A stretch of DNA of 64,000 bases, taken from NCBI GenBank assembly GCA_963704645.1, contig OY969926.1, forward strand, positions 928,001-992,000, given 5' to 3'. Both the position numbers and the translations under genes were made by a program. Origin of the DNA: an uncultured bacterium. Its GTDB lineage: Bacteria; Patescibacteriota; JACMRA01. The notes under the pieces were generated by a model that made no database searches, had not been told where the DNA came from, and worked only from the letters and a program-made list of their open reading frames with translations. Below are positions 1-64,000 of this stretch, piece by piece. Each line of letters begins with the position of its first letter. The stretch's first letter is position 1.

Positions 1-1140
1 AGCATAGCACTTTTTTCCATAATAGTATCTGGGCTATTTATTTTTAATTATGCTTATTTAACACCTTTACTTCTTGGTTTTATTTTTGCAACCTTAACTT
101 ACCCTATTTACACTTTTCTACAGAGCAAAATTAAATTTGAGAAACTAAAAGGTTCCTTTGCGGCTATAGTTACTATAATTGCTATTTCAGCAGGTATAAT
201 TAGCTTGCTAAATGTTATGACCAGAGAATTAATTAAGGAAGTTCCAACCTTTGCCACCTCTTTAATTGAATTTTTAGATGAAGTTCCTACTAATACCACA
301 ATTGTAAACATAAGTGCCAATTTCGGTTTAAACCAAGACGATTTAAGATCTATAGTTGATGAGTTAAAAGCTGAAACACCAGACACAAGCGCTTTAACAG
401 GAAGCGAGACTGACGGTAAAAAGTTTACGGAACTGTTCAGCCAAGAAAATATATCTGCGGCTTTAGATGTTAGTAGACAAGCTTTTAGCTATATTTTTAA
501 CCAATTAATTTACTTAGTCATATTTTTCCTAGCTTGGTTCAACGGTCTAGTTTTTGGTAAACTGTGGCTAGACGATTTGTTTGAAATTACACCTTTGGAA
601 GACGACGAAATTTTCCACATAAAGAAAGATTTAAAAACTGGTATACGTAATGTTATATACGCAAGTTTACTTTCTGGCGCAATTCACACAGTTGTTACAA
701 TTATAATTATGTTGGCTTTTGGTTTGCCAAATGTAAGTATAGTGGCAATTGCTGTTTTCTTAATTGGTATGCTTCCTGTTTCCCCATCGGAAATTGGCTA
801 TGCAATTCCAATTTTACTATTATTCCCTGTTAACCCAATGGCGGCATTAATTTTAATACCTATTTGTGAACTAATTATACTTTATGTGAACTATGTTTTG
901 CTACCTAAAGTAATAGCAGGTGGAGACGAAGGAAACCCATTATTAATTTTAACCAGCATTTTTTCTGGACTAGTAATTTTTGGAATAATGGGCTTTATTA
1001 TTGCTCCAGTTCTAATGATTTTAATTCAAACTTTATACAAAATTTTAGTTGAAAGAATTAGAATTCAAAAAGAAGAACTGCAAGAAATGAACGATTTACT
1101 AGAATCTGAAGAAACATCTTCACACCAAGCTAAAGCATAA
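1..1140 (+). CDS. AI-2E (PerM/YdiK-like) family transporter, 5' partial
   Basis: Frame is open from base 1 (SIALFSIIVSGLFIF...TYPIY). Multiple TM segments; C-terminal 'NPLLILTSIFSGLVIFGIMGFIIAP' is typical of AI-2E. Confidence 0.8.
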   Translation, partial: SIALFSIIVSGLFIFNYAYLTPLLLGFIFATLTYPIYTFLQSKIKFEKLKGSFAAIVTIIAISAGIISLLNVMTRELIKEVPTFATSLIEFLDEVPTNTTIVNISANFGLNQDDLRSIVDELKAETPDTSALTGSETDGKKFTELFSQENISAALDVSRQAFSYIFNQLIYLVIFFLAWFNGLVFGKLWLDDLFEITPLEDDEIFHIKKDLKTGIRNVIYASLLSGAIHTVVTIIIMLAFGLPNVSIVAIAVFLIGMLPVSPSEIGYAIPILLLFPVNPMAALILIPICELIILYVNYVLLPKVIAGGDEGNPLLILTSIFSGLVIFGIMGFIIAPVLMILIQTLYKILVERIRIQKEELQEMNDLLESEETSSHQAKA

Positions 1141-1147
1141 TAATTTT

Positions 1148-3385
1148 ATGGATGAGATTGAAGCTAAACAAAAAGCTATAATTGAAGGGCTTAACGCTCA
1201 ACAATATAAGGCTGTTCAAAGTATTACTGGCTCTACACTGGTTATTGCTGGGGCTGGTAGCGGAAAAACTGCTGTATTAACTAGAAGAGTGGCTTATTTA
1301 ATAGCTAATAACCAAATGCCAGGAAGTATATTGTGTCTTACCTTTACTAACAAGGCTGCTAAAGAAATGAATAGAAGGGTAAAAGATTTGCTTACAGAAG
1401 TTGGCATTTACCTACCCGAAATACCTATTTGGAAGGAAGATTATGTGCAAAACCCACTATTAGCTACTTTCCATAGCTTAGGTGTTAGGTTATTGCGTGA
1501 ATTTGGCTATGCAATTGAACTTAAAAAGGAATTTAGTATTTTAGATTCAGATGAACAGAAAAAAATTGTTAGGGAAATTTTGAAGGAATTAGATATTAGC
1601 GAAAAAAATGTACAGCCAAGTTTGGTTTTGTACTTTATTTCCCAGTGTAAACAGGAGCTGTTGGACGCGAGCAATAGCAGAAAATTAATTAAAGATTTCT
1701 TACCAATTTTCCACCAAATTTATGCAAAATATGAAAAGCGTTTAAAGCAAAGCCAAAGTGTAGATTTTGATGATTTGCTAATGCTTCCCTATATTATTTT
1801 GCGAGATAACAGTGATATTTTAGAAATTTTAAGACAGCGTTGGTGGCATATAATGATTGATGAGTTCCAAGATACCAACAGTGCTCAATTTAACTTGGTA
1901 AAGCTTCTTTGCCCATTAGAAATGTTGAATAAAGAGTTAGTAAATCCCCTTGGCCAACCAGCCCAAAGATCGTTGTTTGTAGTAGGTGACGATGCCCAAA
2001 GTATTTATGCTTTCAGAGGTTCTAAAATAGAAATTATTTTGAATTTTGAAAATGAGTACCAAAACACAACTGAAATTGTTTTGAACCAGAATTACCGTTC
2101 TACCCAACCAATTTTAGATTTAGCCGAAAAAATTCTAACCCACAACCCAAGGCAGAAGAAGAAACATTTATTCACCGAAAACAAAGATTCTTTGAAGGTA
2201 AATTATTACATGGCCAAAAACGAAAAAGATGAAGGTGAGTATATAATTAGGCAGTTATTTGAACAATACGCCAACAATAAAAGTACGGAGGTTCAAGCTG
2301 AAGAAGGAGATGTAAGCTTCCAACCAGATTCTTCGGTGGGTTTTGATGATTCAGTTCAATTCAGTCCAAGCAATATAAAAGTTAAAAATGACGACCCAGT
2401 TTCTAGAATGTTTGATGTTTACTTAGACGATGCAAGTTTTAGCCCAACCAGTTACGCCTTGCAAAGTTATTCACCCAGCAGCTGGCGGGTTCCTGAATAT
2501 AATTGGCAGAACCTTAAAGAATTAGATAAATGCGTTGTATTATACCGTACTCACGCCCAAAGTAGAAGTTTAGAAGAAACATTTTTGAAGTATCACCTAC
2601 CCTACAAATTGGTTAGCGGAGTAAGGTTTTTAGATAGAAGAGAAATAAAAGACATAATGTCTATTTTGAAGTTTATTGCTAACGGGGACGATAAAATTTC
2701 TTTAAGCCGCTTTTTACCTATTGTAATTGAAGGTGTTGGACCTAAAACTTTAGAAAAAATTCTAGCTTATTTAGAAGATTATAATTACCCGCTTGCTCCA
2801 AAATTTCAGGAAATATTGTTTAGCTTAATTGAAAAAATTCAAACTTGTTGGACTAATAGCACCAGTTTAATAGATTTAACAAAGCAATTGTTAGTTGTTA
2901 CAGGCTACGGCAGATATTTGAAGGCTCAGTTTCCTGCAAAAGAAGAATTTGAAGCCAGAATGGAAAATATTGGCGAACTGTACTCGCTTATGTTTCCTTT
3001 TGACGAAGATACAAGTGTAAGCATGCAAGAAAGACTAACCAACTTTTTAGCCCAAATTGCCCTAATGGGAGCTGTAGATGCAGAAGATTCTGAGAGTGCA
3101 CCTAAAATTAGTTTAATGAGCTTGCACCAAAGTAAAGGGTTAGAATTTGAAACTGTTTTCTTAGTAGGAATTGAAGATGGGCTTTTGCCTCATATGAATA
3201 GCTTTATGGAACCCGCTGGCATGGAAGAAGAAGTTCGTCTTGCCTATGTAGGTGTAACCAGAGCAAAGAAGTATTTACACCTTATTAACGCCGAAAGCAG
3301 AATTCAGTTCGGCCAAATAAAAGCAAATCCAATTTCCAGAATTTTCCGCCCATTCCTAGACAGCCACACCACCAGAAAAGTATAA
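1148..3385 (+). CDS. pcrA: UvrD/PcrA superfamily-1 DNA helicase with internal insertion
   Basis: AGAGSGKT, TFTNKAA, IDEFQDTN, VGDDAQSIYAFRG, QNYRS, HQSKGLEF, EEVRLAYVGVTRA. Confidence 0.95.
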   Translation: MDEIEAKQKAIIEGLNAQQYKAVQSITGSTLVIAGAGSGKTAVLTRRVAYLIANNQMPGSILCLTFTNKAAKEMNRRVKDLLTEVGIYLPEIPIWKEDYVQNPLLATFHSLGVRLLREFGYAIELKKEFSILDSDEQKKIVREILKELDISEKNVQPSLVLYFISQCKQELLDASNSRKLIKDFLPIFHQIYAKYEKRLKQSQSVDFDDLLMLPYIILRDNSDILEILRQRWWHIMIDEFQDTNSAQFNLVKLLCPLEMLNKELVNPLGQPAQRSLFVVGDDAQSIYAFRGSKIEIILNFENEYQNTTEIVLNQNYRSTQPILDLAEKILTHNPRQKKKHLFTENKDSLKVNYYMAKNEKDEGEYIIRQLFEQYANNKSTEVQAEEGDVSFQPDSSVGFDDSVQFSPSNIKVKNDDPVSRMFDVYLDDASFSPTSYALQSYSPSSWRVPEYNWQNLKELDKCVVLYRTHAQSRSLEETFLKYHLPYKLVSGVRFLDRREIKDIMSILKFIANGDDKISLSRFLPIVIEGVGPKTLEKILAYLEDYNYPLAPKFQEILFSLIEKIQTCWTNSTSLIDLTKQLLVVTGYGRYLKAQFPAKEEFEARMENIGELYSLMFPFDEDTSVSMQERLTNFLAQIALMGAVDAEDSESAPKISLMSLHQSKGLEFETVFLVGIEDGLLPHMNSFMEPAGMEEEVRLAYVGVTRAKKYLHLINAESRIQFGQIKANPISRIFRPFLDSHTTRKV

Positions 3386-3386
3386 C

Positions 3387-3523
3387 GTAGCGGCGACCAC
3401 TGCGTCGCCATTGTGGAAATTCAATCATTCAATGTAGGGGCGATGTTTACCATCGCCTTTCACGTTTTACCAAGAAAAATTTGAATTCAAACAGTTCAAA
3501 GTAGCGGCGAAGCTTGCGAGCCA
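3387..3523 (+). repeat. Cluster of three GTAG-type REP-like palindromes
   Basis: GTAGCGGCGACCACTGCGTCGCCA (3387), GTAGGGGCGATGTTTACCATCGCC (3434) and GTAGCGGCGAAGCTTGCGAGCCA (3501), lying between convergent genes. Confidence 0.75.
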
Positions 3524-3572
3524 AAAATGTACAAGCCAAATAAAATATTAAATAAGAGTTAATAGAATATTC

Positions 3573-3905
3573 CTACACCCCCACCACCCAACTATACTTT
3601 CCCATATCCACAGTACTCTCCAGAATTTCCACTCCCTCAGCTCGCAGTAATTCAATTTGTAAATTTCCTCTAAAACCTAGCTTTAAAGCCGAAATATAGC
3701 CCTGTTTATTCACAACCCTCTGCCAAGCGTATTCTTTCATTTCCTCCTCTGTCATTCCAGACAAAATTCGCCCAGCAATCCAACCCGAAATTCCAACTTT
3801 TCCTCCTATTTCCCCATAACTTAACACTTTTCCAACAGGAATTTTATTGATTTCGTATAACAATTGTTGTTTTATATCGGTGGGTGAAACAGTATTTAAT
3901 GACAT
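3573..3905 (-). CDS. Alkyltransferase-like (ATL/MGMT family) protein
   Basis: IPVGKVLSYGEIG; AWQRVVN in place of PCHRV/PWHRV; QIELLRAEGV. Confidence 0.85.
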   Translation of the reverse strand: MSLNTVSPTDIKQQLLYEINKIPVGKVLSYGEIGGKVGISGWIAGRILSGMTEEEMKEYAWQRVVNKQGYISALKLGFRGNLQIELLRAEGVEILESTVDMGKYSWVVGV

Positions 3906-4023
3906 TGAAAAATTAATTTTAATTACTAAACCTAAAATTTATTTAAAGAAATGGGCAAGTATTTTGACAATGGACGTCAATAAATTCACCATATTATTAC
4001 AGTTACAAATTTAGGTAAATAAA

Positions 4024-4239
4024 ATGAGAGTATCTTGTCACATATACTGCACGGAAAAACCCGATGATTACGGAAGTTTAAAGTGGGATAATTTTATTTC
4101 AAATGCATTATTCCCAGCTGAACCAATGATAGGAGATGTAATTGGAACCCAAATTACTCAGCTAAATGTTAGAGTAAAAGTGTGGGGTAGAGCCATGGAA
4201 ACCAACACGAAAATTAATTTGTACGTTACAGAATGCTAA
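4024..4239 (+). CDS. Small hypothetical protein (ORFan cassette)
   Basis: 71 aa ORF; TTGACA at 3964; hairpin AGTCCG-N7-CGGACT plus T tract downstream. Confidence 0.6.
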   Translation: MRVSCHIYCTEKPDDYGSLKWDNFISNALFPAEPMIGDVIGTQITQLNVRVKVWGRAMETNTKINLYVTEC

Positions 4240-4247
4240 ACTTCTTA

Positions 4248-4273
4248 AGTCCGCTAAAAACGGACTATTTTTA
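4248..4273. terminator. Intrinsic terminator between the ORFan and glyA
   Basis: AGTCCGCTAAAAACGGACT followed by ATTTTTA. Confidence 0.6.
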
Positions 4274-4277
4274 TGGC

Positions 4278-5558
4278 TTAATACCACCAATTCAACCCAT
4301 CAACTAAATTCTGACGATAATTGTTAATTTCCTCTTCAGTCATTTTATCTAAAATAAATTTGGAAATGTTTTGCCCTAGCTCATAACATTGTTGTGTTGT
4401 TATTCCTCTACTAGTCATAGCTGCTGTGCCAAAACGTAGCCCGGAAGGACGCCAGGCTGTTTTTGTATCGAAGGGAATTAGATTACGGTTACAAATAATA
4501 TTCACACTTTCTAGCTTCCTCTGAATTTCTAAGCTGTCTAAATTGTCTGGCAACTTTATTAAACATAGGTGGTTTTGAGTTGGATTGGCTATTTCCAAAC
4601 CTCCAGACAAAAGACCTAGTTCAAGCTGTTTGCAATTTTCTATAACTATTTCAGCATAATCTTTAAAACTAATACCATCTGGATACTTATCTTCCCCTAA
4701 AATTTCCATTAAGCCCTGACCTATTGCTGCAATTTGGTTTACATGCGGACCACCACTTGTACCTGGGAAAACCGTTTTGTTAAACTTAACCAAATGTTCT
4801 TTTTTAGCGAACACCATAGCTCCACGCCCTGCCCTTAAGGTTTTGTGGGTTGTCATAGAAACAAAATCTGCTCCGCTTTCGCCAGCTTTAAAAGGGGAAT
4901 CATGCAGGCCTGCTGCAACTAAACCGTTAATGTGAGCAATATCGGCTAGCACTAAAGCCCCATGTTGATGAGCAATTTCACAAAGTTTAGCAAATTCAAA
5001 TTTACGAGGATAAGCTGAAAAACCCAAAATTACTAACTTTGGTTTAAATTCTATTAACTTATTCGTAAAGTCTTCTTCATCAATTTCAAAAATTGTACTT
5101 CCAGAAACAACATCCAAACCTTCCTTTAAATCGTAATTAACTAAATTAAAAAACTTCAAATAAGCCGAAGTAGCATGCAAATGGGAAAGATGTCCACCAT
5201 TAGCCAAACTTAAACTTAATATTGTATCTCCAGCTTCTAAAATTGATAAAAACACCATGGCATTAGCAGGAGAGCCAGATAGAACCTGAACATTTACACC
5301 ATATTCTCCTTCACCATTTTCTTTTGTTTTATCGAATACCTGCAAAGCCAACTCTTGAACCTTGGTTTCTAATTGATCAGCGTAAACTTGGCCGGCATAG
5401 TAACGTTTCCCAGGATAACCTTCAGAATATTTATCACTCCAAATTGAACCCATTAAGGCTAAAGTTTTTGGGGAAGGATAATTATCTGAAGCAATTAAAT
5501 GAATGCTATTTTTTTGGCGAAGGGTTTCGGCGGAAGTAAGTTCAAAAAGCTGGTTCAT
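4278..5558 (-). CDS. glyA: Serine hydroxymethyltransferase
   Basis: LIASDN, KYSEGYPGKRYYAG, GGHLSH, PLP lysine in TTHKTLR, FPGTSGGP, SGLRFGT. Confidence 0.97.
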   Translation of the reverse strand: MNQLFELTSAETLRQKNSIHLIASDNYPSPKTLALMGSIWSDKYSEGYPGKRYYAGQVYADQLETKVQELALQVFDKTKENGEGEYGVNVQVLSGSPANAMVFLSILEAGDTILSLSLANGGHLSHLHATSAYLKFFNLVNYDLKEGLDVVSGSTIFEIDEEDFTNKLIEFKPKLVILGFSAYPRKFEFAKLCEIAHQHGALVLADIAHINGLVAAGLHDSPFKAGESGADFVSMTTHKTLRAGRGAMVFAKKEHLVKFNKTVFPGTSGGPHVNQIAAIGQGLMEILGEDKYPDGISFKDYAEIVIENCKQLELGLLSGGLEIANPTQNHLCLIKLPDNLDSLEIQRKLESVNIICNRNLIPFDTKTAWRPSGLRFGTAAMTSRGITTQQCYELGQNISKFILDKMTEEEINNYRQNLVDGLNWWY

Positions 5559-5660
5559 ACAATAATTATAGTTTTTAGAATAAATATTAAGTTAAATAAA
5601 TAACAATCTTCTAAAGTTTGCTGTCAATTCCCACTAGAACTTGCTGTGTTAATTAGTGGG

Positions 5661-5683
5661 TGGCTCGCAAGCTTCGCCGCTAC
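5661..5683 (-). repeat. GTAG REP-like palindrome, identical to the copies at 3501 and 6798
   Basis: TGGCTCGCAAGCTTCGCCGCTAC is the reverse complement of 3501-3523. Confidence 0.8.
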
Positions 5684-5836
5684 TTGTGATGAGGGATTGC
5701 TAACTGTAGGCTTCAAGCCCTGTCACTGAATAAGTTGACATATACACCCCTGAACTTGTTTCTTGGTCTAAGCCAAAGAGAGACACTTAATCTTTCCAAA
5801 GAAAAAAGCAAGTTCAAAACTTGCCTTGGACTTCGG

Positions 5837-6204
5837 TTACATACTTAAACCAAATGGTTCACCAAATGTGAGCTGATTAAGTTGAAAATGCCTGTGTTCC
5901 GATTCTAAAGGAGGTCGTCCTATCATATAATAGTAGCCTCCGATTGCCGACTTTGGAACATTAGCTGTAAAAGACAAATTTCCACAGGGAATAGTGCTTG
6001 GACTATCTCGAAAATCTTGTTCGCTGTAAATGAAATGATTGGTGTGTCCAACAATACAAAAAAAGAATGTCCATGTTCGTTAGGCTCTTCAATTTCACCA
6101 GTATGAACAACCACTCCTGGAAAGTTTGCTTTAAACATTGCTTCAATTTCAGCGATTTTATCATCATTTCCGTTTAATACAATTGCCAGGTAATTAACTA
6201 CCAT
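5837..6204 (-). CDS. Hypothetical protein (ORFan cassette), probably frameshifted near its 3' end
   Basis: The 93-aa ORF ends TGA-TAG at 5923. An alternative frame (TANVPKSAIGGYYYMIGRPP...GLSM) continues to TAA at 5837, just before the terminator GCAAGTTTTGAACTTGC-T tract. TTGACA at 6264-6259. Confidence 0.5.
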
Positions 6205-6280
6205 TATTTTATTTAATCAGATTAGTACAACCCAAATGTACCCTTATATTGCCCTAAATGTCAAAGGTTTTATCGACCAG

Positions 6281-6694
6281 CTACACCAACCTAAACCCAA
6301 ACGAATAACCCACCACTTCAACAATTAATAATGTTCCCCAACCTACAGCCAAAGTTAAAACTGCTGCTGCGGCTATGTCTTTAATAATTCTAACCCTCTC
6401 ATCCCTTTCTGGTTGAATTAAATCGCACAATCTTTCTATTGCTGTGTTAAACATTTCACCACTCATAACTAAAATTGTCATCATGAAGTTAATTATAGCC
6501 AAAGAATAACTTTGTAAAAGTAAACTAATTATAATAGTGGCTAAGCCAAGTGAAAATTGTATTTTCAAACTATGCTCTAAACGTAAAGCATCGTAAAACC
6601 CACGAATAGCATATAAATGGTTAGTAACGGGGTGGTAAGGCTTCTTTCTTTTAACCGAATTTGCATTTACAGTTGAAAGGTTTTCTGAACTCAT
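6281..6694 (-). CDS. dgkA: Diacylglycerol/undecaprenol kinase (DgkA family)
   Basis: EMFNTAIERLCDLI...IIKDIAAAAV motif with three TM segments. Confidence 0.9.
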   Translation of the reverse strand: MSSENLSTVNANSVKRKKPYHPVTNHLYAIRGFYDALRLEHSLKIQFSLGLATIIISLLLQSYSLAIINFMMTILVMSGEMFNTAIERLCDLIQPERDERVRIIKDIAAAAVLTLAVGWGTLLIVEVVGYSFGFRLV

Positions 6695-6797
6695 ACTTCT
6701 ATAAAATACAGGTTAAAATGGAATGTCAAACTTGGCTAACCGGGAATTATAGATTTATTAACCTAGACTTTAAAACAAACCCTGTCTTGCACGTGTA

Positions 6798-6875
6798 TGG
6801 CTCGCAAGCTTCGCCGCTACTTGTTCGCCATATTGAATTTGTGAGTACTGTCACCCTGAATTTATTTCAGGTTCT
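6798..6875. repeat. GTAG REP copy plus TGTCACCCTGAA-type palindrome
   Basis: 6798-6820 is identical to 5661-5683. 6849-6875 is TGTCACCCTGAATTTATTTCAGGTTCT. Confidence 0.7.
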
Positions 6876-7009
6876 AAACGTGGAGCAGCTTAAAAGCCAA
6901 AAAGTTAAGTAAAATTTCCTCTCTTCAAAATTATAAAACAACCTTTCCCCCAAACTAAAATAGCTCCTTAATAAAAAGAAGCTAGGAATATTTTATGTGC
7001 AAATTTATT

Positions 7010-7231
7010 CTACATCTCCATGCGTAATAAAGATGTAACACCAAAGAATACTGTTGATACACCAGAAAGAACCATAAATCTTGTTTGTTCAATACTAGTA
7101 AATTGTTCACTCCATGACATATTCTTCTTTTCAATACCACAGGAAGAAAAAAGAAAAATTATAAAAAAGAACATTGATACGAAAAACAAAAAATTGCAAA
7201 CGTCTTTAGGAAGAAATCTCATCCATTTCAT
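7010..7231 (-). CDS. Small 2-TM membrane protein (paralog 1)
   Basis: TM-loop-TM; loop IEKKNMSWSEQFTSIEQTR resembles that of 7648-7857; own TTGACA and terminator. Confidence 0.65.
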   Translation of the reverse strand: MKWMRFLPKDVCNFLFFVSMFFFIIFLFSSCGIEKKNMSWSEQFTSIEQTRFMVLSGVSTVFFGVTSLLRMEM

Positions 7232-7340
7232 AACTTAAATCCAAACTACAACTACTTAAACTAAGTTATACGCCAAGTTTAATGTCAAAGAATTTAAGAA
7301 ATAAAATAGACTCCTTAATTGGAGCCTATACAATTCAAAA

Positions 7341-7574
7341 TTATCTGCCTTCTTCTAAAGAAAACAAGATTGAAAGAATTGCTGTTGTGATAGCAAAAGA
7401 TATTGTATAACCCAAGGAGGGAACTTTATTGAATATCTCCATGGGTTCCATATATTTAAGGCTTTCTTTTAAAGCAGAATTAGTTTCCAAAGTAGAAAAC
7501 ACAATCCAAGCATTCCACAAAAGTAGAACAATTGAAGCCAACCAAGCGTATTTCAGAATATTCTTCTTTGACAT
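7341..7574 (-). CDS. Small 2-TM membrane protein (probable paralog 2)
   Basis: Same architecture; GAGGG upstream of ATG; downstream hairpin TAGGCTCC-AATTAA-GGAGTCTA. Confidence 0.65.
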   Translation of the reverse strand: MSKKNILKYAWLASIVLLLWNAWIVFSTLETNSALKESLKYMEPMEIFNKVPSLGYTISFAITTAILSILFSLEEGR

Positions 7575-7647
7575 CTAACCCTCAAATAATTTTTTACAAT
7601 TGAAAATGAAGTACAAATTAAATTTGTTTAGTCTTAAAACTTTGCAT

Positions 7648-7857
7648 CTACGATCGTCCTTTAAACTCTTCGTTCAAAGTCAAACCCGCAAAAACAATTG
7701 CAACTGCCAACGATCCAACTAAGTTTCTGGATGGCTCAATTTGAGCTATAATTTGAAAAAAGTTCATTCCAGTTTTATCTACTTTTACTGAATCATTCCA
7801 AAAAAATACAGAGGCAATTAAACAAACTACTGTGATGCACAAATAAACATTTTTCAT
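7648..7857 (-). CDS. Small 2-TM membrane protein (paralog 3)
   Basis: Loop VDKTGMNFFQIIAQIEPSR; TTGACA at 7920-7915. Confidence 0.65.
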   Translation of the reverse strand: MKNVYLCITVVCLIASVFFWNDSVKVDKTGMNFFQIIAQIEPSRNLVGSLAVAIVFAGLTLNEEFKGRS

Positions 7858-7922
7858 GAAATTTTAGTAATTCTACTAAACTGCAATTCAATATAAGTCA
7901 CATAAAAAAACCTATGTCAAAA

Positions 7923-9257
7923 CTACACGAAGGCCAACACAAACATTACGGAGTAAAATGCTACACAAGCCCATACTGAAACTATGTTAAACAGTTTTGG
8001 TCTTACCGCTTCGGGTAGTTGTTGGTTAAGACCAAGTAAAAGCGGAGGGTACAAAGCCATAATTAAAGCAGAAGTTGAGGCAGAAATTTGCAACAAACTA
8101 GCTGGCTGATTAAAACCTGGTATTACTGCAGTAAAAAATAGAATTATAATTCCTAGAAAAGCTGCAAATTGGCTTAAGCGTTCTGGTTTTGTGTTTTCGA
8201 AAAGTTTATTACCTGTACTTTTAAGTAGCCTTCCAATAGCATCGAGAATAGTTAATTGTGCCATAAAGAAAAGTATAAAAATACCCAAAGCCCAAGCAAA
8301 ACCAACACCATAAAATAGGGAATTTAATTTATCTACTTCAAAAGTTAAAATTCCAAAACCTACCCGCCCAGAGCCTGGCAACAACACCGCTGAAACTATG
8401 GCAATAAGCCCAATTCCTATAAAATTGCCAATATAAAAAAGTATGAAATGCTCTTTCCAAATTAAATTCCACCAGTTTTTAAAGTTTTGAATACTTTCGC
8501 TGTTCCACAATATTGCTGAATTTTGCAATTGAGACTTTGCAGGTGATTCCGTGGATAATTGGAACTTGTCCTCCGAGCGAGTTTCTCCCGATTTTAACTC
8601 TGTGTTAATTCCATAACCTTTATTTATGACCCAATTACTTTGCACCAAGTTTAAAACCCCAGCCACACCACCAAAAGCCAAAGCAGAAAGAAATAGAATT
8701 TTATCTGAATTGGTAGGCCAAAAACCAGTTGGACTTAGTTTTATTTGCAACACTTCTGGCCACAAACGAATAATTACAAATATTCCAATCCCCAGAATGA
8801 CCAACAGCCCAGCCCTAGCTATATTTTCTAGAATTTCGTAACTTCTCTTGCTTTGCCACACCAAAATTTGCAAAGCTAAAACCAATATTGCCAACCACGC
8901 TCCTGCAGCTGGAACACCTCCAACATATGCTAAAATATTCCCGGAAACCGAAGCCCAAGCAGGCCAAGCCAAGCTTACAATAATTCCAAAAATAAACAAA
9001 GCCGACAACCAAGAACTTTTTTGAATCATTCCAGCCAATGTATTTTTACCGGTTACTATTGAGTATCTCTCAATTTCCAAATTTACCATGAATTGTAAAA
9101 ATAAAATAAGCGGCACCGCCCACAAAATTGTTAAGCTATATCTTCCCACTAAGTCTGGCCACAAAAGGGTTTCTCCACCGTTTAAGCTTAGGGCTACAAA
9201 TACTACGGAAGGGCCAATTAATTGCCACAATGTTTTTTTAGCTGCGGGGAAAATCAT
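7923..9257 (-). CDS. Nramp-like divalent metal transporter (APC fold)
   Basis: N-terminal IGPSVVFVALSLNGGETLLWP and EIERYSIVTG; about 11 TM segments. Confidence 0.75.
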   Translation of the reverse strand: MIFPAAKKTLWQLIGPSVVFVALSLNGGETLLWPDLVGRYSLTILWAVPLILFLQFMVNLEIERYSIVTGKNTLAGMIQKSSWLSALFIFGIIVSLAWPAWASVSGNILAYVGGVPAAGAWLAILVLALQILVWQSKRSYEILENIARAGLLVILGIGIFVIIRLWPEVLQIKLSPTGFWPTNSDKILFLSALAFGGVAGVLNLVQSNWVINKGYGINTELKSGETRSEDKFQLSTESPAKSQLQNSAILWNSESIQNFKNWWNLIWKEHFILFYIGNFIGIGLIAIVSAVLLPGSGRVGFGILTFEVDKLNSLFYGVGFAWALGIFILFFMAQLTILDAIGRLLKSTGNKLFENTKPERLSQFAAFLGIIILFFTAVIPGFNQPASLLQISASTSALIMALYPPLLLGLNQQLPEAVRPKLFNIVSVWACVAFYSVMFVLAFV

Positions 9258-9326
9258 GAAATAAGCCTAATTTATATATATATTTTGGGCAAGAAAAGAA
9301 GGGTGTGTAAGACCCTCCTCTGTGTT

Positions 9327-9698
9327 TTAAGTTCTATTAGCAGTTGCTAACAATTCAAGCCATGAATCTTTGGAGTCATCTCCAAACTGAATTTCGGCCA
9401 CCCAGCAAACAGTTTTTAATTCATCAGTATTTTGACTGCAAAACTCTGTTCCATGATGAACTTCTTCACCAGTATAAACCATACAGTCTTCGCAGGGTAA
9501 AAGAGATGAAACTGCATTAAACGCTACACCAACGTGTTGGTAGTCCTCACAAGTAACTTTTAATTTCAGTTTTGCAGTAAGAACTTTAGACTGTATATTA
9601 AAAAGCTTTGATAACTTTTCAGTCTCCAAAGGGTTATTATCTTGCCAAATTAGAAGTGATTTTCGTGCAACTGAATGACTAATCAGAATTGAAAACAT
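9327..9698 (-). CDS. Hypothetical protein (ORFan cassette)
   Basis: 123 aa; GAGGA upstream of ATG; hairpin GAGGGT...ACCCTT plus T tract downstream. Confidence 0.55.
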   Translation of the reverse strand: MFSILISHSVARKSLLIWQDNNPLETEKLSKLFNIQSKVLTAKLKLKVTCEDYQHVGVAFNAVSSLLPCEDCMVYTGEEVHHGTEFCSQNTDELKTVCWVAEIQFGDDSKDSWLELLATANRT

Positions 9699-9771
9699 TA
9701 ATGTCCTCGGATAATTGAACTTACAAACTACTTATAAATAAACTCAGAATTTCTGGGTTTTGTAAAGTAAC

Positions 9772-11559
9772 TTACCCGCCAACTTTCTTTTTATCAACTT
9801 CTGTAACTTTCATAGAAATTGCTGTTCCTTGGAAGTTAAACTGCTTTCTAACTACATTTTCTAGAAATCTAACGTAAGACCAATGAACTGTGGTTTTGTC
9901 TTTAATTAGAAGCTCGAAGGTTGGTGGTTTAGATTTGGAATATATTAAATCGTAAATAACGGCACGTTTTTTGTTAGCCACCTTGTTTGGCGGTTTTTTC
10001 TTCATTAAATAGTTGAACAGCTTTCTTAATTCGGCTTTATCAATTTGTTTTTCACGGTTAGCCAAAGATTCATCAATTTTTTCCCATATTTTATACAAAT
10101 TGGTCTTATTTATAGCCGAAACCCAAACGAAATCGTCTAGTTTTAAGAACACGAATTTATGCAAAAATGCTTTAATGAAGGCTTGCTTTTGCTCTTCATC
10201 AATTAAATCTGATTTGTTAGCAATAACTACCATCCCCTTTTTAGCTTGTTTACAAATTCCTGCCACAACCTGATCTTGATGAGAAATTGGTACAGAAGCA
10301 TCTACCACCAAACAAATTACGTCTGCCTGGTAAGCACTTTCCACGGTTCTAAAAGTGGCAAAAGTTTCAGCTCCAGTAGTCCGCTGCCCTGGCTTTCTAA
10401 TTCCAGTTGAATCTAGCAAAATGTATTCTTTATCAATCCATTCATATTCTGGTTTTGACTCTGCCTTTTGTGGAACTTTTTCTGAAATTTCTTTTTTAGC
10501 TAAAACTTTTTTAGGAAGATTAACTTCGCTTAGCTCTTCATCATCATCAGAATAAACTTCTTCGACCACTTCCTCATTATCTTCATATAATTCAGCTGCT
10601 TCATTAATTTCAGCAATATCTTCCAACATTTCTTCCGCTTCGAAACTGTCTAAATCTAATTCATCTAAATTAGCAGCTTCTTCTACTTTCTTTAAAACCT
10701 TAACTTTTCTGGTAAGTAATGTGTCGTTTACGCTTAAAGTTGTTCCTGGAATATCTGTAACAATTTGAATTTCACTTCCAATCATAGCATTGAACAAAGA
10801 GCTTTTTCCAACATTTGGTTTACCCAACAACAAAATTTTTGGCTTTTGTGGTTCTTTGTCTTGCTCATCAGCGCTATCTGGATCTATTCCTTCATCTTCC
10901 AAGACTACTTCGTACAAACCAGGACCGTCTTCGTTGTTTTCTCTGGTAACATAATAAGATCCATCATTCAGCATTTTTACAATGCCGGCTTTTTCACGCT
11001 TTTTCTTTTTGTGATCTAAAATTTTAAATGGTTCTTCCGGGCTTTTTTCGTAACCCATGGCCAAACATTTTTCCACCAAAGCATCAAGCAAATCGTTAAT
11101 TCCATAACTGTTGGTAGCACTAACGTTTACAAAAGCAAAGCCACCTAATCTGGCGTAATCGGCCACACTTTTTTCTAAATTAGGGTCGTCTACTTTGTTA
11201 ACTGCTACCATGAACGGCTTTCCCACTTTCCACAGTTTTTGTAACAATTTCTGAGGAATATTTTCCGGGTTCTGCCTTCTATCTATTACCCAAACCAAAA
11301 TGTCGGCTTCGGCTAAAGCCCCAAAAGATTTTATCTGAATTTCTTTCTGAATTTTATCTTCAGGGTCTGGAACTAAACCACCTGTGTCCACAAATTGCAT
11401 GTACATGTTGTCCCACTCGGTTTCTGACCAGTTTAAATCTCGGGTTGTATGCTCTTCTTTAGCTGTAATGGCTTTCTTGGTTCCACAAACACGGTTTAAC
11501 AAAGTACTTTTACCAGAATTTGGTAGCCCAAAAAAGGCTATAGTTGGTATTGCTTTCAT
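9772..11559 (-). CDS. der: Ribosome biogenesis GTPase Der/EngA with large acidic insertion
   Basis: Two G domains (GLPNSGKST/DTGG/NKVD and GKPNVGKSS/DSTG/NKSD) plus KH-like C-terminus (PPTF...SYVRFLEN). Start moved to ATG 11559 because the track's TTG start is the TTGACA -35 box. Confidence 0.93.
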   Translation of the reverse strand: MKAIPTIAFFGLPNSGKSTLLNRVCGTKKAITAKEEHTTRDLNWSETEWDNMYMQFVDTGGLVPDPEDKIQKEIQIKSFGALAEADILVWVIDRRQNPENIPQKLLQKLWKVGKPFMVAVNKVDDPNLEKSVADYARLGGFAFVNVSATNSYGINDLLDALVEKCLAMGYEKSPEEPFKILDHKKKKREKAGIVKMLNDGSYYVTRENNEDGPGLYEVVLEDEGIDPDSADEQDKEPQKPKILLLGKPNVGKSSLFNAMIGSEIQIVTDIPGTTLSVNDTLLTRKVKVLKKVEEAANLDELDLDSFEAEEMLEDIAEINEAAELYEDNEEVVEEVYSDDDEELSEVNLPKKVLAKKEISEKVPQKAESKPEYEWIDKEYILLDSTGIRKPGQRTTGAETFATFRTVESAYQADVICLVVDASVPISHQDQVVAGICKQAKKGMVVIANKSDLIDEEQKQAFIKAFLHKFVFLKLDDFVWVSAINKTNLYKIWEKIDESLANREKQIDKAELRKLFNYLMKKKPPNKVANKKRAVIYDLIYSKSKPPTFELLIKDKTTVHWSYVRFLENVVRKQFNFQGTAISMKVTEVDKKKVGG

Positions 11560-11674
11560 GTTTACAATCAAATCTGTATGTTTAGGCTTTGTCAAAACAA
11601 CTTACTTAAACAACAATCTTGCCAGTTTTCCCCCAACAAAAAAGAGTAATGGCATAACCAAAACTCTTCTAAGT

Positions 11675-12103
11675 TTATGTGGAGGTTTTTTTCTGAAAAA
11701 AGGGCAATGCAAAATATACAAACATTCCGAACAAATTTACTCCAAAAACTGGAATTCCAAAGCTCCAATTTTGTCCAAGGAAGTAACCAATGTTGCATGC
11801 TATTATATATAGCATTGGGTAAGAAAAATAGGGATGTTCGTTACCATCGTTTATAAACACAATCGCCAATACAGCTAGAGCAATTAGTATTGCTATGTGC
11901 ATAACATTTAAATACCAACCATTTCTACCAAGGAAGTTCATGGTTAGAAAGAACAGTCCATTTGAGAGGCAATAACTTACAAGATAAATTCCAAAGTTAT
12001 CGGAAAATTTTTCATCATACAAAGCACGTACCGTAAGAAAACAACAGACAATCTGTGAAATAAACAAGCATAAAGCTGCAACCATTGCCAAATCTTCAAG
12101 CAT
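11675..12103 (-). CDS. Hypothetical multi-TM protein (ORFan cassette)
   Basis: 142 aa, hydrophobic; TTGACT at 12167-12162; downstream hairpin AAGAGT...ACTCTT plus T tract. Confidence 0.6.
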   Translation of the reverse strand: MLEDLAMVAALCLFISQIVCCFLTVRALYDEKFSDNFGIYLVSYCLSNGLFFLTMNFLGRNGWYLNVMHIAILIALAVLAIVFINDGNEHPYFSYPMLYIIACNIGYFLGQNWSFGIPVFGVNLFGMFVYFALPFFQKKTST

Positions 12104-12250
12104 AATTTAATTTTGCCAATAATACTAACTACCATTTATAAATAGCACATAAATCACCAAAAGTCAAAGTTTGAAAGGTTTAGATTTAACTTGACAAATA
12201 GCTATTTTTACGGCTATTAAAAGTAAGTTGTTGTTGTTTTAATCAAATTT

Positions 12251-12682
12251 ATGGGTGGGAATTTTGATTTAGCTATTTTTTTTAAATTAGACAAACTTCC
12301 ATGTGATTTAATTGCGACTCTGGAATTGAATAGGATTAAAATTTATTTACCAGTTACTTGTGTTGCTCATCAAGCTAATCCCTTGTGTTTCATGGTGATA
12401 TCTGTAAATGAAAGAATTATCTTAGAAATTGGTCACTATTTAAAATTTTTAGGCTTTGATGTCTTCACAACTTATGTTTATGACGATGATCTGCAGGTTA
12501 AGATGTCCGTAGTTCAAGGATCATACATTTACAGCTCATCATACAATATGTTGGATATTGTATCTGATTTATACTGTAAAGAAACAATGGAGGAAATATT
12601 TAAATTTCTTTCTATTGGAACTTCTAACAATGAAATGAGTCATTTTGTAGACTTTGTTCATAAATGGATGGCCTTAGAATAA
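12251..12682 (+). CDS. Hypothetical protein (ORFan cassette)
   Basis: 143 aa; TTGACA at 12191; terminator CCGTCT-TTTT-AGACGG followed by a T-rich tract. Confidence 0.6.
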   Translation: MGGNFDLAIFFKLDKLPCDLIATLELNRIKIYLPVTCVAHQANPLCFMVISVNERIILEIGHYLKFLGFDVFTTYVYDDDLQVKMSVVQGSYIYSSSYNMLDIVSDLYCKETMEEIFKFLSIGTSNNEMSHFVDFVHKWMALE

Positions 12683-12822
12683 CCACAAACCCGTCTTTTT
12701 AGACGGACTTTCTTTTGTGAAAAATTAGGAGAATTGAGTTAACGTAAAACCTCTTCCCAAAATTTGACATTACAAGCCCTAACCACCAAGTTTAGTTGTT
12801 TAAAAAATTCAAACAGCACAAT

Positions 12823-14070
12823 ATGAAACAAAAGCTTGCTTTCACAGTTACAGGAATAATTATAATTGCCGCTTCTGCCATTCTGCTTATTAATAGTTAC
12901 GGAAATTTTAAGGATCAAACAAAGCAGGAAAATAATAATGCGTTAAAAGCAAACAGTGTTTTGGATACACCATCAACCAAAAACGAAGACTCAACATCAA
13001 CCCAAATTCCTAATAAGGCTGAGGTAAAAACCAAAATAGAATTAGTGGCCAAAAACTTGTTTGTGCCCTGGGCTATTACTTTTACAAGTCAAGATAGAAT
13101 GTTGTTTACAGAAAGAAACGGTAAAATTAGGGAAATTAAAAATAGCGTTTTAAACCCAAACCCGCTAAAAGTTTTTCAGAATATTTCTGCTTTGTCTGAA
13201 GAGGGTTTAATGGGAATTACAATAGACCCAAATTACCAAGAAAACAAGTTTATTTATACTGTTTATGCCTACCCTAAAGATAATGCTTACGCAGTTAAAG
13301 TTGTTCGTTTAAAAGATAATGAAACCAGCTTAGACGATGAAAAAGTTATTTTAGATAATATTCCAGGTTCAAGGTATCATGTTGGAGGAAGGCTAAAATT
13401 TGGTCCAGATAAAAAGCTGTATTTAACAACAGGCGAAAACACTAACCCCGAAACTACTCAAGATAAAAACACTTTAGCAGGTAAAATTTTAAGAATGAAC
13501 TCAGACGGAAGCGTTCCCGAAGATAACCCATTTCCTAATTCATTAATATATTCTTTTGGTCACCGAAACCCACAAGGCATAGATTGGCACCCAGTTTCTG
13601 GACTAATGGTTGAAACAGAACACGGTCCTTCTGGTTATGACGGCAGGCGTGGCGGAGACGAGGTAAATATTATTCAAAAGGGTAAAAACTATGGCTGGCC
13701 AACAATTTCTTACGAACAAAAACAAGACGGCTTATTAAGTCCAAATATTGTGTATTTCGACTCCATCGCTCCTGGTTCAGGCTCTTTTTATAATAGTTCA
13801 GCTATTCCTCAGTTTCAAAATAATTATTTTATTGGAGCTTTAAGAGGTGAAGCAATTTACCAAGTATTTTTTGACGAAGCTGGCCAGAAAATTTTAAAAA
13901 ACGAAAAACTAGAAGGAATTAACTTTGGTAGAATAAGAGAAGTAATTATCGGCCCAGACGGAGCTTTGTACTTTAGCACCAGCAATAAGGACGGCAATGG
14001 TAAGCCTGGAAGTGAGGATGATAGGATATATAGAATAATTGCGGACAATATCAAAGTGGAGAACCGATAG
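12823..14070 (+). CDS. PQQ-dependent sugar dehydrogenase (GSDH/YliI-like), N-terminally anchored
   Basis: VPWAITF, EEGLMGI, HVGGRLKFGPD, AGKILR, GHRNPQG, NYGWP, GRIR. Confidence 0.92.
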   Translation: MKQKLAFTVTGIIIIAASAILLINSYGNFKDQTKQENNNALKANSVLDTPSTKNEDSTSTQIPNKAEVKTKIELVAKNLFVPWAITFTSQDRMLFTERNGKIREIKNSVLNPNPLKVFQNISALSEEGLMGITIDPNYQENKFIYTVYAYPKDNAYAVKVVRLKDNETSLDDEKVILDNIPGSRYHVGGRLKFGPDKKLYLTTGENTNPETTQDKNTLAGKILRMNSDGSVPEDNPFPNSLIYSFGHRNPQGIDWHPVSGLMVETEHGPSGYDGRRGGDEVNIIQKGKNYGWPTISYEQKQDGLLSPNIVYFDSIAPGSGSFYNSSAIPQFQNNYFIGALRGEAIYQVFFDEAGQKILKNEKLEGINFGRIREVIIGPDGALYFSTSNKDGNGKPGSEDDRIYRIIADNIKVENR

Positions 14071-14256
14071 TATTTTACTGGCTTAAATAGAAGACCTATG
14101 AATGTTGAAAAATAGGCATTCATTAGTTTAGACCCTGATACAAGGGTGACAGCCTCGATTGCTGAGCTTTGTAGTGTAATATTCTTAGTATTGTGTTTCG
14201 TATGCTATCTCCCTCATTTGCCTAAAACAAATTAAAAATAGAAGATTAAAATAAAT

Positions 14257-15477
14257 ATGTTAAAGGCTTTAATTTTTGACTCTTACTTTGATAAACACAG
14301 GGGCGTAATTGCTTTTATTAGGCTATTTAATGGAACACTAAAGCCAGGAGATACAATTTATTTTTTACAAACCAGTACCAAGGTAAATGTATTGGAAGTT
14401 GGAATTTTCAAGCCAGATTTACAACCAATAGACGTTTTAAGTAGTGGTGAAGTTGGTTATGTGGTAACCGGTTTAAAAGAGCTGGAAAAAGTAAAAGTTG
14501 GTGACACCATAACCCACACAGATAACTTAAGCTTGGCATTACACGGTTATAAAGAAGTTGAGCCAAAGGTTTATTCTAGTATTTTTCCTACAGATGCTTC
14601 AGACTATCCTAAATTACGCGAAGCAATTGCTAAATTAAAACTAAGTGACGCTTCTTTGCAATATCAAACTGAAAACATTCCAGCCCTTGGCTTTGGCTTT
14701 AGATGTGGCTTTCTAGGCCTTTTACACATGGATATTGTACAAGAAAGACTTAGTCGGGAATTTGATTTGGATCTTGTTTTAACCACTCCGTCTGTTCAAT
14801 ACCAAATAGAGGAATTTAACGGAGAAACTTATACAATACACACACCTTCCTTGCTTCCAGACCCAAGTAAAATTAAAAATATTTACGAACCGTGGATTAA
14901 AATTGAAATTATTACCCCAGATATTTACATTGGTAAAATTATTGAATTAATTACTGGTAAACGTGGCAGTTACAGCTCTATTTCGCCATTAGCCCAAGAT
15001 CAAGTACAAATTACTGGCGAATTACCCCTGGCAGAAATGATTGTAGATTTTTACGATGAATTGAAATCATCCACCAAAGGTTTTGCCACTATGTCTTACG
15101 AAATTATTGGCTTTAAGGAAGGCGATTTAGTAAAAATTGATATTTTAGTAAACAAGAAAGTTGTTGATCCACTTTCGGTAATGACTCACCGTGCACAATC
15201 TGAAGAAAAAGGTAGAGAAATTTGTGAGAAATTAAAAGAGCTTATTCCTAGGCAGCAATTCGATATTGCCATTCAAGCTTCAATTGGAGCCAGAGTTATT
15301 GCCAGAGAAAGCATTAAACCATTCAGGAAAGATGTTACGGCCAAGCTGTACGGAGGTGACCCTAGTCGAAGAATGAAGCTTTTGGATAAACAAAAAGCAG
15401 GAAAAAAGAAGATGAAAATGGTAGGAAACGTAGAAATTCCTCAGTCTGCCTTCTTAAATGTTTTGAAAAAGAGTTAG
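14257..15477 (+). CDS. lepA: Elongation factor 4 (LepA), domains II to CTD only; G domain absent
   Basis: Begins LKALIFDSYFD (start of domain II); GFRCGFLGLLHMDIVQERL; RKDVTAKLYGGD...KQKAGKKKMK. In-frame stops lie directly upstream. Confidence 0.92.
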   Translation: MLKALIFDSYFDKHRGVIAFIRLFNGTLKPGDTIYFLQTSTKVNVLEVGIFKPDLQPIDVLSSGEVGYVVTGLKELEKVKVGDTITHTDNLSLALHGYKEVEPKVYSSIFPTDASDYPKLREAIAKLKLSDASLQYQTENIPALGFGFRCGFLGLLHMDIVQERLSREFDLDLVLTTPSVQYQIEEFNGETYTIHTPSLLPDPSKIKNIYEPWIKIEIITPDIYIGKIIELITGKRGSYSSISPLAQDQVQITGELPLAEMIVDFYDELKSSTKGFATMSYEIIGFKEGDLVKIDILVNKKVVDPLSVMTHRAQSEEKGREICEKLKELIPRQQFDIAIQASIGARVIARESIKPFRKDVTAKLYGGDPSRRMKLLDKQKAGKKKMKMVGNVEIPQSAFLNVLKKS

Positions 15478-15506
15478 AATGGATTTTTAACACCTAGACT
15501 TTAATT

Positions 15507-15905
15507 TTAAAGAACTGAAACTAAAATTTCAGGCGGATAAAATTTATCAAAAGAGGCTATTTTATAATTAAAGTGTTTAGCTTGAACTAAGCAGGCAATA
15601 TCAAAAAAGGATTGATTTTTATTTAAACTCTGTTTATAAAGCCTTATAACTTCTTTTTCAAAAACTGTATCGAAATCAAATTGTTCAGTAAATAGTTGTT
15701 CAAATAACTCTATGGCTTGAACTGCAAAGCTTTGCTCTAATTTTCTAGACAGCACTGTCATAAGCTCATATTTGGTAAGATTAGAATAAATAAAGTCACA
15801 GTCTGAGTGATCTAGTGCTAATTTTCTAGCCTTGGCATGATTGGAATCTTCGGCAATTAGTAAAGCTATAAAAAAATCTGCATCGCACAAAATTTTCTTA
15901 ATCAT
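15507..15905 (-). CDS. PIN-domain (VapC-like) toxin
   Basis: ILCDADFF...DSNH...YELMT...SFFDIACL...IASFD. Confidence 0.85.
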   Translation of the reverse strand: MIKKILCDADFFIALLIAEDSNHAKARKLALDHSDCDFIYSNLTKYELMTVLSRKLEQSFAVQAIELFEQLFTEQFDFDTVFEKEVIRLYKQSLNKNQSFFDIACLVQAKHFNYKIASFDKFYPPEILVSVL

Positions 15906-16158
15906 AAATGTCGTTGTGGCTGCTAGATAAATTTAGAACTGTTTTCGAACCTGTTTGAATGGGCTTGAAGGTTTGTATTTTGTTTTTAAAAACTTGTTTT
16001 TGGTTAGTGATTTCTATTTTCTGATCTCCTAAAGAAATGAGTACTTCCCCATTGTTTTTTAAATCTAGTTTATCTAAAAATGCCTTAGGCAAGGTAATTT
16101 GACCTTTGCTGGATATTTTAACCTGTTTAGATTTTATTGCCAAAGATTTTGTGTTCAT
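15898..16158 (-). CDS. AbrB/MazE/SpoVT-type antitoxin
   Basis: KISSKGQITLPKAF; overlaps the PIN gene by 8 nt. Confidence 0.88.
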   Translation of the reverse strand: MNTKSLAIKSKQVKISSKGQITLPKAFLDKLDLKNNGEVLISLGDQKIEITNQKQVFKNKIQTFKPIQTGSKTVLNLSSSHNDIYD

Positions 16159-16203
16159 ACTCTACATTTTATAAAAGTAAAGAATATATGTCAAGTAAAG
16201 AAT
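16159..16203 (-). promoter_or_regulatory. Leaderless-type promoter with putative TA operator repeats
   Basis: TTGACA-17-TAAAAT-7-ATG; AAGTAAAGAAT repeated at 16175 and 16193. Confidence 0.7.
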
Positions 16204-16205
16204 TA

Positions 16206-18044
16206 CTAGAAATAGCCTCGCCAAGAAATTATTGCCGCCTTAGTTACTTCCCCAAAATAACCAGTTGATCCACCTGCGTGATTAAACGTTCCTGCACTTT
16301 TCATACAATCTTGCAACTGGCGAACACGACTACTTGTTTCCCCAAAATTATAGGTTTGAGATTTTAAATCTGCACATGAAAACTGTGGTGTGGCAGAACC
16401 TTTGAACTTAGCAAAAGCCTCTGCTGTTACTGGGCCGAAATAGCCAGTATTGCTTGGCCAGTTGAACAAACCTACAGCCTTCAAACATTCTTGTAGTTTT
16501 ACAATTTCGCTGCCTGTTTGACCAATAGTATAACTTTTTTGTTTAAAATCATTACATGAACTTACTTCAGCATTAGCGGTGGTTTGGGCGGTGGAAGTGG
16601 TGGGCTGTGTGGAAGCGGAGCTTTGAGCTAACCAACTTTTTAATGCAGTTTGGGTTACTGGACCAAAATAGCCTGTATTAGAAGGGTAGCTAAATAAGCC
16701 AATAGCCCTCATACAACCTTGCAAAGTTTTTACTCTGTCACTTACTTCACCAAGAGTATAACTTTGAGTTTTTAAACTATCGCAGCTATTATTGTCTGCA
16801 GTGGTGGATGTATCTGATGTTTTTGTTCCACTTGGGGTTTGAGCTTGTTTTTTTGCAGCCGCAGTAATTTCTCCAAAATAGCCTGTATTACTTGGCCAAT
16901 TGAAAAGACCCATTGTTCTTAAACATTGTTGTAAACTTCTAATGTCTTCACTAACATCCCCTATATTGTAATTGGCATTAATTAAAGCAGAACATCTATC
17001 AGCGTTATCTTTAGAAGTAATTCCTAATTTCTTATCACGAATATAATTTTGCAATGCCTGATCAGTTACAACACCGTATAAACCGGTAATTTCCCTGGTC
17101 ATATAGTAACCTTCTTGCCTTAAATAAGTTTGAACAAGTTTAATGTTATCACTGCTTTGGCCAATAGAATAGCTTTTTGTTAACAAATCTTTAACCTGAT
17201 CATAAGAAACACTGGTAGCAGGAGCTGGAACAAGACCATCTTTATTCACCAGGTTTTTTGCGTCTAAATCTGCTCTAGGGTAAGTGCTGGAATCTACTCC
17301 CCAACCGTTAGATACAATAATAGCCCACAAATTATAGTTTCCCCAATAAACATGAGGTGTATACCTATAATTAGCAGCAGTTGCAGCATTGGTTAAAAAT
17401 ACATTATATTCGTCTAGGGTGGTAATTGTTTTATTTAGAATATATGGAGCCACCAATTGGTTACCTGATGAAGCTAAGTTGTAATTAAATTGTAACTGAT
17501 ACGCCGCCCAATTAACTTGATTTGCAAAGCCAAAATATTCTGTTGCGCATGCAGAAGTGTCTGGACAGCCATAGCCCATCGCTGTTTTTATTCTACTTTC
17601 AGGATCTCTACTTGTGTCGTAGCTGCTTAGAGACAATAAAGACTGCTCCTTTTCTAAGTAGGCTAAAATTAGACCAGGGTTTAAATTAGGAACTACTCCC
17701 CATTTGCTACTAGTTTGCCCTCTAGCTGAAGCAAAAATCCAGTAACTAGCACGCTTACCCTGTTCAGTATAGTTTTTTAAAGGGGAATTTACACTGTCTA
17801 AATAGCTTTGCACTTTAGCTTCCGTATCAAATACTCTAGTTGAGCTAAAGGTTTGGTCACTAACTATAAAATTTTTATCAAATTGTGGGGTGTTAGAATA
17901 GGCTCCTAAAACCGAATCTGGTGGGTTTACTATTTTTGCAATATCAACTTTAGCACTATAAAAATTAAATACAGCTAAGCTGGCTAACAATAAGTTAACA
18001 AGTATTAAACCAAAGGTTAATTTCAATATATTATTCCTAGCCAT
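16206..18044 (-). CDS. Membrane-anchored protein with putative cell-wall-active domain and five peptidoglycan-binding repeats
   Basis: N-terminal TM; NPGLILAYLEKEQSL...MGYGCPD...YTPH domain; five 'LQxxL/MxxxG...TGYFGxVT' repeats. Confidence 0.75.
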   Translation of the reverse strand: MARNNILKLTFGLILVNLLLASLAVFNFYSAKVDIAKIVNPPDSVLGAYSNTPQFDKNFIVSDQTFSSTRVFDTEAKVQSYLDSVNSPLKNYTEQGKRASYWIFASARGQTSSKWGVVPNLNPGLILAYLEKEQSLLSLSSYDTSRDPESRIKTAMGYGCPDTSACATEYFGFANQVNWAAYQLQFNYNLASSGNQLVAPYILNKTITTLDEYNVFLTNAATAANYRYTPHVYWGNYNLWAIIVSNGWGVDSSTYPRADLDAKNLVNKDGLVPAPATSVSYDQVKDLLTKSYSIGQSSDNIKLVQTYLRQEGYYMTREITGLYGVVTDQALQNYIRDKKLGITSKDNADRCSALINANYNIGDVSEDIRSLQQCLRTMGLFNWPSNTGYFGEITAAAKKQAQTPSGTKTSDTSTTADNNSCDSLKTQSYTLGEVSDRVKTLQGCMRAIGLFSYPSNTGYFGPVTQTALKSWLAQSSASTQPTTSTAQTTANAEVSSCNDFKQKSYTIGQTGSEIVKLQECLKAVGLFNWPSNTGYFGPVTAEAFAKFKGSATPQFSCADLKSQTYNFGETSSRVRQLQDCMKSAGTFNHAGGSTGYFGEVTKAAIISWRGYF

Positions 18045-18220
18045 TTTTGTTTTTGTTTTATTCCAGCACGATATTATAGCAATCTTAATTATTATAGCTA
18101 TTAAAACTATTTATGACAACACTAAGTTACCTTGCTTCGTAAATTATAAATTAGTCTGGCAAAATGACACATAAAGTCGCTCTTAGTATTTTCTAAAAGT
18201 ATAGGAAGAAACACTGCTAA

Positions 18221-19681
18221 CTAACTTTTATGCTTAAAGAAAAAGACAACCAAAGGGGTTTTAAACAATATCCATAAATCTTGCCAGAAGCTCCAGTTTT
18301 CCAAATAATAAACATCTAGTAAAACTTCTTCCTCAAAACTTAAATTACTTCTGCCGTTAACCTGGGCCATTCCAGTAATACCGGGCTTAATATTTAAAAC
18401 TTTTAAATGATGAGTTTTGTATTTCGCCACTTCCCTAGGCTGATGCGGACGAGGGCCAACTAAAGACATACTTCCCAAAAAAACGTTAATAAGCTGAGGT
18501 AATTCGTCTAAGCTATATTTTTCAATAAACTTTCCTACCTTAGTACTTCTTGGGTCATCTTTAATTTTGTACAAAATATCATCTCGCATGTTTTGCTTTT
18601 TAATTAGTTCTGCTTCAAATTGCAAGGCTTCTTTACTGCTTGGATTGCTTTCTGAAGTGTTAAACTGATTATAGTAACGCCTGAACTTCCACAGTTTGAA
18701 CACTCGCCCATCTGGACCAATTCTTTCGCTTAAATAGAAAACATTACCTTTAGATTCAATAATAATAGCCAAACTAATTATAATCCAAGCTGGGAAAGTA
18801 ATTATTATTAAAGCCAACGAGCCAAAAATATCGAACAGGCGTTTCCAAATTAACATCCATCCATCTAAATTAGTATGTTTAAGTTCAAGGAAAAAAGTTT
18901 TGTGAATTTCTTGAAACTTGGTACTATAAGCCCCATATTTTTCTAAACCAGACGGGTGAACCAAAAACACCACTTTGTGTAATTCAGCCAAGCTAGCCAG
19001 CCTGGTTTCTAAAGCACTGTTGTTAGAAAACAAATATATTTCAGAAACTTGCCCGTATTTAATTAGGTCGGAAACTGCCAAAAAACTATCTGCATCTAGT
19101 TCGGAATAATTGTATATTGTGCCAACTTCCTGCTTGCTAGCCAGCCATTTACCAATTTCAGGATCTTTTCCAATTAGAACAACTTTGGTTTTCCAAAAAC
19201 TTAGTTTGTACATTATTTGGTCCAAAGCCCACATAGCAAGCCTTGCCAAAACTACGCAGTAAAAAATTACAAACCCTCCTGTTCCCAAAATAAATCTGCT
19301 AATAGGAACACCTACCGGTAACACTTCCCTGTTATATTCGTTAAAGAAGAAATATGTAATAACAGCCAATAAAATAGAGAAAATACCTAAAAATAATTCA
19401 AAAAAAGTTAGCAGCCATTTTTGTTTTCTATTGACTTCGTATAACCCAAGAAGACTGTAAATAACTACAATAGTAACACCCAAAAACAAGCTGAAATAGA
19501 AATAATCTATTCTATCAATTTGTTTATTTTCCGAAAGTTGAAAACCCAATAATGTGTCATCGTTAAACCACCTGTATCTAATTAAATACACCAAACCGCA
19601 GCCAAAAACTATGCTAAAAAAATCTAGAATAGGTTGAAAGGCAGTCTTCCAAATTTTTCTTGTATTAGTATTGAACAACAT
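18221..19681 (-). CDS. Undecaprenyl-phosphate glycosylphosphotransferase (WcaJ/CpsE-like)
   Basis: KRLFDI, DDPRSTKVG, SLDELPQLINV...MSLVGPRP, KPGITGMAQVNGR. Confidence 0.93.
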   Translation of the reverse strand: MLFNTNTRKIWKTAFQPILDFFSIVFGCGLVYLIRYRWFNDDTLLGFQLSENKQIDRIDYFYFSLFLGVTIVVIYSLLGLYEVNRKQKWLLTFFELFLGIFSILLAVITYFFFNEYNREVLPVGVPISRFILGTGGFVIFYCVVLARLAMWALDQIMYKLSFWKTKVVLIGKDPEIGKWLASKQEVGTIYNYSELDADSFLAVSDLIKYGQVSEIYLFSNNSALETRLASLAELHKVVFLVHPSGLEKYGAYSTKFQEIHKTFFLELKHTNLDGWMLIWKRLFDIFGSLALIIITFPAWIIISLAIIIESKGNVFYLSERIGPDGRVFKLWKFRRYYNQFNTSESNPSSKEALQFEAELIKKQNMRDDILYKIKDDPRSTKVGKFIEKYSLDELPQLINVFLGSMSLVGPRPHQPREVAKYKTHHLKVLNIKPGITGMAQVNGRSNLSFEEEVLLDVYYLENWSFWQDLWILFKTPLVVFFFKHKS

Positions 19682-19685
19682 TTTA

Positions 19686-20057
19686 CTAAATCTTATTTTC
19701 TACAAAAACTAGCATAGAAGCCAAAAAATAATACATTCCCACAATTGAAATTACGAAGAAAAGAACGCTTAAAACCAAGCTAACCATGCCTTTATTTTGC
19801 ATCTGCTTAGGAAAAAACAGATTTAAAAACTTTTCCGCCAGCATTATGCAACCAGTGAATACGCCAAAAACAAGAACACCAAGAATTAAAGCCGAAACGT
19901 ATTCATTAATGCTTTTTACAAAGGTATTAATTTTAAGAAGATCTACTATCAAAATAAATACAAAACAAGATATGCTGAACAGTGAAGTAAAAACCCACAA
20001 GGCCGTTGATAGAACCAAAAAATTTATACTGCTAAGGCTCTTGCTTTCTTCTGACAT
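19686..20057 (-). CDS. Hypothetical 3-TM membrane protein
   Basis: Start at MSEESK is supported by TTGACA-17-TATTTT-7-ATG; adjoins the downstream transferase gene. Confidence 0.65.
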   Translation of the reverse strand: MSEESKSLSSINFLVLSTALWVFTSLFSISCFVFILIVDLLKINTFVKSINEYVSALILGVLVFGVFTGCIMLAEKFLNLFFPKQMQNKGMVSLVLSVLFFVISIVGMYYFLASMLVFVENKI

Positions 20058-20176
20058 TTGTTTAAAAATATAGATTTGGGGGAAATTTGTCAACCTTAAC
20101 ATGGTTATAAACCAACCTGAAAAATTAGCATTTGATGTTTGAAACACAACATAGAATTTTTATAGTACCAATTGTG

Positions 20177-20854
20177 TTAAAACTCAATAACTGTATTTCT
20201 ACCTTTTGCTATAGCTTTTTTCCAAATATCTAATTTATGCGTTTCTAGCTCAAGTTCTTTTGCTGAAAGGTTAATATTGGTTTTTATTGATTGATCTATT
20301 GTTTTTTTAATTGCTTCTGGAAGAGTAATTTTCAAAATGCTTTCTTTAATAGAATCTCTGCCAAAGCCTTTGTACCTATGATATAAATCTGGATAAACTG
20401 GACCATGCTCCCAAGCTTGCAGAGTAAAATTGAAATACCTAAAACCCAATTCATCAAACAATTCTTTATCTATGAAAAACAATAGTTTGTTAATTTTTAA
20501 GTTGGAAATATCAAAATTGTCTCCTAAAAGTTTTTCACCTTGTCCTAGAATATAATTAGCAATTTCAAAAATTGATAAACTGCCTGCTGGTTTTATAAAG
20601 TCTAGTTCAAGCCCTGTAGCTTTGCAAAACTTAGCAATTGTACCAGTTGTAATTCCACCATCAAGGCTTTCAATACGGGAAATTACAGTTTGGGTTACAC
20701 CCATTTTTTCAGCAAGTTCAAGCTGAGTAAGGCCAAGTTCAAGTCTGTGTTTTTTAATTTTTAAGGCAACTTCAATTTCCTCGGTGCGTTTGGCAATAGC
20801 AGTAGTAAACTCTGGGGAAGAGATTATTTCTTGAAGTTTTTTTACGTTAGACAT
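20177..20854 (-). CDS. XRE-HTH fused to Panacea/SocA (DUF4065) antitoxin domain
   Basis: LTQLELAEKMGVTQTVISRIE, then ISNLKINKLLFF...AWEHGPVYPDLY...LELETH...WK. Confidence 0.85.
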   Translation of the reverse strand: MSNVKKLQEIISSPEFTTAIAKRTEEIEVALKIKKHRLELGLTQLELAEKMGVTQTVISRIESLDGGITTGTIAKFCKATGLELDFIKPAGSLSIFEIANYILGQGEKLLGDNFDISNLKINKLLFFIDKELFDELGFRYFNFTLQAWEHGPVYPDLYHRYKGFGRDSIKESILKITLPEAIKKTIDQSIKTNINLSAKELELETHKLDIWKKAIAKGRNTVIEF

Positions 20855-21242
20855 ATGGAAAAAGTATTTTAAATTTGGTGTTTTGATAAATTACAAGATT
20901 GTTTTCTCCTTTTTTTATTTCTTTAGTCTCAGTTTTTTGAGTTTTTTTGGTAAATCCGTGGAGAACTACAAAATTTGGTTTTTCTATAGTATAAAAAAAT
21001 CTACAAATATTATTTCCACTTTTTACCCTTAATTCAAAACAACGAAAGTTACCATGAACAAAATGTTTTATATCTGTAAAACTAGCATGCTCATCTGGCA
21101 AGGATTTTATACGGGAAATGGCTTTAACAAAGAGTTCTTTATTAGTTTTTGAAAGATCAATAAGGTAGTCTGCAACTGGTGAGTTTATTCCATCGTCGCT
21201 AACTAAATAAACCTTAAAATTTTCAAATACATTTGTTGCCAT
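20847..21242 (-). CDS. RelE/ParE (HigB/Gp49-like) toxin
   Basis: SPVADYL...FELRVKSGNNICRFFY...VVLHGFTKKTQKT..KEI; toxin gene precedes antitoxin. Confidence 0.9.
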   Translation of the reverse strand: MATNVFENFKVYLVSDDGINSPVADYLIDLSKTNKELFVKAISRIKSLPDEHASFTDIKHFVHGNFRCFELRVKSGNNICRFFYTIEKPNFVVLHGFTKKTQKTETKEIKKGENNLVIYQNTKFKILFPYV

Positions 21243-21303
21243 ATACAATCCAATTATAAAATATAGCAAAATTGTAATATTGTCAAAAGGGGTATAGCAA
21301 AAT
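21243..21303 (-). promoter_or_regulatory. TA promoter with direct-repeat operator
   Basis: TTGACA and TATAAT-like boxes; TATAGCAAAAT repeated at 21262 and 21293. Confidence 0.55.
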
Positions 21304-21325
21304 ATTCAAAACGAAAGTAAGATTC

Positions 21326-21916
21326 CTATATATTTTTAGGTTTAATTTTTGCTGGATATTCGTATACAAACTTTAATATCATTTCAATCATAGTAATCAA
21401 ATCTTCCGCATCTTCTTTTAAAATAGACGGTATTTCATGGGTTGCTTCATTTCCTTTGTTTCTAATATGGTCTACCCAGACTTTAGAGTTAGGTGGTGTA
21501 TAATGATTATCATCTAGCCACTTAACATACTCAGCAAACTTTAGTCCAGTATCTACACCCTGCGATACAGCAATATTCATCAACAATTTTCTGCTACCTA
21601 ATACTGAAAGAGTGTAAGCACCTACAGAAAAAGATTGCCTTGTTTCATTATAAAGCTCATGAACAGTGCTGTCTAAGTTACCAATATCATCTCCAATAAT
21701 TGGCCCAGGAATTTGTTTATCATCTTCATTAAAGAAAGTTGGATTAAAGCAATGCGGACAAGTGTATATTAAGCTTTCTCTGCTTGACCTTCCATTTTTT
21801 AATACATCTGCTACATAAGATTTATCTGATGATATAGTGTTCGAACAATATCCACATTTAAAACTTTTTCCTGTTACTGAAATTGGATTATGCCAACTAT
21901 GAATTTTAGAATACAT
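21326..21916 (-). CDS. DUF4145 (HEPN-like) protein with N-terminal Zn ribbon
   Basis: CGYC...CPHC; YNETR...SVLGSRKLL...IRNKGNEATH. Confidence 0.85.
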   Translation of the reverse strand: MYSKIHSWHNPISVTGKSFKCGYCSNTISSDKSYVADVLKNGRSSRESLIYTCPHCFNPTFFNEDDKQIPGPIIGDDIGNLDSTVHELYNETRQSFSVGAYTLSVLGSRKLLMNIAVSQGVDTGLKFAEYVKWLDDNHYTPPNSKVWVDHIRNKGNEATHEIPSILKEDAEDLITMIEMILKFVYEYPAKIKPKNI

Positions 21917-21933
21917 ATTTTTTAGTATAGATT

Positions 21934-22527
21934 TTACTTATTTAAGTAATTAATTAGTTGATTAATTATACTTGGGTTAAGAATTATTGAAGAAACAATA
22001 TTTGCTAAAACATTATCACCCAAAGTTTTTATAAATTTTGCAGCTTTAGTGAAATTATTAGTTGTCTTATATTCTGTTAAAGCATCTTTGAGATTTTCTT
22101 TTTGCTCGTCGTCTAAATCTGTTTCTAATATATCTACAAATATTTCAAAGCTTATGATTTGACTTTGTTGCTGTGACTGGTTTTGGGTATTATTAATAAT
22201 TACACCAGATTGTGAGTTACCAAGCTCTTGCTTATTTCCTTTTACTACTGTTAAACCAAAAATTTTTATCTGTTCTATAATAGCTTTTAGGCATTGCCTG
22301 GCTCTTTCATTTTTTTGTTCATAAAAATTACCTGGTTGAGTACTTAAACCAGTGTATGATTCATTTTTAAAATAACTAACAATGTGATGGTCTTCTCCAA
22401 AAATGGTATTTAGTAAATGTAAAGATTCTTTGTACCAAGGAATATAGTCTGCTTTAATGTTTGTAAAATCATTAGACCTTGTTATTCTTGTCTGAATTGA
22501 CTCTATTATTAAGTTATCATTTAGCAT
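21934..22527 (-). CDS. Hypothetical protein with Q/N-rich linker
   Basis: 197 aa ORF with NNTQNQSQQQSQ linker, inside the TA cluster. Confidence 0.7.
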   Translation of the reverse strand: MLNDNLIIESIQTRITRSNDFTNIKADYIPWYKESLHLLNTIFGEDHHIVSYFKNESYTGLSTQPGNFYEQKNERARQCLKAIIEQIKIFGLTVVKGNKQELGNSQSGVIINNTQNQSQQQSQIISFEIFVDILETDLDDEQKENLKDALTEYKTTNNFTKAAKFIKTLGDNVLANIVSSIILNPSIINQLINYLNK

Positions 22528-22598
22528 AGCAATGTATTTGAATAAGCAATCATATCACCCTTTTTGTTAATTTAATCAGCATTAACCCCTACCCCAAA

Positions 22599-22973
22599 TT
22601 AAACCAAAGCAATATCAAACAAATCTTTGTATTTAAATTCCATTTTTATATCGGCACTTAATACTTTTGCCTTGTTTCTTTTTGCCACACATAGTTCAAT
22701 ACAGTCCTCTATATCATCTATGTTTTTAGCCAAATTAAAGGCTAAATGACAGTCTGCAGGGTTAATTTCTTGCAGTTCAAAATTACTTAAAAAACTATAA
22801 ATCTCTTCTTTGGTATAATCCTTTCTTAAAATATAAAAGCAAGTAGCAAAAGTATGTGTAGAAATAGAAAGTATATCAAAATTCTTTAAAATTTCTAAAA
22901 TTTTAGGCTTCCTTTCCCTTCCAGCAATTATATCAATTACAATATTTTTATCTAATAAAAGGTTATTTTTCAT
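22599..22973 (-). CDS. PIN-domain toxin
   Basis: LLLDKNIVIDII...DDIEDCIE...LSAD. Confidence 0.82.
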   Translation of the reverse strand: MKNNLLLDKNIVIDIIAGRERKPKILEILKNFDILSISTHTFATCFYILRKDYTKEEIYSFLSNFELQEINPADCHLAFNLAKNIDDIEDCIELCVAKRNKAKVLSADIKMEFKYKDLFDIALV

Positions 22974-23250
22974 ATACGCCAGCAGTTAATTTTCTAAAAT
23001 TTTCTTTTTCTTTAGCAGGATCGGCTTCATTAAATATTGGGCTAGTTAATTTTTTGGAAGGTAAATTTTCAAAATACTCAACTGCTTTTTGGCTTTGAGT
23101 TTTATTTTTTGATGCATCATTATTTACAGGCACAATTTGAAACAATTTCCCATAATAATCTAGGAAAAAGTCTTTTTCGTTGCCGCTATATATTTTTTCT
23201 AAAATTTCTTTAAGATTTTCACGAAACTGTACTGTTTTTACAATAGTCAT
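22963..23250 (-). CDS. Phd/YefM-like antitoxin
   Basis: MTIVKTVQFRENLKEILEKI N-terminus; overlaps the PIN gene. Confidence 0.65.
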   Translation of the reverse strand: MTIVKTVQFRENLKEILEKIYSGNEKDFFLDYYGKLFQIVPVNNDASKNKTQSQKAVEYFENLPSKKLTSPIFNEADPAKEKENFRKLTAGVYEK

Positions 23251-23302
23251 ATATTAAAGGTTTAATATTAATATTAAAGGTTAAACTTTATAAACTGTCA
23301 AC
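23251..23302 (-). promoter_or_regulatory. TA promoter/operator
   Basis: ATATTAAAGGTT repeated at 23251 and 23271 (the first lies within the palindrome ATATTAAA-GG-TTTAATAT); TTGACA upstream. Confidence 0.6.
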
Positions 23303-23304
23303 CC

Positions 23305-23616
23305 CTACCCAACCTTCAGCTCAACCTTCAAATGGCTATACCCAGAATACAACTTTTCCTCAAAAATAGAACAATTAGTTTTTAAGAAGGCCAGCATGGT
23401 TTTGTTCTCGCATTGAATTTTAATGTTCAACAGGGTTTGATCTTCGTCTAACTTAATGAATATTTTAACTTGCTCTATCTCGGCTTCGTCTAAATTTAGA
23501 TCTTTTAGAATGGAAACTATATCTTCCCGAATTGTGAAATTAAGAAAGGCAAGCTGTTTTAACTTGCCCATTCCTGTTTGTTGAATTTTATCGCTTAGTT
23601 TGTATGGTTTGGCCAT
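23305..23616 (-). CDS. Hypothetical protein, possibly DciA/DUF721-like
   Basis: About 103 aa; IKIQCENKTMLAFLK...IFEEKL...LKVELKVG pattern is reminiscent of DciA; directly follows rnj. Confidence 0.4.
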   Translation of the reverse strand: MAKPYKLSDKIQQTGMGKLKQLAFLNFTIREDIVSILKDLNLDEAEIEQVKIFIKLDEDQTLLNIKIQCENKTMLAFLKTNCSIFEEKLYSGYSHLKVELKVG

Positions 23617-23629
23617 GGCTAGCGAATTT

Positions 23630-25771
23630 TTAAACCTGAACAATTACTGGAATAATCATTGGGTCTTTATCGGTTTTTTGGGCAATAAAGTCTTTGGTGA
23701 TGTTCTTAATTTGCTGACGCATTTCAGTCCAATAAGTTTTAGATTCTGGGTCTAAATTAATTCTTTCAAATTTAGCTCTAATTTCTTCTCTTATTTGGTC
23801 GAATAAATCTACACTGGTTTTCATGTATACAAAACCACGACTAATTAATTCTGGGCCGCCAACAAGTTTCTTTTGTTTGTTAACTAATAGCACCACAATT
23901 ACGCTACCTTGCTTGCTCATTTGTCTTCGTTCTTCTAAAACTAGTTCAGAAACTGCACCAACTCCTGTTCCGTCTACTAATAAATAGCTTTCGGTAACAA
24001 CGTCGTCGGTTAATACAACTTCTTTAGAACGTAATTCTACAATTCTACCGTTTTCGCCAATTAAACAGTGTTCTGCTGGAATACCCATTCCTGCTCCAAG
24101 TTCTCCAACTTTCTTCAACATGTAGTGGCTACCGTGAATTGGTTGTAAATAGTCTGGTCTAGTTAAAGCAAACAATAATTTCAAATCTTCTTGGCAAGCA
24201 TGTCCGGAAACATGTAATCTAAATTCTGATGGGGAAAATACAGTTACACCTTTTCTAGAAAGTTGGGCAATTAAAGCTTGAATAGAATCTTCGTTACCAG
24301 GAATAGTTGTAGAGCTAAAAATAACTGCATCACCGCCTTGTAATCTAATTTGGTCGTGTTCGTCACGTGACATTCTGCTTAAACCAGCCAATTCTTCACC
24401 TTGTGAACCTGTTGCTAAAATACAAACTTGGTTATCTTGTAATTTACCAATTTCGTTCATTTCAATAATTAAACCTTGTGGAACTTTCAAATAACCTAGC
24501 TCGAAACAAGCCTTAAAGTTATTTACCATAGATCTTCCAACCAACGCCAGCCTTCTGTTATATTTAACACAGGCATCAATAACTAATTGTGCTCTAGAAA
24601 TTGAAGAAGCAAAGGTTGTAAAAATTATACGTCCTTCACATTCGCCAAAAATTCTAGAAATTGTCTGGCCAATTACCTTTTCTGAAATTTGGTAACCTGG
24701 TTTTAAAACACCTAATGAATCGGTAAGCAAAAGCCTTACACCTTCATCTCCTAATTCGGCTAATTTTCCGTAATCGCTTAAATGTCCGTCAATTGGGGTA
24801 TTATCGAACTTCCAATCTGTAGCGTAAACAATTCTACCCATTGGTGTGTCTATTGCTAAACCAACTACGTCTGGAATGGAGTGATTTAATCTGAAGAATT
24901 GGAATCTGAAAACACCTAAACTTAGTGGTTGTTCTAAATTAATAATTCTTGCTACAAGTTTGTCGGCTAATTCAAATTCTTGAAGTCTGTTTTTTAGAAG
25001 TGCCAAAGTAAGCGGCATGCTAAAAATTGGGATTGGGCCTAATTTAGGCAAAATGTAAGGAGCAGCACCAATATGATCTAAGTGACCATGAGTGTAAATT
25101 AAACCTCTAATTTTGTGCCTATTTTGTTCAATGTAAGCAGTGTCAGGAATAATGTAGTCAACACCTGGGAATCTTTCGCCACCTCCAAAACCAAGACCGC
25201 TGTCAATTAATACAATGTCATCACCGCATTCAATAGCTGTCATGTTCATTCCTACTTCGTTTGTTCCACCTAAAGGAATTAATTTAACAATATTGCCTTC
25301 AGGAAAAACTGGAGCGGAATTTGTAGCAATTAATGGACCAGTATTAAAAGAAGGGGAAACAGTGGCGTGACCTAAGTTGCCTTTTGTCATCATTCCTGTT
25401 TTCTTGTTGAATCTACCACCTGGGTTAGGACCTCCGCTAGAAATTTCAAAAGTTCCAGGTTCGTTCTGATTTTCGTTTCTTCTAGTCATGAAATGTGACC
25501 TATCTGAAGTTACAGCAGAAGTTCTTGGCTCAGTTGAAACTGGTCTTCTGTTTCCGCCATTTCGCCTTTGTTGGCCTTGGCCAGAATTGCCACCACCAGA
25601 ATTATTATTTCTTTGTTGAGGCCTAGGTGGTTGCTTGAAAGCGTTCACCCTTGGAACAGGGTTGCTTGGTTTTTTGTTTAAATTTGCAGGCTCGCTATAA
25701 TTGATAGCCAAACCTTTATTAATTTCCGCAGAATTTGTCTGAGGAACGTTTGAGTTGTTTTCGTTTAACAT
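23630..25771 (-). CDS. rnj: Ribonuclease J with long disordered N-terminal extension
   Basis: IPLGGTNEVGMNM, THGHLDHIG, NHSIPD, TGSQGE, HVSGHA, PIHG, SRGFVY. Confidence 0.96.
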   Translation of the reverse strand: MLNENNSNVPQTNSAEINKGLAINYSEPANLNKKPSNPVPRVNAFKQPPRPQQRNNNSGGGNSGQGQQRRNGGNRRPVSTEPRTSAVTSDRSHFMTRRNENQNEPGTFEISSGGPNPGGRFNKKTGMMTKGNLGHATVSPSFNTGPLIATNSAPVFPEGNIVKLIPLGGTNEVGMNMTAIECGDDIVLIDSGLGFGGGERFPGVDYIIPDTAYIEQNRHKIRGLIYTHGHLDHIGAAPYILPKLGPIPIFSMPLTLALLKNRLQEFELADKLVARIINLEQPLSLGVFRFQFFRLNHSIPDVVGLAIDTPMGRIVYATDWKFDNTPIDGHLSDYGKLAELGDEGVRLLLTDSLGVLKPGYQISEKVIGQTISRIFGECEGRIIFTTFASSISRAQLVIDACVKYNRRLALVGRSMVNNFKACFELGYLKVPQGLIIEMNEIGKLQDNQVCILATGSQGEELAGLSRMSRDEHDQIRLQGGDAVIFSSTTIPGNEDSIQALIAQLSRKGVTVFSPSEFRLHVSGHACQEDLKLLFALTRPDYLQPIHGSHYMLKKVGELGAGMGIPAEHCLIGENGRIVELRSKEVVLTDDVVTESYLLVDGTGVGAVSELVLEERRQMSKQGSVIVVLLVNKQKKLVGGPELISRGFVYMKTSVDLFDQIREEIRAKFERINLDPESKTYWTEMRQQIKNITKDFIAQKTDKDPMIIPVIVQV

Positions 25772-26130
25772 AAATGTAAATGGATTATGAATAATCTCTT
25801 GCTCTAAAGAATTCCCTAAGGAATTAGAACTTTGAACCAGACGAAAAAGTAAATTAAATTTGCAGAAATTAAAGTATTTCTAAGTTATTAAAACTTTACC
25901 CTCTCGCTTGCCTCCCAGCTGTATTTATTTTTATTAAAGGAAGTTTCGCCTTTTGAAACTTATTTGAAATTAGTATACTATAATGTTTAAGTAATCATCT
26001 AAATGTAAACCTCTCTGTAGAAATGAAAATCTGTTACTTTGAATTTATATTAAAGTTTTGAATTAACAATATCTAGGACAAATTAAATTTGGAATGAATG
26101 TAGTATTTGTTTTTTGTTTGAATTTTATTG

Positions 26131-26205
26131 TGGTGCCGAAGGTCAGAATCGGACTGACGACACGAGGCTCTTCAGGCCACTGCTCTACCACTGAGCTACT
26201 TCGGC
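26131..26205 (-). tRNA. tRNA-Phe(GAA), CCA encoded
   Basis: GCCGAAG TAGCTCAGTGGTAGAGC A GTGGC CTGAAGA GCCTC GTGTC GTCAG TCCGATT CTGAC CTTCGGC ACCA. Confidence 0.95.
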
Positions 26206-26273
26206 ATATAGCTTTACTATATTAACCAACTAAGTTAATACAAGTAAAACTAATATTTTAATAAATGTAAATC

Positions 26274-26639
26274 TTATTTAGTTTTATTGGCTAAATTTTG
26301 AAATAATTTTCTTACTGATGGTAAGACTTCGTTTTCTATCTCTGTCAACCCTAATTGTAATAATTTTGGACTTTTTACTTGTAAAATGCAGCTTAAATTA
26401 TTGGGTAACCTATCCTGAAAATTTAACTTTGAAAAAATGCTGTGTACTTTTCTTCGTAGTCTGTTTCTTTTGTTTGCTCTTCTTAAAACCTTCTTAGAAA
26501 TAACTACTAATAATTTAAAATCGTGACTTGCACTTGGACTTAAATATGTTTGAAATAAACTATTTTTATCTCTAAATTTAGTGCGGTAAACAGACTTAAT
26601 TTCTTTTTCTTGAATAATTCTGTTGGTTTTAGGAAGCAC
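26274..26639 (-). CDS. rnpA: Ribonuclease P protein component
   Basis: MLPKTNRI; VVISKKVLRRANKRNRLRR (RNR motif); directly downstream of rpmH. Confidence 0.92.
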   Translation of the reverse strand: MLPKTNRIIQEKEIKSVYRTKFRDKNSLFQTYLSPSASHDFKLLVVISKKVLRRANKRNRLRRKVHSIFSKLNFQDRLPNNLSCILQVKSPKLLQLGLTEIENEVLPSVRKLFQNLANKTK

Positions 26640-26666
26640 TGCAAAGTAAATTTAACTTGGAATTAT

Positions 26667-26810
26667 TTATTTAACAGAAGCTTGGAAAGCTAATCTCCAT
26701 CTTCCTTTTGCCCTTCTACTTTTTAGAATATGGGGGGCGTTTTTTAATCTGGCACGGAATCCAGCTTTTCTTGCTCTTTGCCTCTTTTTTGGCTGATAGG
26801 TAACAGACAT
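26667..26810 (-). CDS. rpmH: 50S ribosomal protein L34 (missed by the ORF track)
   Basis: Translated by hand: MSVTYQPKKRQRARKAGFRARLKNAPHILKSRRAKGRWRLAFQASVK*; TTGACA-17-AACAGT-8-ATG. Confidence 0.92.
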   Translation of the reverse strand: MSVTYQPKKRQRARKAGFRARLKNAPHILKSRRAKGRWRLAFQASVK

Positions 26811-26924
26811 CTTTAAACACTGTTAAAAAGAGTTGTTTTAATGTCAAGCAAAATGCGTAAGATTGGGATAACCTGCTGTTGAGACATGATAATCGACCAC
26901 TCGCTATCAAGAGCTTAAGATGAC

Positions 26925-26951
26925 TGTTGCCCTGAACTTGTTTCAGGGTCT
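26925..26951. repeat. CCCTGAACTTGTTTCAGGGTCT-type palindromic repeat
   Basis: Related copies at about 5746, 6849, 14130, 33701 (inverted) and 43585. Confidence 0.7.
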
Positions 26952-27163
26952 AAGCTGCTGAGCCACTCAAATTCGAGTATATTTACCCTATTTAAAAAGA
27001 AAACAACGAACATTGAGAGTATAAAAATACTACACCTCAACACTCCACAATATAAATTTTACCAAACCCAAGCGCTTCCTGCAAGTCCCTTGCAATTTAC
27101 AAAATTATATGCTTAGTTTAGCAGGATTGGAGTAAATTTATCAAATTACTGGAGATTAAAGTT

Positions 27164-27430
27164 ATGAGTTTAGCAGTTATTAACATTGCACCAATTCTGA
27201 ATCTACTGCCTCCTTGGGGGTGGATGATAATTGTAGCTGTAATTGGCTTCATTCTAATCTTTATCATTAAGATTAAATCCAATAGTGGAAAGCCTTTTGT
27301 CTTAGCGCTGGGCTTATCTGCTTGTGTTATTGCGCTAGTATTTAGCCACGACATCGATCCACTGCTTTGGCTAACTGGATTAGATGTGATTTTAGCAATA
27401 ATTCTCTTTCTCACACCCTACTCTGATTAA
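27164..27430 (+). CDS. Small 3-TM membrane protein (duplicated cassette, copy 1)
   Basis: LPP...IDPLLWLTGLDVILAII; GGAG upstream; terminator ATACGCC...GGCGTAT-T. Confidence 0.7.
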   Translation: MSLAVINIAPILNLLPPWGWMIIVAVIGFILIFIIKIKSNSGKPFVLALGLSACVIALVFSHDIDPLLWLTGLDVILAIILFLTPYSD

Positions 27431-27697
27431 AGTTGAGTGAAGTGAAAAATATACGCCCTGCTAAGCTCGGCGTATTTATATTTTCCAAAGAATTTAAGAA
27501 TGGAGAGCTGTCTTATTTCAATAATTTATTCGGTATATCTATTTTGATATTGGTGGTATTGTTTTTTACGGATATTATTCCGTTTGTATTAATTTAGTAA
27601 CACGAAGCTGAGACAAAATAATTCTTGTAATTTACAAAATTGTATGCTTAGACTGAGAAGGTATAAGTAAATATATCAAATTTTGGAGATGAAATTT

Positions 27698-27928
27698 ATG
27701 TTGAGATTACCACCAATAGTCTTGTTTGTCATATTGGTTGCAGTTGCAGTACTTTGCATTATTGCAATTCACAGAGGAATCAAAAAGATGTCCTCAACAC
27801 ATTTTATTGTGTTCGCAATAATTGCGATGGCGGGACTAGCACTAAAACTAGCAGGATTCGACCCAGTGATTCTTCTGGGGTTGATGGATGCAGTGCTTAT
27901 ACTTCTGGTTGCTTTTATCTATAAATAA
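27698..27928 (+). CDS. Small 3-TM membrane protein (duplicated cassette, copy 2)
   Basis: LPP...FDPVILLGLMDAVLILL; upstream and downstream flanks are homologous to copy 1. Confidence 0.7.
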   Translation: MLRLPPIVLFVILVAVAVLCIIAIHRGIKKMSSTHFIVFAIIAMAGLALKLAGFDPVILLGLMDAVLILLVAFIYK

Positions 27929-28061
27929 AATCCTTAAAATACGCCTGGTTATGCTTGGCGTATTTATATTTTCCAAAAAATTTAGGAATGTAGGGGTGTC
28001 TTTCTCAAAAAAAATTCTTAATGACGATTGTAAAATTGGTTGTTTAAACTCAAAACGTGGA

Positions 28062-28127
28062 TGGCGAGACAGGCTCGCCGCTACATTATTTTTTAAACGA
28101 TAATGGAGACACGGAGGTCTCCGCTAC
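28062..28127 (-). repeat. Two GTAG REP-like palindromes
   Basis: TGGCGAGACAGGCTCGCCGCTAC and TGGAGACACGGAGGTCTCCGCTAC. Confidence 0.7.
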
Positions 28128-28147
28128 GAATTTGTTGAGATGTAGCC

Positions 28148-29887
28148 TTATTTCAATACCCAAATTGAATATCTTCCGCTTACTTGCTCTATTAAATTGT
28201 ATTTTTGGGGAAGGTAGACTAGCAGCTTTTTAGATAAACCTGATTGTGAATCTGTTAGAATTAACTTTGTCTTCTTTTCCACTAATAATTTGTACAAACC
28301 TTCTTCGTTCAAATCTATTAGCGGGTGGTAATCTACAACGTACTTATAGGCATTTAGTCTGTCTGAAACTGGGTAAATTTCTGGCATTGTTGAGGCTATA
28401 AAAATATTGTCGTTTGAATTAGTATATTTTTGAACAATTGGAACTAAAAGCCTAGTTTTATCTACGGTGTTGGCATCAAAACTGCGTTGCCAACTGGCTA
28501 AGCTTTGGTTGCCAGTAATAACTGTATTAAAACCATTTTTGCCCCAATATTGATCTATATTAAAGTAATTTAAAACTCCACTTCCCCCAGTAAAATTTGT
28601 TAAAAGGATTTGGTAAAAAACTAAACTAGCAACAATTGCTGTAAATTTCGAGCTTAAATTAAGGTTTTTCAAAGACCATAAGCTAACAAGCCAAGCCACC
28701 AAAATAGCTGAAATTGGTAATATTTGCTGAAGATAATGAGGATAATTTCGTTCTGCTATTAAGACACTAAAGGTAGCTACACAAAGCCAGTTAATAATTA
28801 TAAATCCATTTTGACCCAAATTAGACTGATTAATATTTTCAGATAGTTTATTATATTCTTTATTAGATTTCAGATCAACTCTTTGAAAAAGCGAGACTGT
28901 GGTTAAAGCTAATACTGAAATTAACAACAAAGCCCTGAAATACAAAGATTTTATAGGTAAAGTAAAACCAAACAATACTGGGTTAGAATTTTCTGGTAAA
29001 TAATACTGGTTGTTATATTGCCAAACTGCAAACCAAAGTTCGGAAAAATAGCCATTTATATAGTATACAAAGGCAATAACAATTGGCAAAAATGCAATTG
29101 AAATTACAAGCAATAAAGCCGAAAACCATACACGCTTTATTTTCAAAAATTCAACAATGCGTTCGTACCAATTAAGACTTGGCCATTCTCTTCTAAATTT
29201 ATATAATAAAACCAAGTAAATTAAAGCAATTAACCAACCAATTTCAGCCAAAGCGGGAATTTTAGTTAAAATAGCAAGACTCCAAACAAAACCGCCAAGA
29301 ATTATTAAACGAAATTCCTTAAGCAATATTAGAAAATTATTCCACTTAGTATTCCCAATTTCTTCCAGCATTTCTTGAGCTGATATTCCAAAAAAGTTAA
29401 AATCAAAATTCAAAGCTAGTAAATTTTTAGCAACCAAATAAAAACCGAGTAGAACTAGCGGAACAAACAAGTTCTCGGCGTTAAATATTGTTACTTCAAA
29501 ATAAATAGATTGCAGAAAAATGCTAACGAAAAATGCCGAAACCGAAGCCTTTTTAGAAAAATTAAATATTTCCAAGCAAATTTTATACACCAAATAGCAA
29601 ACCAAAAACCCTAATAAAAAGTTAAAAACCCGCAGTGGCCACAGTTCTATTCCAAATAGCCAAACCGAAAAAGCGTAAACATAATACAAAATTGGCGGTT
29701 TATTATCCCAGGCTCCAACGTAAAGCCACTGGCCACCTTTCACCATGCTTTGGGCAACTGCTAAATAATAGTTTTCATCTCCGTACCAAAAAGTTTCGAA
29801 AAAGGAAGGTAGTCTAAAAAACAAAAGTGTAAAAAAACCAACAATTAAGAGTTTAGATTGCCTAGTAAAGTTCTTAAAAAAGTTCAT
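28148..29887 (-). CDS. GT-C (GT39/PMT-like) membrane glycosyltransferase
   Basis: WYGDENYY...LYVGAWDNKPP, NAENLF, YPHYLQQ; many TM segments. Confidence 0.85.
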   Translation of the reverse strand: MNFFKNFTRQSKLLIVGFFTLLFFRLPSFFETFWYGDENYYLAVAQSMVKGGQWLYVGAWDNKPPILYYVYAFSVWLFGIELWPLRVFNFLLGFLVCYLVYKICLEIFNFSKKASVSAFFVSIFLQSIYFEVTIFNAENLFVPLVLLGFYLVAKNLLALNFDFNFFGISAQEMLEEIGNTKWNNFLILLKEFRLIILGGFVWSLAILTKIPALAEIGWLIALIYLVLLYKFRREWPSLNWYERIVEFLKIKRVWFSALLLVISIAFLPIVIAFVYYINGYFSELWFAVWQYNNQYYLPENSNPVLFGFTLPIKSLYFRALLLISVLALTTVSLFQRVDLKSNKEYNKLSENINQSNLGQNGFIIINWLCVATFSVLIAERNYPHYLQQILPISAILVAWLVSLWSLKNLNLSSKFTAIVASLVFYQILLTNFTGGSGVLNYFNIDQYWGKNGFNTVITGNQSLASWQRSFDANTVDKTRLLVPIVQKYTNSNDNIFIASTMPEIYPVSDRLNAYKYVVDYHPLIDLNEEGLYKLLVEKKTKLILTDSQSGLSKKLLVYLPQKYNLIEQVSGRYSIWVLK

Positions 29888-30050
29888 AACTGCAGTGTTT
29901 AAACAAATCCTCTTTCCGTCAATTACTAGTTATACTTTAGGGTGATCAAGACTTGCGATTTTTCACTCCAATTTCACCAAAAAAATGCCACCCTATTGGA
30001 TGGACTTTTGGAGAATTTAATAACTTTTGGATAATTTTATAAATACAATG

Positions 30051-30302
30051 TTACCGTGGATGTTTTCTTCTTTCAGGCCTTGTAAAGGCTTGATTGTAAT
30101 TCGGTTGCTCGGCTGGCTGCTCCTCTTGATGTCTATAATTATACATTTCCCCTGTTTGTGCATGATATACTAAACCGCATATTCTACATTGTAAAGTTCC
30201 ATGAGCTTCAGAATTTACACATGAATCGCATTGATTTGAAATAGGATTTTTGTTACAACAATTCGCCGGATTAATTTCTAAAATAGATTCGTTAATTTGC
30301 AT
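30051..30302 (-). CDS. Small Cys-rich hypothetical protein (ORFan cassette)
   Basis: CC...CDSC...CRICG; GAGG upstream; TTGACG promoter and downstream hairpin. Confidence 0.55.
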   Translation of the reverse strand: MQINESILEINPANCCNKNPISNQCDSCVNSEAHGTLQCRICGLVYHAQTGEMYNYRHQEEQPAEQPNYNQAFTRPERRKHPR

Positions 30303-30431
30303 ATAGAAACCTCTTAAAATTAAAATATGTAATTTGCAATTACGCTTTATAAAACTAGTTTATTTTTCAGGCTCGTCAAATATTATACCTATTTTTGACA
30401 AAACATTCCTAATTTCAGAAGACTTGTTGTT

Positions 30432-31160
30432 ATGAACAAGTACGTGTTAGGCATTGTAATTCCTACATACAAAGAAAGTGAGAATATCTCTGATTTGCTT
30501 AATAAAATTGCTGAAGAAGTAAAAAAAGAACAAATTTCAACCTTGGTTTTGGTTATGGACGATAATTCTCCTGACGGAACTGCAGATTTAGCAAAAGAAA
30601 GAGCCGCCAATCTTAATTCTGAAGGCTTTACTATCGAAGTAAAAGTAAGACCTGGCAAAATGGGTTTGGGTTCTGCCTACATTCAAGGGTTTGAGCATAT
30701 TATGGACAGGGTGGATTTTTTGCAGGAAATGGACGCAGATTTTTCGCATAACCCTAAATATTTAAAAGATTTAGTTCATCAAGCTAAGTCTGGTTATGAC
30801 TACGTTATTGGTTCACGCAACATTAAAGGTGGAAGTGTAGTTGGCTGGGGACCTGTTAGAAACATGGTTAGCAAATTTGGGTCATTGTATTCTAAGCTTA
30901 TTTTAGGAGTGAACATTAACGATTTTACTGGCGGTTTTAATTTATACAAAGCAGAAGTGTTTCAAAAGCTAGATTTAAAAAGTATTAAAGCAGAAGGTTA
31001 TTTATTCCAAATTGAAATGAAGTACAGAGCGGCTAAACTTGGCTTTAAATTTACCGAAATTCCAATTATTTTTACAGACAGGGAAAAAGGCAAAAGCAAA
31101 TTCAACAAAAAAATTGTTTTAGAAGCCTTGCTTGGTGTAATTAGATTAAGACTAAGCTAA
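30432..31160 (+). CDS. Polyprenol monophosphosugar synthase (GT2, Dpm1/Ppm1-like)
   Basis: VIPTYKE, DDNSPDGT, GLGSAY, MDADFSH, DFTGGF, REKGKSK. Confidence 0.95.
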   Translation: MNKYVLGIVIPTYKESENISDLLNKIAEEVKKEQISTLVLVMDDNSPDGTADLAKERAANLNSEGFTIEVKVRPGKMGLGSAYIQGFEHIMDRVDFLQEMDADFSHNPKYLKDLVHQAKSGYDYVIGSRNIKGGSVVGWGPVRNMVSKFGSLYSKLILGVNINDFTGGFNLYKAEVFQKLDLKSIKAEGYLFQIEMKYRAAKLGFKFTEIPIIFTDREKGKSKFNKKIVLEALLGVIRLRLS

Positions 31161-31161
31161 T

Positions 31162-31632
31162 ATGCTTTCCACCGAGATTTACCGATTGTTTATTTTTACA
31201 GTTTTAGCAGGAGTTAGAACACTTTTAGAACTAATTTTGTGGAAAGGTCTGGTTTTAGGATTAGAAAAATCTGAAAAAATTCAAGGCTGGCTTAAAATTA
31301 TTAAGCTTAATATTTACGCATTTTCCCATTGTATTTCTTTTATTGCCTCGGTTTTAGCTAGTTATTATTTAAATAGATACGTAACTTTTTCAGATACCAA
31401 CCAGCTAACTAATCCACAGGTAGTTTCTAAATTTATTGCTGTAAGTTTAGTCACTTTAATTCTCTCTGTTTGGCTTATTAACTTCCTTACTTCAAATAAA
31501 CGAATTTTAAATGAAGTGAAAAAGTACAAATTAGTAAACAAACATTGGCCGCTACTGGCTAAAATTGGAACAATTGGCGTAACCATGCTTATTAATTACT
31601 TCGGTTACAGGTGGTTTGTATTTCTAGTTTAA
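31162..31632 (+). CDS. GtrA-family flippase-like protein
   Basis: Four TM segments; SYYLNRYVTF; INYFGYRWFVF; adjoins the GT2 gene. Confidence 0.85.
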   Translation: MLSTEIYRLFIFTVLAGVRTLLELILWKGLVLGLEKSEKIQGWLKIIKLNIYAFSHCISFIASVLASYYLNRYVTFSDTNQLTNPQVVSKFIAVSLVTLILSVWLINFLTSNKRILNEVKKYKLVNKHWPLLAKIGTIGVTMLINYFGYRWFVFLV

Positions 31633-31724
31633 ATTACCACTTCTCCTTTTAATAATGCTATTTGTCCAACATTTGGATTAAGAAATTTGTTTACAATTGA
31701 AGTTGTTTTAGGCTTGTTTCAATA

Positions 31725-32396
31725 ATGAACTGCATTCTTATTAAAAACGTTAGTAAAAATTACAGATACCCATTAAAAAGTTTTGGTGCTAAAGGTACAG
31801 TCAAACAAGTTAAAGCCTTGATAAACTTTAATTTAGAAATTAAAACGCCAAAAATTGTTGGCATTGTGGGCAAGAAAAATTGCGGGAAAACTACATTGTT
31901 TAAAATATGTACAGGCTCAACAAATGCCAGTTCAGGTGAAGTTAAAATACTTGGATATAAACCCAATGCAAAAGATGCTGAATTTTTACACGAAATTGGT
32001 GTAGCCAGCGTCCAGAAAATAAGTTCTAACATAAGCCTGAGCGTGGAGGATAGTTTGCTACTTTCTGGCTATTTGTATAATATGTCGGTTCAAGAAACCA
32101 AACACAAAATAGATCAGCTACTTAAAAAGTTTAAATTTCAGAGCTTACTAAAAACCTCGGTTAACCAATTATCTAGTGTAGAAAAAATTAAATTCGAGTT
32201 AATATCTATTTTAATTCATTCACCCAAAATTATTTTTGTAGACAATTTAATAGACGAACTTAACAATTCTGCCTTACAGGAAATACAAAATATTTTAAAA
32301 CAACATTTTAATGAAGAAAAAATTTGCATGCTTTTCACCAGCGCCAATATTGAGAACTTAAAAGACTTCTGCCAAGAAATTGTTGAACTTTCATAG
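31725..32396 (+). CDS. ABC-type ATP-binding protein, degenerate
   Basis: Walker A GKKNCGKTT is intact, but signature is LSSVE, Walker B is IIFVDN and H-loop is TSAN. Confidence 0.8.
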   Translation: MNCILIKNVSKNYRYPLKSFGAKGTVKQVKALINFNLEIKTPKIVGIVGKKNCGKTTLFKICTGSTNASSGEVKILGYKPNAKDAEFLHEIGVASVQKISSNISLSVEDSLLLSGYLYNMSVQETKHKIDQLLKKFKFQSLLKTSVNQLSSVEKIKFELISILIHSPKIIFVDNLIDELNNSALQEIQNILKQHFNEEKICMLFTSANIENLKDFCQEIVELS

Positions 32397-32558
32397 AAGT
32401 ATATGAGTTTAAGAACAAGATGAAGTCTTAGCATTGATGTAAACCTATTTCATAACATTAACCGAGCTTAAATACTCAAAATAAGCTCAAAATTGTACAA
32501 GAAATCTACTACATTTTTTAAGATTGACTTTTTATTAAGTCTAGAATTAGCTTATAAC

Positions 32559-33572
32559 ATGAGCATAAACTATGTTGATTACCGATCTTTTTTAATGGCC
32601 AATGTTGATACAATATTACAAACTGCCTCTAGCTTAAGACAGGTTTCTTCTATAGAAAGTGAAGATTTATTTGGAGCGGAAAGCAACGATGCAGGAGCTC
32701 AAATTAAATGGCAAGAAGATGTTAAAAATCTATCCATTTTTGAAGTTTTGTTGAAGGAAAAAGATAGCCTTGGCTTGTTTGTTTCTGGTAACCCGCTTAA
32801 TGAATATTTTCCTATTCAAGAATGGGCCAGAGAAACAGCTGGAAGAGACGATATTTTTTTAGTTCTGGTTACTAAAGTTCGCAAAATTTTTACTAAAGCC
32901 GGTCAAATGATGTTAACTTTGCAAATAACTTTAAACACAGGCGAAATTGAAGGAGTTATTTTCCCTAAAAGAGCTATGGATTTATCACCAAAACTGGTGG
33001 AGGCGGAAATGTTTTGGGTTCGGGGTAAAATTAGCATGCCTAAAAAGAGAGAAACAAAACCAGAAGTTGTTGTTACTGCACCCGAAGAAGTAGAACAAAC
33101 TGATAGCGATAATACTGATAATACAGACGAGGTTATGCCAACAGAAACGGTTGTAGATATAGTAAAAGAGTACGACGAATTACCGAAACTTTTAATTGAT
33201 AATTTGGCTATTTTTGAAGAAGGTCCGCTGTCAGTTTTGCTGAATGAAGATATAAGAGTATCTGTTAATAGAGAAAAGGCTTTAAAATCAAAGAATTGGG
33301 CTGAATTAAAACAAAATCCTGACAGTTTATTTTCCACAGAAGAAGTTAAGCAAATTCCCGCTGAAAAAGAATTGACTAGCCCTAACACTATTAAAGTTAT
33401 TAAAATTACCAAGCAAATGGGAGCTGAGGTTTTAACCCAAATAAAGAAGAACTTGAAAACCGAAGCTGGGCCAAATTTAACTGAAGTAGAATTGTGGGTA
33501 GAAAATCAAGGTGAATTGAAAAAGGTAAAAGGAAATTTCTGGCTACCAAAAACTGAAGCCGACAAGTTTTAA
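32559..33572 (+). CDS. dnaE: DNA polymerase III alpha C-terminal fragment (clamp-binding region plus OB fold), stand-alone
   Basis: EDLFG; LLKEKDSLGLFVSGNPL; VRKIFTKAGQMM...GEIEGVIFPK...VRGKI. No PHP or palm domain. TTGACT-18-TAGCTT-5-ATG. Confidence 0.85.
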   Translation: MSINYVDYRSFLMANVDTILQTASSLRQVSSIESEDLFGAESNDAGAQIKWQEDVKNLSIFEVLLKEKDSLGLFVSGNPLNEYFPIQEWARETAGRDDIFLVLVTKVRKIFTKAGQMMLTLQITLNTGEIEGVIFPKRAMDLSPKLVEAEMFWVRGKISMPKKRETKPEVVVTAPEEVEQTDSDNTDNTDEVMPTETVVDIVKEYDELPKLLIDNLAIFEEGPLSVLLNEDIRVSVNREKALKSKNWAELKQNPDSLFSTEEVKQIPAEKELTSPNTIKVIKITKQMGAEVLTQIKKNLKTEAGPNLTEVELWVENQGELKKVKGNFWLPKTEADKF

Positions 33573-33772
33573 ATTGCCGGTTTGATAAAATTGTCAGGCA
33601 GCTATAATTTATTTCTTGGATTAGCTCAATAGCGGCCGTTTTTTAATTTGTCTGAGAAATAATAATAGAATTGATACGTTTTAGGTCTTCGTCCACCTAT
33701 ACCCTGAAACAAGTTCAGGGTGAAAGTTTATATAGTTTAATCTTTATGTATCGAAAATGTAAGTGACTCCTG

Positions 33773-34591
33773 CTACTTCAAAACAATAGAATTTTTATCC
33801 AAATAGTTTACAGACCAACGTAAATCTAGAAACCTAGCTTCTCTGTCTCTTGGTTTTGGGTAATCTAACTCTATAATTCTTTCAGACCTAGCTTCAAAGC
33901 CGCTGAAGTTATACACCCCTACCCCTACCACACTTTGCCTTGAATCACGAATTAAAAATAAAACATCTACTTTTTCAATGTTGAATTCTGTGTTATTCTT
34001 AAAGATAGCCGAAATTTTAAGCGAATTTTGATCTTTTCCAGGTAAAATCTGATCATTCCTAATTTGAATATCTGGAGTTTTCTGGTTATTGTTGGCGTTA
34101 GGATTATAAAATACTCTCTGGGTTTGAGGTTCTTCAATAATACTTAAAGTGGTTGCTGTAGGATCGGCCGAATTTAAAGTTAAATACTTAACCTCTTCAG
34201 GCAATAAATAACTGGTAAATCTTTGCTGATCTAACAATGTACCATCTTTACTTGTAACTTGCAAAGTGTATACCCACGGAAAATAACCAACTGTAGAATT
34301 TAACTTGTTGCTAACAGAAATATATAAAGCAGTTTCTCCAGAAGCCAAAGGTACTAGTTGAGTTGTGCTAACTTCGTACTTATTTTCTTTTAAATCTTTA
34401 GGAATAACTGCGTTGCTGGAATCGAACCAAGTTTGTCTGAATAAGCCAGCAGCAGCTTGACCACCAAAATAAACTGGAGCCAATAAAATAAGGCAAACAC
34501 CAGTAAAAATTAAAACTCCACGTCTTACTCCACCCTGAAAAGCTAGAGATAAATTCTCTATTCTATATTGGAAGCTATCTAGTTGGCTCAT
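33773..34591 (-). CDS. Conserved-looking membrane-anchored hypothetical protein with two beta-rich domains
   Basis: N-terminal TM, then YLLPEEVKYL and FKNNTEFNIEKVDVLFLIRD segments. Confidence 0.7.
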   Translation of the reverse strand: MSQLDSFQYRIENLSLAFQGGVRRGVLIFTGVCLILLAPVYFGGQAAAGLFRQTWFDSSNAVIPKDLKENKYEVSTTQLVPLASGETALYISVSNKLNSTVGYFPWVYTLQVTSKDGTLLDQQRFTSYLLPEEVKYLTLNSADPTATTLSIIEEPQTQRVFYNPNANNNQKTPDIQIRNDQILPGKDQNSLKISAIFKNNTEFNIEKVDVLFLIRDSRQSVVGVGVYNFSGFEARSERIIELDYPKPRDREARFLDLRWSVNYLDKNSIVLK

Positions 34592-34643
34592 ATTTAAAAT
34601 GTGATTGCAATTATTGTATTTACTTGTTGTTTCTGAAAATTAA

Positions 34644-36299
34644 TTAGCTTAAATAGCCCTTAATTAAGTACTCGTTCAACATACGATTACTGTTGAAATG
34701 GCTTCCGTTAATGGCAATGCAATTTCTTTGAATTTTCAACCAATCTTCAAAATTATTTTTATATAAAGGAATGATTATGTTTTCAAGTTTATTATACAAA
34801 TCGGCTAACTGAGCATCTGCCATTTTGCTTGGGTCCATTTCATTTTCGCCTAAAGCCCAACCAGTTACGCCTTCACTCCAGCCTTCTACCCACCATCCAT
34901 CCATAGTAGAAAGGTTTGGCACACCGTTCAAAGATGCTTTCATACCACTTGTTCCAGATGCTTCCAACGGTACTATTGGGTTATTTAACCAAATATCTAC
35001 ACCAGAAGTCATTAAATGACCAACTTCCATGCTATAATCTTGCAAATACACAATCTTTAAAAACTTATTTTCTCTTTTAGATAAATTATAAATTTGTTTA
35101 ATCATTTCCTCTCCGTCTGGTTCATTTGGGTACGCTTTTCCAGAAAAAACTATTTGCAATCCGCCCATTTTTTCGGCAATTTGTAAAAGTCTGTCGTAGT
35201 TAGTAAAAATAAAATTAGCTCTTTTATAACCAACCATTCTTCTGGCAAAACCTATTGTGAAAATTTTTGGATCTAGTAAAATATTTTGTTTGAAATAAAT
35301 ATATTGAAATAAATTTTGTTTGGAAGTTTCATGAGCCCAAGCAATTTCACTAGCCGAAATAACCGCACACAATTTTAGGTTTTCTGGTGATTCCTGCCAG
35401 TTCAAAACATATCTAGAAAATAGCTCGGCAAAAGGCTTAGAAACCCAAGTGTTAACATGAACACCATTGGTAATAGAATCAATTTTGTATTCAGGATACA
35501 TTTCACTTGTAACCAAATTGTGCCTTTTAGAAACACCGTTGCTAAACTTAGACGAAAACAAGGCCAGACTGGTCATGTTCATTCCATCAGATAGCCATAA
35601 GTGATCTGGTAAATATGCGTAAAAATCGCCAAGGGTTTGTTGTAAAACTTCTTTTGGATAATGTGTATGTGCAGTTGCTAAAGGTGTATGTGTGGTAAAA
35701 ACTAAACGTTTCTTTACTTCTTCCCAAGAGCCAAGCGTTCTTTTTAATTCAAGACAGGCGAAAATTGAATGACTTTCGTTACAATGATAATTCTGAATAT
35801 TTTTATGACCTAGCAATTCTAAAATTTGTACGCCGCCAATACCTAATATCATTTCCTGAGAAATTCTAACTTCTTTGTCTGCAGGGTAAACAATGTCAGA
35901 AACTTTTCTCATTTTCTCTGAATTTTCGGGCAAATCTGTGTCTAGAAAGTAAATTGGAACAGAATGTCCAGAATGACCAATAACTTCATATTTCCAAACT
36001 TTTACTTTAACATTTTCACCTGCAACTACAAGGGAATAGTTTAAATCTAGCGGAATTAGGTATTGCTCATAATTCCATAAATCTTCCAGCTCCTCTTGAA
36101 CACCGTCGTTTTTTATTTCCTGCTTGAACCAACCTTTCTTGTATAAAATTGAAACCCCAAACATATTCAAACCCAAATCTGCGGCCGATTTTACAGTGTC
36201 TCCAGCTAAAATACCCAAGCCCCCACAATAAGTTTTCATTTCAGGTTTTAATCCGAATTCTAGGCATAAATAAGCAACGCTGGTAGAAAGTACTGACAT
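34644..36299 (-). CDS. glgP: Alpha-glucan family phosphorylase
   Basis: YCGGLGILAGD, LGIGG, HCNESH, FTTHTP, ITNGVH, GFARR, EASGTSGMKA, DGWW. Confidence 0.95.
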   Translation of the reverse strand: MSVLSTSVAYLCLEFGLKPEMKTYCGGLGILAGDTVKSAADLGLNMFGVSILYKKGWFKQEIKNDGVQEELEDLWNYEQYLIPLDLNYSLVVAGENVKVKVWKYEVIGHSGHSVPIYFLDTDLPENSEKMRKVSDIVYPADKEVRISQEMILGIGGVQILELLGHKNIQNYHCNESHSIFACLELKRTLGSWEEVKKRLVFTTHTPLATAHTHYPKEVLQQTLGDFYAYLPDHLWLSDGMNMTSLALFSSKFSNGVSKRHNLVTSEMYPEYKIDSITNGVHVNTWVSKPFAELFSRYVLNWQESPENLKLCAVISASEIAWAHETSKQNLFQYIYFKQNILLDPKIFTIGFARRMVGYKRANFIFTNYDRLLQIAEKMGGLQIVFSGKAYPNEPDGEEMIKQIYNLSKRENKFLKIVYLQDYSMEVGHLMTSGVDIWLNNPIVPLEASGTSGMKASLNGVPNLSTMDGWWVEGWSEGVTGWALGENEMDPSKMADAQLADLYNKLENIIIPLYKNNFEDWLKIQRNCIAINGSHFNSNRMLNEYLIKGYLS

Positions 36300-36476
36300 A
36301 ATTTTGTTTTATATTTAAATTTAATTTTTGGTATTTTTATTTTGCCTCATTGGCAAGTTTTTGTCCATAATGCCTGATTGTTTTAAAAATAAGGTCTAAG
36401 TAATTTAATGAGCTAAATCTTCGTCCTTAACCAATTGCAACATATGTGGCTCTGCATCAGTTACGACAAGACGTTT

Positions 36477-36633
36477 AAACAAACTGATAAGATATTTTCA
36501 AAATGAGGAGCAATCCAAAAACAGAACTCCCAATAATGGGAGTTAAGCTTAGTTAGAGTGTGATATAATTCTAGTAAATTTGTGTTGATGTACCACAGGT
36601 AAGGGGTCAAGCCAAAGGCTTGGGGGTAGTTTG
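36477..36633 (-). repeat. About 155-bp conserved non-coding module downstream of surface-protein gene (copy A)
   Basis: Aligns by eye with 43658-43814; contains AAGGGGTCAAGCCRAAGGCTTGGGGG and the terminator hairpin AACTCCCA-TTAT-TGGGAGTT. Confidence 0.75.
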
Positions 36634-36732
36634 TGCGCGGAGGATAATCAATTACTTAATAACGCGCTATAATAGACTATAGATGATTAGCTAGAACATT
36701 CGCACACTATCTCCAACGTGATCTACTACATA

Positions 36733-39195
36733 TTAAATCAACTTCTTGGTTCTTGCACGATAGGTTTTAAAGCCAATAAAGCCTAGTACCAAACTGCCTA
36801 AAATACCAAAAATACTCATTGGGTCAAGTCCTCCAGTTCTAGGTAAAACTGTAGCATTTAGAGCTGTAACATTAACAGTCTCTCCAGTAGGAGTAACAGC
36901 CTCACTTCCAATTTGACCATTAATACCTTGAGTTCCTGTTTGACTTCCTGTAGGTACAGATGTACAAGTCACAAGATTATTTGCTCCTACAGTACAAGTA
37001 CCTGATGGGGCGGCATCTCCAATACCAAGTTTGAAGTTATTTGGAAGAGATTTATCTGCAGGAAGAGTAAAGGTACAAGTTGTTGTAGAGTTTACAAGCA
37101 CACTATTACCTCCATTACAAACTACAGTAAGACCTGGAATGTCGGTTGTAACAAGTGGTGGGAAAAATAAAGTTACATCACCCTTATCTACAGGAGTACC
37201 TCCAGTACCTACAGTTAGTAAAGTATCTCTAAGTCCTGCACTTCCCCCAGTTGTAGGAATACCAGCACAAACTAAAGCTACAGCCGCAGTTCCATTTCCA
37301 CTAATTGTACAAGCTGGAGATTGGCCAGTAGCTGTACTTGTAGCTGCAGTAATACCGCCTGTTGGTAAAGCATAGTTATTGCCAGCGTCTCCTGTTAGAG
37401 GATAGTTACAAGTATAAGTATTTCCAATAGCTACAGTTAAAGCTGAAGTACAGTTTGATGAATTTCCAATGTTGGTTGCAGTTATGGTTGTAGGGGCTAC
37501 TACATTTACAGTTTCACCTGTAGGAGTTACTGGGTTAGAACCAATTTGTCCGTTAATAGGTTGTGTTCCTGTTTGGCTTCCTGTTGGTACAGATGTACAA
37601 GTTACAAGATTGTTTGCTCCTACAGCACAAGTTCCAGCTGGTGTTGCATTACCTATACCTAGTTTGAAGTCTGATGGAAGAGATTTATCTGCAGGAAGAG
37701 TGAAGGTACATGTTGTTGTAGAGTTTACAAGCACTGTTCCTGGTGTTCCACCTACTCCACATGTTACTGTTAGACCTGGGATGTTTGCTGTTGTTAAGGG
37801 AGTAAGAGCTAAAGTTACATCACCCTTATCTACAGGAGTACCTCCAGTACCTACAGTTAGTAAAGTATCTCTAAGTCCTGCACTTCCCCCAGTTGTAGGA
37901 ATACCAGCACAAACTAAAGCTGCAGCAGCAGTTCCATTTCCACTAATTGTACAAGCTGGAGATTGACCAGTAGCTGTACTTGTAGCTGCTGTAATACCAC
38001 CTGTTGGTAAAGCGTAGTTATTACCAGCATCTCCTGTTAGAGGATAGTTACAGGAATAAGTATTTCCAATAGCTACAGTTAAAGCTGAAGTACAGTTTGA
38101 TGAGTTTCCAATGTTGGTTGCAGTTATGGTTGTAGGGGCAAATACTGAAATTGGTGTAGTTCCTCCCAAGTTGGTTGTAGCTGCTTTAGTTCCTGTGGTT
38201 GTTCCTACTGGTACTGAAGAAGCTGTGAATGTTCCGTCTGGGTTTATTGCTGTTGTTATACTTCCTCCTCCATTGTCTATTGTTACTGTTATGTTTCCAG
38301 CATATGGAACTCCTGCTGGTGCTCCTGTTGCTTGGCCTGAACAGTTTACTGTGCCTGAGGCTACCACGCTAGAAGGTGTGCAGGTTAGACCTGTGATTTG
38401 ACCTTGTTCTGGAGTATAGGAAGTTGGGGTTACTGGAGTGTTAAAAGCTGGGGTTGCGTCTTGAGTATATGTAGGGCCGAAAGTTGGGGTTGCTGTGGCG
38501 GCGTATGAGAAAGTAGAACTTACGCCAATAGCAACAAAATAATAACATCCTCCACCTCCACAACCTGCAGTATAACCACATGAAGATCCTTGATCATATC
38601 CAACTGTTAAACCAGGAACAGGACAAGATGCAGCCTCATAAACTGGACCAGAGTTGTTTGGCGGAACGAAACACAGTCTAAAACCGTTTACAAAAACTTG
38701 AGAAGGTTGCTGATATGTTGTAGATGTAGAACTAAAAGCAGGGCAAGGAGCTGCAGGGTCAATTACAACCAATGATTGAGAAACAACACCCTGACAAGTT
38801 GTACCGTTTAGCACGCCACCTCTAGGAACAGACCCTGACCCTAAATCTGGACAACTGTAACTAGTACCAGTTTGACTTGTAACAAAACACTGAGCACCAT
38901 TGCCTCCAAGGCTTTGACCGGCAGGACAAGTATAAGAAGAAGGAGTATTAGATATACAAGTATTTCCACTTACAGTAGAACCAGCAGGACAATTTAAAGC
39001 AGCTAATGCTGTATCAGTATTTTGTAATAAAGAGAAAGTGAATAATCCTGAAATTAATAATACAGAAAGTGTTAATAAAGAGAATAAAGAATATTGTCCT
39101 TTTTTAGATTTTAAAAATTTATTTAAACTAAATTTATTTCCAAATTTAGAATTGTTACTATTACTGTCACTACTTGAAGATGATTTTTGATTCAT
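36733..39195 (-). CDS. Cys/Thr/Gly-rich modular surface protein with N-terminal TM and C-terminal LPRTG-TM-basic tail
   Basis: 642-bp internal repeat; VLPRTGG...FKTYRARTKKLI. TTGCCC-17-TATAAT at 39246-39218 suggests a start at 39195 (or 39213). Confidence 0.85.
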   Translation of the reverse strand: MNQKSSSSSDSNSNNSKFGNKFSLNKFLKSKKGQYSLFSLLTLSVLLISGLFTFSLLQNTDTALAALNCPAGSTVSGNTCISNTPSSYTCPAGQSLGGNGAQCFVTSQTGTSYSCPDLGSGSVPRGGVLNGTTCQGVVSQSLVVIDPAAPCPAFSSTSTTYQQPSQVFVNGFRLCFVPPNNSGPVYEAASCPVPGLTVGYDQGSSCGYTAGCGGGGCYYFVAIGVSSTFSYAATATPTFGPTYTQDATPAFNTPVTPTSYTPEQGQITGLTCTPSSVVASGTVNCSGQATGAPAGVPYAGNITVTIDNGGGSITTAINPDGTFTASSVPVGTTTGTKAATTNLGGTTPISVFAPTTITATNIGNSSNCTSALTVAIGNTYSCNYPLTGDAGNNYALPTGGITAATSTATGQSPACTISGNGTAAAALVCAGIPTTGGSAGLRDTLLTVGTGGTPVDKGDVTLALTPLTTANIPGLTVTCGVGGTPGTVLVNSTTTCTFTLPADKSLPSDFKLGIGNATPAGTCAVGANNLVTCTSVPTGSQTGTQPINGQIGSNPVTPTGETVNVVAPTTITATNIGNSSNCTSALTVAIGNTYTCNYPLTGDAGNNYALPTGGITAATSTATGQSPACTISGNGTAAVALVCAGIPTTGGSAGLRDTLLTVGTGGTPVDKGDVTLFFPPLVTTDIPGLTVVCNGGNSVLVNSTTTCTFTLPADKSLPNNFKLGIGDAAPSGTCTVGANNLVTCTSVPTGSQTGTQGINGQIGSEAVTPTGETVNVTALNATVLPRTGGLDPMSIFGILGSLVLGFIGFKTYRARTKKLI

Positions 39196-39366
39196 ATTTA
39201 TTTTTGTTTTCATTAGAATTATACTCCAGGTTTTTGTTTTGGGCAAAAGGGATTAAAAAATTTTTAGATAAAGGAATTAAGGTAAGTTTAAGCAAACTAA
39301 AACCTATATTTAATAGAGTAAAAAAATCCAACTAAATTGTAGGGGCTATGTGTGAGTACACCTACC

Positions 39367-39392
39367 AAGGGGTCAAGCCGAAGGTTTGGGGG
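39367..39392. repeat. AAGGGGTCAAGCCGAAGGTTTGGGGG element
   Basis: Third copy of the element at 36601 and 43782, in the same orientation. Confidence 0.75.
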
Positions 39393-39477
39393 TTGTTACA
39401 GTCAACGTTTTAAACCAAACCTGCTTGACAAAATAAACCTAAAAAAGCCCAATTGCTTTATTCTAAATAAAAAATTT

Positions 39478-39855
39478 ATGTTAAATAATATTAAAAACGC
39501 AGCAGGTTTAATGGCAAACGCAAACAAAGTTCGTCAACAACAACAAAAAATTTCTGCACTTTTAGCTTCTATAAGAGTATCTGGAACAAGTAAAAATTCT
39601 AGGGTTACTGTAACAATTACTGGGGAACAAAAAATTGTAGACATACAAATTGACCCATCTTTAGTTAACTTTGTATACGAAAACTATACATCCGTAGGCA
39701 AAGCAGATTCTGTTTTAAGCAAATCTATTATTGAAGCTGTAGAAGATGCTATTTCCAAAGTTCAAAAAGAAATTGCAAAGAAAATGCAAGAAACAGGAAG
39801 TATGGGCGATTTCATGAGTATGGTACAAGCTGTAAGCCAAGGTGGAGACCAATAG
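39478..39855 (+). CDS. YbaB/EbfC nucleoid-associated protein
   Basis: VSGTSKNSRVTVTITGEQKIVDIQIDP...IIEAVEDA. Confidence 0.85.
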   Translation: MLNNIKNAAGLMANANKVRQQQQKISALLASIRVSGTSKNSRVTVTITGEQKIVDIQIDPSLVNFVYENYTSVGKADSVLSKSIIEAVEDAISKVQKEIAKKMQETGSMGDFMSMVQAVSQGGDQ

Positions 39856-40064
39856 ATTTAACTGAGATTTAATCTCCTTCCCCCTACTCTCTTTTCAGCC
39901 TCATAGCTTTTCACTTTTTCCTTAAATGAATTACGCAACAAGATTGATAATTGTTTATTTGCGAGAGGATTCTGGAAGTACGCAATTTAGAAGGATAACC
40001 TTATCTACAATTTTATGGTTAAAACAAATACCCTCATTTTCCTAAACAAAATTTAATAATTATT

Positions 40065-40487
40065 ATGCCTAAACTATTTCTAGCCAAAACCGACCCTCAA
40101 ACTTACTCTGTTTATGATTTAGCCAGAGATAAAGAAACTAACTGGGACGGAGTTCACAGCAACCCTGCTTTGTTGGTAATTAGATCTTGGGAAATTGGAG
40201 ACTTAGTTTTAGTTTATCACTCTCAAGGTGAGGCAAAAATTATGGGTTTAATGGAAGTTATAGGTCAACCAGTAAAAGATGAAAATGACCCTAGACCAAG
40301 CTGGTACGCCAAAGTACGTTTTATTCAACATTTTGCTGAAGATAAACAAGTAACTTTAAAGGAAATTAAGGAAACTGGTTTGTTTCAAGATTGGCTTTTA
40401 GTAAGGCAGGGAAGACTTTCCACAATGGCCTGCCCCGATAATTTTACTTATTGGTTTCAAAAGAGAGTTGACCAGAAGCTGCTTTAA
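40065..40487 (+). CDS. EVE domain protein
   Basis: LAKTDPQTYS...WDGVHS...GDLVLVYHS...VTLKEIK...RQGRLS. Confidence 0.9.
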   Translation: MPKLFLAKTDPQTYSVYDLARDKETNWDGVHSNPALLVIRSWEIGDLVLVYHSQGEAKIMGLMEVIGQPVKDENDPRPSWYAKVRFIQHFAEDKQVTLKEIKETGLFQDWLLVRQGRLSTMACPDNFTYWFQKRVDQKLL

Positions 40488-42132
40488 TTAGCCCAAAGAA
40501 AAGAGGGTTAGATTTTTCTGGCCTGCTTAAAAACTCTGGGTGACTTTGCGTGGCTACAAAGAATGGATGGACAGATGTTGATAATTCAACCATTTCTACT
40601 AAAAATTGCTCTCCCTTTTCTACATCTTCAAAATAATGTTTCCCCGAAACAATTAAACCTTTTTCTTCTAAAAGTGGTACATATTCAGATTGAACTTCTA
40701 ATCTGTGCCTATGCCTTTCTATAACAGAAGTTTTGCCAAAAAGGGAGGATGTCAAACTATTCGATTTTAATTCACAACTGTAGCCACCCAACCTCATTGT
40801 TCCGCCTTTTCTATGAATATTAACTTGGGCTGGAATAAGATCTACCAAAAGTTTTTGATCTGGGGAAATTAAGTTTCTGTCTTCAAACATTTCACTGCTA
40901 AAGGCATTAATTTGAAGAACATTTCTAGCATATTCTACCACAGCCATTTGCAAACCTAAACAAATACCTAAAAATGGAATTTTGTTAATGCGGGCATAAT
41001 TAACAGCTTCAATTTTACCTTCCATTCCCCTAGATCCAAAACCACCCGGAACTATAATAGCATTGGCCAACTTCAACTTGTTTAATTCAGCTTCAAATTT
41101 TGGAGTATTTTTTAAATCTGGGTGAAGATTTTCAGCTTCCACAAAATTAATTTTTACTTGCACGTTATTTTCTACACCAGCAATTTTAAGCGATTCCAAC
41201 AAACTTAAATAGGCATCGGTTAACTTTGTATATTTGGCCACTAAGGCTATTTCTACAGTTTTAAGTAATTCAGTTTTATTCAATATTTTGTTAAAGAATT
41301 CTGGTAAACTTGGCTGAATTTGTTTAGAAGAAAATTCGTTAAGACATTGAACCATGCTGGTGTTTTGCAAATACAAAGGAACTTGATAAATAGATTCCAA
41401 ATCTGGTAAACTTATAACTTTGTAGTTAGGCAGATTACTAAACAAGGCAATTTTGGCCATAATTTCCTTAGACAAATCTTGGTCTATTTCTGGTTTATAT
41501 CTTGCCACAACAATATCTGGCTGCAAACCCTTACTTAACAATTCCCTAATAGAATTTTGAAGTGGCTTGGTTTTAAATTCCCCACTACAATGCAAATATG
41601 GAATGTATCCCAAGTGAATATGTAGTACATCCGAACCCTTCTTTTGTTTAAATTGCCTAAAACTTTCTAGGAAAATTTCTCCTTCAATATCACCGGTAGA
41701 ACCTCCAATTTCAATTAACCTTATCATTTCCTGATCTTGCGATACTTTTTTTTGAAAACATTCCTGAATGTAATTTGTAACATGAGGAATTAATTGTACA
41801 TTTTTTCCCAAATAATAGCCTTCTCTTTCCTGCTCTAAAATAGCATTGTAAATTTTACCAGCTGTAACCGAAGCATTTTTGTTTAGGTTTATATTTAAAA
41901 ATCTTTCATAGTGGCCTAAATCTAAATCTGTTTCCGAACCATCTTCTAACACGTAAACTTCGCCGTGTTCATAGGGTGACATAGTTCCCGGATCTATATT
42001 TAAATAAGGATCAAATTTTATAACATCAACTTTAACGCCTGCACTTTTTAAAATAAGCCCAACAGAAGCAGCTGTAATACCTTTTCCAATGCCAGAAACT
42101 ACGCCTCCGGTAACAAAAATAAACTTAGACAT
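40444..42132 (-). CDS. pyrG: CTP synthase
   Basis: FVTGGVVSGIGKG, DPGTMSPYEHGEV, PGGFG, GICLG, ERHRHR, QSHPE. Confidence 0.97.
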   Translation of the reverse strand: MSKFIFVTGGVVSGIGKGITAASVGLILKSAGVKVDVIKFDPYLNIDPGTMSPYEHGEVYVLEDGSETDLDLGHYERFLNINLNKNASVTAGKIYNAILEQEREGYYLGKNVQLIPHVTNYIQECFQKKVSQDQEMIRLIEIGGSTGDIEGEIFLESFRQFKQKKGSDVLHIHLGYIPYLHCSGEFKTKPLQNSIRELLSKGLQPDIVVARYKPEIDQDLSKEIMAKIALFSNLPNYKVISLPDLESIYQVPLYLQNTSMVQCLNEFSSKQIQPSLPEFFNKILNKTELLKTVEIALVAKYTKLTDAYLSLLESLKIAGVENNVQVKINFVEAENLHPDLKNTPKFEAELNKLKLANAIIVPGGFGSRGMEGKIEAVNYARINKIPFLGICLGLQMAVVEYARNVLQINAFSSEMFEDRNLISPDQKLLVDLIPAQVNIHRKGGTMRLGGYSCELKSNSLTSSLFGKTSVIERHRHRLEVQSEYVPLLEEKGLIVSGKHYFEDVEKGEQFLVEMVELSTSVHPFFVATQSHPEFLSRPEKSNPLFFGLIKAASGQLSFETNK

Positions 42133-42227
42133 ACTTTACCTTTTGAAATAGCTAAATTCAGGTCAAGATTGTGACTAATCTAAATTTGACAAAGGCAATG
42201 AACACGGCAATTTTTAATAGCAAACCT

Positions 42228-43553
42228 ATGTTTAAAGAAATTTGGAAGAAACTTTGGAATAACAACTTTATAAGATCAAACGGAATTTTATTTATAGCTA
42301 ATATTATAAATGGAACTATTAATTTTGGAATAATATTTTTTGCCGAAGCTAAACTTAGTAAAAGTAACTTTGCTTTATGGGTTGCTATTAGTGGTGTTTT
42401 AGCAGTATTTCAAGGGCCAATATCTGGCTTGTCTACGCATTTGGTTCGCAAAATTGCCAATTTAGACCACGACAATCAAAAAGTTTTATCTAGCTATTAT
42501 AGCCAGTTTAAAGTTTTAATTTTTAAAATATTTGGAATACTACTAATTTTGTCCCCTGCCCTTGGTTGGTTAGTTAACAACATTTTTAATTATCAAGACT
42601 TATATTCTAGCTGGTTGGTTATGGCTTATATTTCCTTCCAGCTTTTGCTAAGTTTGAATCAACAAATTTTATTGGGAAGGTTAAAAATTTGGCGCTACGT
42701 TACCAGTCTACTTACATATGGCTTCACAAGGCTGACACTTACTGTAGGTTTAGTATTGGTCGGTTTTGGCGTTCCAACTCTTCCTTTGGCAATGTTATTA
42801 GCTGCTATTTTGGCTTTTACTTTAGGCGAAATACTAACCAAGCCAGTACTTTCTGAAATTGATGAGAAATTTAAAGATCAAGATTCTGCAGAGAAAAAAT
42901 ATGAACTAAAACCTTGGCAAGAACTTCACTCAACTTTCTGGACAGGTTCGGTTCTGCAATTACTACTAATTTTTATGAATTTAGGAGTTTTAACAGGGAA
43001 AAGTTTTTTGGACACAGACAGTTTATACAGTTATTCTCTTGCTTATTCCTTCGGCCAAATAGTTCATTTTGGAGCTTCATCAGCCTTGGGTACTTTCGTA
43101 GCTAATTCAGCAAGAAAACATGACAAAAAACTATACCTAAAAACTTTAGGGGTTATGATGGGTTTGAGTTTGGTAATTAGTGCTTTTGTTGTTTCAGCTA
43201 TAGCTTTTGGAAGGCCAATTTTAGAATACTTTAATAAGCTTACTTACTTTGATAACTTAAAATATATTGCTTTGTTCTTAATTTTCACAATTTTTTACAA
43301 TGCAATTTACGTTACAATTCAATATTTGCTTTCTAGATCGGCTTTCAAAAAATCTGGAGTTCTAGCAATTTTTGTGCTTCTTCAATTCGCTATTTTATTT
43401 ATATTCAATCAACTTGGCTTAGAAACAATTTGGACTACAATTTGGACAAGCATAATTAGTGCAGCTCTTGGGGCAATTACCCTAATTTACTTAGCAATTA
43501 CTTGGAAAATTGACCCAGTTCCAGAAAACGATGCAATTGAAGAAATTTATTAG
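42228..43553 (+). CDS. Oligosaccharide flippase (Wzx/MOP-like)
   Basis: About 12 TM segments; N-terminal 'NGILFIANIINGTINF' pattern. Confidence 0.65.
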   Translation: MFKEIWKKLWNNNFIRSNGILFIANIINGTINFGIIFFAEAKLSKSNFALWVAISGVLAVFQGPISGLSTHLVRKIANLDHDNQKVLSSYYSQFKVLIFKIFGILLILSPALGWLVNNIFNYQDLYSSWLVMAYISFQLLLSLNQQILLGRLKIWRYVTSLLTYGFTRLTLTVGLVLVGFGVPTLPLAMLLAAILAFTLGEILTKPVLSEIDEKFKDQDSAEKKYELKPWQELHSTFWTGSVLQLLLIFMNLGVLTGKSFLDTDSLYSYSLAYSFGQIVHFGASSALGTFVANSARKHDKKLYLKTLGVMMGLSLVISAFVVSAIAFGRPILEYFNKLTYFDNLKYIALFLIFTIFYNAIYVTIQYLLSRSAFKKSGVLAIFVLLQFAILFIFNQLGLETIWTTIWTSIISAALGAITLIYLAITWKIDPVPENDAIEEIY

Positions 43554-43657
43554 GGCTTCAGTCTTTTTGGAGAGCTGTAGAGCCTGTTACCCAAAACTTG
43601 TTTCAAAAAGCTATTGCGAGCTGAGCTTGGCTTAGCGTCAGTTTCTGCCCAAAAGTC

Positions 43658-43814
43658 TAAACAAATAAATAAGATATTTTCAAAAGAAATCAACCCAAAA
43701 CCAAAACCCCCAATAAAGGGAGCTAAGTTTGGTTAGAAGTATAATACAATTAGAGTAAGCTTGGCTGAAAGTACCCCTATCAAGGGGTCAAGCCGAAGGC
43801 TTGGGGGTAGTTTG
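43658..43814 (-). repeat. About 155-bp conserved non-coding module (copy B)
   Basis: Homologous to 36477-36633; downstream of the giant surface-protein gene. Confidence 0.75.
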
Positions 43815-43956
43815 GGTATGGGGGGATTGGCCACACAAGGAAGTTATAGTTATGGCCGGTAGTATCTCCTTTACCCTCCACATTGCCCCCGGGAGATAGT
43901 AAATATCTCCCCTACAGCCACGCTCAAATTAGTCCGAGCAATGTTCTCAATCCTCC

Positions 43957-46900
43957 CTACAACCCACTTCCACCAATAGAAGTAACTCCAATAGAACCAG
44001 CTTTGAAATCATAGTTGGAATAGATTAGATAGTTCTTTGTAGTGTTTGTAGTTGTATTTGTTGTTATTGCAGTTATTTCAAAGTCTACATTGAATAATAG
44101 TTGATTTGCTTTAAGAAGGTTTCCTGTACATCCTGTAGTATTGTTGTATGTAGAGTTTGTTGTTAATGTTCTGTAGCTTGTATCTGTTCTGAATTTGTAT
44201 TTTATGGAACATGTTGTAGTAAATCCAGATTGTTCTAATCTTGTATCTTTTAGAGTTAGTATTAGGTTATCTGAGTTTGTAGAACCAGAAGCTCCATATC
44301 TTTTGGCTAGGGCTTGGGTTGGGCTGTAGGTTAGTGCTGTTTCGAATAGGGCACATGGGTTAGTTGTGGAACAAGCTGAGTCTGTTACTAGAACTATTTC
44401 TCCTGTATCTGTCTGAGTTGAGTTTGCTCCAACACCAAGTACTCCGTAGATTGGCATATTGCCTGAAGCACTTCCTGTTTGTACAAATTCACAAACTACT
44501 TGATTAGCTGGCCCACCTACTGTAAGACTGCATGTTTGAACTACAGCTGGTGTAGGCCCTGTATTAATTGTACTCCCTATTTTTAAAGTGAAGTCTGTTG
44601 GCAATGTTTTGTTTACTGGAAGGATGAAGTCACAAGTTGTTAAGCTATTTACGCTTACTGAGTTTCCTCCTCCGCACACTACTGTAAGTGCTGGGATATC
44701 TGCAGTAGTTAAAGGAGTATTTGCTGGATTTACAGTGATATCATTTCCATTGGCATAAGTAGATACTGTACCACTAGCTTTGTATTGTGAAGTTAGAATG
44801 CCTGCTGTAGATCCTACACTTATTCCAGTACAAGTAAGAGTATTTCCTGTAGCAGGGATAGTACAGTTTTTAATAGTACCAGCTGTTCCTATTCTAAAGT
44901 CTATACTACCTGTGAAGTTATTGAAGGTGTTAGTTCCAGACAGGGTTATTGTACAGTCTACTGAAGTATCTGCAGGTACGCTAGTTGGAGAACAGGACAG
45001 AGATTGAATATCTGTGTTTTGAATAGGATTGTTTACTACTACATCACTGCTTCCTGTGTTAATAGCTGTGTTGTTGTTTAAACTGTAATTTGGTTTGAAG
45101 GTTCCAATTAAAGTTCCCACAGGAGTAAGTGTACAAGTTAGAGTGTTACCTGCGGTTGGAAAGGCAGGACAAGGTGTATTCAGTCCATCACTAATTTGAA
45201 TCTTTATATCGCCTGTAAGGTTACTAAAGGTAGTTGTTCCAGTTAGGGTAACTACACAGTCACTTGTTTGGTTTATTAATTTTGGAGTTGTACACACCAC
45301 AGTTGAGATGTCACCATTAGAAATTAGTCTGTTAACTGTTACTGTTGATGTTGTGGGAATAACAGCACCGTTTCCAATTTGTCCGTTTATTGGTTGGTTT
45401 CCAGTTAATGTTCCTGTTGGAACTGCAATACAAGTTACTTCCTGTGTAGTGGTATTGGTTACTGTACAAGTTCCTGCTGGAGTTGCGTCTGATACTCCTA
45501 GTTTGAAATCACTTGGAAGAGTTTTGTTTGTAGGTAGTGTGAAGGTACAGGTTGTTGTAGAGTTTACGGTTGCTGTTCCTAAAACTCCTCCTACTCCACA
45601 GGTTACTACTAGGGAAGAGATGTCTGCTGAAGTTAAAGGTGGAATGACCACATTGATATTATTTCCATCAAGATAAGTAGTACCACTTCCAGAAGCATTA
45701 TATTGACTTGGGAACGTACCATCAGTTGCTCCTACTGGTATGTCATTACAAGTTAGAGTTGTTCCAGTAGAATTACTTGGGATAGGACAGTTTACTACAG
45801 TTCCGCTTGTGCCTATTCTTATGTTTACACTTCCACTTAGTGTGTTTAGGTCTACTGTGGTTGTTACTGTACAGTTTACGTTAGTATTGATGTTGGTTGT
45901 AGTAGGAGTACAAGTAACTGATGAAATATTACTATTGGTTATAGGTGTTCTAGTGCTAGATGTATAAACAGTCCCAGATAGGTTTACACAATCACCAGCT
46001 CCAGTTCCTGCATTAACTGTTTGAGTACCAGTATAGCCTGTTAGATTATCTGCAAGGAAAGCAATTCTTCCTCCAGCTCCACATCCTCCACCACTTATTC
46101 CGTTACCTCCATTAGAGACTAAGTTTCCTGTTCCTGCAATAGTAGGAGAGAATAACCAAATACTTCCTCCAGATCCTCCTCCACTAGTTCCAGTACCGTT
46201 TGTAGCATTAGTTGTAATGTTACCGTTTAAGGTAATAGAAGTATTAGCTCTTAGTTTAAAGTATCCTCCTCCGTTTCCACCATTAGCCCCTCCTCCAGCT
46301 GAACCAATTTGATCTGGGGCAATATTACTTCCATAGGCTATTCCTCCTATAGCTCCGTTATTGCTATCTCCTCCATTATTTCCAAAGCCTGCTCCACTTC
46401 CTACTCCAGAAACTACGTTTCCTCCTCCTGGGCCATTACCAACTCCTGCGTTGTTTCCACTGTATCCTAAACCGTTTAGATTAATTGAAGATTGGTTATC
46501 TATACTAAAAGTATTTGTTTCAATATCTATATAATTTGTTTGAGTGTTAGAGTTGGGTAGATGAGTTACTGAAGCTGTACTTGCTTTTTCTATTACCACT
46601 GAGTCTACAGAATAATTTCCTGTAAAACATGGCATGTTAGATACTGTTGGAGAGCAAGATAATTTTGTACCAGCACCCACAACAGAATTTCTAATAATTA
46701 ATGAACCAGTACTGGGAATAGGTATGCCTGCTGGGGTTATTTGTTTTGAGTATACCGTACCTGCTCCACCAGAACCATTATTTAAATTAACACCTCCACT
46801 TGCACTAACACTTCCAGTTAAAGTTTTACTTTGGTAGTATAGAGCTATTCTTCCTCCACCTCCACCATAAGAACCATTTCCTCCATTAGCATTAATGTTA

Positions 46901-49687
46901 CCATTACCAGCTAAGGTATTAGTATTAATCCAAACTGAACCTCCTGAACCACTGTTACCAACACTACTTCCATTAGCTAATATACTTCCGTTGTTAGTTA
47001 AAGTACCTGTAATGTTTAGTTTAATAGATCCACCACCATTTGCTCCATTATTAGCACCTCCACTACCTAAATCAGTAGGTTCAGTGATTGAGCCATAGGA
47101 ATTTCCTCCAATGTTGGTTGGGCCACCATTTCCTCCATAACCACCAGCATAAGATGCAGATGCACCAGGGCCTTGAGAGGAAGCATAGCCTTTAGCTGTA
47201 GCGTCAATTGTTCCTCCGACATCTATAGTTAAATTAGTGAAGGTTAGATCTAGCTTGTAGTTTTCATTAGCTGCTAATGTGGTATTTGGAGATGTAGTTA
47301 AGTATCCACCATTTTGAACATTTAGGACGGCCTGAGAAATATTAGTAGGGCTTGATTTGCTTTCCCAATAACCAGACAAGGTAACAGCATTAAGATTGTT
47401 AGAAAATGCTAATAGATTATTTTGGTAGAAATTTGTTCCTGTATTAACATCAAAAGTAGTATTTAAAATAGTTAAATCTTTGTTTAAGACTACATTAGCT
47501 TTGTTGGTTACTATTAAGTTATCTAGAGTTGTTAAAGATAGACTAGTTGAATTAACAGTGGTGGTAGGGAAGCTGCTTGAACCTCCAATATTTCCATTAT
47601 CTATTCTAAGATTACCATTTACTAGAACTGCATCATTTGTATCTTTTTCATATACCGTACCTGCTCCACCAGAACCATTATTTAAATTAACACCTCCACT
47701 TGCACTAACACTTCCAGTTAAAGTTTTACTTTGGTAGTATAGAGCTATTCTTCCTCCACCTCCACCATAAGAACCATTTCCTCCATTAGCATTAATGTTA
47801 CCATTACCAGCTAAGGTATTAGTATTAATCCAAACTGAACCTCCTGAACCACTGTTACCAACACTACTTCCATTAGCTAATATACTTCCGTTGTTAGTTA
47901 AAGTACCTGTAATGTTTAGTTTAATAGATCCACCACCATTTGCTCCATTATTAGCACCTCCACTACCTAAATCAGTAGGTTCAGTGATTGAGCCATAGGA
48001 ATTTCCTCCAATGTTGGTTGGGCCACCATTTCCTCCATAACCACCAGCATAAGATGCAGATGCACCAGGGCCTTGAGAGGAAGCATAGCCTTTAGCTGTA
48101 GCGTCAATTGTTCCTCCGACATCTATAGTTAAATTAGTGAAGGTTAGATCTAGCTTGTAGTTTTCATTAGCTGCTAATGTGGTATTTGGAGATGTAGTTA
48201 AGTATCCACCATTTTGAACATTTAGGACGGCCTGAGAAATATTAGTAGGGCTTGATTTGCTTTCCCAATAACCAGACAAGGTAACAGCATTAAGATTGTT
48301 AGAAAATGCTAATAGATTATTTTGGTAGAAATTTGTTCCTGTATTAACATCAAAAGTAGTATTTAAAATAGTTAAATCTTTGTTTAAGACTACATTAGCT
48401 TTGTTGGTTACTATTAAGTTATCTAGAGTTGTTAAAGATAGACTAGTTGAATTAACAGTGGTGGTAGGGAAGCTGCTTGAACCTCCAATATTTCCATTAT
48501 CTATTCTAAGATTACCATTTACTAGAACTGCATCATTTGTATCTTTTTCATATACCGTACCTGCTCCACCAGAACCATTATTTAAATTAACACCTCCACT
48601 TGCACTAACACTTCCAGTTAAAGTTTTACTTTGGTAGTATAGAGCTATTCTTCCTCCACCTCCACCATAAGAACCATTTCCTCCATTAGCATTAATGTTA
48701 CCATTACCAGCTAAGGTATTAGTATTAATCCAAACTGAACCTCCTGAACCACTGTTACCAACACTACTTCCATTAGCTAATATACTTCCGTTGTTAGTTA
48801 AAGTACCTGTAATGTTTAGTTTAATAGATCCACCACCATTTGCTCCATTATTAGCACCTCCACTACCTAAATCAGTAGGTTCAGTGATTGAGCCATAGGA
48901 ATTTCCTCCAATGTTGGTTGGGCCACCATTTCCTCCATAACCACCAGCATAAGATGCAGATGCACCAGGGCCTTGAGAGGAAGCATAGCCTTTAGCTGTA
49001 GCGTCAATTGTTCCTCCGACACTACCAGACAATGCAGCAACCTTAAACGCATACCCCTGAGCTAGTGTAAGAGTAACCCCAGAGTTAACTTGAAAGTTAC
49101 CAACATTACAATATCTACTAGTTGCATTTGTAAGAGTGGTGTTAGTACTATAGATTAAATCTGCTCACATCACAGTCATAACTAGCTAAAGTAGATAAAG
49201 GAGAAGTGGCACTTAAACCATTACCATTTTTAGCAAATACTTTAAACTGATAAGCTGTACCAGCTATTAATTCTTTACTTGAACTTAGATTGTAAGTAAG
49301 AGCTGTATTTACTCCATCATTTAAAAGATTGTTTACAGATGCAAAGTTATCTGTACTGTATCTAATCTCATAATCTGTAATAGGATCTCCTCCATCACTA
49401 GCTGGAGCTGTCCAGGATAGAATGTCATTACCTGTAGTATCTGTAGTAGAAGTAACTCCTGTTATGTCTCCTGGTATTGTTCCTGCAGCTTTAGCTACAT
49501 TTCTTTCTTCATTTAAACTTGAATAAGCTACTAAACCAGTTATAACTAATACTAGTGCAATAAAACCAAATTGTAATATTTTGGATGGTTTCTTTTTAAG
49601 AAAGTTAAATATATTTTTATTACTTGTATTTTTTTGAAATGGTTTAGATTCAATACCAGAATTAGGTTTAGTGTTTATACTAGACAT
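43957..49687 (-). CDS. Giant surface protein (TM, FN3-like domain, Gly-rich repeats, Cys modules), split by one frameshift near 49165
   Basis: ORF 49148-49687 (LSWTAPASDGGDPITDYEIRY, FN3-like) continues in the +1 frame as ADLIYSTNTT...VAALSGSVGG into ORF 43957-49032. Confidence 0.8.
46751..49021. repeat. Perfect 900-bp coding tandem repeat, about 2.5 copies
   Basis: Sequence lines repeat identically at a 900-nt offset (46751/47651/48551). Confidence 0.95.
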
Positions 49688-49894
49688 GTTTTTGTTTTTG
49701 TTTTTGTTTTGATTTTTCTTAAATATTTCCTAATTATTTAAGTCCTGAGCTCAGTGTATCTTATTGTTTGTTTTATGTAAAAATTGGGGGGATTGTAGCT
49801 AATCTCCTAACTAAAATTTAACTAGGAAGGATTACTTATAAATATAGTGCTGTAGGCTTACTGTGGTTTACAGTACAATTTAGTAGGCAATTTA

Positions 49895-49987
49895 AATCCC
49901 TCTCGGGTAATATTCCCCGCTGCTTGCAGCGAATGAAAATCAGAGTTATTGTTTGATGCCCCGTATCTTGCTGCGGGGAGGTTTATT
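49895..49987 (-). mobile_element. Non-autonomous IS200/IS605-end-like palindromic element
   Basis: Minus strand: TAAACCTCCCCGCAGCAAGATACGGGGCATC...CGCTGCAAGCAGCGGGGAATATTACCCGAGAG; two related GC-rich hairpins and no ORF. Confidence 0.6.
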
Positions 49988-50241
49988 AGCTTATTTACCT
50001 TGAAATGAATGCAAATTATATTTATACTTCACTTAAATACACACTGCAATTTTATTTAATAATACGCATAATGGCTTCGTATAATATAATAATTTGACCT
50101 GTCTTAAAAGCAATCTTGACAAAAGTGGAGTACAAATATAAGAATGAAGCAAGTTTTTTAGCAGTTTTTTATTATATATAGTACTAGCAATAAAATGCAT
50201 ACACTAGCTGTAGTAAACGTTAAAATAAGTATTAAATAAGT

Positions 50242-51471
50242 ATGCTACCTAAAAGTTTGAAGACAGACAATAACTCAAGATCCGACAGTTACCTTTCTTC
50301 CTCAAAATTCAGCCCAGCGGCAAAAATCAAAGTTATCGGAACAGGTGGTGGAGGTGGCAACGCCGTACGTAGAATGATTGAAATTGGGGTTGAAGGTGTA
50401 GAATTTTGGGCAATGAACACAGATTTACAAGCCTTAAAATCTATTCACGCAGATGGAATTGTTCAACTAGGAACCAACGTAACCAGAGGACTAGGTGCTG
50501 GAATGAGTGCCGAAGTTGGAAGACAAGCAGCTGAAGAAAGCATGGCCGAAATTGAAGCTGCCTTAGCAGGTGCTGACATGGTATTTATTACAGCTGGTAT
50601 GGGCGGAGGAACAGGAACTGGTGCAAGCCCTGTTGTAGCTGAAGTTGCCAAAAGGATGGGTATTTTAACGGTTGGTGTAGTTACTAAACCTTTCGATTTT
50701 GAAGGTGCAAAAAGAAGGCAGTTAGCTGAAGAAGGTATTGAAAGACTAAAAGCCAACGCTGACGCAGTAATTATTGTTCCAAATCAAAGACTTTTACAAA
50801 TTATTGATAAGCGCACAAGTTTGTATGAAGCTTTCAAAATTTCCGACGATATTTTAAGACAGGCTGTTCAAGGAATTTCCAATTTAATCAACCTACCTGG
50901 TGAAGTTAACGTAGATTTCGCAGACGTTAGAGCAATTATGAGCAACGCTGGAACTGCTTTAATGGGAATGGGACGAGCAAGTGGAAGTGGAGAAGATACA
51001 GCCAAGAACGCAGCTTTAATGGCCATAGATTCGCCTTTACTTGAACTTAGCATTGAAGGAGCTAGGGGAATTTTGTTTAACGTTGAAGGAGGTAAAAATC
51101 TTTCATTGTTAGCCGTAAGCGAAGCCGCAGACATTATTAAGCATCACGCAGACCCTGAAGCTAAAATTATTTTTGGAACTTCCATTGATCCTAATTTACA
51201 GGACGAAATTAAAATTACAGTTGTTGCTACTGGTTTTACTAAAGAAAAAGAAGATATGGCAATGTACGGTGGAAACCAAAGTATGGGCAGAGTTGAAAGC
51301 AAACTACCATATACACCACCAAAGTTTGGAGGAAGAGAGGAAAACATTAACAGAAACACCCCTACCCCTTCTAACAACGTACAAGCTAAAAAAGATTCTT
51401 ACGACGAAGAAAAGCTAGAAATTCCTGCCTTCCTAAGAAACAAAATTACAGGTCAAAACGACGACGAGTAG
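50242..51471 (+). CDS. ftsZ: Cell division protein FtsZ
   Basis: [32 protein letters not shown]-terminal LEIPAFLR. Confidence 0.98.
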
Positions 51472-51504
51472 AAATTTAAAAGATAAAAATTTAAACAAAA
51501 ATTT

Positions 51505-51532
51505 AGCCCCCATTTTTCCTTGGGGGTTGTTT
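51505..51532. terminator. Probable bidirectional terminator
   Basis: AGCCCCCA...TGGGGGTT hairpin between convergent genes. Confidence 0.55.
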
Positions 51533-51540
51533 ATGATCTA

Positions 51541-51915
51541 CTAGTTGACAATGGGTTGGACTGGGAAGGACAGATCTTTCATTAATTCGCCAATTGAAAC
51601 GAGGTCAGCTTCCAATTGGTATTGGCAAGCATACAGTTCTAGCTGTTTACCCGGCTCTGTTGAAAATGTAAAACTTACCATGTACCCTGGCTCTAGACTG
51701 AACACTTCTCCAGCATCATGCTTGTAGCATTTTGTGTTGCTTTTTAAAGCAACTGGGTGGGACGAGGTGTTGTCAACTAAAACACTACTTTGATCAACAG
51801 TATCACCTGTGATGCAAAGTATTTTTAGAGCACCTTTGAGCGCTGGATGTTCGTTTTCATCGGGCGCATGGTCATCATGCGTTACTATTATTGTCCTAAT
51901 TTCTTGAACACTCAT
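51541..51915 (-). CDS. Hypothetical protein (ORFan cassette)
   Basis: 124 aa; AAGGAG upstream of ATG. Confidence 0.6.
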   Translation of the reverse strand: MSVQEIRTIIVTHDDHAPDENEHPALKGALKILCITGDTVDQSSVLVDNTSSHPVALKSNTKCYKHDAGEVFSLEPGYMVSFTFSTEPGKQLELYACQYQLEADLVSIGELMKDLSFPVQPIVN

Positions 51916-52029
51916 TCAAATATACTCCTTTATGAAATAGTGAGTAATTACTTTGTAGCATATTTCCCCACGTTTGACAACTAGCCTTCTAAATTCAACA
52001 TTCTAGCAACATTTTTTAAATTGCAATTT

Positions 52030-53766
52030 ATGACAGAAACCAACCCACAAGAACTAGATTTTCATAAATTTATTCAGTATACAGACAATGAAACTGGTTT
52101 TAGTTACGGCAAAATTCCAGATTCACAAACCATGGTTGATTTGATCTTCGTTCATGATAGTAAAACTGATGTAACAATTTACACACCCATAGGAAAAAGC
52201 AACTTACCTTTTCAATCAGTTTTGGCTTTTGCTGGTGCCAGATATTCTCGTTCTAATGGCATTGTGTCTATTCTTGAAGAAATAAAAAATGGGCAGCAAG
52301 ATGCAGATAAAAAACTTGGTAATATTGTAAACAATTACGGTCACGCTAGTGTGGCTGAAATGGCTAATTTGCCAATTTATATTGAAAACCTAACCAAATT
52401 TCAAAGCGAAAGATTGTTTCATTTAAGTTCAATTTATGCTGGCCAAGGTCGTTCTAGCAGGTACCAGAAATGGGATAATATGGAACCAATTGGTTTAGAA
52501 AAGTATTTAAAAGCAGATGAATACTCTAGTTTCTCAAATTCGTCAGAATGGCAAAGTTTGAATCAAAAGTTTATTAGCTTGCAGGAAACAGCCAAGCAAA
52601 ACTATTTACATTTTTACGAAGAAAGTTACAGTTTTTTTAAGGAACATTTTGAAATTGATGACACCAAACTTAAACAGAAAAATACTTTAATTAGCCGAAG
52701 TTTAGACATGGCTAGGTATTTTCTTCCAATTGGGGCAATGCACACCACTTCTATGGCTATGTTTACTTCCGCCCGTGAGTGGTCTAGAGTTATTGGTTTG
52801 CTTTCAAGTAAGACCGATTTTGAGGCGGTTCAAATTGCTAAAATGCTACTTGTCCTACTCAATCCTTCCGATGACGTTGAAAGTGCTTTAAACTATGTCC
52901 CAGAGGCCAGTGAGCTAATTAAATACACAACGTCAGATGAAGTTACTGGCAACAACTTAAATGAATTAAATAAATTTTTGGAAAACTCCAGTTCGTTTAC
53001 TCAACTTTTAAATGAACATAAAGATTTAATTGAGGATACTGGAAGCAAAAAACTTTACCCTGAAGCCAAATTGTTAGATTCTAAGTTGAGTTCTGGAGCT
53101 AAGCTTGTTTTACAAAATATACTTAGTCTTCACCCAAGTTTAGATGTAGAAAGCTTAAGTAGTTGGGTTTTGTCTTTAAACAAGCAGGAAGCTGCTGAAA
53201 TTGGGCAAATATGTTTTCATAATTTTAATCATCACAGACAAATTGGACAACCACTTTCTACTAATCAAGTTAGTTTAGAACTTACCACAGATTTTGGAAG
53301 CATGATGGATTTAAACCGCCACAGGGCTTGGGGAAGATTCAACCCAATATTTAACTACATAAAATTTGATAAAAACATTATTAAAAAGGGTTACGTACTT
53401 CCTTTATATTTAGAAGAAATTGAGACGGCAGATAAACTTAAAAATAATTTTAATGAAAAATTAGAAGAATATTACTCTCAACTGAATAGCTTTTGGGATG
53501 AATGTTTAACCTACCCACTTTTCCCTACTCAAGCTTTAATTGACCTTCTTCCCATAGCACAAAATGCCAATATTTTGATGCACGCCAGCAGTAAAGAAAT
53601 AGATTACATGACCAAACTAAGAGTGAGGCCAGGAGGACATATAAATTATAGGCAAATAGTTTATCAAATTCAACAAAGTGTTATTCAATCTGACCCATTT
53701 TTTAAACCAGAAAGCCTAATTAAACCAAACCCAAATTCCAAAGAAGAATTTATGGACAGAAGTTAG
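52030..53766 (+). CDS. thyX: FAD-dependent thymidylate synthase, tandem-domain ThyX type
   Basis: ARYSRS, YGHASVAE, SSRYQ, ARYFLP; second half DLNRHR, LRVRPGGHINYR. Confidence 0.8.
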   Translation: MTETNPQELDFHKFIQYTDNETGFSYGKIPDSQTMVDLIFVHDSKTDVTIYTPIGKSNLPFQSVLAFAGARYSRSNGIVSILEEIKNGQQDADKKLGNIVNNYGHASVAEMANLPIYIENLTKFQSERLFHLSSIYAGQGRSSRYQKWDNMEPIGLEKYLKADEYSSFSNSSEWQSLNQKFISLQETAKQNYLHFYEESYSFFKEHFEIDDTKLKQKNTLISRSLDMARYFLPIGAMHTTSMAMFTSAREWSRVIGLLSSKTDFEAVQIAKMLLVLLNPSDDVESALNYVPEASELIKYTTSDEVTGNNLNELNKFLENSSSFTQLLNEHKDLIEDTGSKKLYPEAKLLDSKLSSGAKLVLQNILSLHPSLDVESLSSWVLSLNKQEAAEIGQICFHNFNHHRQIGQPLSTNQVSLELTTDFGSMMDLNRHRAWGRFNPIFNYIKFDKNIIKKGYVLPLYLEEIETADKLKNNFNEKLEEYYSQLNSFWDECLTYPLFPTQALIDLLPIAQNANILMHASSKEIDYMTKLRVRPGGHINYRQIVYQIQQSVIQSDPFFKPESLIKPNPNSKEEFMDRS

Positions 53767-53772
53767 AAACGT

Positions 53773-54318
53773 CTAATCTTCCTGTACAATCTTAAACTCC
53801 TGAATAAAGGCCTTAATATCTGAGCCACCTTTTTTATTTAAGGCAGAAACTTGAAAAATTTTAGGCGCCCCATGAGAGTTGTGAAGCAAATTAATAAACT
53901 TAGTCCATTCTGCAACGTTACTAGAAAACTCCTTAGCTTTTGCTTTATCAATTTTAGTAAAAATAACGCTAAAAAATATTCTATTTTCAACCAACCAACT
54001 TAAAAAGTCTTTATCAATTTTAACAGGTGGAATAGAACTGTCTATAAGCACAAAGAGGTGTTTAAACAAACTGTCTTTAAAGAAAAGATCAACCATAATT
54101 TGATCCCAAATTTCACGCTTTTTACCGTCAACAGCAGCGTAGCCATAACCAGGCATATCTACAAAATCAAACTTGGTATTATATGGAAATAAATCGTGTT
54201 TACGGGTTTTACCCGGATGTTTAGAGGTTTTGGCTAATTTCTGCCCCAGTAGGTAATTAATAAGGCTAGATTTCCCCACATTAGAGCGGCCAATAAAGGC
54301 TAATTTGTATTTAGGCAT
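53773..54318 (-). CDS. engB: Ribosome biogenesis GTPase YihA/YsxC
   Basis: GRSNVGKSSLIN, SKHPGKT, DMPGYGYA, TKIDK. Confidence 0.95.
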   Translation of the reverse strand: MPKYKLAFIGRSNVGKSSLINYLLGQKLAKTSKHPGKTRKHDLFPYNTKFDFVDMPGYGYAAVDGKKREIWDQIMVDLFFKDSLFKHLFVLIDSSIPPVKIDKDFLSWLVENRIFFSVIFTKIDKAKAKEFSSNVAEWTKFINLLHNSHGAPKIFQVSALNKKGGSDIKAFIQEFKIVQED

Positions 54319-54393
54319 GTGAAATAAAGTTAAAATATAAGATACAACAATCATCAAATAGTTTTAAACATTGGGCAAGCCACAAAATTCAAC

Positions 54394-54417
54394 GTAGGGG
54401 AGAATCTTGATTCTCCT
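54394..54417 (+). repeat. GTAG REP-like palindrome
   Basis: GTAGGGGAGAATCTTGATTCTCCT; related to 43891-43915. Confidence 0.6.
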
Positions 54418-54452
54418 AACATAATTGAGAATGAGAATAAGCAATTTGATAA

Positions 54453-54986
54453 TTAGCCCAACATCTCTGCCAGCTTCCTAACTGTATTAATATTTCTAGC
54501 TGTAATTTGTTTATATAATTTTGAACCAATAAATTTTGGAACTTGCCCTAAATTATAATTCACTTTTTCAATATTCCAAACCAACGCACCTTCAATATAA
54601 ATTAAATTTTCAACCTCAGAGTTAAATTTTAGAGTATCAATTATTTCTGGATAATCCAGTTCTGATGGTAAAAACATAACATCTGTTTTCATTTCTTGGT
54701 TGTTTAGCCAGCTTTTGGGAATTAATTCGCATACTTTTTTAATTTGTTCTTGATTTCGTATAATAACTTTAATTTCAAGACCAAAGACCTCTAAAATTTT
54801 GTTTTGGATTGTTTCTAACAACTGTGGAATTTCAAGATTAGATGTTTCAAAAATTACATTCCCCGAATTTATATAAGTTTCAACTTTACCAAACCCAAGC
54901 TGCTCAAAAGACAAGGCTAAAGTTTTCATATCAACTTTGTTATTTCCACCAACATTAATTCCCCGAAGAAAAGCTATGTAACGCAT
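54453..54986 (-). CDS. DUF1697 family protein
   Basis: YIAFLRGINVGG...VETYINSGNVIF...TARNINTVRKL. Confidence 0.92.
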   Translation of the reverse strand: MRYIAFLRGINVGGNNKVDMKTLALSFEQLGFGKVETYINSGNVIFETSNLEIPQLLETIQNKILEVFGLEIKVIIRNQEQIKKVCELIPKSWLNNQEMKTDVMFLPSELDYPEIIDTLKFNSEVENLIYIEGALVWNIEKVNYNLGQVPKFIGSKLYKQITARNINTVRKLAEMLG

Positions 54987-55121
54987 AAGAAAGTTTATTG
55001 CACTAATATTTATTTGATTAATTAAAATTTGGAAAATGAATTTTTTGTATCCTACTTTTCTTCATAAAAAAATCCAGCTAGAATAAGCCGGAAAAGTATG
55101 TCTTTGGATAATTCATTGAAA

Positions 55122-55520
55122 TTAGAAGTTTTTATAAGCATTCATGTTTTGCTTAACTAAGGTTCGAAAAGAATCATTTAGAGATTTCTGTGCAGCACTC
55201 TTAGCCTCCTCGGGCAAAACCAACTCTATAGCTGCCACTGTATACTTGTAGTTAAGCTGTAAAAACATACCAGACAAAGCAATATTTTCTTTGTAACCTT
55301 CTTTTGGTGGAAGGGAAACAGTGAAAAATAAAGAATACCACATACCTTCAGGCCACAGGGCATTTTTCATAAAAACGTCCACTGAGTAACTGTTTAAAAC
55401 TGGTTCAATCATCTTGCAGAGTTTTACATTTTCCTTGCCAACAAGTTTAGATATATCGGCTTGCAATCTTTGCAACAGTAGAACTGTTTTATTTGCAGAA
55501 TTTGTTTTAACAGCTTGCAT
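55122..55520 (-). CDS. Hypothetical protein (ORFan cassette)
   Basis: 132 aa; GGAG upstream; terminator TCCGGCT...AGCTGGA plus T tract. Confidence 0.6.
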   Translation of the reverse strand: MQAVKTNSANKTVLLLQRLQADISKLVGKENVKLCKMIEPVLNSYSVDVFMKNALWPEGMWYSLFFTVSLPPKEGYKENIALSGMFLQLNYKYTVAAIELVLPEEAKSAAQKSLNDSFRTLVKQNMNAYKNF

Positions 55521-55739
55521 CTAATATTATCTCCAAAAACTATACCTATTGTTAGGAAAATGTCTCTTGAACTTTTAGTCAAACAATGTAAAGAAAACAA
55601 CAGCGGTTAAACTGCCATTTTAGTTTTTGATCCAGTTAGTATTTGATCCAAATTGTGAAAATTGCTAAAGATAAAAACTGCCAGAGTAACTATCACCACA
55701 ACCTTGGACAAAGCGCAACCAATATTTTACAACTAAATT

Positions 55740-56135
55740 ATGAAACCAAAACTTCAAACTTTTTTGGAAGAAGCCGATAAAGACCAGTTGCTAGAAATTA
55801 TAGCTTCTTTGTGCGAAAAACATAAAACTTTAGAAGACGATATTAATTTTTTGTTAAACCCAAAAAATATTAAAAACCCACAAAGTTATTACAACAAATT
55901 GGTTAAAAAAGCCATTGATACCAACAGCTGGTCAAAATTTCCCAACAAAGGTGTAGTTGGGCTTTTAAACATGGTAGAAAAATTAGAGTTCTTTCAAAAA
56001 ATTGGAAACATAGCCGAAGCTGAAAAACTAGCCAAAAGTGTCTTAGACATTATTGCCAGAACCAGAAGAAATTATAACAGACAAAATAATGAAGAACTAG
56101 ATAGAATTGAGCTTAAGCTGCAAAGATGGTGGTAA
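55740..56135 (+). CDS. Hypothetical helical protein
   Basis: 131 aa ORF with host-like codon use and leaderless-type promoter geometry. Confidence 0.7.
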   Translation: MKPKLQTFLEEADKDQLLEIIASLCEKHKTLEDDINFLLNPKNIKNPQSYYNKLVKKAIDTNSWSKFPNKGVVGLLNMVEKLEFFQKIGNIAEAEKLAKSVLDIIARTRRNYNRQNNEELDRIELKLQRWW

Positions 56136-56214
56136 AAGTTTTGGACAGTATACTTAAGGATACTTTTTTGACATTTATAGGTTTTTACGAAAATATAAAA
56201 ATGTTGATTATCTA

Positions 56215-56540
56215 GTGAGCCTTTTGAAAAATAGGATAGCTGGTGGTCTGGCAGTTTTAACTATAACTCCAGCCTTATCTCTTTTACAAAATTCAAAAAG
56301 TATAAAAATTTGGTTTGCACCAATTGATAAAAACATTAAAGTAACAATTAATGTACCTGTAGTTGAAGTAGGTAACAAACCCTTAAAATTAGAATTTGGG
56401 GGTTTCGAATACTTAATTTTGACAAACCCTAATCATTACGGGTTTCATAGTATTCAAATTCATTCTACCTCATGCAAGTGGAAGAGACAACGATTAGGAT
56501 ACAAAAGGTGCTTCTGCGTTTTGGCGAGGCACTTTTTTCT
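56215..56540 (+). pseudogene. Possible decayed ORFan cassette
   Basis: TTGACA upstream (about 56168), but the 116-aa ORF runs through a strong terminator GTGCTTC...GAGGCAC-TTTTTT (56508-56538). Confidence 0.35.
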
Positions 56541-56603
56541 TATCCAAAATTTCCCAAAAAAATAGCTCCATTACTGGAGACTAAATTTTATTCCTAAAAG
56601 CTA

Positions 56604-57137
56604 TTACTTCTTAGTTGTTGTGGAACTAGTTGTAGTTGGAGTGGTAGAAGTTGTTGTAGCTGGAGTTGTTGAGCTAGAAGTTTCTGGTGTTGTGGAAGTT
56701 GTTCCTGTTGGGGGTTGAATAATTGGGGCGATGTTAATAATTTGGCCAATTTGTTCTCTGTAAATAATTGCTCTGTTTGGGTAAACAATTAAGTAGTCAT
56801 CTTTTTCAGCATTCTTATAAAACTCTGGCTGAGAAGTTTTTAGTTTTTCAACATCTGTAATTGTAGCTACAGCAGGTTGTTTGTCTGTGTCATCAATTTT
56901 TAAAACTTTACCTAATTTTTCTACAATATCTTTAACTTGTTGTTGTTGAACTTCTGCATTTTTAGTTGGGTCTTTTAAAGATGCATTTTCAGAAGCAATT
57001 CTGTCGTATTCTTGTTTGAAAGTGTATCCATAATAACCTACAATAGCTAAGGCTACAATTGACAGGATAATTGCAATAATTTGAGTGATTTGAATTTTAG
57101 CTCTTTTGTTTTTTAAAGCTGACTGTGTCTGTTCCAT
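56604..57137 (-). CDS. Single-TM protein with Thr-rich tail
   Basis: TM, coiled segment, PAVATITDVEKLK...NAEKDDYLIVY...AIIYR...IINIAP, poly-Thr/Ser tail. Confidence 0.8.
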   Translation of the reverse strand: MEQTQSALKNKRAKIQITQIIAIILSIVALAIVGYYGYTFKQEYDRIASENASLKDPTKNAEVQQQQVKDIVEKLGKVLKIDDTDKQPAVATITDVEKLKTSQPEFYKNAEKDDYLIVYPNRAIIYREQIGQIINIAPIIQPPTGTTSTTPETSSSTTPATTTSTTPTTTSSTTTKK

Positions 57138-57215
57138 AAGTACTTACTAGCTATAAACTTTTTGGAATTTTGGCAAGTCTACAAGCCTAATTCTACTTAA
57201 AATTTGCCTGCAGCT

Positions 57216-60200
57216 CTACTTTTCTAACTCTTGTAATCTACTTTCAATACCATCTAATTTGGCTTTTAATTTAGAATTTTCTGTTTCCAGGTTCTTAATT
57301 TTAGCGTCTTGTTCTGCATTAGCCTTTTCAATACCCAAAATAATATCTTTTACTTCTTGAATACTATTTAAGAACGATGTCTTCAATGTTTCAATATCAA
57401 AACTTAAACCTGTGGAAGTGTCTGAACTTGTTGTAGAGCTAGAGTTAGCAGAGTCAGCCTTTAAAGCTTCAATTTCTTTTTGTTGTTCCTGAATAGATTT
57501 TACTAGAATTGGAGTAATGTCTTGCAATGAAACGAAAGAGTTATTTTGTTCATCTTTACTAATTAATTTGCTGCTGGATGTTAACAAATTAAAGCTGTAC
57601 AAAGTTTGACCATCTTTAAAGTTAGAAACAACTTGCAGGTCTTTAATTAAGTCTAAGCCGTTTTCAACTTTGCTTCCTGTTGAAACCATTTCAAGGCCAG
57701 ATTGGTTAATTTCGTCTGAACTTGAAGACAAACTTGGAGTTGCTGTTGCTACATTTTCTGAAGAAATATCTGAAGTTAAAGTAGAAAGCTTGTCTAAACC
57801 AGCCAACTTTTCATTTACGCTAGCAAAATTAGTTTGTAATTCTTTAATTTGATCTTGCTGAGTTTTAAAACCAAGCAAAATTTCGTCTACAATTTTTTGA
57901 TCGAAACCAGAGTAAGTTGTATCTGGAGAAGATGTTTTAGTTAATCCTAGAGAAGCTAATTCGTTGTCACCTAAAATTTCCTGAGTATTTAAATTGTTCA
58001 AACTTAAACTTGGGCTGGTGAAGATAGAAGATAAATCAAAGTTTACTGGTGCCTGCCAGAAACCTGGTTCTACAAATACTACAACTTCACCTTGATCTTG
58101 AGGGTTTTGTGGTTCAAAAGAGGTTAAAGCCTTACCAACAACCCTACCCGATTTTGTGGCTAACATACCTACACCTTCAATATCTGAAGAAGTAACTTGA
58201 TCACCAGCTTTAATATTACCATTTTTAGCTGTAACTTTTACTGGAACACGTCCTGTTAAGGCAACTGCTACTGGCTTTCCACGACCATCATTGGCACCCA
58301 ATACTTGACCAGGATCTGTTGACACAATACCAATTGCTTTTTCAGAGCCAACCTTATTAGTTAAGTTAACTTGACTTTGTCCATCTCCAGCTAATTCTAC
58401 AATTTGTCCAGGTACAGCCTTACCATCTAAATTATAGTAAATTTCAGCTAAATCAGCACCAGATACCTTGTAAGCAACCATATAAGAATAAGCACGAATT
58501 GTTGTTCCAGTATTGTTACTGGAGTTTTGAGCAAACTGAATTTGAGCGGTTCCAGTAGCTCCTGCTGTAAAGGAACCATAAAACTGAGTTGTTGCAGCAG
58601 TAGTGTTACTTGCAACAACAGAGTTACCAATTGCAGCTCCACAAGTATTTGTACTTGATTTATTACTTGTTGAATATTCACCTGATGCTAATTGACAGTT
58701 AGTTGAACCTGCTGGTAAGGCCAAATTAAATCTAATTCCTCCCGGAGCAGTCCTAGGGTTATCGCCAGGTCCTCCAACTAATGGATAAGAAACAAAAGCC
58801 CATGTATCACCTGCTTTTACATTCCAAGTCCATTCAGGAATTGCCACAACTGTTGTGCTATTTGTAACAGTTTGATCCACATTTTTAACAATTTCTATTT
58901 GAGATTCACTGTCTTCCCCTCCAATTTGTTTCCAGGAACTACCATTCCACATTGCCTGAACAGTTTTTCCTGCATCTAATCTATTACCAAATATTGTAAA
59001 TCCGCTTGTACCAATATTGTTAATATAAACAATTCTACCAGATGTTGTGTCTGTAGGGTTTGGCAATGTTAAAGTTTGGGAAGCTGTTGTTTGGTTAATG
59101 TTAAATGTTGTTTTAACATCTACAGTTGTTAAGGCTGTTCCTATGCTTCCACCAAGAGGTAAATCTGAAATTGATGTAGCAGAATTTAAGCTAGAACCAG
59201 AATTTACTAAGTTTGTTACTGTTGTAATGTCAGTATTACTATCACCCAAAGAAGTGTTGCCGTTAACGTTTAAGTTATTGTTCAAAGTTTTGTTTCCAGC
59301 AAAAGATTGTGTTCCTGTTGAAACTAAACCTGCGTTAGAAGCATCTGCAGTTTGTAAAACAAGATTGTTTCCAGAAATTACAGCACCGTTAGCAGACTTT
59401 GTTTGAGAATCTAAAGTACCTATTCCGCTAATTCCTCCTGTAGTGCTGCAAGTCCAAACTGCGGTTCCAGCAGACCATCTTAAAACTTGTGTATCGGAAC
59501 AACCGCCAAGCAATCTTATTCCTGTTGCTGTGCTTTCAATACCAGAGTTGGATGAAGTTGTAGCAGTAGTTCCAGCTGTTGTAGCGTCAACCGCAATATC
59601 GTTTGCATTTACTGTAATTCCGTCACCAGCCCCAATGTCTAATGTTACATTTCCACCTAACGCAACAGCCCCGCCAGTAATTAAGCCTGCACCAGAAGTA
59701 ATTGTGACACTTGAATTTGCCAAATCTGCGTTAACAATGCTTCCGTCTAGAATTTTTAAAGAATCTACAGAACCTGAAGCTAAATCTGATAATACAATGG
59801 TTCCATCTAGAATATTAGTTGAAGTTACACCACCAGTTGCAATGTCTGCAGTTAATATTGTGCCATCAAGCAACATAGCAGAGGTTATTCCTCCAGCGGA
59901 AATTCCTAAAGTATAAGGGTTACCTGCTGTACCAGCACCGCTTCTAGTTAATCCACCAGCTGCTGTAGCATTTAGAACTTCATTTCCAACTATTCCGTCA
60001 GTTTCTGTGGTAATATAAGCAGAGTTAGAACCTGTTGTTACTCTTCCTTGTGCGTCTACGATAACGTTGTTGTATGTTCCAGCGGTCACGCCTGTATTGG
60101 TTAAACTGAAGGAGTCTGCTGTAAATTGTAATCCTGTTCCTGCAGTTGGGAAAGCTCGCTTAGAAAGAACTCCGTTTGAATCTACGGCAACAATTTGAGC

Positions 60201-63200
60201 TTGAGTAGAAGTGCTTAAAGATCTAATTCTAGCTGTTCCATTAACATCTAATGTTTCTGTTGGTGTACCTGTTCCAATACCAAACTTTCCAGTTTCATCA
60301 ATTACCGCACGTAGTGCTGGAGCACCTACTCCGCCTGTGGTGAAGAATTTAATTTTAGAAGTAGCGCCCAAAGCAGCTAGGTTTAAGGTTGTGTCACTAG
60401 AATACAAATATGCATCGTTAGCATCTGTGAAAGGTGCAGTTGCACCAGCCTGACCGTTAATACCCAAATTTACGTAGTAACTTGATTCTGTACCATTGTT
60501 AGCTGTAGCCACAATATCTGAAGAAGCCGAAGCACCTGTATTTAAGTTTTGAATATTGAATTGGAAGTAACTATCAATGTTACCCTTAATATCTAAACCG
60601 GTGTATTGATTAGGATCAGCATTAATTGCAACTTTAGAATTATTTGGATTTGATGCGGTGTTTACTAGTATGTTTCCTGTGGCCGCATCCACTCTAAAAG
60701 CTTCATCATTGTTTGTTTTGAAAACTAAATCTGCAAGATCAGTTGTACCAATGAAGTTAGTTGCAGATGAAGTACCTGAATTACCATTCAAAGACCAAGA
60801 ATTACTAGAAGAATCTGTGTCACAGTTCCAACCAGCTAATAAAGGCCCTGCTGCATCTGGATCGGTTACATAGTATTTTAAAATTTGTCCTGAAGATGAA
60901 CAATTTGCTAAATCTGCACCAGCTATAGAGCCATTTACAATTTTAGTTGAATCTACAGAGTTAGAACCTAAATCTACCAGAGCAATACCGCCATCTGCAA
61001 TTTTAGCGGAGTCTACGGCTGAGGTTGCTAGTTTGGTATTAGTTACTCCACCAGTAGCTATTCCAATAGTATATGGGTCTAAGGCTGTTCCACTTCCTGC
61101 TCTCACTAATCCTTGGCTGGTTGTAGCATCTAAGATTTCATTTCCTACTATTCCGTCTGTTTCACTACTTAGGTAACTTACGTTAGATCCAGAGATTACT
61201 CTTCCTTGAGCATCTGTTGTTACATTGTTGTATGTTCCTGCTGTTCCTGTGTTGGATAGGTTGTAGGAGATTTGTGATCCACTTCTTACAGCTGTAGTTC
61301 CTGTTCCATTAGTAAAGTCTATTGTAGAACCTGCTGAAATGTTTTGTGTTGTTCCTCCGTTACTAGAGATGTTAAAGTTTGTTGTGTCTACGTCTGCAGT
61401 ACATACGAAGGCTGTTCCTGTCCATTGTAGTTTAGTTACTCCTGAACAAGTTGGTGAGTTAATAGAGAAGGCTCCTGAAGTTAGAGTTACTCCGTTTCCT
61501 GCTGTGTAGGTGTTGTTACTGTCCGTACCACATGTCCAAGATACTCCATTGTATTTTAATATTTCACCAGAGTTAGTACAAGGTGTAAGTTTAGCTAAAG
61601 ATACTGAAGCATTAGCTAAGTCTGCTGTGTTTACAGATCCATCCACTATCTTAGTAGAATCTACAGAGTTAGAACCTAAGTCTACCAAAGAGATAGAACC
61701 ATCTAATATACTGGTTGAGTCTATTGCTCCGGATACAAAGTCTGCTGAAGTGATAGAACCGTCTACTATTTTGGTTGAGTCTATAGAGTTGGAGGCTAGA
61801 TCAGCTAAAGAGACAGTTGCGTCTACAATTTTAGAAGAATCTACAGAGTTAGAACCTAGGTCTACTAAAGCAATAGCTCCATCGGCAATTTTGGTTGAGT
61901 CTACAGCTGAAGTTGCTATCATTAGTCCTGTTACTCCACCCGTAGATATTCCAATAGTATAAGGGCTGACTGCTGTACCTGCTCCGCTTCTAGTCAATCC
62001 TCCAGATGCAGTAGCATCTAAGATTTCATTTCCTACTACTCCATCTGTTTCACTACTTAGGTAACTTACGTTAGATCCAGAGATTACTCTTCCTTGAGCA
62101 TCTGTTGTTACATTGTTGTATGTTCCTGCTGTTCCTGTGTTGGATAGGTTGTAGGAGATTTGTGATCCACTTCTTACAGCTGTAGTTCCTGTTCCATTAG
62201 TAAAGTCTATTGTAGAACCTGCTGAAATGTTTTGTGTTGTTCCTCCGTTACTAGAGATGTTAAAGTTTGTTGTGTCTACGTCTGCAGTACATACGAAGGC
62301 TGTTCCTGTCCATTGTAGTTTAGTTACTCCTGAACAAGTTGGTGAGTTAATAGAGAAGGCTCCTGAAGTTAGAGTTACTCCGTTTCCTGCTGTGTAGGTG
62401 TTGTTACTGTCCGTACCACATGTCCAAGATACTCCATTGTATTTTAATATTTCACCAGAGTTAGTACAAGGTGTAAGTTTAGCTAAAGATACTGAAGCAT
62501 TAGCTAAGTCTGCTGTGTTTACAGATCCATCCACTATCTTAGTAGAATCTACAGAGTTAGAACCTAAGTCTACCAAAGAGATAGAACCATCTAATATACT
62601 GGTTGAGTCTATTGCTCCGGATACAAAGTCTGCTGAAGTGATAGAACCGTTTACTATTTTGGTTGAATCTACGGAGTTGGAGGCTAGGTCTGAGGAACCT
62701 ACTGTTCCATCTAATATCTTATCTGAAGTTATTGCGTCTGAGGCAATGTCTACGTTGGATATACTTCCGTCTACTATCTTAGATGAGTTGATAGAGTTAG
62801 AAGCTATCATTAATCCTGTTACTCCACCATTAGAGATACCTAAAGTGTAAGGATCTAGAGTAGTTCCAGAACCAGAACGTACTAATCCTTGGCTAGTTGT
62901 AGCATCTAAGATTTCATTTCCTACTACTCCGTCTGTTTCACTACTTAGGTAACTTACGTTAGATCCAGAGATTACTCTTCCTTGAGCATCTGTTGTTACA
63001 TTGTTGTATGTTCCTGCTGTTCCTGTGTTGGATAGGTTGTAGGAGATTTGTGATCCACTTCTTACAGCTGTAGTTCCTGTTCCATTAGTAAAGTCTATTG
63101 TAGAACCTGCTGAAATGTTTTGTGTTGTTCCTCCGTTACTAGAGATGTTAAAGTTTGTTGTGTCTACGTCTGCAGTACATACGAAGGCTGTTCCTGTCCA

Positions 63201-64000
63201 TTGTAGTTTAGTTACTCCTGAACAAGTTGGTGAGTTAATAGAGAAGGCTCCTGAAGTTAGAGTTACTCCGTTTCCTGCTGTGTAGGTGTTGTTACTGTCG
63301 GTACCACATGTCCAAGTGGATGTAGTAGTAGAATATTTTAACAATTCATTATTAGCACAAGCCTTTAAATCTACTGTGTATGGGCTTACTGTGGTTCCAG
63401 CACCAGTTCTGACCAAACCTGTAGTTGCTCCAACATTTGCAATTTCATTGCCTATTATTCCATCAACTTCATTAGTAATTCCTACAACATCGGCGTCACA
63501 ATTCCAACCTGCTGTTAATGGGCCTACTCCGTCTGGATCGGTTACATAATATTTTAAAATTTGAGCAGCAGAAGAACAGTTAGCAAGCTTAGATCTAGAA
63601 ATTGCTCCATCGGCAATATCACCTGCAAGAATAGACAAATCTTGAATTTTACTGGAATTAACAGCTGCAAAAGCCAAATCAGCATTATCTACAGAACCAT
63701 CTACAATTTTAGTTGAATCGATAGAGTTTGGTGCTAAATCTGCTAAAACTATTGAACCATCTACAATTTTAGTTGAGTCTATAGAGTTGTTGGCTAACAT
63801 ACTTAAAGAAATTCCACCTGACATAATTCCTAAAGTATAAGGATCTAAATCTGTTCCAGTGCCAGAACGAACTAGGCCTTGTGATGCTGTAGCGTCAGTA
63901 ACCTCATTTCCAATTACAGCGTCAGTTTCAGAACCTACACCGTTATCAGTGGAACACTCCCAAGCCGAAGTTGTTGAATTGTATTTCAAAATCTGCCCAG
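57216..64000 (-). CDS. Giant tail-fibre-like adhesin (5' partial) with intramolecular-chaperone-like C-terminus
   Basis: Frame is open to the window end. IxDGSIxxADL repeats; GTYNNVTTDAQGRV; GADLAEIY...GIVSTDPG...VALTGRVPVKV; PILVKSIQEQQKEIEALK; terminal coiled coil. Confidence 0.85.
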   Translation of the reverse strand, partial: GQILKYNSTTSAWECSTDNGVGSETDAVIGNEVTDATASQGLVRSGTGTDLDPYTLGIMSGGISLSMLANNSIDSTKIVDGSIVLADLAPNSIDSTKIVDGSVDNADLAFAAVNSSKIQDLSILAGDIADGAISRSKLANCSSAAQILKYYVTDPDGVGPLTAGWNCDADVVGITNEVDGIIGNEIANVGATTGLVRTGAGTTVSPYTVDLKACANNELLKYSTTTSTWTCGTDSNNTYTAGNGVTLTSGAFSINSPTCSGVTKLQWTGTAFVCTADVDTTNFNISSNGGTTQNISAGSTIDFTNGTGTTAVRSGSQISYNLSNTGTAGTYNNVTTDAQGRVISGSNVSYLSSETDGVVGNEILDATTSQGLVRSGSGTTLDPYTLGISNGGVTGLMIASNSINSSKIVDGSISNVDIASDAITSDKILDGTVGSSDLASNSVDSTKIVNGSITSADFVSGAIDSTSILDGSISLVDLGSNSVDSTKIVDGSVNTADLANASVSLAKLTPCTNSGEILKYNGVSWTCGTDSNNTYTAGNGVTLTSGAFSINSPTCSGVTKLQWTGTAFVCTADVDTTNFNISSNGGTTQNISAGSTIDFTNGTGTTAVRSGSQISYNLSNTGTAGTYNNVTTDAQGRVISGSNVSYLSSETDGVVGNEILDATASGGLTRSGAGTAVSPYTIGISTGGVTGLMIATSAVDSTKIADGAIALVDLGSNSVDSSKIVDATVSLADLASNSIDSTKIVDGSITSADFVSGAIDSTSILDGSISLVDLGSNSVDSTKIVDGSVNTADLANASVSLAKLTPCTNSGEILKYNGVSWTCGTDSNNTYTAGNGVTLTSGAFSINSPTCSGVTKLQWTGTAFVCTADVDTTNFNISSNGGTTQNISAGSTIDFTNGTGTTAVRSGSQISYNLSNTGTAGTYNNVTTDAQGRVISGSNVSYLSSETDGIVGNEILDATTSQGLVRAGSGTALDPYTIGIATGGVTNTKLATSAVDSAKIADGGIALVDLGSNSVDSTKIVNGSIAGADLANCSSSGQILKYYVTDPDAAGPLLAGWNCDTDSSSNSWSLNGNSGTSSATNFIGTTDLADLVFKTNNDEAFRVDAATGNILVNTASNPNNSKVAINADPNQYTGLDIKGNIDSYFQFNIQNLNTGASASSDIVATANNGTESSYYVNLGINGQAGATAPFTDANDAYLYSSDTTLNLAALGATSKIKFFTTGGVGAPALRAVIDETGKFGIGTGTPTETLDVNGTARIRSLSTSTQAQIVAVDSNGVLSKRAFPTAGTGLQFTADSFSLTNTGVTAGTYNNVIVDAQGRVTTGSNSAYITTETDGIVGNEVLNATAAGGLTRSGAGTAGNPYTLGISAGGITSAMLLDGTILTADIATGGVTSTNILDGTIVLSDLASGSVDSLKILDGSIVNADLANSSVTITSGAGLITGGAVALGGNVTLDIGAGDGITVNANDIAVDATTAGTTATTSSNSGIESTATGIRLLGGCSDTQVLRWSAGTAVWTCSTTGGISGIGTLDSQTKSANGAVISGNNLVLQTADASNAGLVSTGTQSFAGNKTLNNNLNVNGNTSLGDSNTDITTVTNLVNSGSSLNSATSISDLPLGGSIGTALTTVDVKTTFNINQTTASQTLTLPNPTDTTSGRIVYINNIGTSGFTIFGNRLDAGKTVQAMWNGSSWKQIGGEDSESQIEIVKNVDQTVTNSTTVVAIPEWTWNVKAGDTWAFVSYPLVGGPGDNPRTAPGGIRFNLALPAGSTNCQLASGEYSTSNKSSTNTCGAAIGNSVVASNTTAATTQFYGSFTAGATGTAQIQFAQNSSNNTGTTIRAYSYMVAYKVSGADLAEIYYNLDGKAVPGQIVELAGDGQSQVNLTNKVGSEKAIGIVSTDPGQVLGANDGRGKPVAVALTGRVPVKVTAKNGNIKAGDQVTSSDIEGVGMLATKSGRVVGKALTSFEPQNPQDQGEVVVFVEPGFWQAPVNFDLSSIFTSPSLSLNNLNTQEILGDNELASLGLTKTSSPDTTYSGFDQKIVDEILLGFKTQQDQIKELQTNFASVNEKLAGLDKLSTLTSDISSENVATATPSLSSSSDEINQSGLEMVSTGSKVENGLDLIKDLQVVSNFKDGQTLYSFNLLTSSSKLISKDEQNNSFVSLQDITPILVKSIQEQQKEIEALKADSANSSSTTSSDTSTGLSFDIETLKTSFLNSIQEVKDIILGIEKANAEQDAKIKNLETENSKLKAKLDGIESRLQELEK
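61123..63316. repeat. 888-bp coding tandem repeat, about 2.5 copies
   Basis: GTAGCATCTAAGATTTCATTTCCTACTA recurs at 61123, 62011 and 62899. Confidence 0.9.

Follow-up and report, generated by a model that had tools for sequence, protein, structure and literature searches.

The window, by which we mean the whole 64-kb stretch of DNA analyzed here, was represented by non-overlapping ORFs, selected greedily, that are 60 aa or longer and fully contained in it, and the main features are collected in Table 1. The 59 ORFs end in 34 TAA, 24 TAG, and one TGA, in agreement with a hand count of 34, 23, and 1 in a preliminary description of this DNA, and those of at least 100 aa end in 25 TAA, 21 TAG, and 0 TGA. 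In the genes for SHMT, UvrD, Der, RNase J, PyrG, and FtsZ, the end of the Pfam model is reached before the TAA or TAG codon. The LepA/EF4 gene carries the Pfam domains GTP_EFTU_D2, EFG_C, and LepA_C (107/107) without a G domain; it matches positions 188-594 of TIGR01393, and positions 1-189 of the same model match a distant locus.

Table 1. Features of the 64-kb window
Feature	Position	Strand	Evidence and stop codon
UvrD/PcrA-type helicase	1148..3385	+	Pfam UvrD-helicase and UvrD_C; stop TAA
glyA (serine hydroxymethyltransferase)	4278..5558	-	Pfam SHMT 7-397 of 399, E 4e-100; stop TAA
Only TGA-terminated ORF of the window, 93 aa	5923..6204	-	TGA at 5923-5925, directly followed by TAG
Der/EngA double GTPase	9772..11595	-	Pfam MMR_HSR1 (3 stretches) and KH_dom-like 2-79/81; stop TAA
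LepA/EF4 C-terminal two thirds (domains II to C-terminus), separate gene	14257..15477	+	stop TAG
RNase J	23630..25771	-	Pfam RNase_J_b_CASP and RNase_J_C (102/102), to residue 713/713; stop TAA
tRNA-Phe(GAA), sole tRNA in the window	26131..26205	-	ARAGORN; Rfam RF00005, 64.4 bits
CTP synthase (PyrG)	40444..42132	-	Pfam CTP_synth_N and GATase 2-189/190; stop TAA
1691-aa ORF	43957..49032	-	no Pfam match; open in table 11, no in-frame TGA; stop TAG
FtsZ	50242..51471	+	Pfam Tubulin and FtsZ_C; stop TAG
ORF of >2257 aa, cut by the end of the window	57216..63998	-	no Pfam match, no in-frame TGA

The sole TGA-terminated ORF lies on the minus strand at the site where a single TGA followed by TAG had been noted earlier. 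A search of 25 further genomes of the family gave no homolog, so it may not represent a genuine gene. About 90 nt downstream of this ORF, inspection by eye shows a terminator-like hairpin followed by a T run, and an Rfam search of the 360-nt gap beside it found no riboswitch or other RNA.

The probability of finding at most one TGA among 59 stops is 2.5e-5 at the TGA share expected from intergenic trinucleotides (20.3%), 2.5e-4 at the roughly 16.8% obtained by pooling the phylum's other families, and 0.38 at the 3.5% measured in this genome (1.27 Mb, 33% GC), of which the window is therefore typical. In a genome-wide tabulation, which the preliminary description had proposed and which was made on ORFs picked by length rather than on curated genes, TGA is the stop of 36 out of 1033 ORFs when the minimum length is 100 aa, of 14 out of 629 when it is 200 aa, and of 8 out of 411 when it is 300 aa, its share shrinking from 4.9% at a cut-off of 60 aa to 1.9% at 300 aa. 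UGA thus ends about 1.5-3.5% of genes, UAA about 59%, and UAG about 38%, and table-11 ORFs span 88% of the genome. Intergenic trinucleotides predict 57.0% TAA, 22.7% TAG, and the above share of TGA, at which the probability of 36 or fewer TGA among 1033 stops is approximately 4e-57. Relative to this expectation, TGA is about 6-fold lower, TAG is 1.7-fold higher, and TAA is equal, and composition alone does not account for the TGA deficit. Carriage of TGA by foreign genes was considered and rejected, as the GC3 of TGA-ending ORFs shows no significant difference from that of the rest (p = 0.13). The shortage first noticed in the window therefore holds across the genome, although the accompanying description of TGA as an almost empty codon does not, since several of the 36 ORFs that it terminates are supported by domains.

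We examined whether the shortage could be an artefact of the ORF-based gene set or of assembly errors. The ORFs were indeed selected by length alone, and at least one essential gene is frameshifted in the assembly, namely rpoD, which is split in this genome (G000) but forms a single frame of 739-749 aa in 4/4 relatives. However, the split rpoD fragment ends in TGA, and 23% of off-frame stops are TGA, so frameshift errors inflate the TGA count. Moreover, the deficit deepens at longer ORF cut-offs and holds both in ortholog-supported genes (2/154) and in 19 ribosomal protein genes, which are uninterrupted and have no TGA stop. An artefactual origin is thus extremely unlikely.

TGA-ending ORFs are shorter than the others (median 160 aa versus about 250 aa, p = 0.0008). 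They include a serine recombinase, a transposase-like ORF, and a 75-aa ORF repeated three times.

In several cases, TGA ends conserved genes at their natural C-terminus. In the TGA-ended TatD gene, the Pfam model is reached in full (253/253) at residue 306 of 307, and in an aminotransferase the match extends to 349/361; other domain genes with this stop encode HD_4, GT2 glycosyltransferase, RNase H, and DegT proteins. The orthologs of TatD and DegT in the related genome G001 are of similar length and end in TAA. Only 2 of 58 TGA-terminated ORFs have a next in-frame ORF, and in both pairs the two ORFs are distinct genes: LeuRS comes after a transposase-like ORF in one, and a patatin-like gene after an unknown ORF in the other. 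In 17 of 36 ORFs, a second stop occurs no more than three codons past the TGA, compared with 28% past TAA or TAG (Fisher p = 0.023). This enrichment of backup stops would fit a leaky UGA, and with it the reading that UGA encodes an amino acid at a few sites (by selenocysteine insertion, programmed read-through, or a cryptic suppressor) and serves as a stop elsewhere. Against this, no protein domain was seen to span a TGA in any case examined, and neither ARAGORN nor Infernal detected a tRNA-Sec or a UCA-anticodon tRNA in the whole genome. ARAGORN predicted 41 tRNAs and a tmRNA, which include all 40 Infernal tRNA matches; the tRNA-Gly anticodons are only GCC, UCC, and CCC, and the single tRNA-Trp(CCA) has, in the ARAGORN drawing, an anticodon stem of normal length with 5 or more pairs rather than the 4-pair form described as linked to UGA reading (PMC13092985). 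Decoding of UGA at a few sites is accordingly highly improbable.

The same data bear on wholesale recoding. The preliminary description had concluded that neither code 25 nor code 4 is active, and the finding of no in-frame sense TGA, no UCA tRNA, and a normal tRNA-Trp(CCA) stem supports this conclusion; the search for tRNA-Gly or tRNA-Trp with a UCA anticodon, which it had suggested, turned out negative. The code-25 lineages (UGA = Gly) belong to the GTDB class JAEDAM01, comprising Absconditabacterales and BD1-5, and are described in the gTranslate paper as lacking prfB, many of them having tRNA-Gly(UCA) (PMC13695967). Our genome resembles them in belonging to the same phylum, in being small and AT-rich, and in having almost no TGA gene ends, but it differs in its intact prfB, in having no UCA tRNA, and in having no in-frame TGA inside genes. 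The code-4 lineages (UGA = Trp) of Minisyncoccia, reported in the same source to have no prfB and mostly a tRNA-Trp(UCA) (PMC13695967), likewise share the phylum and small genomes, whereas our genome has only tRNA-Trp(CCA) and retains RF2.

Two genes with an RF-1 domain are present in the genome. PxT and SPF are the codon-recognition tripeptides of RF1 and RF2, respectively. One gene is an uninterrupted prfB ORF of 363 aa with SPF and GGQ motifs, whose product matches solved RF2 chains best (E 4e-69, compared with 8e-47 for RF1); the other encodes an RF1 of 357 aa with PAT and GGQ motifs. The SPF motif of RF2 has been located at 205-207 (PMC5378476). Both class I release factors thus possess the codon-recognition tripeptide and GGQ, as table 11 demands, and the earlier suggestion that RF2 may have been lost is contradicted. 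RF2 was also found in 24 of the 27 genomes of the class.

An alternative is that RF2 is weakened or scarce for UGA, that RF1 dominates, and that selection removes UGA and favors UAG; this would correspond to the proposal of the preliminary description without the loss of RF2, as a state that leaves UGA open to later capture. The excess of TAG alongside the shortage of TGA at a matching TAA share, and the backup stops past TGA, are as this reading would predict, and several properties of RF2 itself point the same way. Autoregulation of prfB by frameshifting involves a premature stop, an in-frame TGA in the context CTT TGA C at about codon 26. The prfB of G000 has no such programmed +1 frameshift site, being a single ORF from ATG without CTTTGA in its first 200 nt, and 23 of 24 prfB matches in the class have no internal stop. 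A large survey describes loss of the frameshift site as going with high, not low, TGA usage (PMC12421855). The second property is a substitution: each of the class's 23 readable RF2s (locus L106 of G020 being left out) has Glu in a TRETSF motif in place of the His found in the RRHTSF motif of solved RF2 chains. This His may play a part in RF2 itself. In an RF1-type factor, it has been described as stacking on the second stop-codon base (bioRxiv 10.1101/2021.03.10.434893). Yet Gln or Glu replaces the His in 11 of 15 RF2s of other families, including genomes with 24-30% TGA, and G028, with Glu at this position, has 25% TGA stops. Thirdly, the G000 RF2 scores 361.9 bits, under the curated TIGR00020 cut-off of 370. 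The class, however, scores low on profiles generally, both for RF1 and for rplB (316-337 bits, compared with 340-412 in most other genomes), so its RF2 is not specially divergent; the RF2 identity between G000 and G019 (52.6%) is near the mean of their orthologs (56.8%). Together with the continued use of TGA at the ends of conserved genes and with shares of 11-22% TGA in G009, G003, G017, and G011, which have the same RF2 motifs, these observations make a weakened RF2 unlikely.

The variation among relatives, counted on ORFs of at least 100 aa, is wide. Within the class, the TGA share spans 1.6-22% and is higher at higher GC (Spearman 0.78, n = 10 related genomes). Low shares are found in G001 (3/187), G019 (4/105), G002 (2/59), and G014 (3/96), and ordinary ones in G009 (9/78), G003 (11/78), G017 (11/72), and G011 (5/23), as well as in G025 of the sister family (9/90). 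In 12 genomes of other families of the phylum, the share is 4.9%-29.9%. Among 154 ortholog pairs of G000 and G001, TGA ends two genes in G000 and three in G001, with none in common. The class members with ordinary TGA shares (10-22%) have the same SPF, TRETSF, and GGQ motifs in RF2, which indicates that the low share is a fast-moving, GC-linked quantity. The preliminary description had proposed that the lineage may represent a codon-disappearance stage preceding reassignment; a fixed stage of this kind is at odds with these relatives and with the real genes that TGA still ends. Nor is UGA an unassigned codon here, considering the 36 TGA-ended ORFs of at least 100 aa and the conserved RF2 motifs.

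In a phylogeny built on 15 ribosomal proteins of 41 genomes (LG+G4, quick search, with SH-aLRT as the only support measure), the class (support 100) adjoins a pair of genomes of another family, G039 and G216 (support 99), and RF2 was found in 60 of 61 sampled genomes of the large class to which G039 belongs. Among 251 genomes of the phylum with a completeness of at least 80%, 13 have no RF2 match at E 1e-95. One of these, G169, had no rplB match and was left out; in the other 12, ribosomal protein genes contain no in-frame TGA, and several of these genomes end such genes in TGA. The missing RF2 matches are probably assembly gaps. The sample of 251 contained no recoded genome, possibly owing to the completeness filter.

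Our literature search found no report on stop codon usage in Patescibacteria. In bacteria at large, TGA usage is reported to climb steeply as GC increases, with TAG remaining close to 20% (Ho & Hurst, PMC8789281). With 33% GC, few TGA, mostly TAA, and a class-wide rise with GC, our genome follows this trend. It departs from it in its TAG share of 38%, compared with a pooled 26% in other phylum members (277/1060), in its TGA deficit relative to its own intergenic share, and in that phylum members of similar GC reach 25-30% TGA, namely G026 (34.1% GC, 29/97) and G028 (36.1% GC, 22/88). The high TAG share looks like a shift towards stops read by RF1. Mycoplasmatota are described as having no prfB frameshift motif and particularly low TGA usage, with many species lacking prfB (PMC12421855). 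They share with our genome a prfB without programmed frameshift, low TGA, and a reduced AT-rich genome; they differ in phylum, and in that our genome retains prfB and has near relatives whose prfB is of the same type and which use TGA to an ordinary extent.

Taking these results together, the genome very probably uses the standard code (table 11), in which UGA is a disfavored but working stop read by an intact RF2. The stop counts, the intact RF1 and RF2, the lack of a UGA-reading tRNA, the natural C-termini at TGA, and the variation among relatives were observed directly. In the mechanism that we propose, genes would be read with table 11 and RF2 would terminate at UGA, which is rarely used. 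The low share would then be the bottom end of a continuous trait rather than a code in transition: in this class of small-genome bacteria, the TGA share would shift quickly and rise with GC, against a range of 5-30% across the phylum, and individual TGA stops would appear and give way to other stops as species of one genus diverge. That TGA falls short of its intergenic share suggests selection against UGA as a terminator, for which leakiness of UGA or a low RF2 capacity is a candidate cause.

A bolder conjecture is that the genus of G000 and G001, with about 1.5-3.5% TGA, sits at a near-UGA-free equilibrium in which an RF2 with Glu in place of the stacking His and without frameshift autoregulation terminates poorly at UGA, forming a standard-code intermediate before reassignment. 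We give it little credence. If true, however, this genus would be the living standard-code intermediate required by the codon-capture model, within the only bacterial phylum in which codes 4, 11, and 25 are all known.

That TGA stops are nearly missing from 64 kb of a small AT-rich genome is thus no sign of a changed or changing code; the genome represents an unexceptional extreme of a known trend, and table 11 is the correct table for its annotation. RF2s of the phylum often swap the His of the codon-recognition strand for Gln or Glu while TGA stops are kept. Because genera with the same type of RF2 differ in TGA share, from about 2% in some to about 20% in others, the class offers a useful natural series for studying what sets stop-codon usage.

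The window spans bases 928001-992000 of the genome studied here (G000; 1,272,640 bp, one contig, C1, 33.4% GC). G000 comes from a phylum whose genomes are small (0.5-2 Mb) and, within it, from a class of 2 families and 27 species genomes. In a greedy, non-overlapping ORF set, the 59 ORFs of ≥60 aa lying wholly inside the window ended in TAA (34), TAG (24), and TGA (1), in agreement with the earlier hand count of 34/23/1, and those of ≥100 aa ended in TAA (25), TAG (21), and TGA (0). The window matches its genome (P = 0.38 for ≤1 of 59 at 3.5%), where TGA terminated 58/1192 ORFs of ≥60 aa (4.9%), 36/1033 of ≥100 aa (3.5%), 14/629 of ≥200 aa (2.2%), and 8/411 of ≥300 aa (1.9%). Genome-wide, TAA and TAG made up 58.6% and 37.9% of the stops of ORFs of ≥100 aa, while intergenic trinucleotides on both strands predicted 57.0% TAA, 22.7% TAG, and 20.3% TGA. 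Thus, TAA was at expectation, TAG was approximately 1.7-fold over, and TGA was approximately 6-fold under it (P for ≤36/1033 at 20.3%, ~4e-57).

The sole TGA in the window is directly followed by TAG and terminates a 93-aa ORF that is possibly not a true gene, since no homolog was found among 25 other genomes of the family. The gap between this ORF and glyA matched no Rfam family at gathering score. UvrD, SHMT, Der, RNase J, PyrG, and FtsZ in the window reached the ends of their Pfam models ahead of TAA or TAG, and table 11, the standard bacterial code, keeps both giant ORFs open.

The preliminary description regarded TGA as almost empty as a stop; it is indeed scarce genome-wide, but it ends domain-bearing genes at their natural C-termini and is a real stop in G000. 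The Pfam profile of the TGA-ended TatD was covered in full (253/253 positions) by residue 306 of 307, and a TGA-ended class I/II aminotransferase extended to Pfam position 349 of 361, with TAA after the TGA. By Pfam coverage, TGA also stood at the natural C-termini of an HD_4 protein, a GT2 glycosyltransferase, an RNase H, and a DegT-family aminotransferase. Other TGA "stops" are by-products or lie in mobile or decayed genes: a serine recombinase ORF terminates inside tRNA-Ala, a Type ISP fragment and a transposase-like ORF are both TGA-ended, and a 75-aa ORF occurs in 3 copies whose TGA contexts are the same, pointing to a repeated, perhaps mobile, element. The primary sigma factor gene, a single open frame of 739-749 aa in 4/4 relatives, is split in G000 by a one-base frameshift, probably an assembly error, and its upstream fragment meets an off-frame TGA. 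Because 23% of off-frame stops in G000 are TGA, frameshifts, whether from assembly or mutation, raise the number of TGA ends, and they cannot account for the TGA deficit. Since TGA-ended ORFs were shorter than the rest (median, 160 aa vs ~250 aa; p = 0.0008), some are probably spurious or broken.

There was no sign of in-frame sense TGA; another accepted ORF came next in the same frame after only 2/58 TGA-ended ORFs, and both pairs were separate genes. ARAGORN detected 41 tRNAs and a tmRNA in the whole genome, with no UCA anticodon and no tRNA-Sec, and 40/40 Infernal tRNA matches were already in this list. The initial statement that TGA is not used as sense was thus borne out. The anticodon stem of the sole tRNA-Trp(CCA) comprises at least 5 pairs, unlike the four-pair form recently linked to UGA reading (PMC13092985). 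As a tRNA-Ile with anticodon UAU is present and CAU tRNAs number only two, AUA is probably read without a lysidine-modified tRNA.

G000 has two RF-1-domain genes, one of the RF1 type (357 aa, PAT and GGQ motifs) and an uninterrupted prfB of the RF2 type (363 aa, SPF and GGQ) with no CTTTGA site. Against solved chains, the SPF/GGQ protein matched RF2 at E 4e-69 and the best RF1 at 8e-47. RF2-level matches were found in 24/27 genomes of the class, the three without a match being 64-79% complete, and RF2 was found in 238/251 phylum genomes sampled; no recoding was detected in 12 RF2-less phylum genomes examined. The intact prfB and these matches across class and phylum indicate, contrary to the first suggestion of a lost RF2, that the factor has been retained in G000.

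Comparison of the RF2 genes at loci L102-L140 in the relatives revealed "TRETSF" in 23/23 readable RF2s of the class, vs "RRHTSF" in solved RF2s, so that Glu takes the place of E. coli His214 (counted from SPF 205-207 and Phe217). In RF2 itself, this His would stack against the second base of the stop codon. In an RF1-type factor, the equivalent His is described as stacking there (bioRxiv 10.1101/2021.03.10.434893). Elsewhere in the phylum the residue varied: of 15 other families, 4 had His, 9 had Gln, and 2 had Glu. Since phylum genomes outside the class with Glu (G028, TGA 22/88) or Gln (G026, 29/97; G038, 30/108) use TGA often, the substitution on its own does not mean poor UGA reading. SPY replaces SPF in RF2 of G009, a relative in the same family, and of G030; both still use TGA stops. 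The class scores low against profiles generally, rplB and RF1 alike, and its RF2 is not specially divergent. In 5/5 class genomes searched, another translation factor, LepA/EF4, is split, with profile positions 1-186 matching one place and 188-594 another.

Features of G000 and its relative G019 (same family), by position
Feature	Position	Strand	Remark
Sole TGA of the window	window 5923-5925	-	
Gap between TGA-ended ORF and glyA	window 5560-5920		360 nt; GC-richer stretches, terminator-like hairpin
LepA/EF4, domains II to C-terminus	window 14257-15477	+	Separate gene
LepA/EF4, GTPase domain	C1:1158074-1158712	-	Outside window, ~215 kb off
Giant ORF	window 43957-49032	-	1691 aa; no Pfam match
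Giant ORF	window 57216-63998	-	>2257 aa; no Pfam match
Ribosomal protein cluster	C1:143500-163800	-	Odd order (S19 ahead of L2, S17 ahead of L16); without L29, L30, secY; EF-Ts-like ORF and L25 between S5 and L15; putative identities from N-terminal sequence reading
75-aa ORF, copy 1	C1:375010-375237		
75-aa ORF, copy 2	C1:393638-393865		
75-aa ORF, copy 3	C1:1243122-1243349		
Primary sigma factor locus	C1:1111590-1113700		Outside window; C-terminal TsaE fusion (open frames of 739-749 aa in G001, G014, G009)
Frameshift in sigma factor gene	near C1:1112701-1112708		
tRNA-Ile(UAU)	C1:1155868-1155945		
G019 sigma-TsaE	L181:970-3162	-	731 aa
G019 prfB	L113:1468-2559	-	Ends in TGA, the codon read only by its own product

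In samples of 26-207 kb from relatives (ORFs ≥100 aa), TGA ended 3/187 ORFs in G001 of the same genus, 4/105, 2/59, 3/96, 9/78, 11/78, 11/72, and 5/23 in G019, G002, G014, G009, G003, G017, and G011 of the same family, and 9/90 in G025 of the sister family. Within the class, the TGA share climbs as GC increases (Spearman 0.78 over 10 genomes that are related and hence not independent); the ribosomal protein tree pairs G014 (3% TGA) with G009 (12%) as sisters. Twelve genomes of other phylum families had TGA shares of 4.9-29.9% (pooled, 174/1060). The nearest neighbor of the class in the sampled tree is the pair G039 and G216 (family f16); the class of G039 is large, with RF2 in 60/61 sampled genomes, and G039 itself carries Glu in RF2 and uses TGA rarely (4/107). 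Among 154 G000-G001 ortholog pairs (mean identity, 68.7%), TGA stops numbered 2 in G000 and 3 in G001, with 0 in common, and TAA/TAG swaps were common (61/154). These unshared TGAs and frequent swaps indicate that stop codons turn over fast and that TGA is kept at a low equilibrium rather than eliminated.

Judged from its sequence, G000 uses the standard code; its phylum also includes the code-25 (UGA Gly) lineages, which GTDB ranks as class JAEDAM01 (PMC13695967). Low TGA usage alongside a prfB that lacks the frameshift site is contrary to the general correlation and resembles the pairing reported for Mycoplasmatota (PMC12421855). A second stop lay ≤3 codons past TGA in 17/36 cases vs ~28% past TAA or TAG (p = 0.023). 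This enrichment and that of TAG fit either leaky UGA or a low capacity of RF2, and the former fits equally well with recent nonsense mutations slightly upstream of an older stop. The rarity of TGA represents the low end of a GC-linked trend already known (PMC8789281). The extra deficit beyond composition points to selection against UGA termination, for which leakiness of UGA or a low RF2 capacity would be possible causes.

Follow-up and report, generated by a model that had tools for sequence, protein, structure and literature searches.

EF4 (LepA) is encoded in two separate pieces in the genome of an uncultured bacterium, one gene specifying the GTPase (G) domain and another, far from it on the chromosome, all the domains that follow, and the same division is common to the whole class to which this bacterium belongs. 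The reading favoured here, with reasonable though not full confidence, is that EF4 in these bacteria is a two-subunit factor assembled without a covalent link.

A lepA gene that starts at domain II

The window, the whole stretch of 64,000 nts that was analysed, is G000:C1:928001-992000, G000 being a closed genome of 1,272,640 bases with a GC content of 33.4%. It contains the gene for the larger piece, here lepA-C, with the following features (positions counted from the first letter of the window):

14071-14256, no strand: intergenic spacer of 186 nts between a dehydrogenase gene and lepA-C, with no G-domain remnant and no Rfam match
14218-14223, plus strand: −35-like hexamer TTGCCT, 39 nts 5′ of the ATG, from comparison across the class
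14239-14241, plus strand: in-frame TAG, five codons 5′ of the lepA-C ATG, by direct reading
14257-15477, plus strand: lepA-C (EF4 domains II, III and V and the LepA C-terminal domain), 406 aa, TIGR01393 match
14260-14514, plus strand: domain II (beta barrel), aa 2-86 of lepA-C (PF22042, PF03144)
14560-14805, plus strand: domain III, about aa 102-183, limits approximate (EFG_III)
14881-15141, plus strand: domain V (EFG_C), aa 209-295 (PF00679, E 1e-20)
15148-15468, plus strand: LepA-specific C-terminal domain, aa 298-404 (PF06421 positions 1-107 of 107, 161 bits)
15475-15477, plus strand: TAG stop codon of lepA-C

The original prediction of a 406-aa ORF whose ATG lies exactly at the boundary of domain II is borne out. 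The product begins M-LKALIFDS, the lepA equivalog model TIGR01393 matches it over positions 190-594 of 595 (567.3 bits, the cut-off being 533.9), and neither a GTP_EFTU domain nor the EF-G domain IV family is found in it by Pfam search. Its start, however, had been placed at 14218, which is that of the promoter-like hexamer; the ORF starts at 14257. In alignment with PDB sequences lepA-C corresponds to E. coli EF4 residues 191 to 592 (3cb4). The Pfam match to EFG_III spans aa 102-139 and, at 25.9 bits, is below the cut-off; EF-G models of NCBIfam align with aa 3-183.

The in-frame stop expected just upstream is the TAG at 14239-14241. The stop-to-stop frame is 411 aa, and there is no further start codon between this TAG and the ATG. 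Likewise, the expected lack of any G-domain remnant 5′ of lepA-C is confirmed, a tblastn search of 12000-14400 giving noise only (best match 22.7 bits, E 0.019, falling within the upstream gene at 12796-14070, which is a member of the glucose/sorbosone dehydrogenase family). The remainder of the protein is well conserved, as had been proposed, with 59-84% identity to 18 orthologues in the class. A Der/EngA-type protein of 609 aa (9775-11601, minus strand) was considered as a donor of the G domain and rejected: it has two GTPase domains and a KH-like end, and is unrelated to LepA.

On the 3′ side of lepA-C is a VapBC-like pair on the minus strand, a PIN-domain protein (15507-15905) and a MazE/AbrB-type antitoxin (15898-16158) whose genes overlap by 8 bases. 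In the congener G001 the next gene follows directly after lepA-C, and the pair thus represents an indel that distinguishes G000 from G001.

A separate gene for the G domain

Searches of the closed genome with PF00009 and TIGR01393 led to a stand-alone ORF of 214 aa, here lepA-N, at G000:C1:1158083-1158724 on the minus strand. It is thus 215 kb from lepA-C and on the opposite strand. It matches TIGR01393 over positions 1-189 with 286 bits (against 117 bits to the TypA model) and PF00009 over positions 1-188 of 188, and contains the GTPase motifs AHIDHGKST, RGITI, DTPGH, NKID and SGKTG. Its C-terminus reads ...RIPSPKTIE and is followed by TAG. The best PDB matches are EF4 chains, with the alignment stopping at E. 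coli residue 184; since the match of lepA-C starts at residue 191, the two pieces meet at the linker that joins the G domain to domain II (the G|II linker), with about six residues missing.

By tblastn against the whole closed genome each piece is single-copy, no full-length lepA is present (an HMM search gave the same result), and no remnant of domains II to V lies beside lepA-N. A full-length lepA elsewhere, with the window gene as a decaying copy, had been raised as a possibility; what the search of the genome for a G domain returned instead was one intact, separate G-domain gene. The one feature of the EF4 family from which the sequence departs is the placing of all domains on a single polypeptide of about 600 aa; taken together the two pieces make up an EF4.

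Elsewhere, the LepA of G110 is full-length, but its G domain is enlarged by about 150 aa inserted after QPVRM and before LNLIDTPGH. In the class the same loop has 0-35 extra residues, about 25 of them in G000 (alignment A1, columns about 70-110).

The split across the class

Comparison of 27 genomes of the class (2 families, 19 genera) found none with a frame spanning both lepA parts. The N piece is present in 26 of them, in 3 as two HMM stretches inside one frame of 215-224 aa. The C part is present in 25, as one piece in 20, cut by a contig end in G024, and as two further pieces in 4. The absences (the N piece in G013, 68% complete; the C part in G003 and G004, 84% and 79% complete) are uninformative either way, because the completeness of these genomes is 68-84%.

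The position of the cut hardly varies. In the junction alignment the N pieces of the class end at IPxPK plus 0-6 variable residues. For the C pieces, an initiating Met directly precedes [LT][KQR]A[LM]IFDS in 18 of the 19 aligned, the exception, G025, having six extra residues; this alignment leaves aside G005 (whose frame lacks the first 22 residues and the start codon), G024 because of its contig end, and the four genomes with a three-piece LepA. The codons that end the N piece and start the C piece at the cut are conserved class-wide. Identity to the G000 pieces is 69-93% for N and 59-84% for C, and the G1-G5 motifs, DTPGH included, are invariant in all 26 N pieces. The dN/dS ratios between G000 and G001 (Nei-Gojobori) are 0.053 for the N piece, with a dS of 1.05, and 0.051 for the C piece, whose dS of 2.1 is near saturation. 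These values are rough, since even this closest pair approaches saturation and more distant pairs are saturated, but they indicate strong purifying selection on both pieces.

The two genes are unlinked. No lepA neighbourhood conserved beyond the genus was seen in the approximately 1 kb of flank available per relative, and the neighbouring genes differ in every genus examined. In G008 the two pieces do share one contig, of 104.8 kb, on which they are 75 kb apart. Database proteins of 117-375 aa also include LepA G domains of 184-222 aa that fall into well over 100 distinct clusters at 70-93% identity, several of the G-domain-only clusters coming from contigs longer than 100 kb.

G007, G010, G012 and G021 have a second cut in the C part, at the border of domains III and V. 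Here about 40 aa are added at the end of the middle piece and about 80-95 aa at the start of the last one; neither addition matches a Pfam family, and the two could be docking modules. In G010 both pieces are encoded on one strand, the last piece immediately 5′ of the middle one.

The split outside the class and its origin

Outside the class nearly all the genomes sampled keep lepA as a single full-length frame. In a phylum sample of 251 genomes with completeness of at least 80%, 14 of them in the class, the best 150 matches outside the class are single lepA frames of 562-765 aa covering about positions 2-594 (these matches include the unpublished G169, on which no claim rests). A lepA match at E 1e-60 is missing from five phylum genomes, three of which are of one family and 100% complete. 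Re-examination was of the 17 genomes with two matches or weak scores, those with matches of E 1e-187 to 1e-209 not being inspected individually. Nine of the 17 proved to have full-length single frames with insertions and five to have contig-end fragments. G145, from another class, has the same split, with an N frame of 208 aa and a C frame of 434 aa on different contigs. G075, also of another class, has a 406-aa C piece starting MLKALIFDS and, elsewhere, a G-domain fragment cut by a contig end. In G170 there are two adjacent lepA frames with the break within domain II. The proposed check for the same split in relatives thus finds it in all 27 class genomes and in G145 and G075 besides.

In a quick maximum likelihood tree of the region from domain II to the C-terminus, the 19 class C pieces form one clade (SH-aLRT 99), while G145 is placed beside a full-length form and G075 has a branch of great length, 2.5 changes per column. 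By the AU test a clade uniting every split form, G145 and G075 included, is not rejected (p 0.33). Branch lengths are 0.09-0.58 (median 0.19) for the split C pieces versus 0.19-1.97 for the full-length forms.

Promoter and transcript start

A promoter-like TTGCCT-18-AAGATT had been pointed out upstream of lepA-C. The sequence is present as described, TTGCCT at 14218-14223 being separated by 18 nts from AAGATT at 14242-14247, and its −35 box is backed by comparison across the class. The AAGATT half is weak, however, and the pair is not among the sites given by a consensus scan, which found 6 in the region compared with a shuffle mean of 6.3.

TTG[AC]C starting at −42 to −30 from the start codon is present in 16 of 19 class C pieces and in 12 of 26 N pieces. 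Among 818 long ORFs of G000 the same motif peaks sharply at −35 (60 ORFs) to −39 before the ATG, and about a fifth of the long ORFs have it at −42 to −30. With the −35 box at such spacing the transcript would start at, or adjoining, the ATG. It is therefore probable that lepA-C is transcribed from a promoter of its own into a leaderless or near-leaderless mRNA; the genome-wide peak suggests that mRNAs of this type are common in G000. For the N piece of G000 TTG[AC]C is found at −53 only. With the two genes unlinked, and the −35 spacing of the C piece not shared by the N piece of G000, there is no pointer to co-regulation.

Cuts in TypA/BipA

A second translational GTPase of G000 is also divided. 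TypA/BipA is encoded as 409 aa containing G, II and III (G000:C1:721266-722495, plus strand) and 211 aa containing V and the C-terminal domain (723179-723814, plus strand), with an unannotated ORF of 168 aa on the other strand between them. Of the 27 class genomes, 14 keep TypA full-length and 11 have it cut at G|II, at III|V or at both, contig ends intervening in the remaining two. The cut is after domain III in G000, G001, G002 and G019, and after the G domain in G014; there are three pieces in G012, G016, G022, G023, G024 and G041. The borders used (G|II and III|V) in this EF-G-family paralogue are those used in lepA. However, whereas the G|II cut of lepA is class-wide, the TypA fissions are patchy and so appear to be younger and repeated.

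Genome-wide fission as an explanation was tried and rejected, since EF-G (723 aa), IF2 (644), RpoC (1332), DnaE (950) and SecA (947) are all single frames in G000. Fission is thus specific to two accessory EF-G paralogues.

How the two pieces may work

In the proposed two-subunit EF4, lepA-C would supply domains II, III and V with the LepA C-terminal domain, and lepA-N the GTPase domain. The cut falls in the short G|II linker, at residues 185-190 of E. coli EF4. The two products would re-associate, in solution or on the ribosome, via the native interface of the G domain with II, III and V, and once re-associated may act as an ordinary ribosome-dependent GTPase. Non-covalent working is plausible because the G domain is coupled to the other domains via surfaces rather than via the linker. 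We infer, on the basis of the co-fold described below, that the halves complement each other in trans, much as the original prediction had it in one of its two readings. The other part of that reading, that EF4 is naturally split, is supported by an intact LepA-type G domain elsewhere in the genome, by the occurrence of the split in 27 of 27 class genomes and by purifying selection.

Examination of the cut ends by Pfam and junction alignment revealed no intein, Hint family, coiled coil, docking sequence, overlap or extra domain, and an Rfam search within about 1.5 kb either side of each piece revealed no intron or ribozyme family. (An AsrC match was rejected as an RNA element at the cut: it scores 27.7 bits against a gathering score of 111 and lies inside the G-domain coding sequence.) With no intein, coiled coil or overlap, and no intron or ribozyme nearby, the products are most simply two proteins.

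Co-folding of lepA-N with lepA-C, with the class alignments as input, gave an ipSAE of 0.75 (three runs, 0.74-0.76) compared with 0.00 for the best control, a result which may be model memory and shows likeness, not binding, since single-chain EF4 has been solved (3cb4, 4w2e, 5imq). The mark applied is reached by 58 of 80 solved complexes and by 2 of 110 mismatched pairs. At least 73% of contacts are common to the three runs, partner pLDDT is at least 76, and the predicted arrangement is as in solved EF4. Most predicted contacts of the G piece are with domain II (residues 3-8, 20-25, 50-53, 62-67, 81-82 and 95-101), the others being with domain III (152-157) and domain V (219, 266 and 277-281). 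Invariant residues are more frequent at the predicted interface than in the rest of the protein, 22 of 38 versus 108 of 368 for C and 22 of 35 versus 73 of 179 for N, an excess that is partly due to GTPase motifs conserved in any LepA. Both pieces are co-retained and under purifying selection; the native-like interface is a prediction.

Alternative explanations

A different possibility is that the pieces have diverged in function, with the C piece a GTP-independent ribosome-binding or assembly factor, and the G domain having another job or several partners, for instance the pieces of split TypA. Compatible with this are the unlinked positions of the lepA pieces with different neighbours in every genus examined, the lack of docking sequences added at the cut, and the free TypA G domain in six class genomes, by which partner swapping becomes conceivable. 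Yet the N piece is still a LepA-type G domain, as its scores against the two models (286 versus 117 bits) and its wholly invariant catalytic motifs attest, it is found in all but one of the class genomes, and on both pieces the predicted interface residues are more conserved than the rest. In EF-G-family factors, moreover, a lone G domain would be without the parts that position it on the ribosome, which also counts against divergence. This explanation is improbable, and a GTPase-independent factor, the second reading offered in the original prediction, is disfavoured because a matching G piece, its GTPase motifs invariant, is present in 26 of 27 genomes.

Alternatively the parts might be joined, by RNA trans-splicing or by a split intein, to yield a normal single-chain EF4. 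There are precedents for rejoining the products of split genes, in the split DnaE inteins and in organellar trans-splicing. The lepA pieces, however, have no intein fragments, N ending 0-6 residues past the G domain and C starting with the first domain II residue; the only domains that Pfam detects in them are EF domains, their flanks have no intron or ribozyme family, and the start and stop codons at the cut site are conserved across the class. The chance of such joining is very small.

That the split is an artefact or a product of decay (a misassembled junction, or a pseudogene fragment left by rearrangement) can be set aside almost entirely: the layout in G000, with C on the plus strand at 942 kb and N on the minus strand at 1158 kb, is what one inversion breaking inside lepA would give, but the same cut is present in 27 independently assembled genomes, which rules out misassembly, and both frames are intact, with dN/dS of about 0.05 and no full-length copy. 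Coverage of 14070-14260, the stretch singled out earlier as deserving a check, has weak support from a 301-base contig of a public DNA run that is identical to 14078-14378 with zero differences (depth 2-3; the run may be the source sample), but none of the five short contigs of that run bridges 14010-14077. A symmetric inversion about the origin or terminus was also considered and rejected: the extremes of cumulative GC skew are near 245 kb (minimum) and 895 kb (maximum), and the pieces are symmetric about neither.

Relation to known systems

The two-subunit EF4 favoured here has the domain set, GTPase motifs and LepA-specific C-terminal domain of canonical EF4 (E. coli 3cb4, Aquifex 2ywe, Thermus 4w2e/5imq). 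Where it differs is that all five distinct EF4 sequences with solved structures run as one chain of 545-679 residues, whereas here the G domain is separate and the six-residue linker is gone. Deletion of lepA in E. coli is reported to cause synthetic growth defects (PMC4245954). To our knowledge every translational GTPase studied so far is a single chain, its G domain covalently attached to the parts that position it on the ribosome; a split retained for as long as the class has existed would mean that such factors can do without this attachment. Natural cut sites already tried by evolution (G|II, together with III|V as seen in relatives and in TypA) would then be at hand for the engineering of EF-G-family factors, and the coupling of GTP hydrolysis to the other domains could be tested directly.

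A bolder proposal, possible but doubtful at present, is that EF4 of the class is an obligate heterodimer, and in some members a heterotrimer, which together with the repeatedly cut TypA/BipA would constitute the first known multi-subunit translational GTPases. If so, the GTPase module, as a free subunit, could be supplied under a control of its own, independent of the ribosome-binding body, and where the TypA G domain is also free the G subunit might perhaps be shared or exchanged between LepA and TypA bodies.

In Nanoarchaeum equitans and other reduced genomes, conserved multi-domain proteins are described as encoded in unlinked pieces thought to cooperate unjoined (PMC3491384). That case is archaeal and concerns other proteins, and fission in G000 is not general. 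We know of no translational GTPase among the fragmented proteins of N. equitans. 'Fractured genes' with split inteins, such as cyanobacterial dnaE, have their halves encoded far apart and on either strand (PMC2677866). Split-intein halves, however, carry intein fragments and are ligated to one chain, and the lepA pieces are without intein sequence. In the main texts of the open literature searched, no report of a split lepA or of a naturally split translational GTPase was found (PMC7750005, PMC12641178, PMC4342817, PMC5207388 and PMC6143161 among others). The texts covered include a review of EF-G, EF4 and BipA, as well as one that surveys translational GTPases throughout the tree of life.

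Genome-wide features

Use of TGA as a sense codon in G000 was considered and rejected, as TGA serves there as a rare stop, ending 43 of 880 long ORFs. Same-frame pairs of long ORFs in G000 are separated by TGA in 3 cases, by TAA in 35 and by TAG in 14; both lepA cut ends have TAG. The protein of one class member is labelled 'candidate division SR1 bacterium' at NCBI, and SR1 bacteria read TGA as Gly.

The lepA gene is used as a single-copy marker in bacterial phylogeny and in completeness sets, and a split gene therefore lowers or distorts such estimates. The completeness score of G000, though the genome is closed, is only 87%, and scores in the class are 64-93%; these low values may in part reflect the split lepA.

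Follow-up and report, generated by a model that had tools for sequence, protein, structure and literature searches.

In DNA polymerase III (Pol III), the alpha subunit, encoded by dnaE, is the textbook single-chain bacterial replicase. The window, i.e., the whole stretch of 64,000 nucleotides that was analysed, contains a gene that seems to encode only the end of this chain. The question raised by the locus is whether a bacterium can inherit its chromosomal replicase in two pieces and, if so, in what way the pieces act together. An earlier note on this DNA had described the open frame as a stand-alone C-terminal fragment of DnaE with no intein, and had proposed that core genes are split recurrently in this lineage, the products being either reassembled non-covalently or joined by some unfamiliar route. 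The split proves genuine: a bacterial chromosomal replicase is inherited as two dispersed genes without an intein, and their break point matches the laboratory's. The manner in which the two polypeptides cooperate is weighed below.

Two genes for one polymerase subunit

The gene in the window encodes the last quarter of DnaE: two helices, a DLF clamp-type motif, an OB fold, an acidic linker, and a C-terminal domain (Table 1). According to the ORF list, it is contained in a + strand frame that is open at window positions 32493–33572. In the NCBIfam search, the DnaE models match the C piece at their positions ~885–1146 only: TIGR00594 aligns from 885 to 1022 of 1022, PRK05673 from 887 to 1141 of 1146 (E of 8.7e-15), and PRK06920 from 874 to 1034. 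The claim of the earlier note that a frame at this place covers only the part of DnaE located after the HhH thus holds. The motifs it quoted are present as well, namely DLFG (residues 36–39), EKDSLGLFVSGNPL (67–80), the OB fold (PF01336 and AF2) and a structured tail.

The gene likely starts at ATG 32559, rather than at 32524 or TTG 32493, because the orthologues open only shortly ahead of the conserved R9/L12 helix, by a few residues, and in the closest relative a stop stands three codons upstream. The leaderless-type promoter that had been claimed for the gene fared worse. The candidate hexamers do exist, but promoter-like sites near the C gene turned out to be no commoner than in shuffles (8 vs. 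7.2 ± 2.7). The neighbours of the gene in the window are an ABC-ATPase-like gene and an uncharacterised gene.

An AF2 model of the C piece was built on 20 family sequences, with a mean pLDDT of 73.8, and 25 columns are invariant among 20 C-piece sequences. Residues 1–35 correspond to residues ~890–917 of E. coli alpha and ~950–975 of Taq alpha, as mapped on PDB structures; in the 20-sequence alignment, conservation of R9, L12 and L20 reaches 90% or more. In the clamp-type motif, F38 is invariant and D36 is conserved to at least 90%. The pLDDT is <60 around this motif, and the disordered loop of the AF2 model comprises residues 36–59. Beyond it, L64, E67, L71, G72, S76, G77, P79 and L80 are invariant (20 sequences). 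The sole Pfam match of the C piece is PF01336 at residues 126–195, with an E of 1.8e-4 that falls short of the curated cut-off. A Foldseek search with the model revealed Taq Pol III alpha (4iqj_B, E of 3e-4) as the best match, along with M. tuberculosis DnaE1 (7pu7_A); the OB domains of RPA and SSB come after the Pol III alpha matches. The C-terminal domain, whose homologue at the extreme end of DnaE is the tau-binding region in E. coli, carries the motifs KEYDELPKL and KKVKGxFW, both conserved in the alignment.

Table 1. Features of the split dnaE and its surroundings (positions in the window unless a contig is named)
Feature	Position	Strand	Description
lepA C-terminal piece	14254..15471	+	model positions 188–594; syntenic anchor
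dnaE N-fragment gene, 949 aa	G000:C1:182281-185130		outside the window; PHP, palm, thumb, fingers, HhH
Promoter-like hexamers TTAAGA-18-TAGAAT	32518..32547	+	candidate; 9/12 consensus matches, ends 11 nt before ATG
dnaE C-fragment gene	32559..33572	+	337 aa and TAA stop (33570–33572); clamp motif, OB fold, C-terminal domain of Pol III alpha
Two N-terminal helices, residues 1–35	32559..32663	+	AF2 helices 5–14 and 16–35; predicted to dock on the N-fragment HhH region
Internal clamp-binding-type motif SEDLF, residues 34–38	32658..32672	+	in a disordered loop; falls at the clamp-motif position when aligned to E. coli and Taq alpha
Two helices including EKDSLGLFVSGNPL (67–80), residues 60–94	32736..32840	+	second half of the predicted N-fragment interface
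OB fold, residues 99–159	32853..33035	+	AF2 beta-barrel, pLDDT ~90; Pfam PF01336 sub-threshold
Acidic linker, residues 164–205	33048..33173	+	poorly conserved, predicted disordered: pLDDT <50, variable length in the alignment
C-terminal alpha/beta domain, residues 206–337	33174..33569	+	homologous to the DnaE extreme C-terminal domain; AF2 pLDDT 80–93

The rest of DnaE is encoded elsewhere on the same contig. TIGR00594 matches only two places in the one-contig assembly (1,272,640 bases), 775 kb apart: the first at C1:182299-185121 (model positions 7–886, 797 bits, over its cut-off) and the second in the window ORF. In the same search, no full-length dnaE and no other C-family polymerase was found in this one-contig genome. 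The N piece has the Pfam domains PHP, DNA_pol3_alpha, DNA_pol3_finger and HHH_6, the last at residues 858–945 of 949. It ends with ...SGALDSLGAKKLRT, followed by TAG, only four residues past HHH_6, in agreement with an N-terminal gene that stops after the HhH, which the earlier note had suggested looking for. Its catalytic PDIDGDF motif is invariant, and so are the three catalytic aspartates D458, D460 and D615 (21 sequences). The DnaE feature set is therefore complete but distributed over two genes, with the catalytic domains on the N piece and the clamp motif, OB fold and C-terminal domain on the C piece. The genome also carries one dnaN and encodes a 610-aa DnaX.

A genetic-code artefact was considered separately and rejected: TGA ends just 18 of 662 long ORFs, yet both dnaE pieces end in TAG or TAA. 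About 6000 codons of rpoB, rpoC, secA, gyrA and dnaE contain no in-frame stop.

Inheritance of the split and position of the break

The order is represented in the collection by 27 genomes: the one containing the window (G000), 25 others of the same family, and G025 as the single genome of a sister family. As a stand-alone gene, the C piece occurs in 24 of the 25 other family genomes. Its frame is 315–393 aa long in all but two of them, in which a contig end truncates it; G003, which is 84% complete, yielded no match to the C-piece query. Instead of a full-length dnaE beside a fragment without counterparts, against which the earlier note had set its proposal, we thus see two partial matches in the genome and a stand-alone C piece in nearly every relative. 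In the sister-family genome, the C match lies inside a 1404-aa frame, which is a fused dnaE. In other families of the phylum, weak C matches occur in frames of 1142–1270 aa in 13 of 15 genomes, and two genomes have no match. The N-piece query finds a match in 27/27 genomes of the order. All 25 N tails examined stop 0–18 residues after LDxLG, and all 20 complete N genes (the set without the partial or interrupted loci L028, L032, L033 and L040–L044) end in TAA or TAG. The two genes are on different contigs in 24/24 relatives and share no operon; apart from the fused locus, none of the N loci contains a C match.

The stand-alone C piece also turns up in protein databases. A collection of 5.8 billion proteins contains 57 stand-alone C clusters of 268–408 aa at E <= 1e-30, some of them on contigs of up to 355 kb. 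Among 1.84 billion representatives, 81 match at E <= 1e-30, of which 80 are no longer than 404 aa and one is fused (P0098, 1323 aa). A scan of genome contigs with the C alignment gave 20 loci, and the same scan with a single C protein gave none. The taxon labels that depositors attached to these 20 loci disagree: they include Patescibacteria group, Peregrinibacteria, Gracilibacteria, SR1, Saccharibacteria, Paceibacterota, Bdellovibrionales and Limisphaerales. The relatives are mostly labelled Patescibacteria/CPR by depositors, with labels in conflict, and the basis for assigning the phylum is confined to these labels and genome size. Matches of ~300 aa at E ~1e-15, considered as independent fissions at the same site, were taken for partial gene calls instead, because most of them either open within the HhH or have no initiating Met.

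For the N part, a quick ML tree with 28 rows, including five outgroups beyond the split and fused genes, places the 21 split genes in one group (SH-aLRT 99) that is sister to the two fused ones (100). The tree is compatible with a single fission. In the comparison of G000 with its congener G001, pN is 0.26 for the C piece and 0.12 for the N piece, while pS is 0.71–0.72 and saturated. Purifying selection therefore acts on both pieces but is less strict on the C piece, which evolves at about twice the rate of the N piece.

The break can be located on solved structures. Residue 945 of the N piece and position ~10–11 of the C profile both map to residue 950 of Taq alpha and 894 of E. coli alpha, which leaves neither a gap nor an overlap between the pieces; the alignment of the C piece to these structures covers residues 950–1096 of Taq alpha and 894–976 of E. 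coli alpha. The break corresponds to about residue 890 of E. coli alpha, ~30 residues ahead of the clamp site at 920–924; as a consequence, the C piece includes the pair of helices that packs on the HhH region. The fused relatives have a linker of ~27 residues between LDxLG and the helix YVxxRSFL, which is absent from five outgroup DnaEs in the alignment. It is inside this order-specific insertion, between the HhH and the next helix, that the break falls, and several N tails still resemble the first part of the linker (GxKVxEKL...). In the family alignment, N tails and C heads are variable, and no conserved extension, zipper or clasp is seen at either broken end.

Nearly the same boundary has been chosen in the laboratory. 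The solved truncations of E. coli alpha, 2HNH, 2HQA and 5M1S among them, end at 910, 917, 918 and 927 residues, near the natural break. The available excerpt of one study reports that E. coli alpha 1–917 and 917–1160 each fold into stable separate proteins, and that the part beyond 917 bears the clamp site 920–924, the OB fold and the tau site (PMC3384344). These constructs (1–910/917/927 and 917–1160) differ from the natural case in being man-made, with reassembly not reported, and the natural break lies ~30 residues earlier.

The surroundings of the C gene suggest which of the two pieces moved. In the sister-family genome, the C-terminal piece of lepA lies 136 nt upstream of the fused dnaE. 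In G002 and G019, it is located directly upstream of the dnaE C-fragment with a gap of 9–12 nt, and in G000 and G001 it is 15–17 kb upstream on the same strand. Since lepA-C adjoins both the fused dnaE of G025 and the dnaE-C of G002 and G019, we infer that the C piece remained at the ancestral lepA-C/dnaE locus, whereas the 2.8-kb N part left it. Fission would then have proceeded via removal or relocation of the N part, either by duplication and complementary deletions or by excision and reinsertion. A single break would have occurred, in the common ancestor of this one family of uncultured bacteria with small genomes. Neither gene has acquired a fixed company. No conserved operon partner of the C gene was found, its neighbours being common within the genus only (the upstream gene is shared by at most 4 of 19 loci), and no neighbour of the N gene is conserved across the family (shared by at most 5 of 31 loci).

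Proposed assembly of the two pieces and rival explanations

Residues 560–949 of the N piece were modelled as a complex with the whole C piece, each with its own alignment. The ipSAE was 0.68 in 3/3 runs vs. 0.00 for the best of three controls, a pass that may represent remembered intramolecular contacts since structures of full-length DnaE have been solved. The mark applied is reached by 116 of 157 solved complexes, compared with 2 of 215 mismatched pairs. At least 64% of contacts recur between runs, with a partner pLDDT of at least 69. The predicted interface brings residues 844–948 of the N piece (the HhH region) together with residues 3–30 and 47–76 of the C piece. Its conserved residues are K927, L933, G937 and D940 in the former and R9, L12, L20, L64, E67, L71 and G72 in the latter. 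What the model indicates is likeness rather than binding: the predicted shapes are those of two pieces that complete one domain.

We estimate at roughly three in four the probability that Pol III alpha of this lineage consists of two separately encoded polypeptides which reassemble without covalent joining. In such an enzyme, the first ~76 residues of the C piece would complete the HhH/beta-binding domain of the N piece by fragment complementation. The two-subunit alpha would comprise a core responsible for catalysis and a small subunit that provides the clamp motif, an OB fold and a C-terminal domain of tau-binding type. The reassembled complex would bind the clamp, ssDNA and the clamp loader like an ordinary alpha. 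Of the two routes envisaged in the earlier note, non-covalent reassembly has thus gained support from modelling, and a joining device has left no trace in the searches described next.

Covalent joining by a route that escapes recognition could, for instance, be trans-splicing, either of the protein without a canonical intein or of the RNA. The sole precedent is the cyanobacterial dnaE, the halves of which are united by a split intein, as stated in the accessible part of PMC3919608. In the present lineage, no Hint/intein domain was detected by Pfam in the N or the C piece. The C pieces have 3–30 variable residues ahead of the conserved DnaE helix, with no conserved nucleophile at a fixed +1 position: before R9, only the initiator Met is conserved. 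The absence of an intein-C signature, as read in the earlier note, is confirmed by these data. The N tails are unlike one another in sequence as well as length, and no terminal residue is common to them. The Rfam search of this genome found no intron-like RNA at either broken end, the single match, to SmY, being at chance level (E of 0.48). These findings make covalent joining very improbable. It is hardly credible that the C fragment is what remains of a decaying gene, or that faulty assembly or annotation has produced it from a normal dnaE, even though surveys of C-family polymerases, in the portions available, treat dnaE fragments as sequencing errors or discard them (PMC3919608, PMC12926913). 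Both genes, each opening at its own start and closing with TAA or TAG, recur in 24 independently assembled genomes, and short forms outnumber the fused one by 80 to 1 among the representatives. The expectation for a pseudogene fails, as 24 of 25 relatives keep the C frame open; the protein is conserved in spite of saturation at synonymous sites, and no other C-family polymerase was found in the genome.

A more serious alternative, which we nevertheless consider unlikely, is a loose two-subunit replicase. The C piece would be an independent adaptor for the clamp, ssDNA and tau that meets the core only on the clamp, the clamp loader or DNA, or else the core would work without it. The C-terminal domain of alpha is mobile in solved structures, which fits such an arrangement. 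Dynamic interactions, as presented in the available extract of PMC4703070, can be cited beside this mobility. The stability of E. coli alpha 1–917 and 917–1160 on their own, according to the excerpt of PMC3384344, points in the same direction, as do the lack of a conserved clasp at the break, the unlinked N and C genes and the faster evolution of the C piece. However, the helices that pack on the HhH sit on the C piece and are strongly conserved, and the complex model docks them on the HhH region with high predicted confidence. Moreover, no clamp motif can be recognised in the variable tail of the N piece, so that this piece would have no tether. For these reasons non-covalent reassembly is preferred here to a loose association.

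Split genes in the lineage and elsewhere

One of the closest counterparts of this case is the split dnaE of cyanobacteria (Synechocystis/Nostoc type), which likewise consists of two dispersed genes inherited across a lineage. PRK07373 (449 positions), which we take to be the model of the cyanobacterial DnaE C-half, aligns residues 70–202 of the C piece to its positions 224–362. The C piece thus starts ~150–200 residues further into the protein than the cyanobacterial C-half. In contrast to cyanobacteria, the lineage studied here has no Hint domain and has its break at another site; the cyanobacterial dnaE halves bear intein halves and are spliced into one chain, as the accessible text of PMC3919608 describes. 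Replication genes broken in two, those of dnaE type included, were likewise reported from environmental DNA. In the excerpt available, the halves of these fractured genes carry a split intein and enclose a free-standing homing endonuclease gene (PMC2677866), whereas the dnaE halves described here are 775 kb apart, with no intein halves and no endonuclease gene in the gap. A full-text literature search found no published case of an intein-free split of a chromosomal bacterial dnaE. The parts of two surveys that were available make no mention of such a split, and fragments are rebuilt or discarded there (PMC3919608, PMC12926913).

dnaE is not the only gene of the lineage that has been divided. 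In G000, lepA is present as two dispersed pieces, polA as separate genes for the 5'-nuclease and the polymerase at a distance of 165 kb, and alaS as three pieces, one of them 565 kb away from the other two, while rpoB, rpoC, secA, gyrA and dnaX are whole; the genes checked for fission were hand-picked, so the ratio of split to intact ones is no rate. The suggestion of recurrent fission of core genes, made earlier from lepA and dnaE, is thereby supported and extended to alaS and polA. lepA is split in 25/25 other genomes of the order that were examined, the sister family included, with three pieces in G007, G010, G012 and G021. In other families, it forms a full-length frame in 13 of 15 genomes, one of the remaining two being cut by a contig end and the other having no match. 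For alaS, which occurs in two to three pieces, a separate N piece is found in 24 of 26 genomes of the order (G000 counted). The exceptions are G006 with an unsplit 647-aa frame and G012 with a 980-aa frame that has a long in-frame insertion. The gene is single in 15/15 genomes of other families. From this distribution across the order it follows that the fissions of both lepA and alaS predate that of dnaE.

Nanoarchaeota, i.e., Nanoarchaeum equitans and its relatives, are similar in being small-genome, probably host-dependent organisms in which several essential genes are split and dispersed. The split genes of Nanoarchaeota include alaS; the polymerase that is split in them belongs to family B, and a split intein joins its parts. 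To our knowledge, dnaE is absent from Nanoarchaeota, which belong to Archaea. The available excerpt of one paper speaks of 'multiple split genes' in this group (PMC3655853). It is possible, and we suggest it tentatively, that the order parallels Nanoarchaeota in a heritable, progressive fragmentation of essential genes of information processing. The module for the clamp, ssDNA and tau might then be a free, separately dosed subunit, and loading and release of the core might depend on a reversible contact.

The only published natural split of dnaE that was found is of the intein-repaired type, and the present one marks a permissive break point beside that chosen by structural biologists. Surveys that discard dnaE 'fragments' will misjudge such lineages. 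The family offers a system for asking what role the C-terminal module plays in processivity and polymerase exchange. If the parallel with Nanoarchaeota is true, it would be a natural experiment on how far the architecture of Pol III alpha needs covalent continuity, the contact at the fork being reversible and no tether being present. In general, the split dnaE together with those of lepA, alaS and polA suggests that gene fission is tolerated throughout this lineage of small-genome bacteria, a tolerance that can be dated on the tree.

Core genes carried in pieces

In the source genome (a single contig, G000:C1), lepA, which encodes EF4, is carried as two genes lying 215 kb apart, one for the G domain and the other for the remainder of the protein. 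All 25 further genomes examined from the order have this split too, and four of those 25 (G007, G010, G012 and G021) show an additional, third break near model position 385; the phylum's other families have a full-length lepA.

The polA gene is likewise represented by a 5'-3' nuclease gene and a polymerase gene, 165 kb apart and both outside the window, and none of the matches reported in G000 falls on the model's 3'-5' exonuclease section (positions 293-475). Three pieces make up alaS, all of them outside the window, and its N piece is a separate gene in 24/26 genomes of the order. The alaS of G006 is an unsplit 647-aa frame. That of G012 is a 980-aa frame with an in-frame insertion of ~2.1 kb between model positions 126 and 140, possibly an intein.

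Coordinates of the features discussed
Feature	Location	Strand	Extent
lepA, part beyond the G domain	window 14254-15471	+
lepA, G domain	G000:C1:1158074-1158712	-
polA, 5'-3' nuclease	G000:C1:373316-374266		325-aa frame
polA, polymerase	G000:C1:538690-540024		612-aa frame
alaS piece 1	G000:C1:1109308-1110186		model positions 2-245
alaS piece 2	G000:C1:545110-545568		model positions 237-372
alaS piece 3	G000:C1:542441-543079		model positions 379-431 and 552-694
Fused dnaE, sister family (G025)	L045 109-4317	-	1402 aa
Secreted-looking protein	window 36733-39246	-	837 aa

Variation of dnaE among relatives

A TAA in the PHP region divides the catalytic N piece of G005 (L032, G005:C5) into frames of 223 and 755 aa. 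G012, with 4% contamination, has two N-piece copies on separate contigs (L038 and L042), and insertions near residue 330-375 are seen in the N pieces of G012 and G014 (L039). The fused protein of the sister family runs ~158 aa past its C-piece-aligning portion, an extension with no reported Pfam domain.

A secreted-looking protein and the use of TGA

The secreted-looking protein encoded in the window has an N-terminus resembling a signal or anchor, and long repeated Thr/Gly/Ala-rich blocks in its interior. At its C-terminus is an LPxTG-like sorting signal in which LPRTGG precedes a hydrophobic tail.

Across the whole genome TGA terminates only 18 of the 662 stop-to-stop frames of at least 200 aa, and the large conserved genes that were examined showed no in-frame stop. 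In G000 TGA thus looks like a seldom-used stop and not a sense codon, although some relatives bear the depositor labels Gracilibacteria or SR1.
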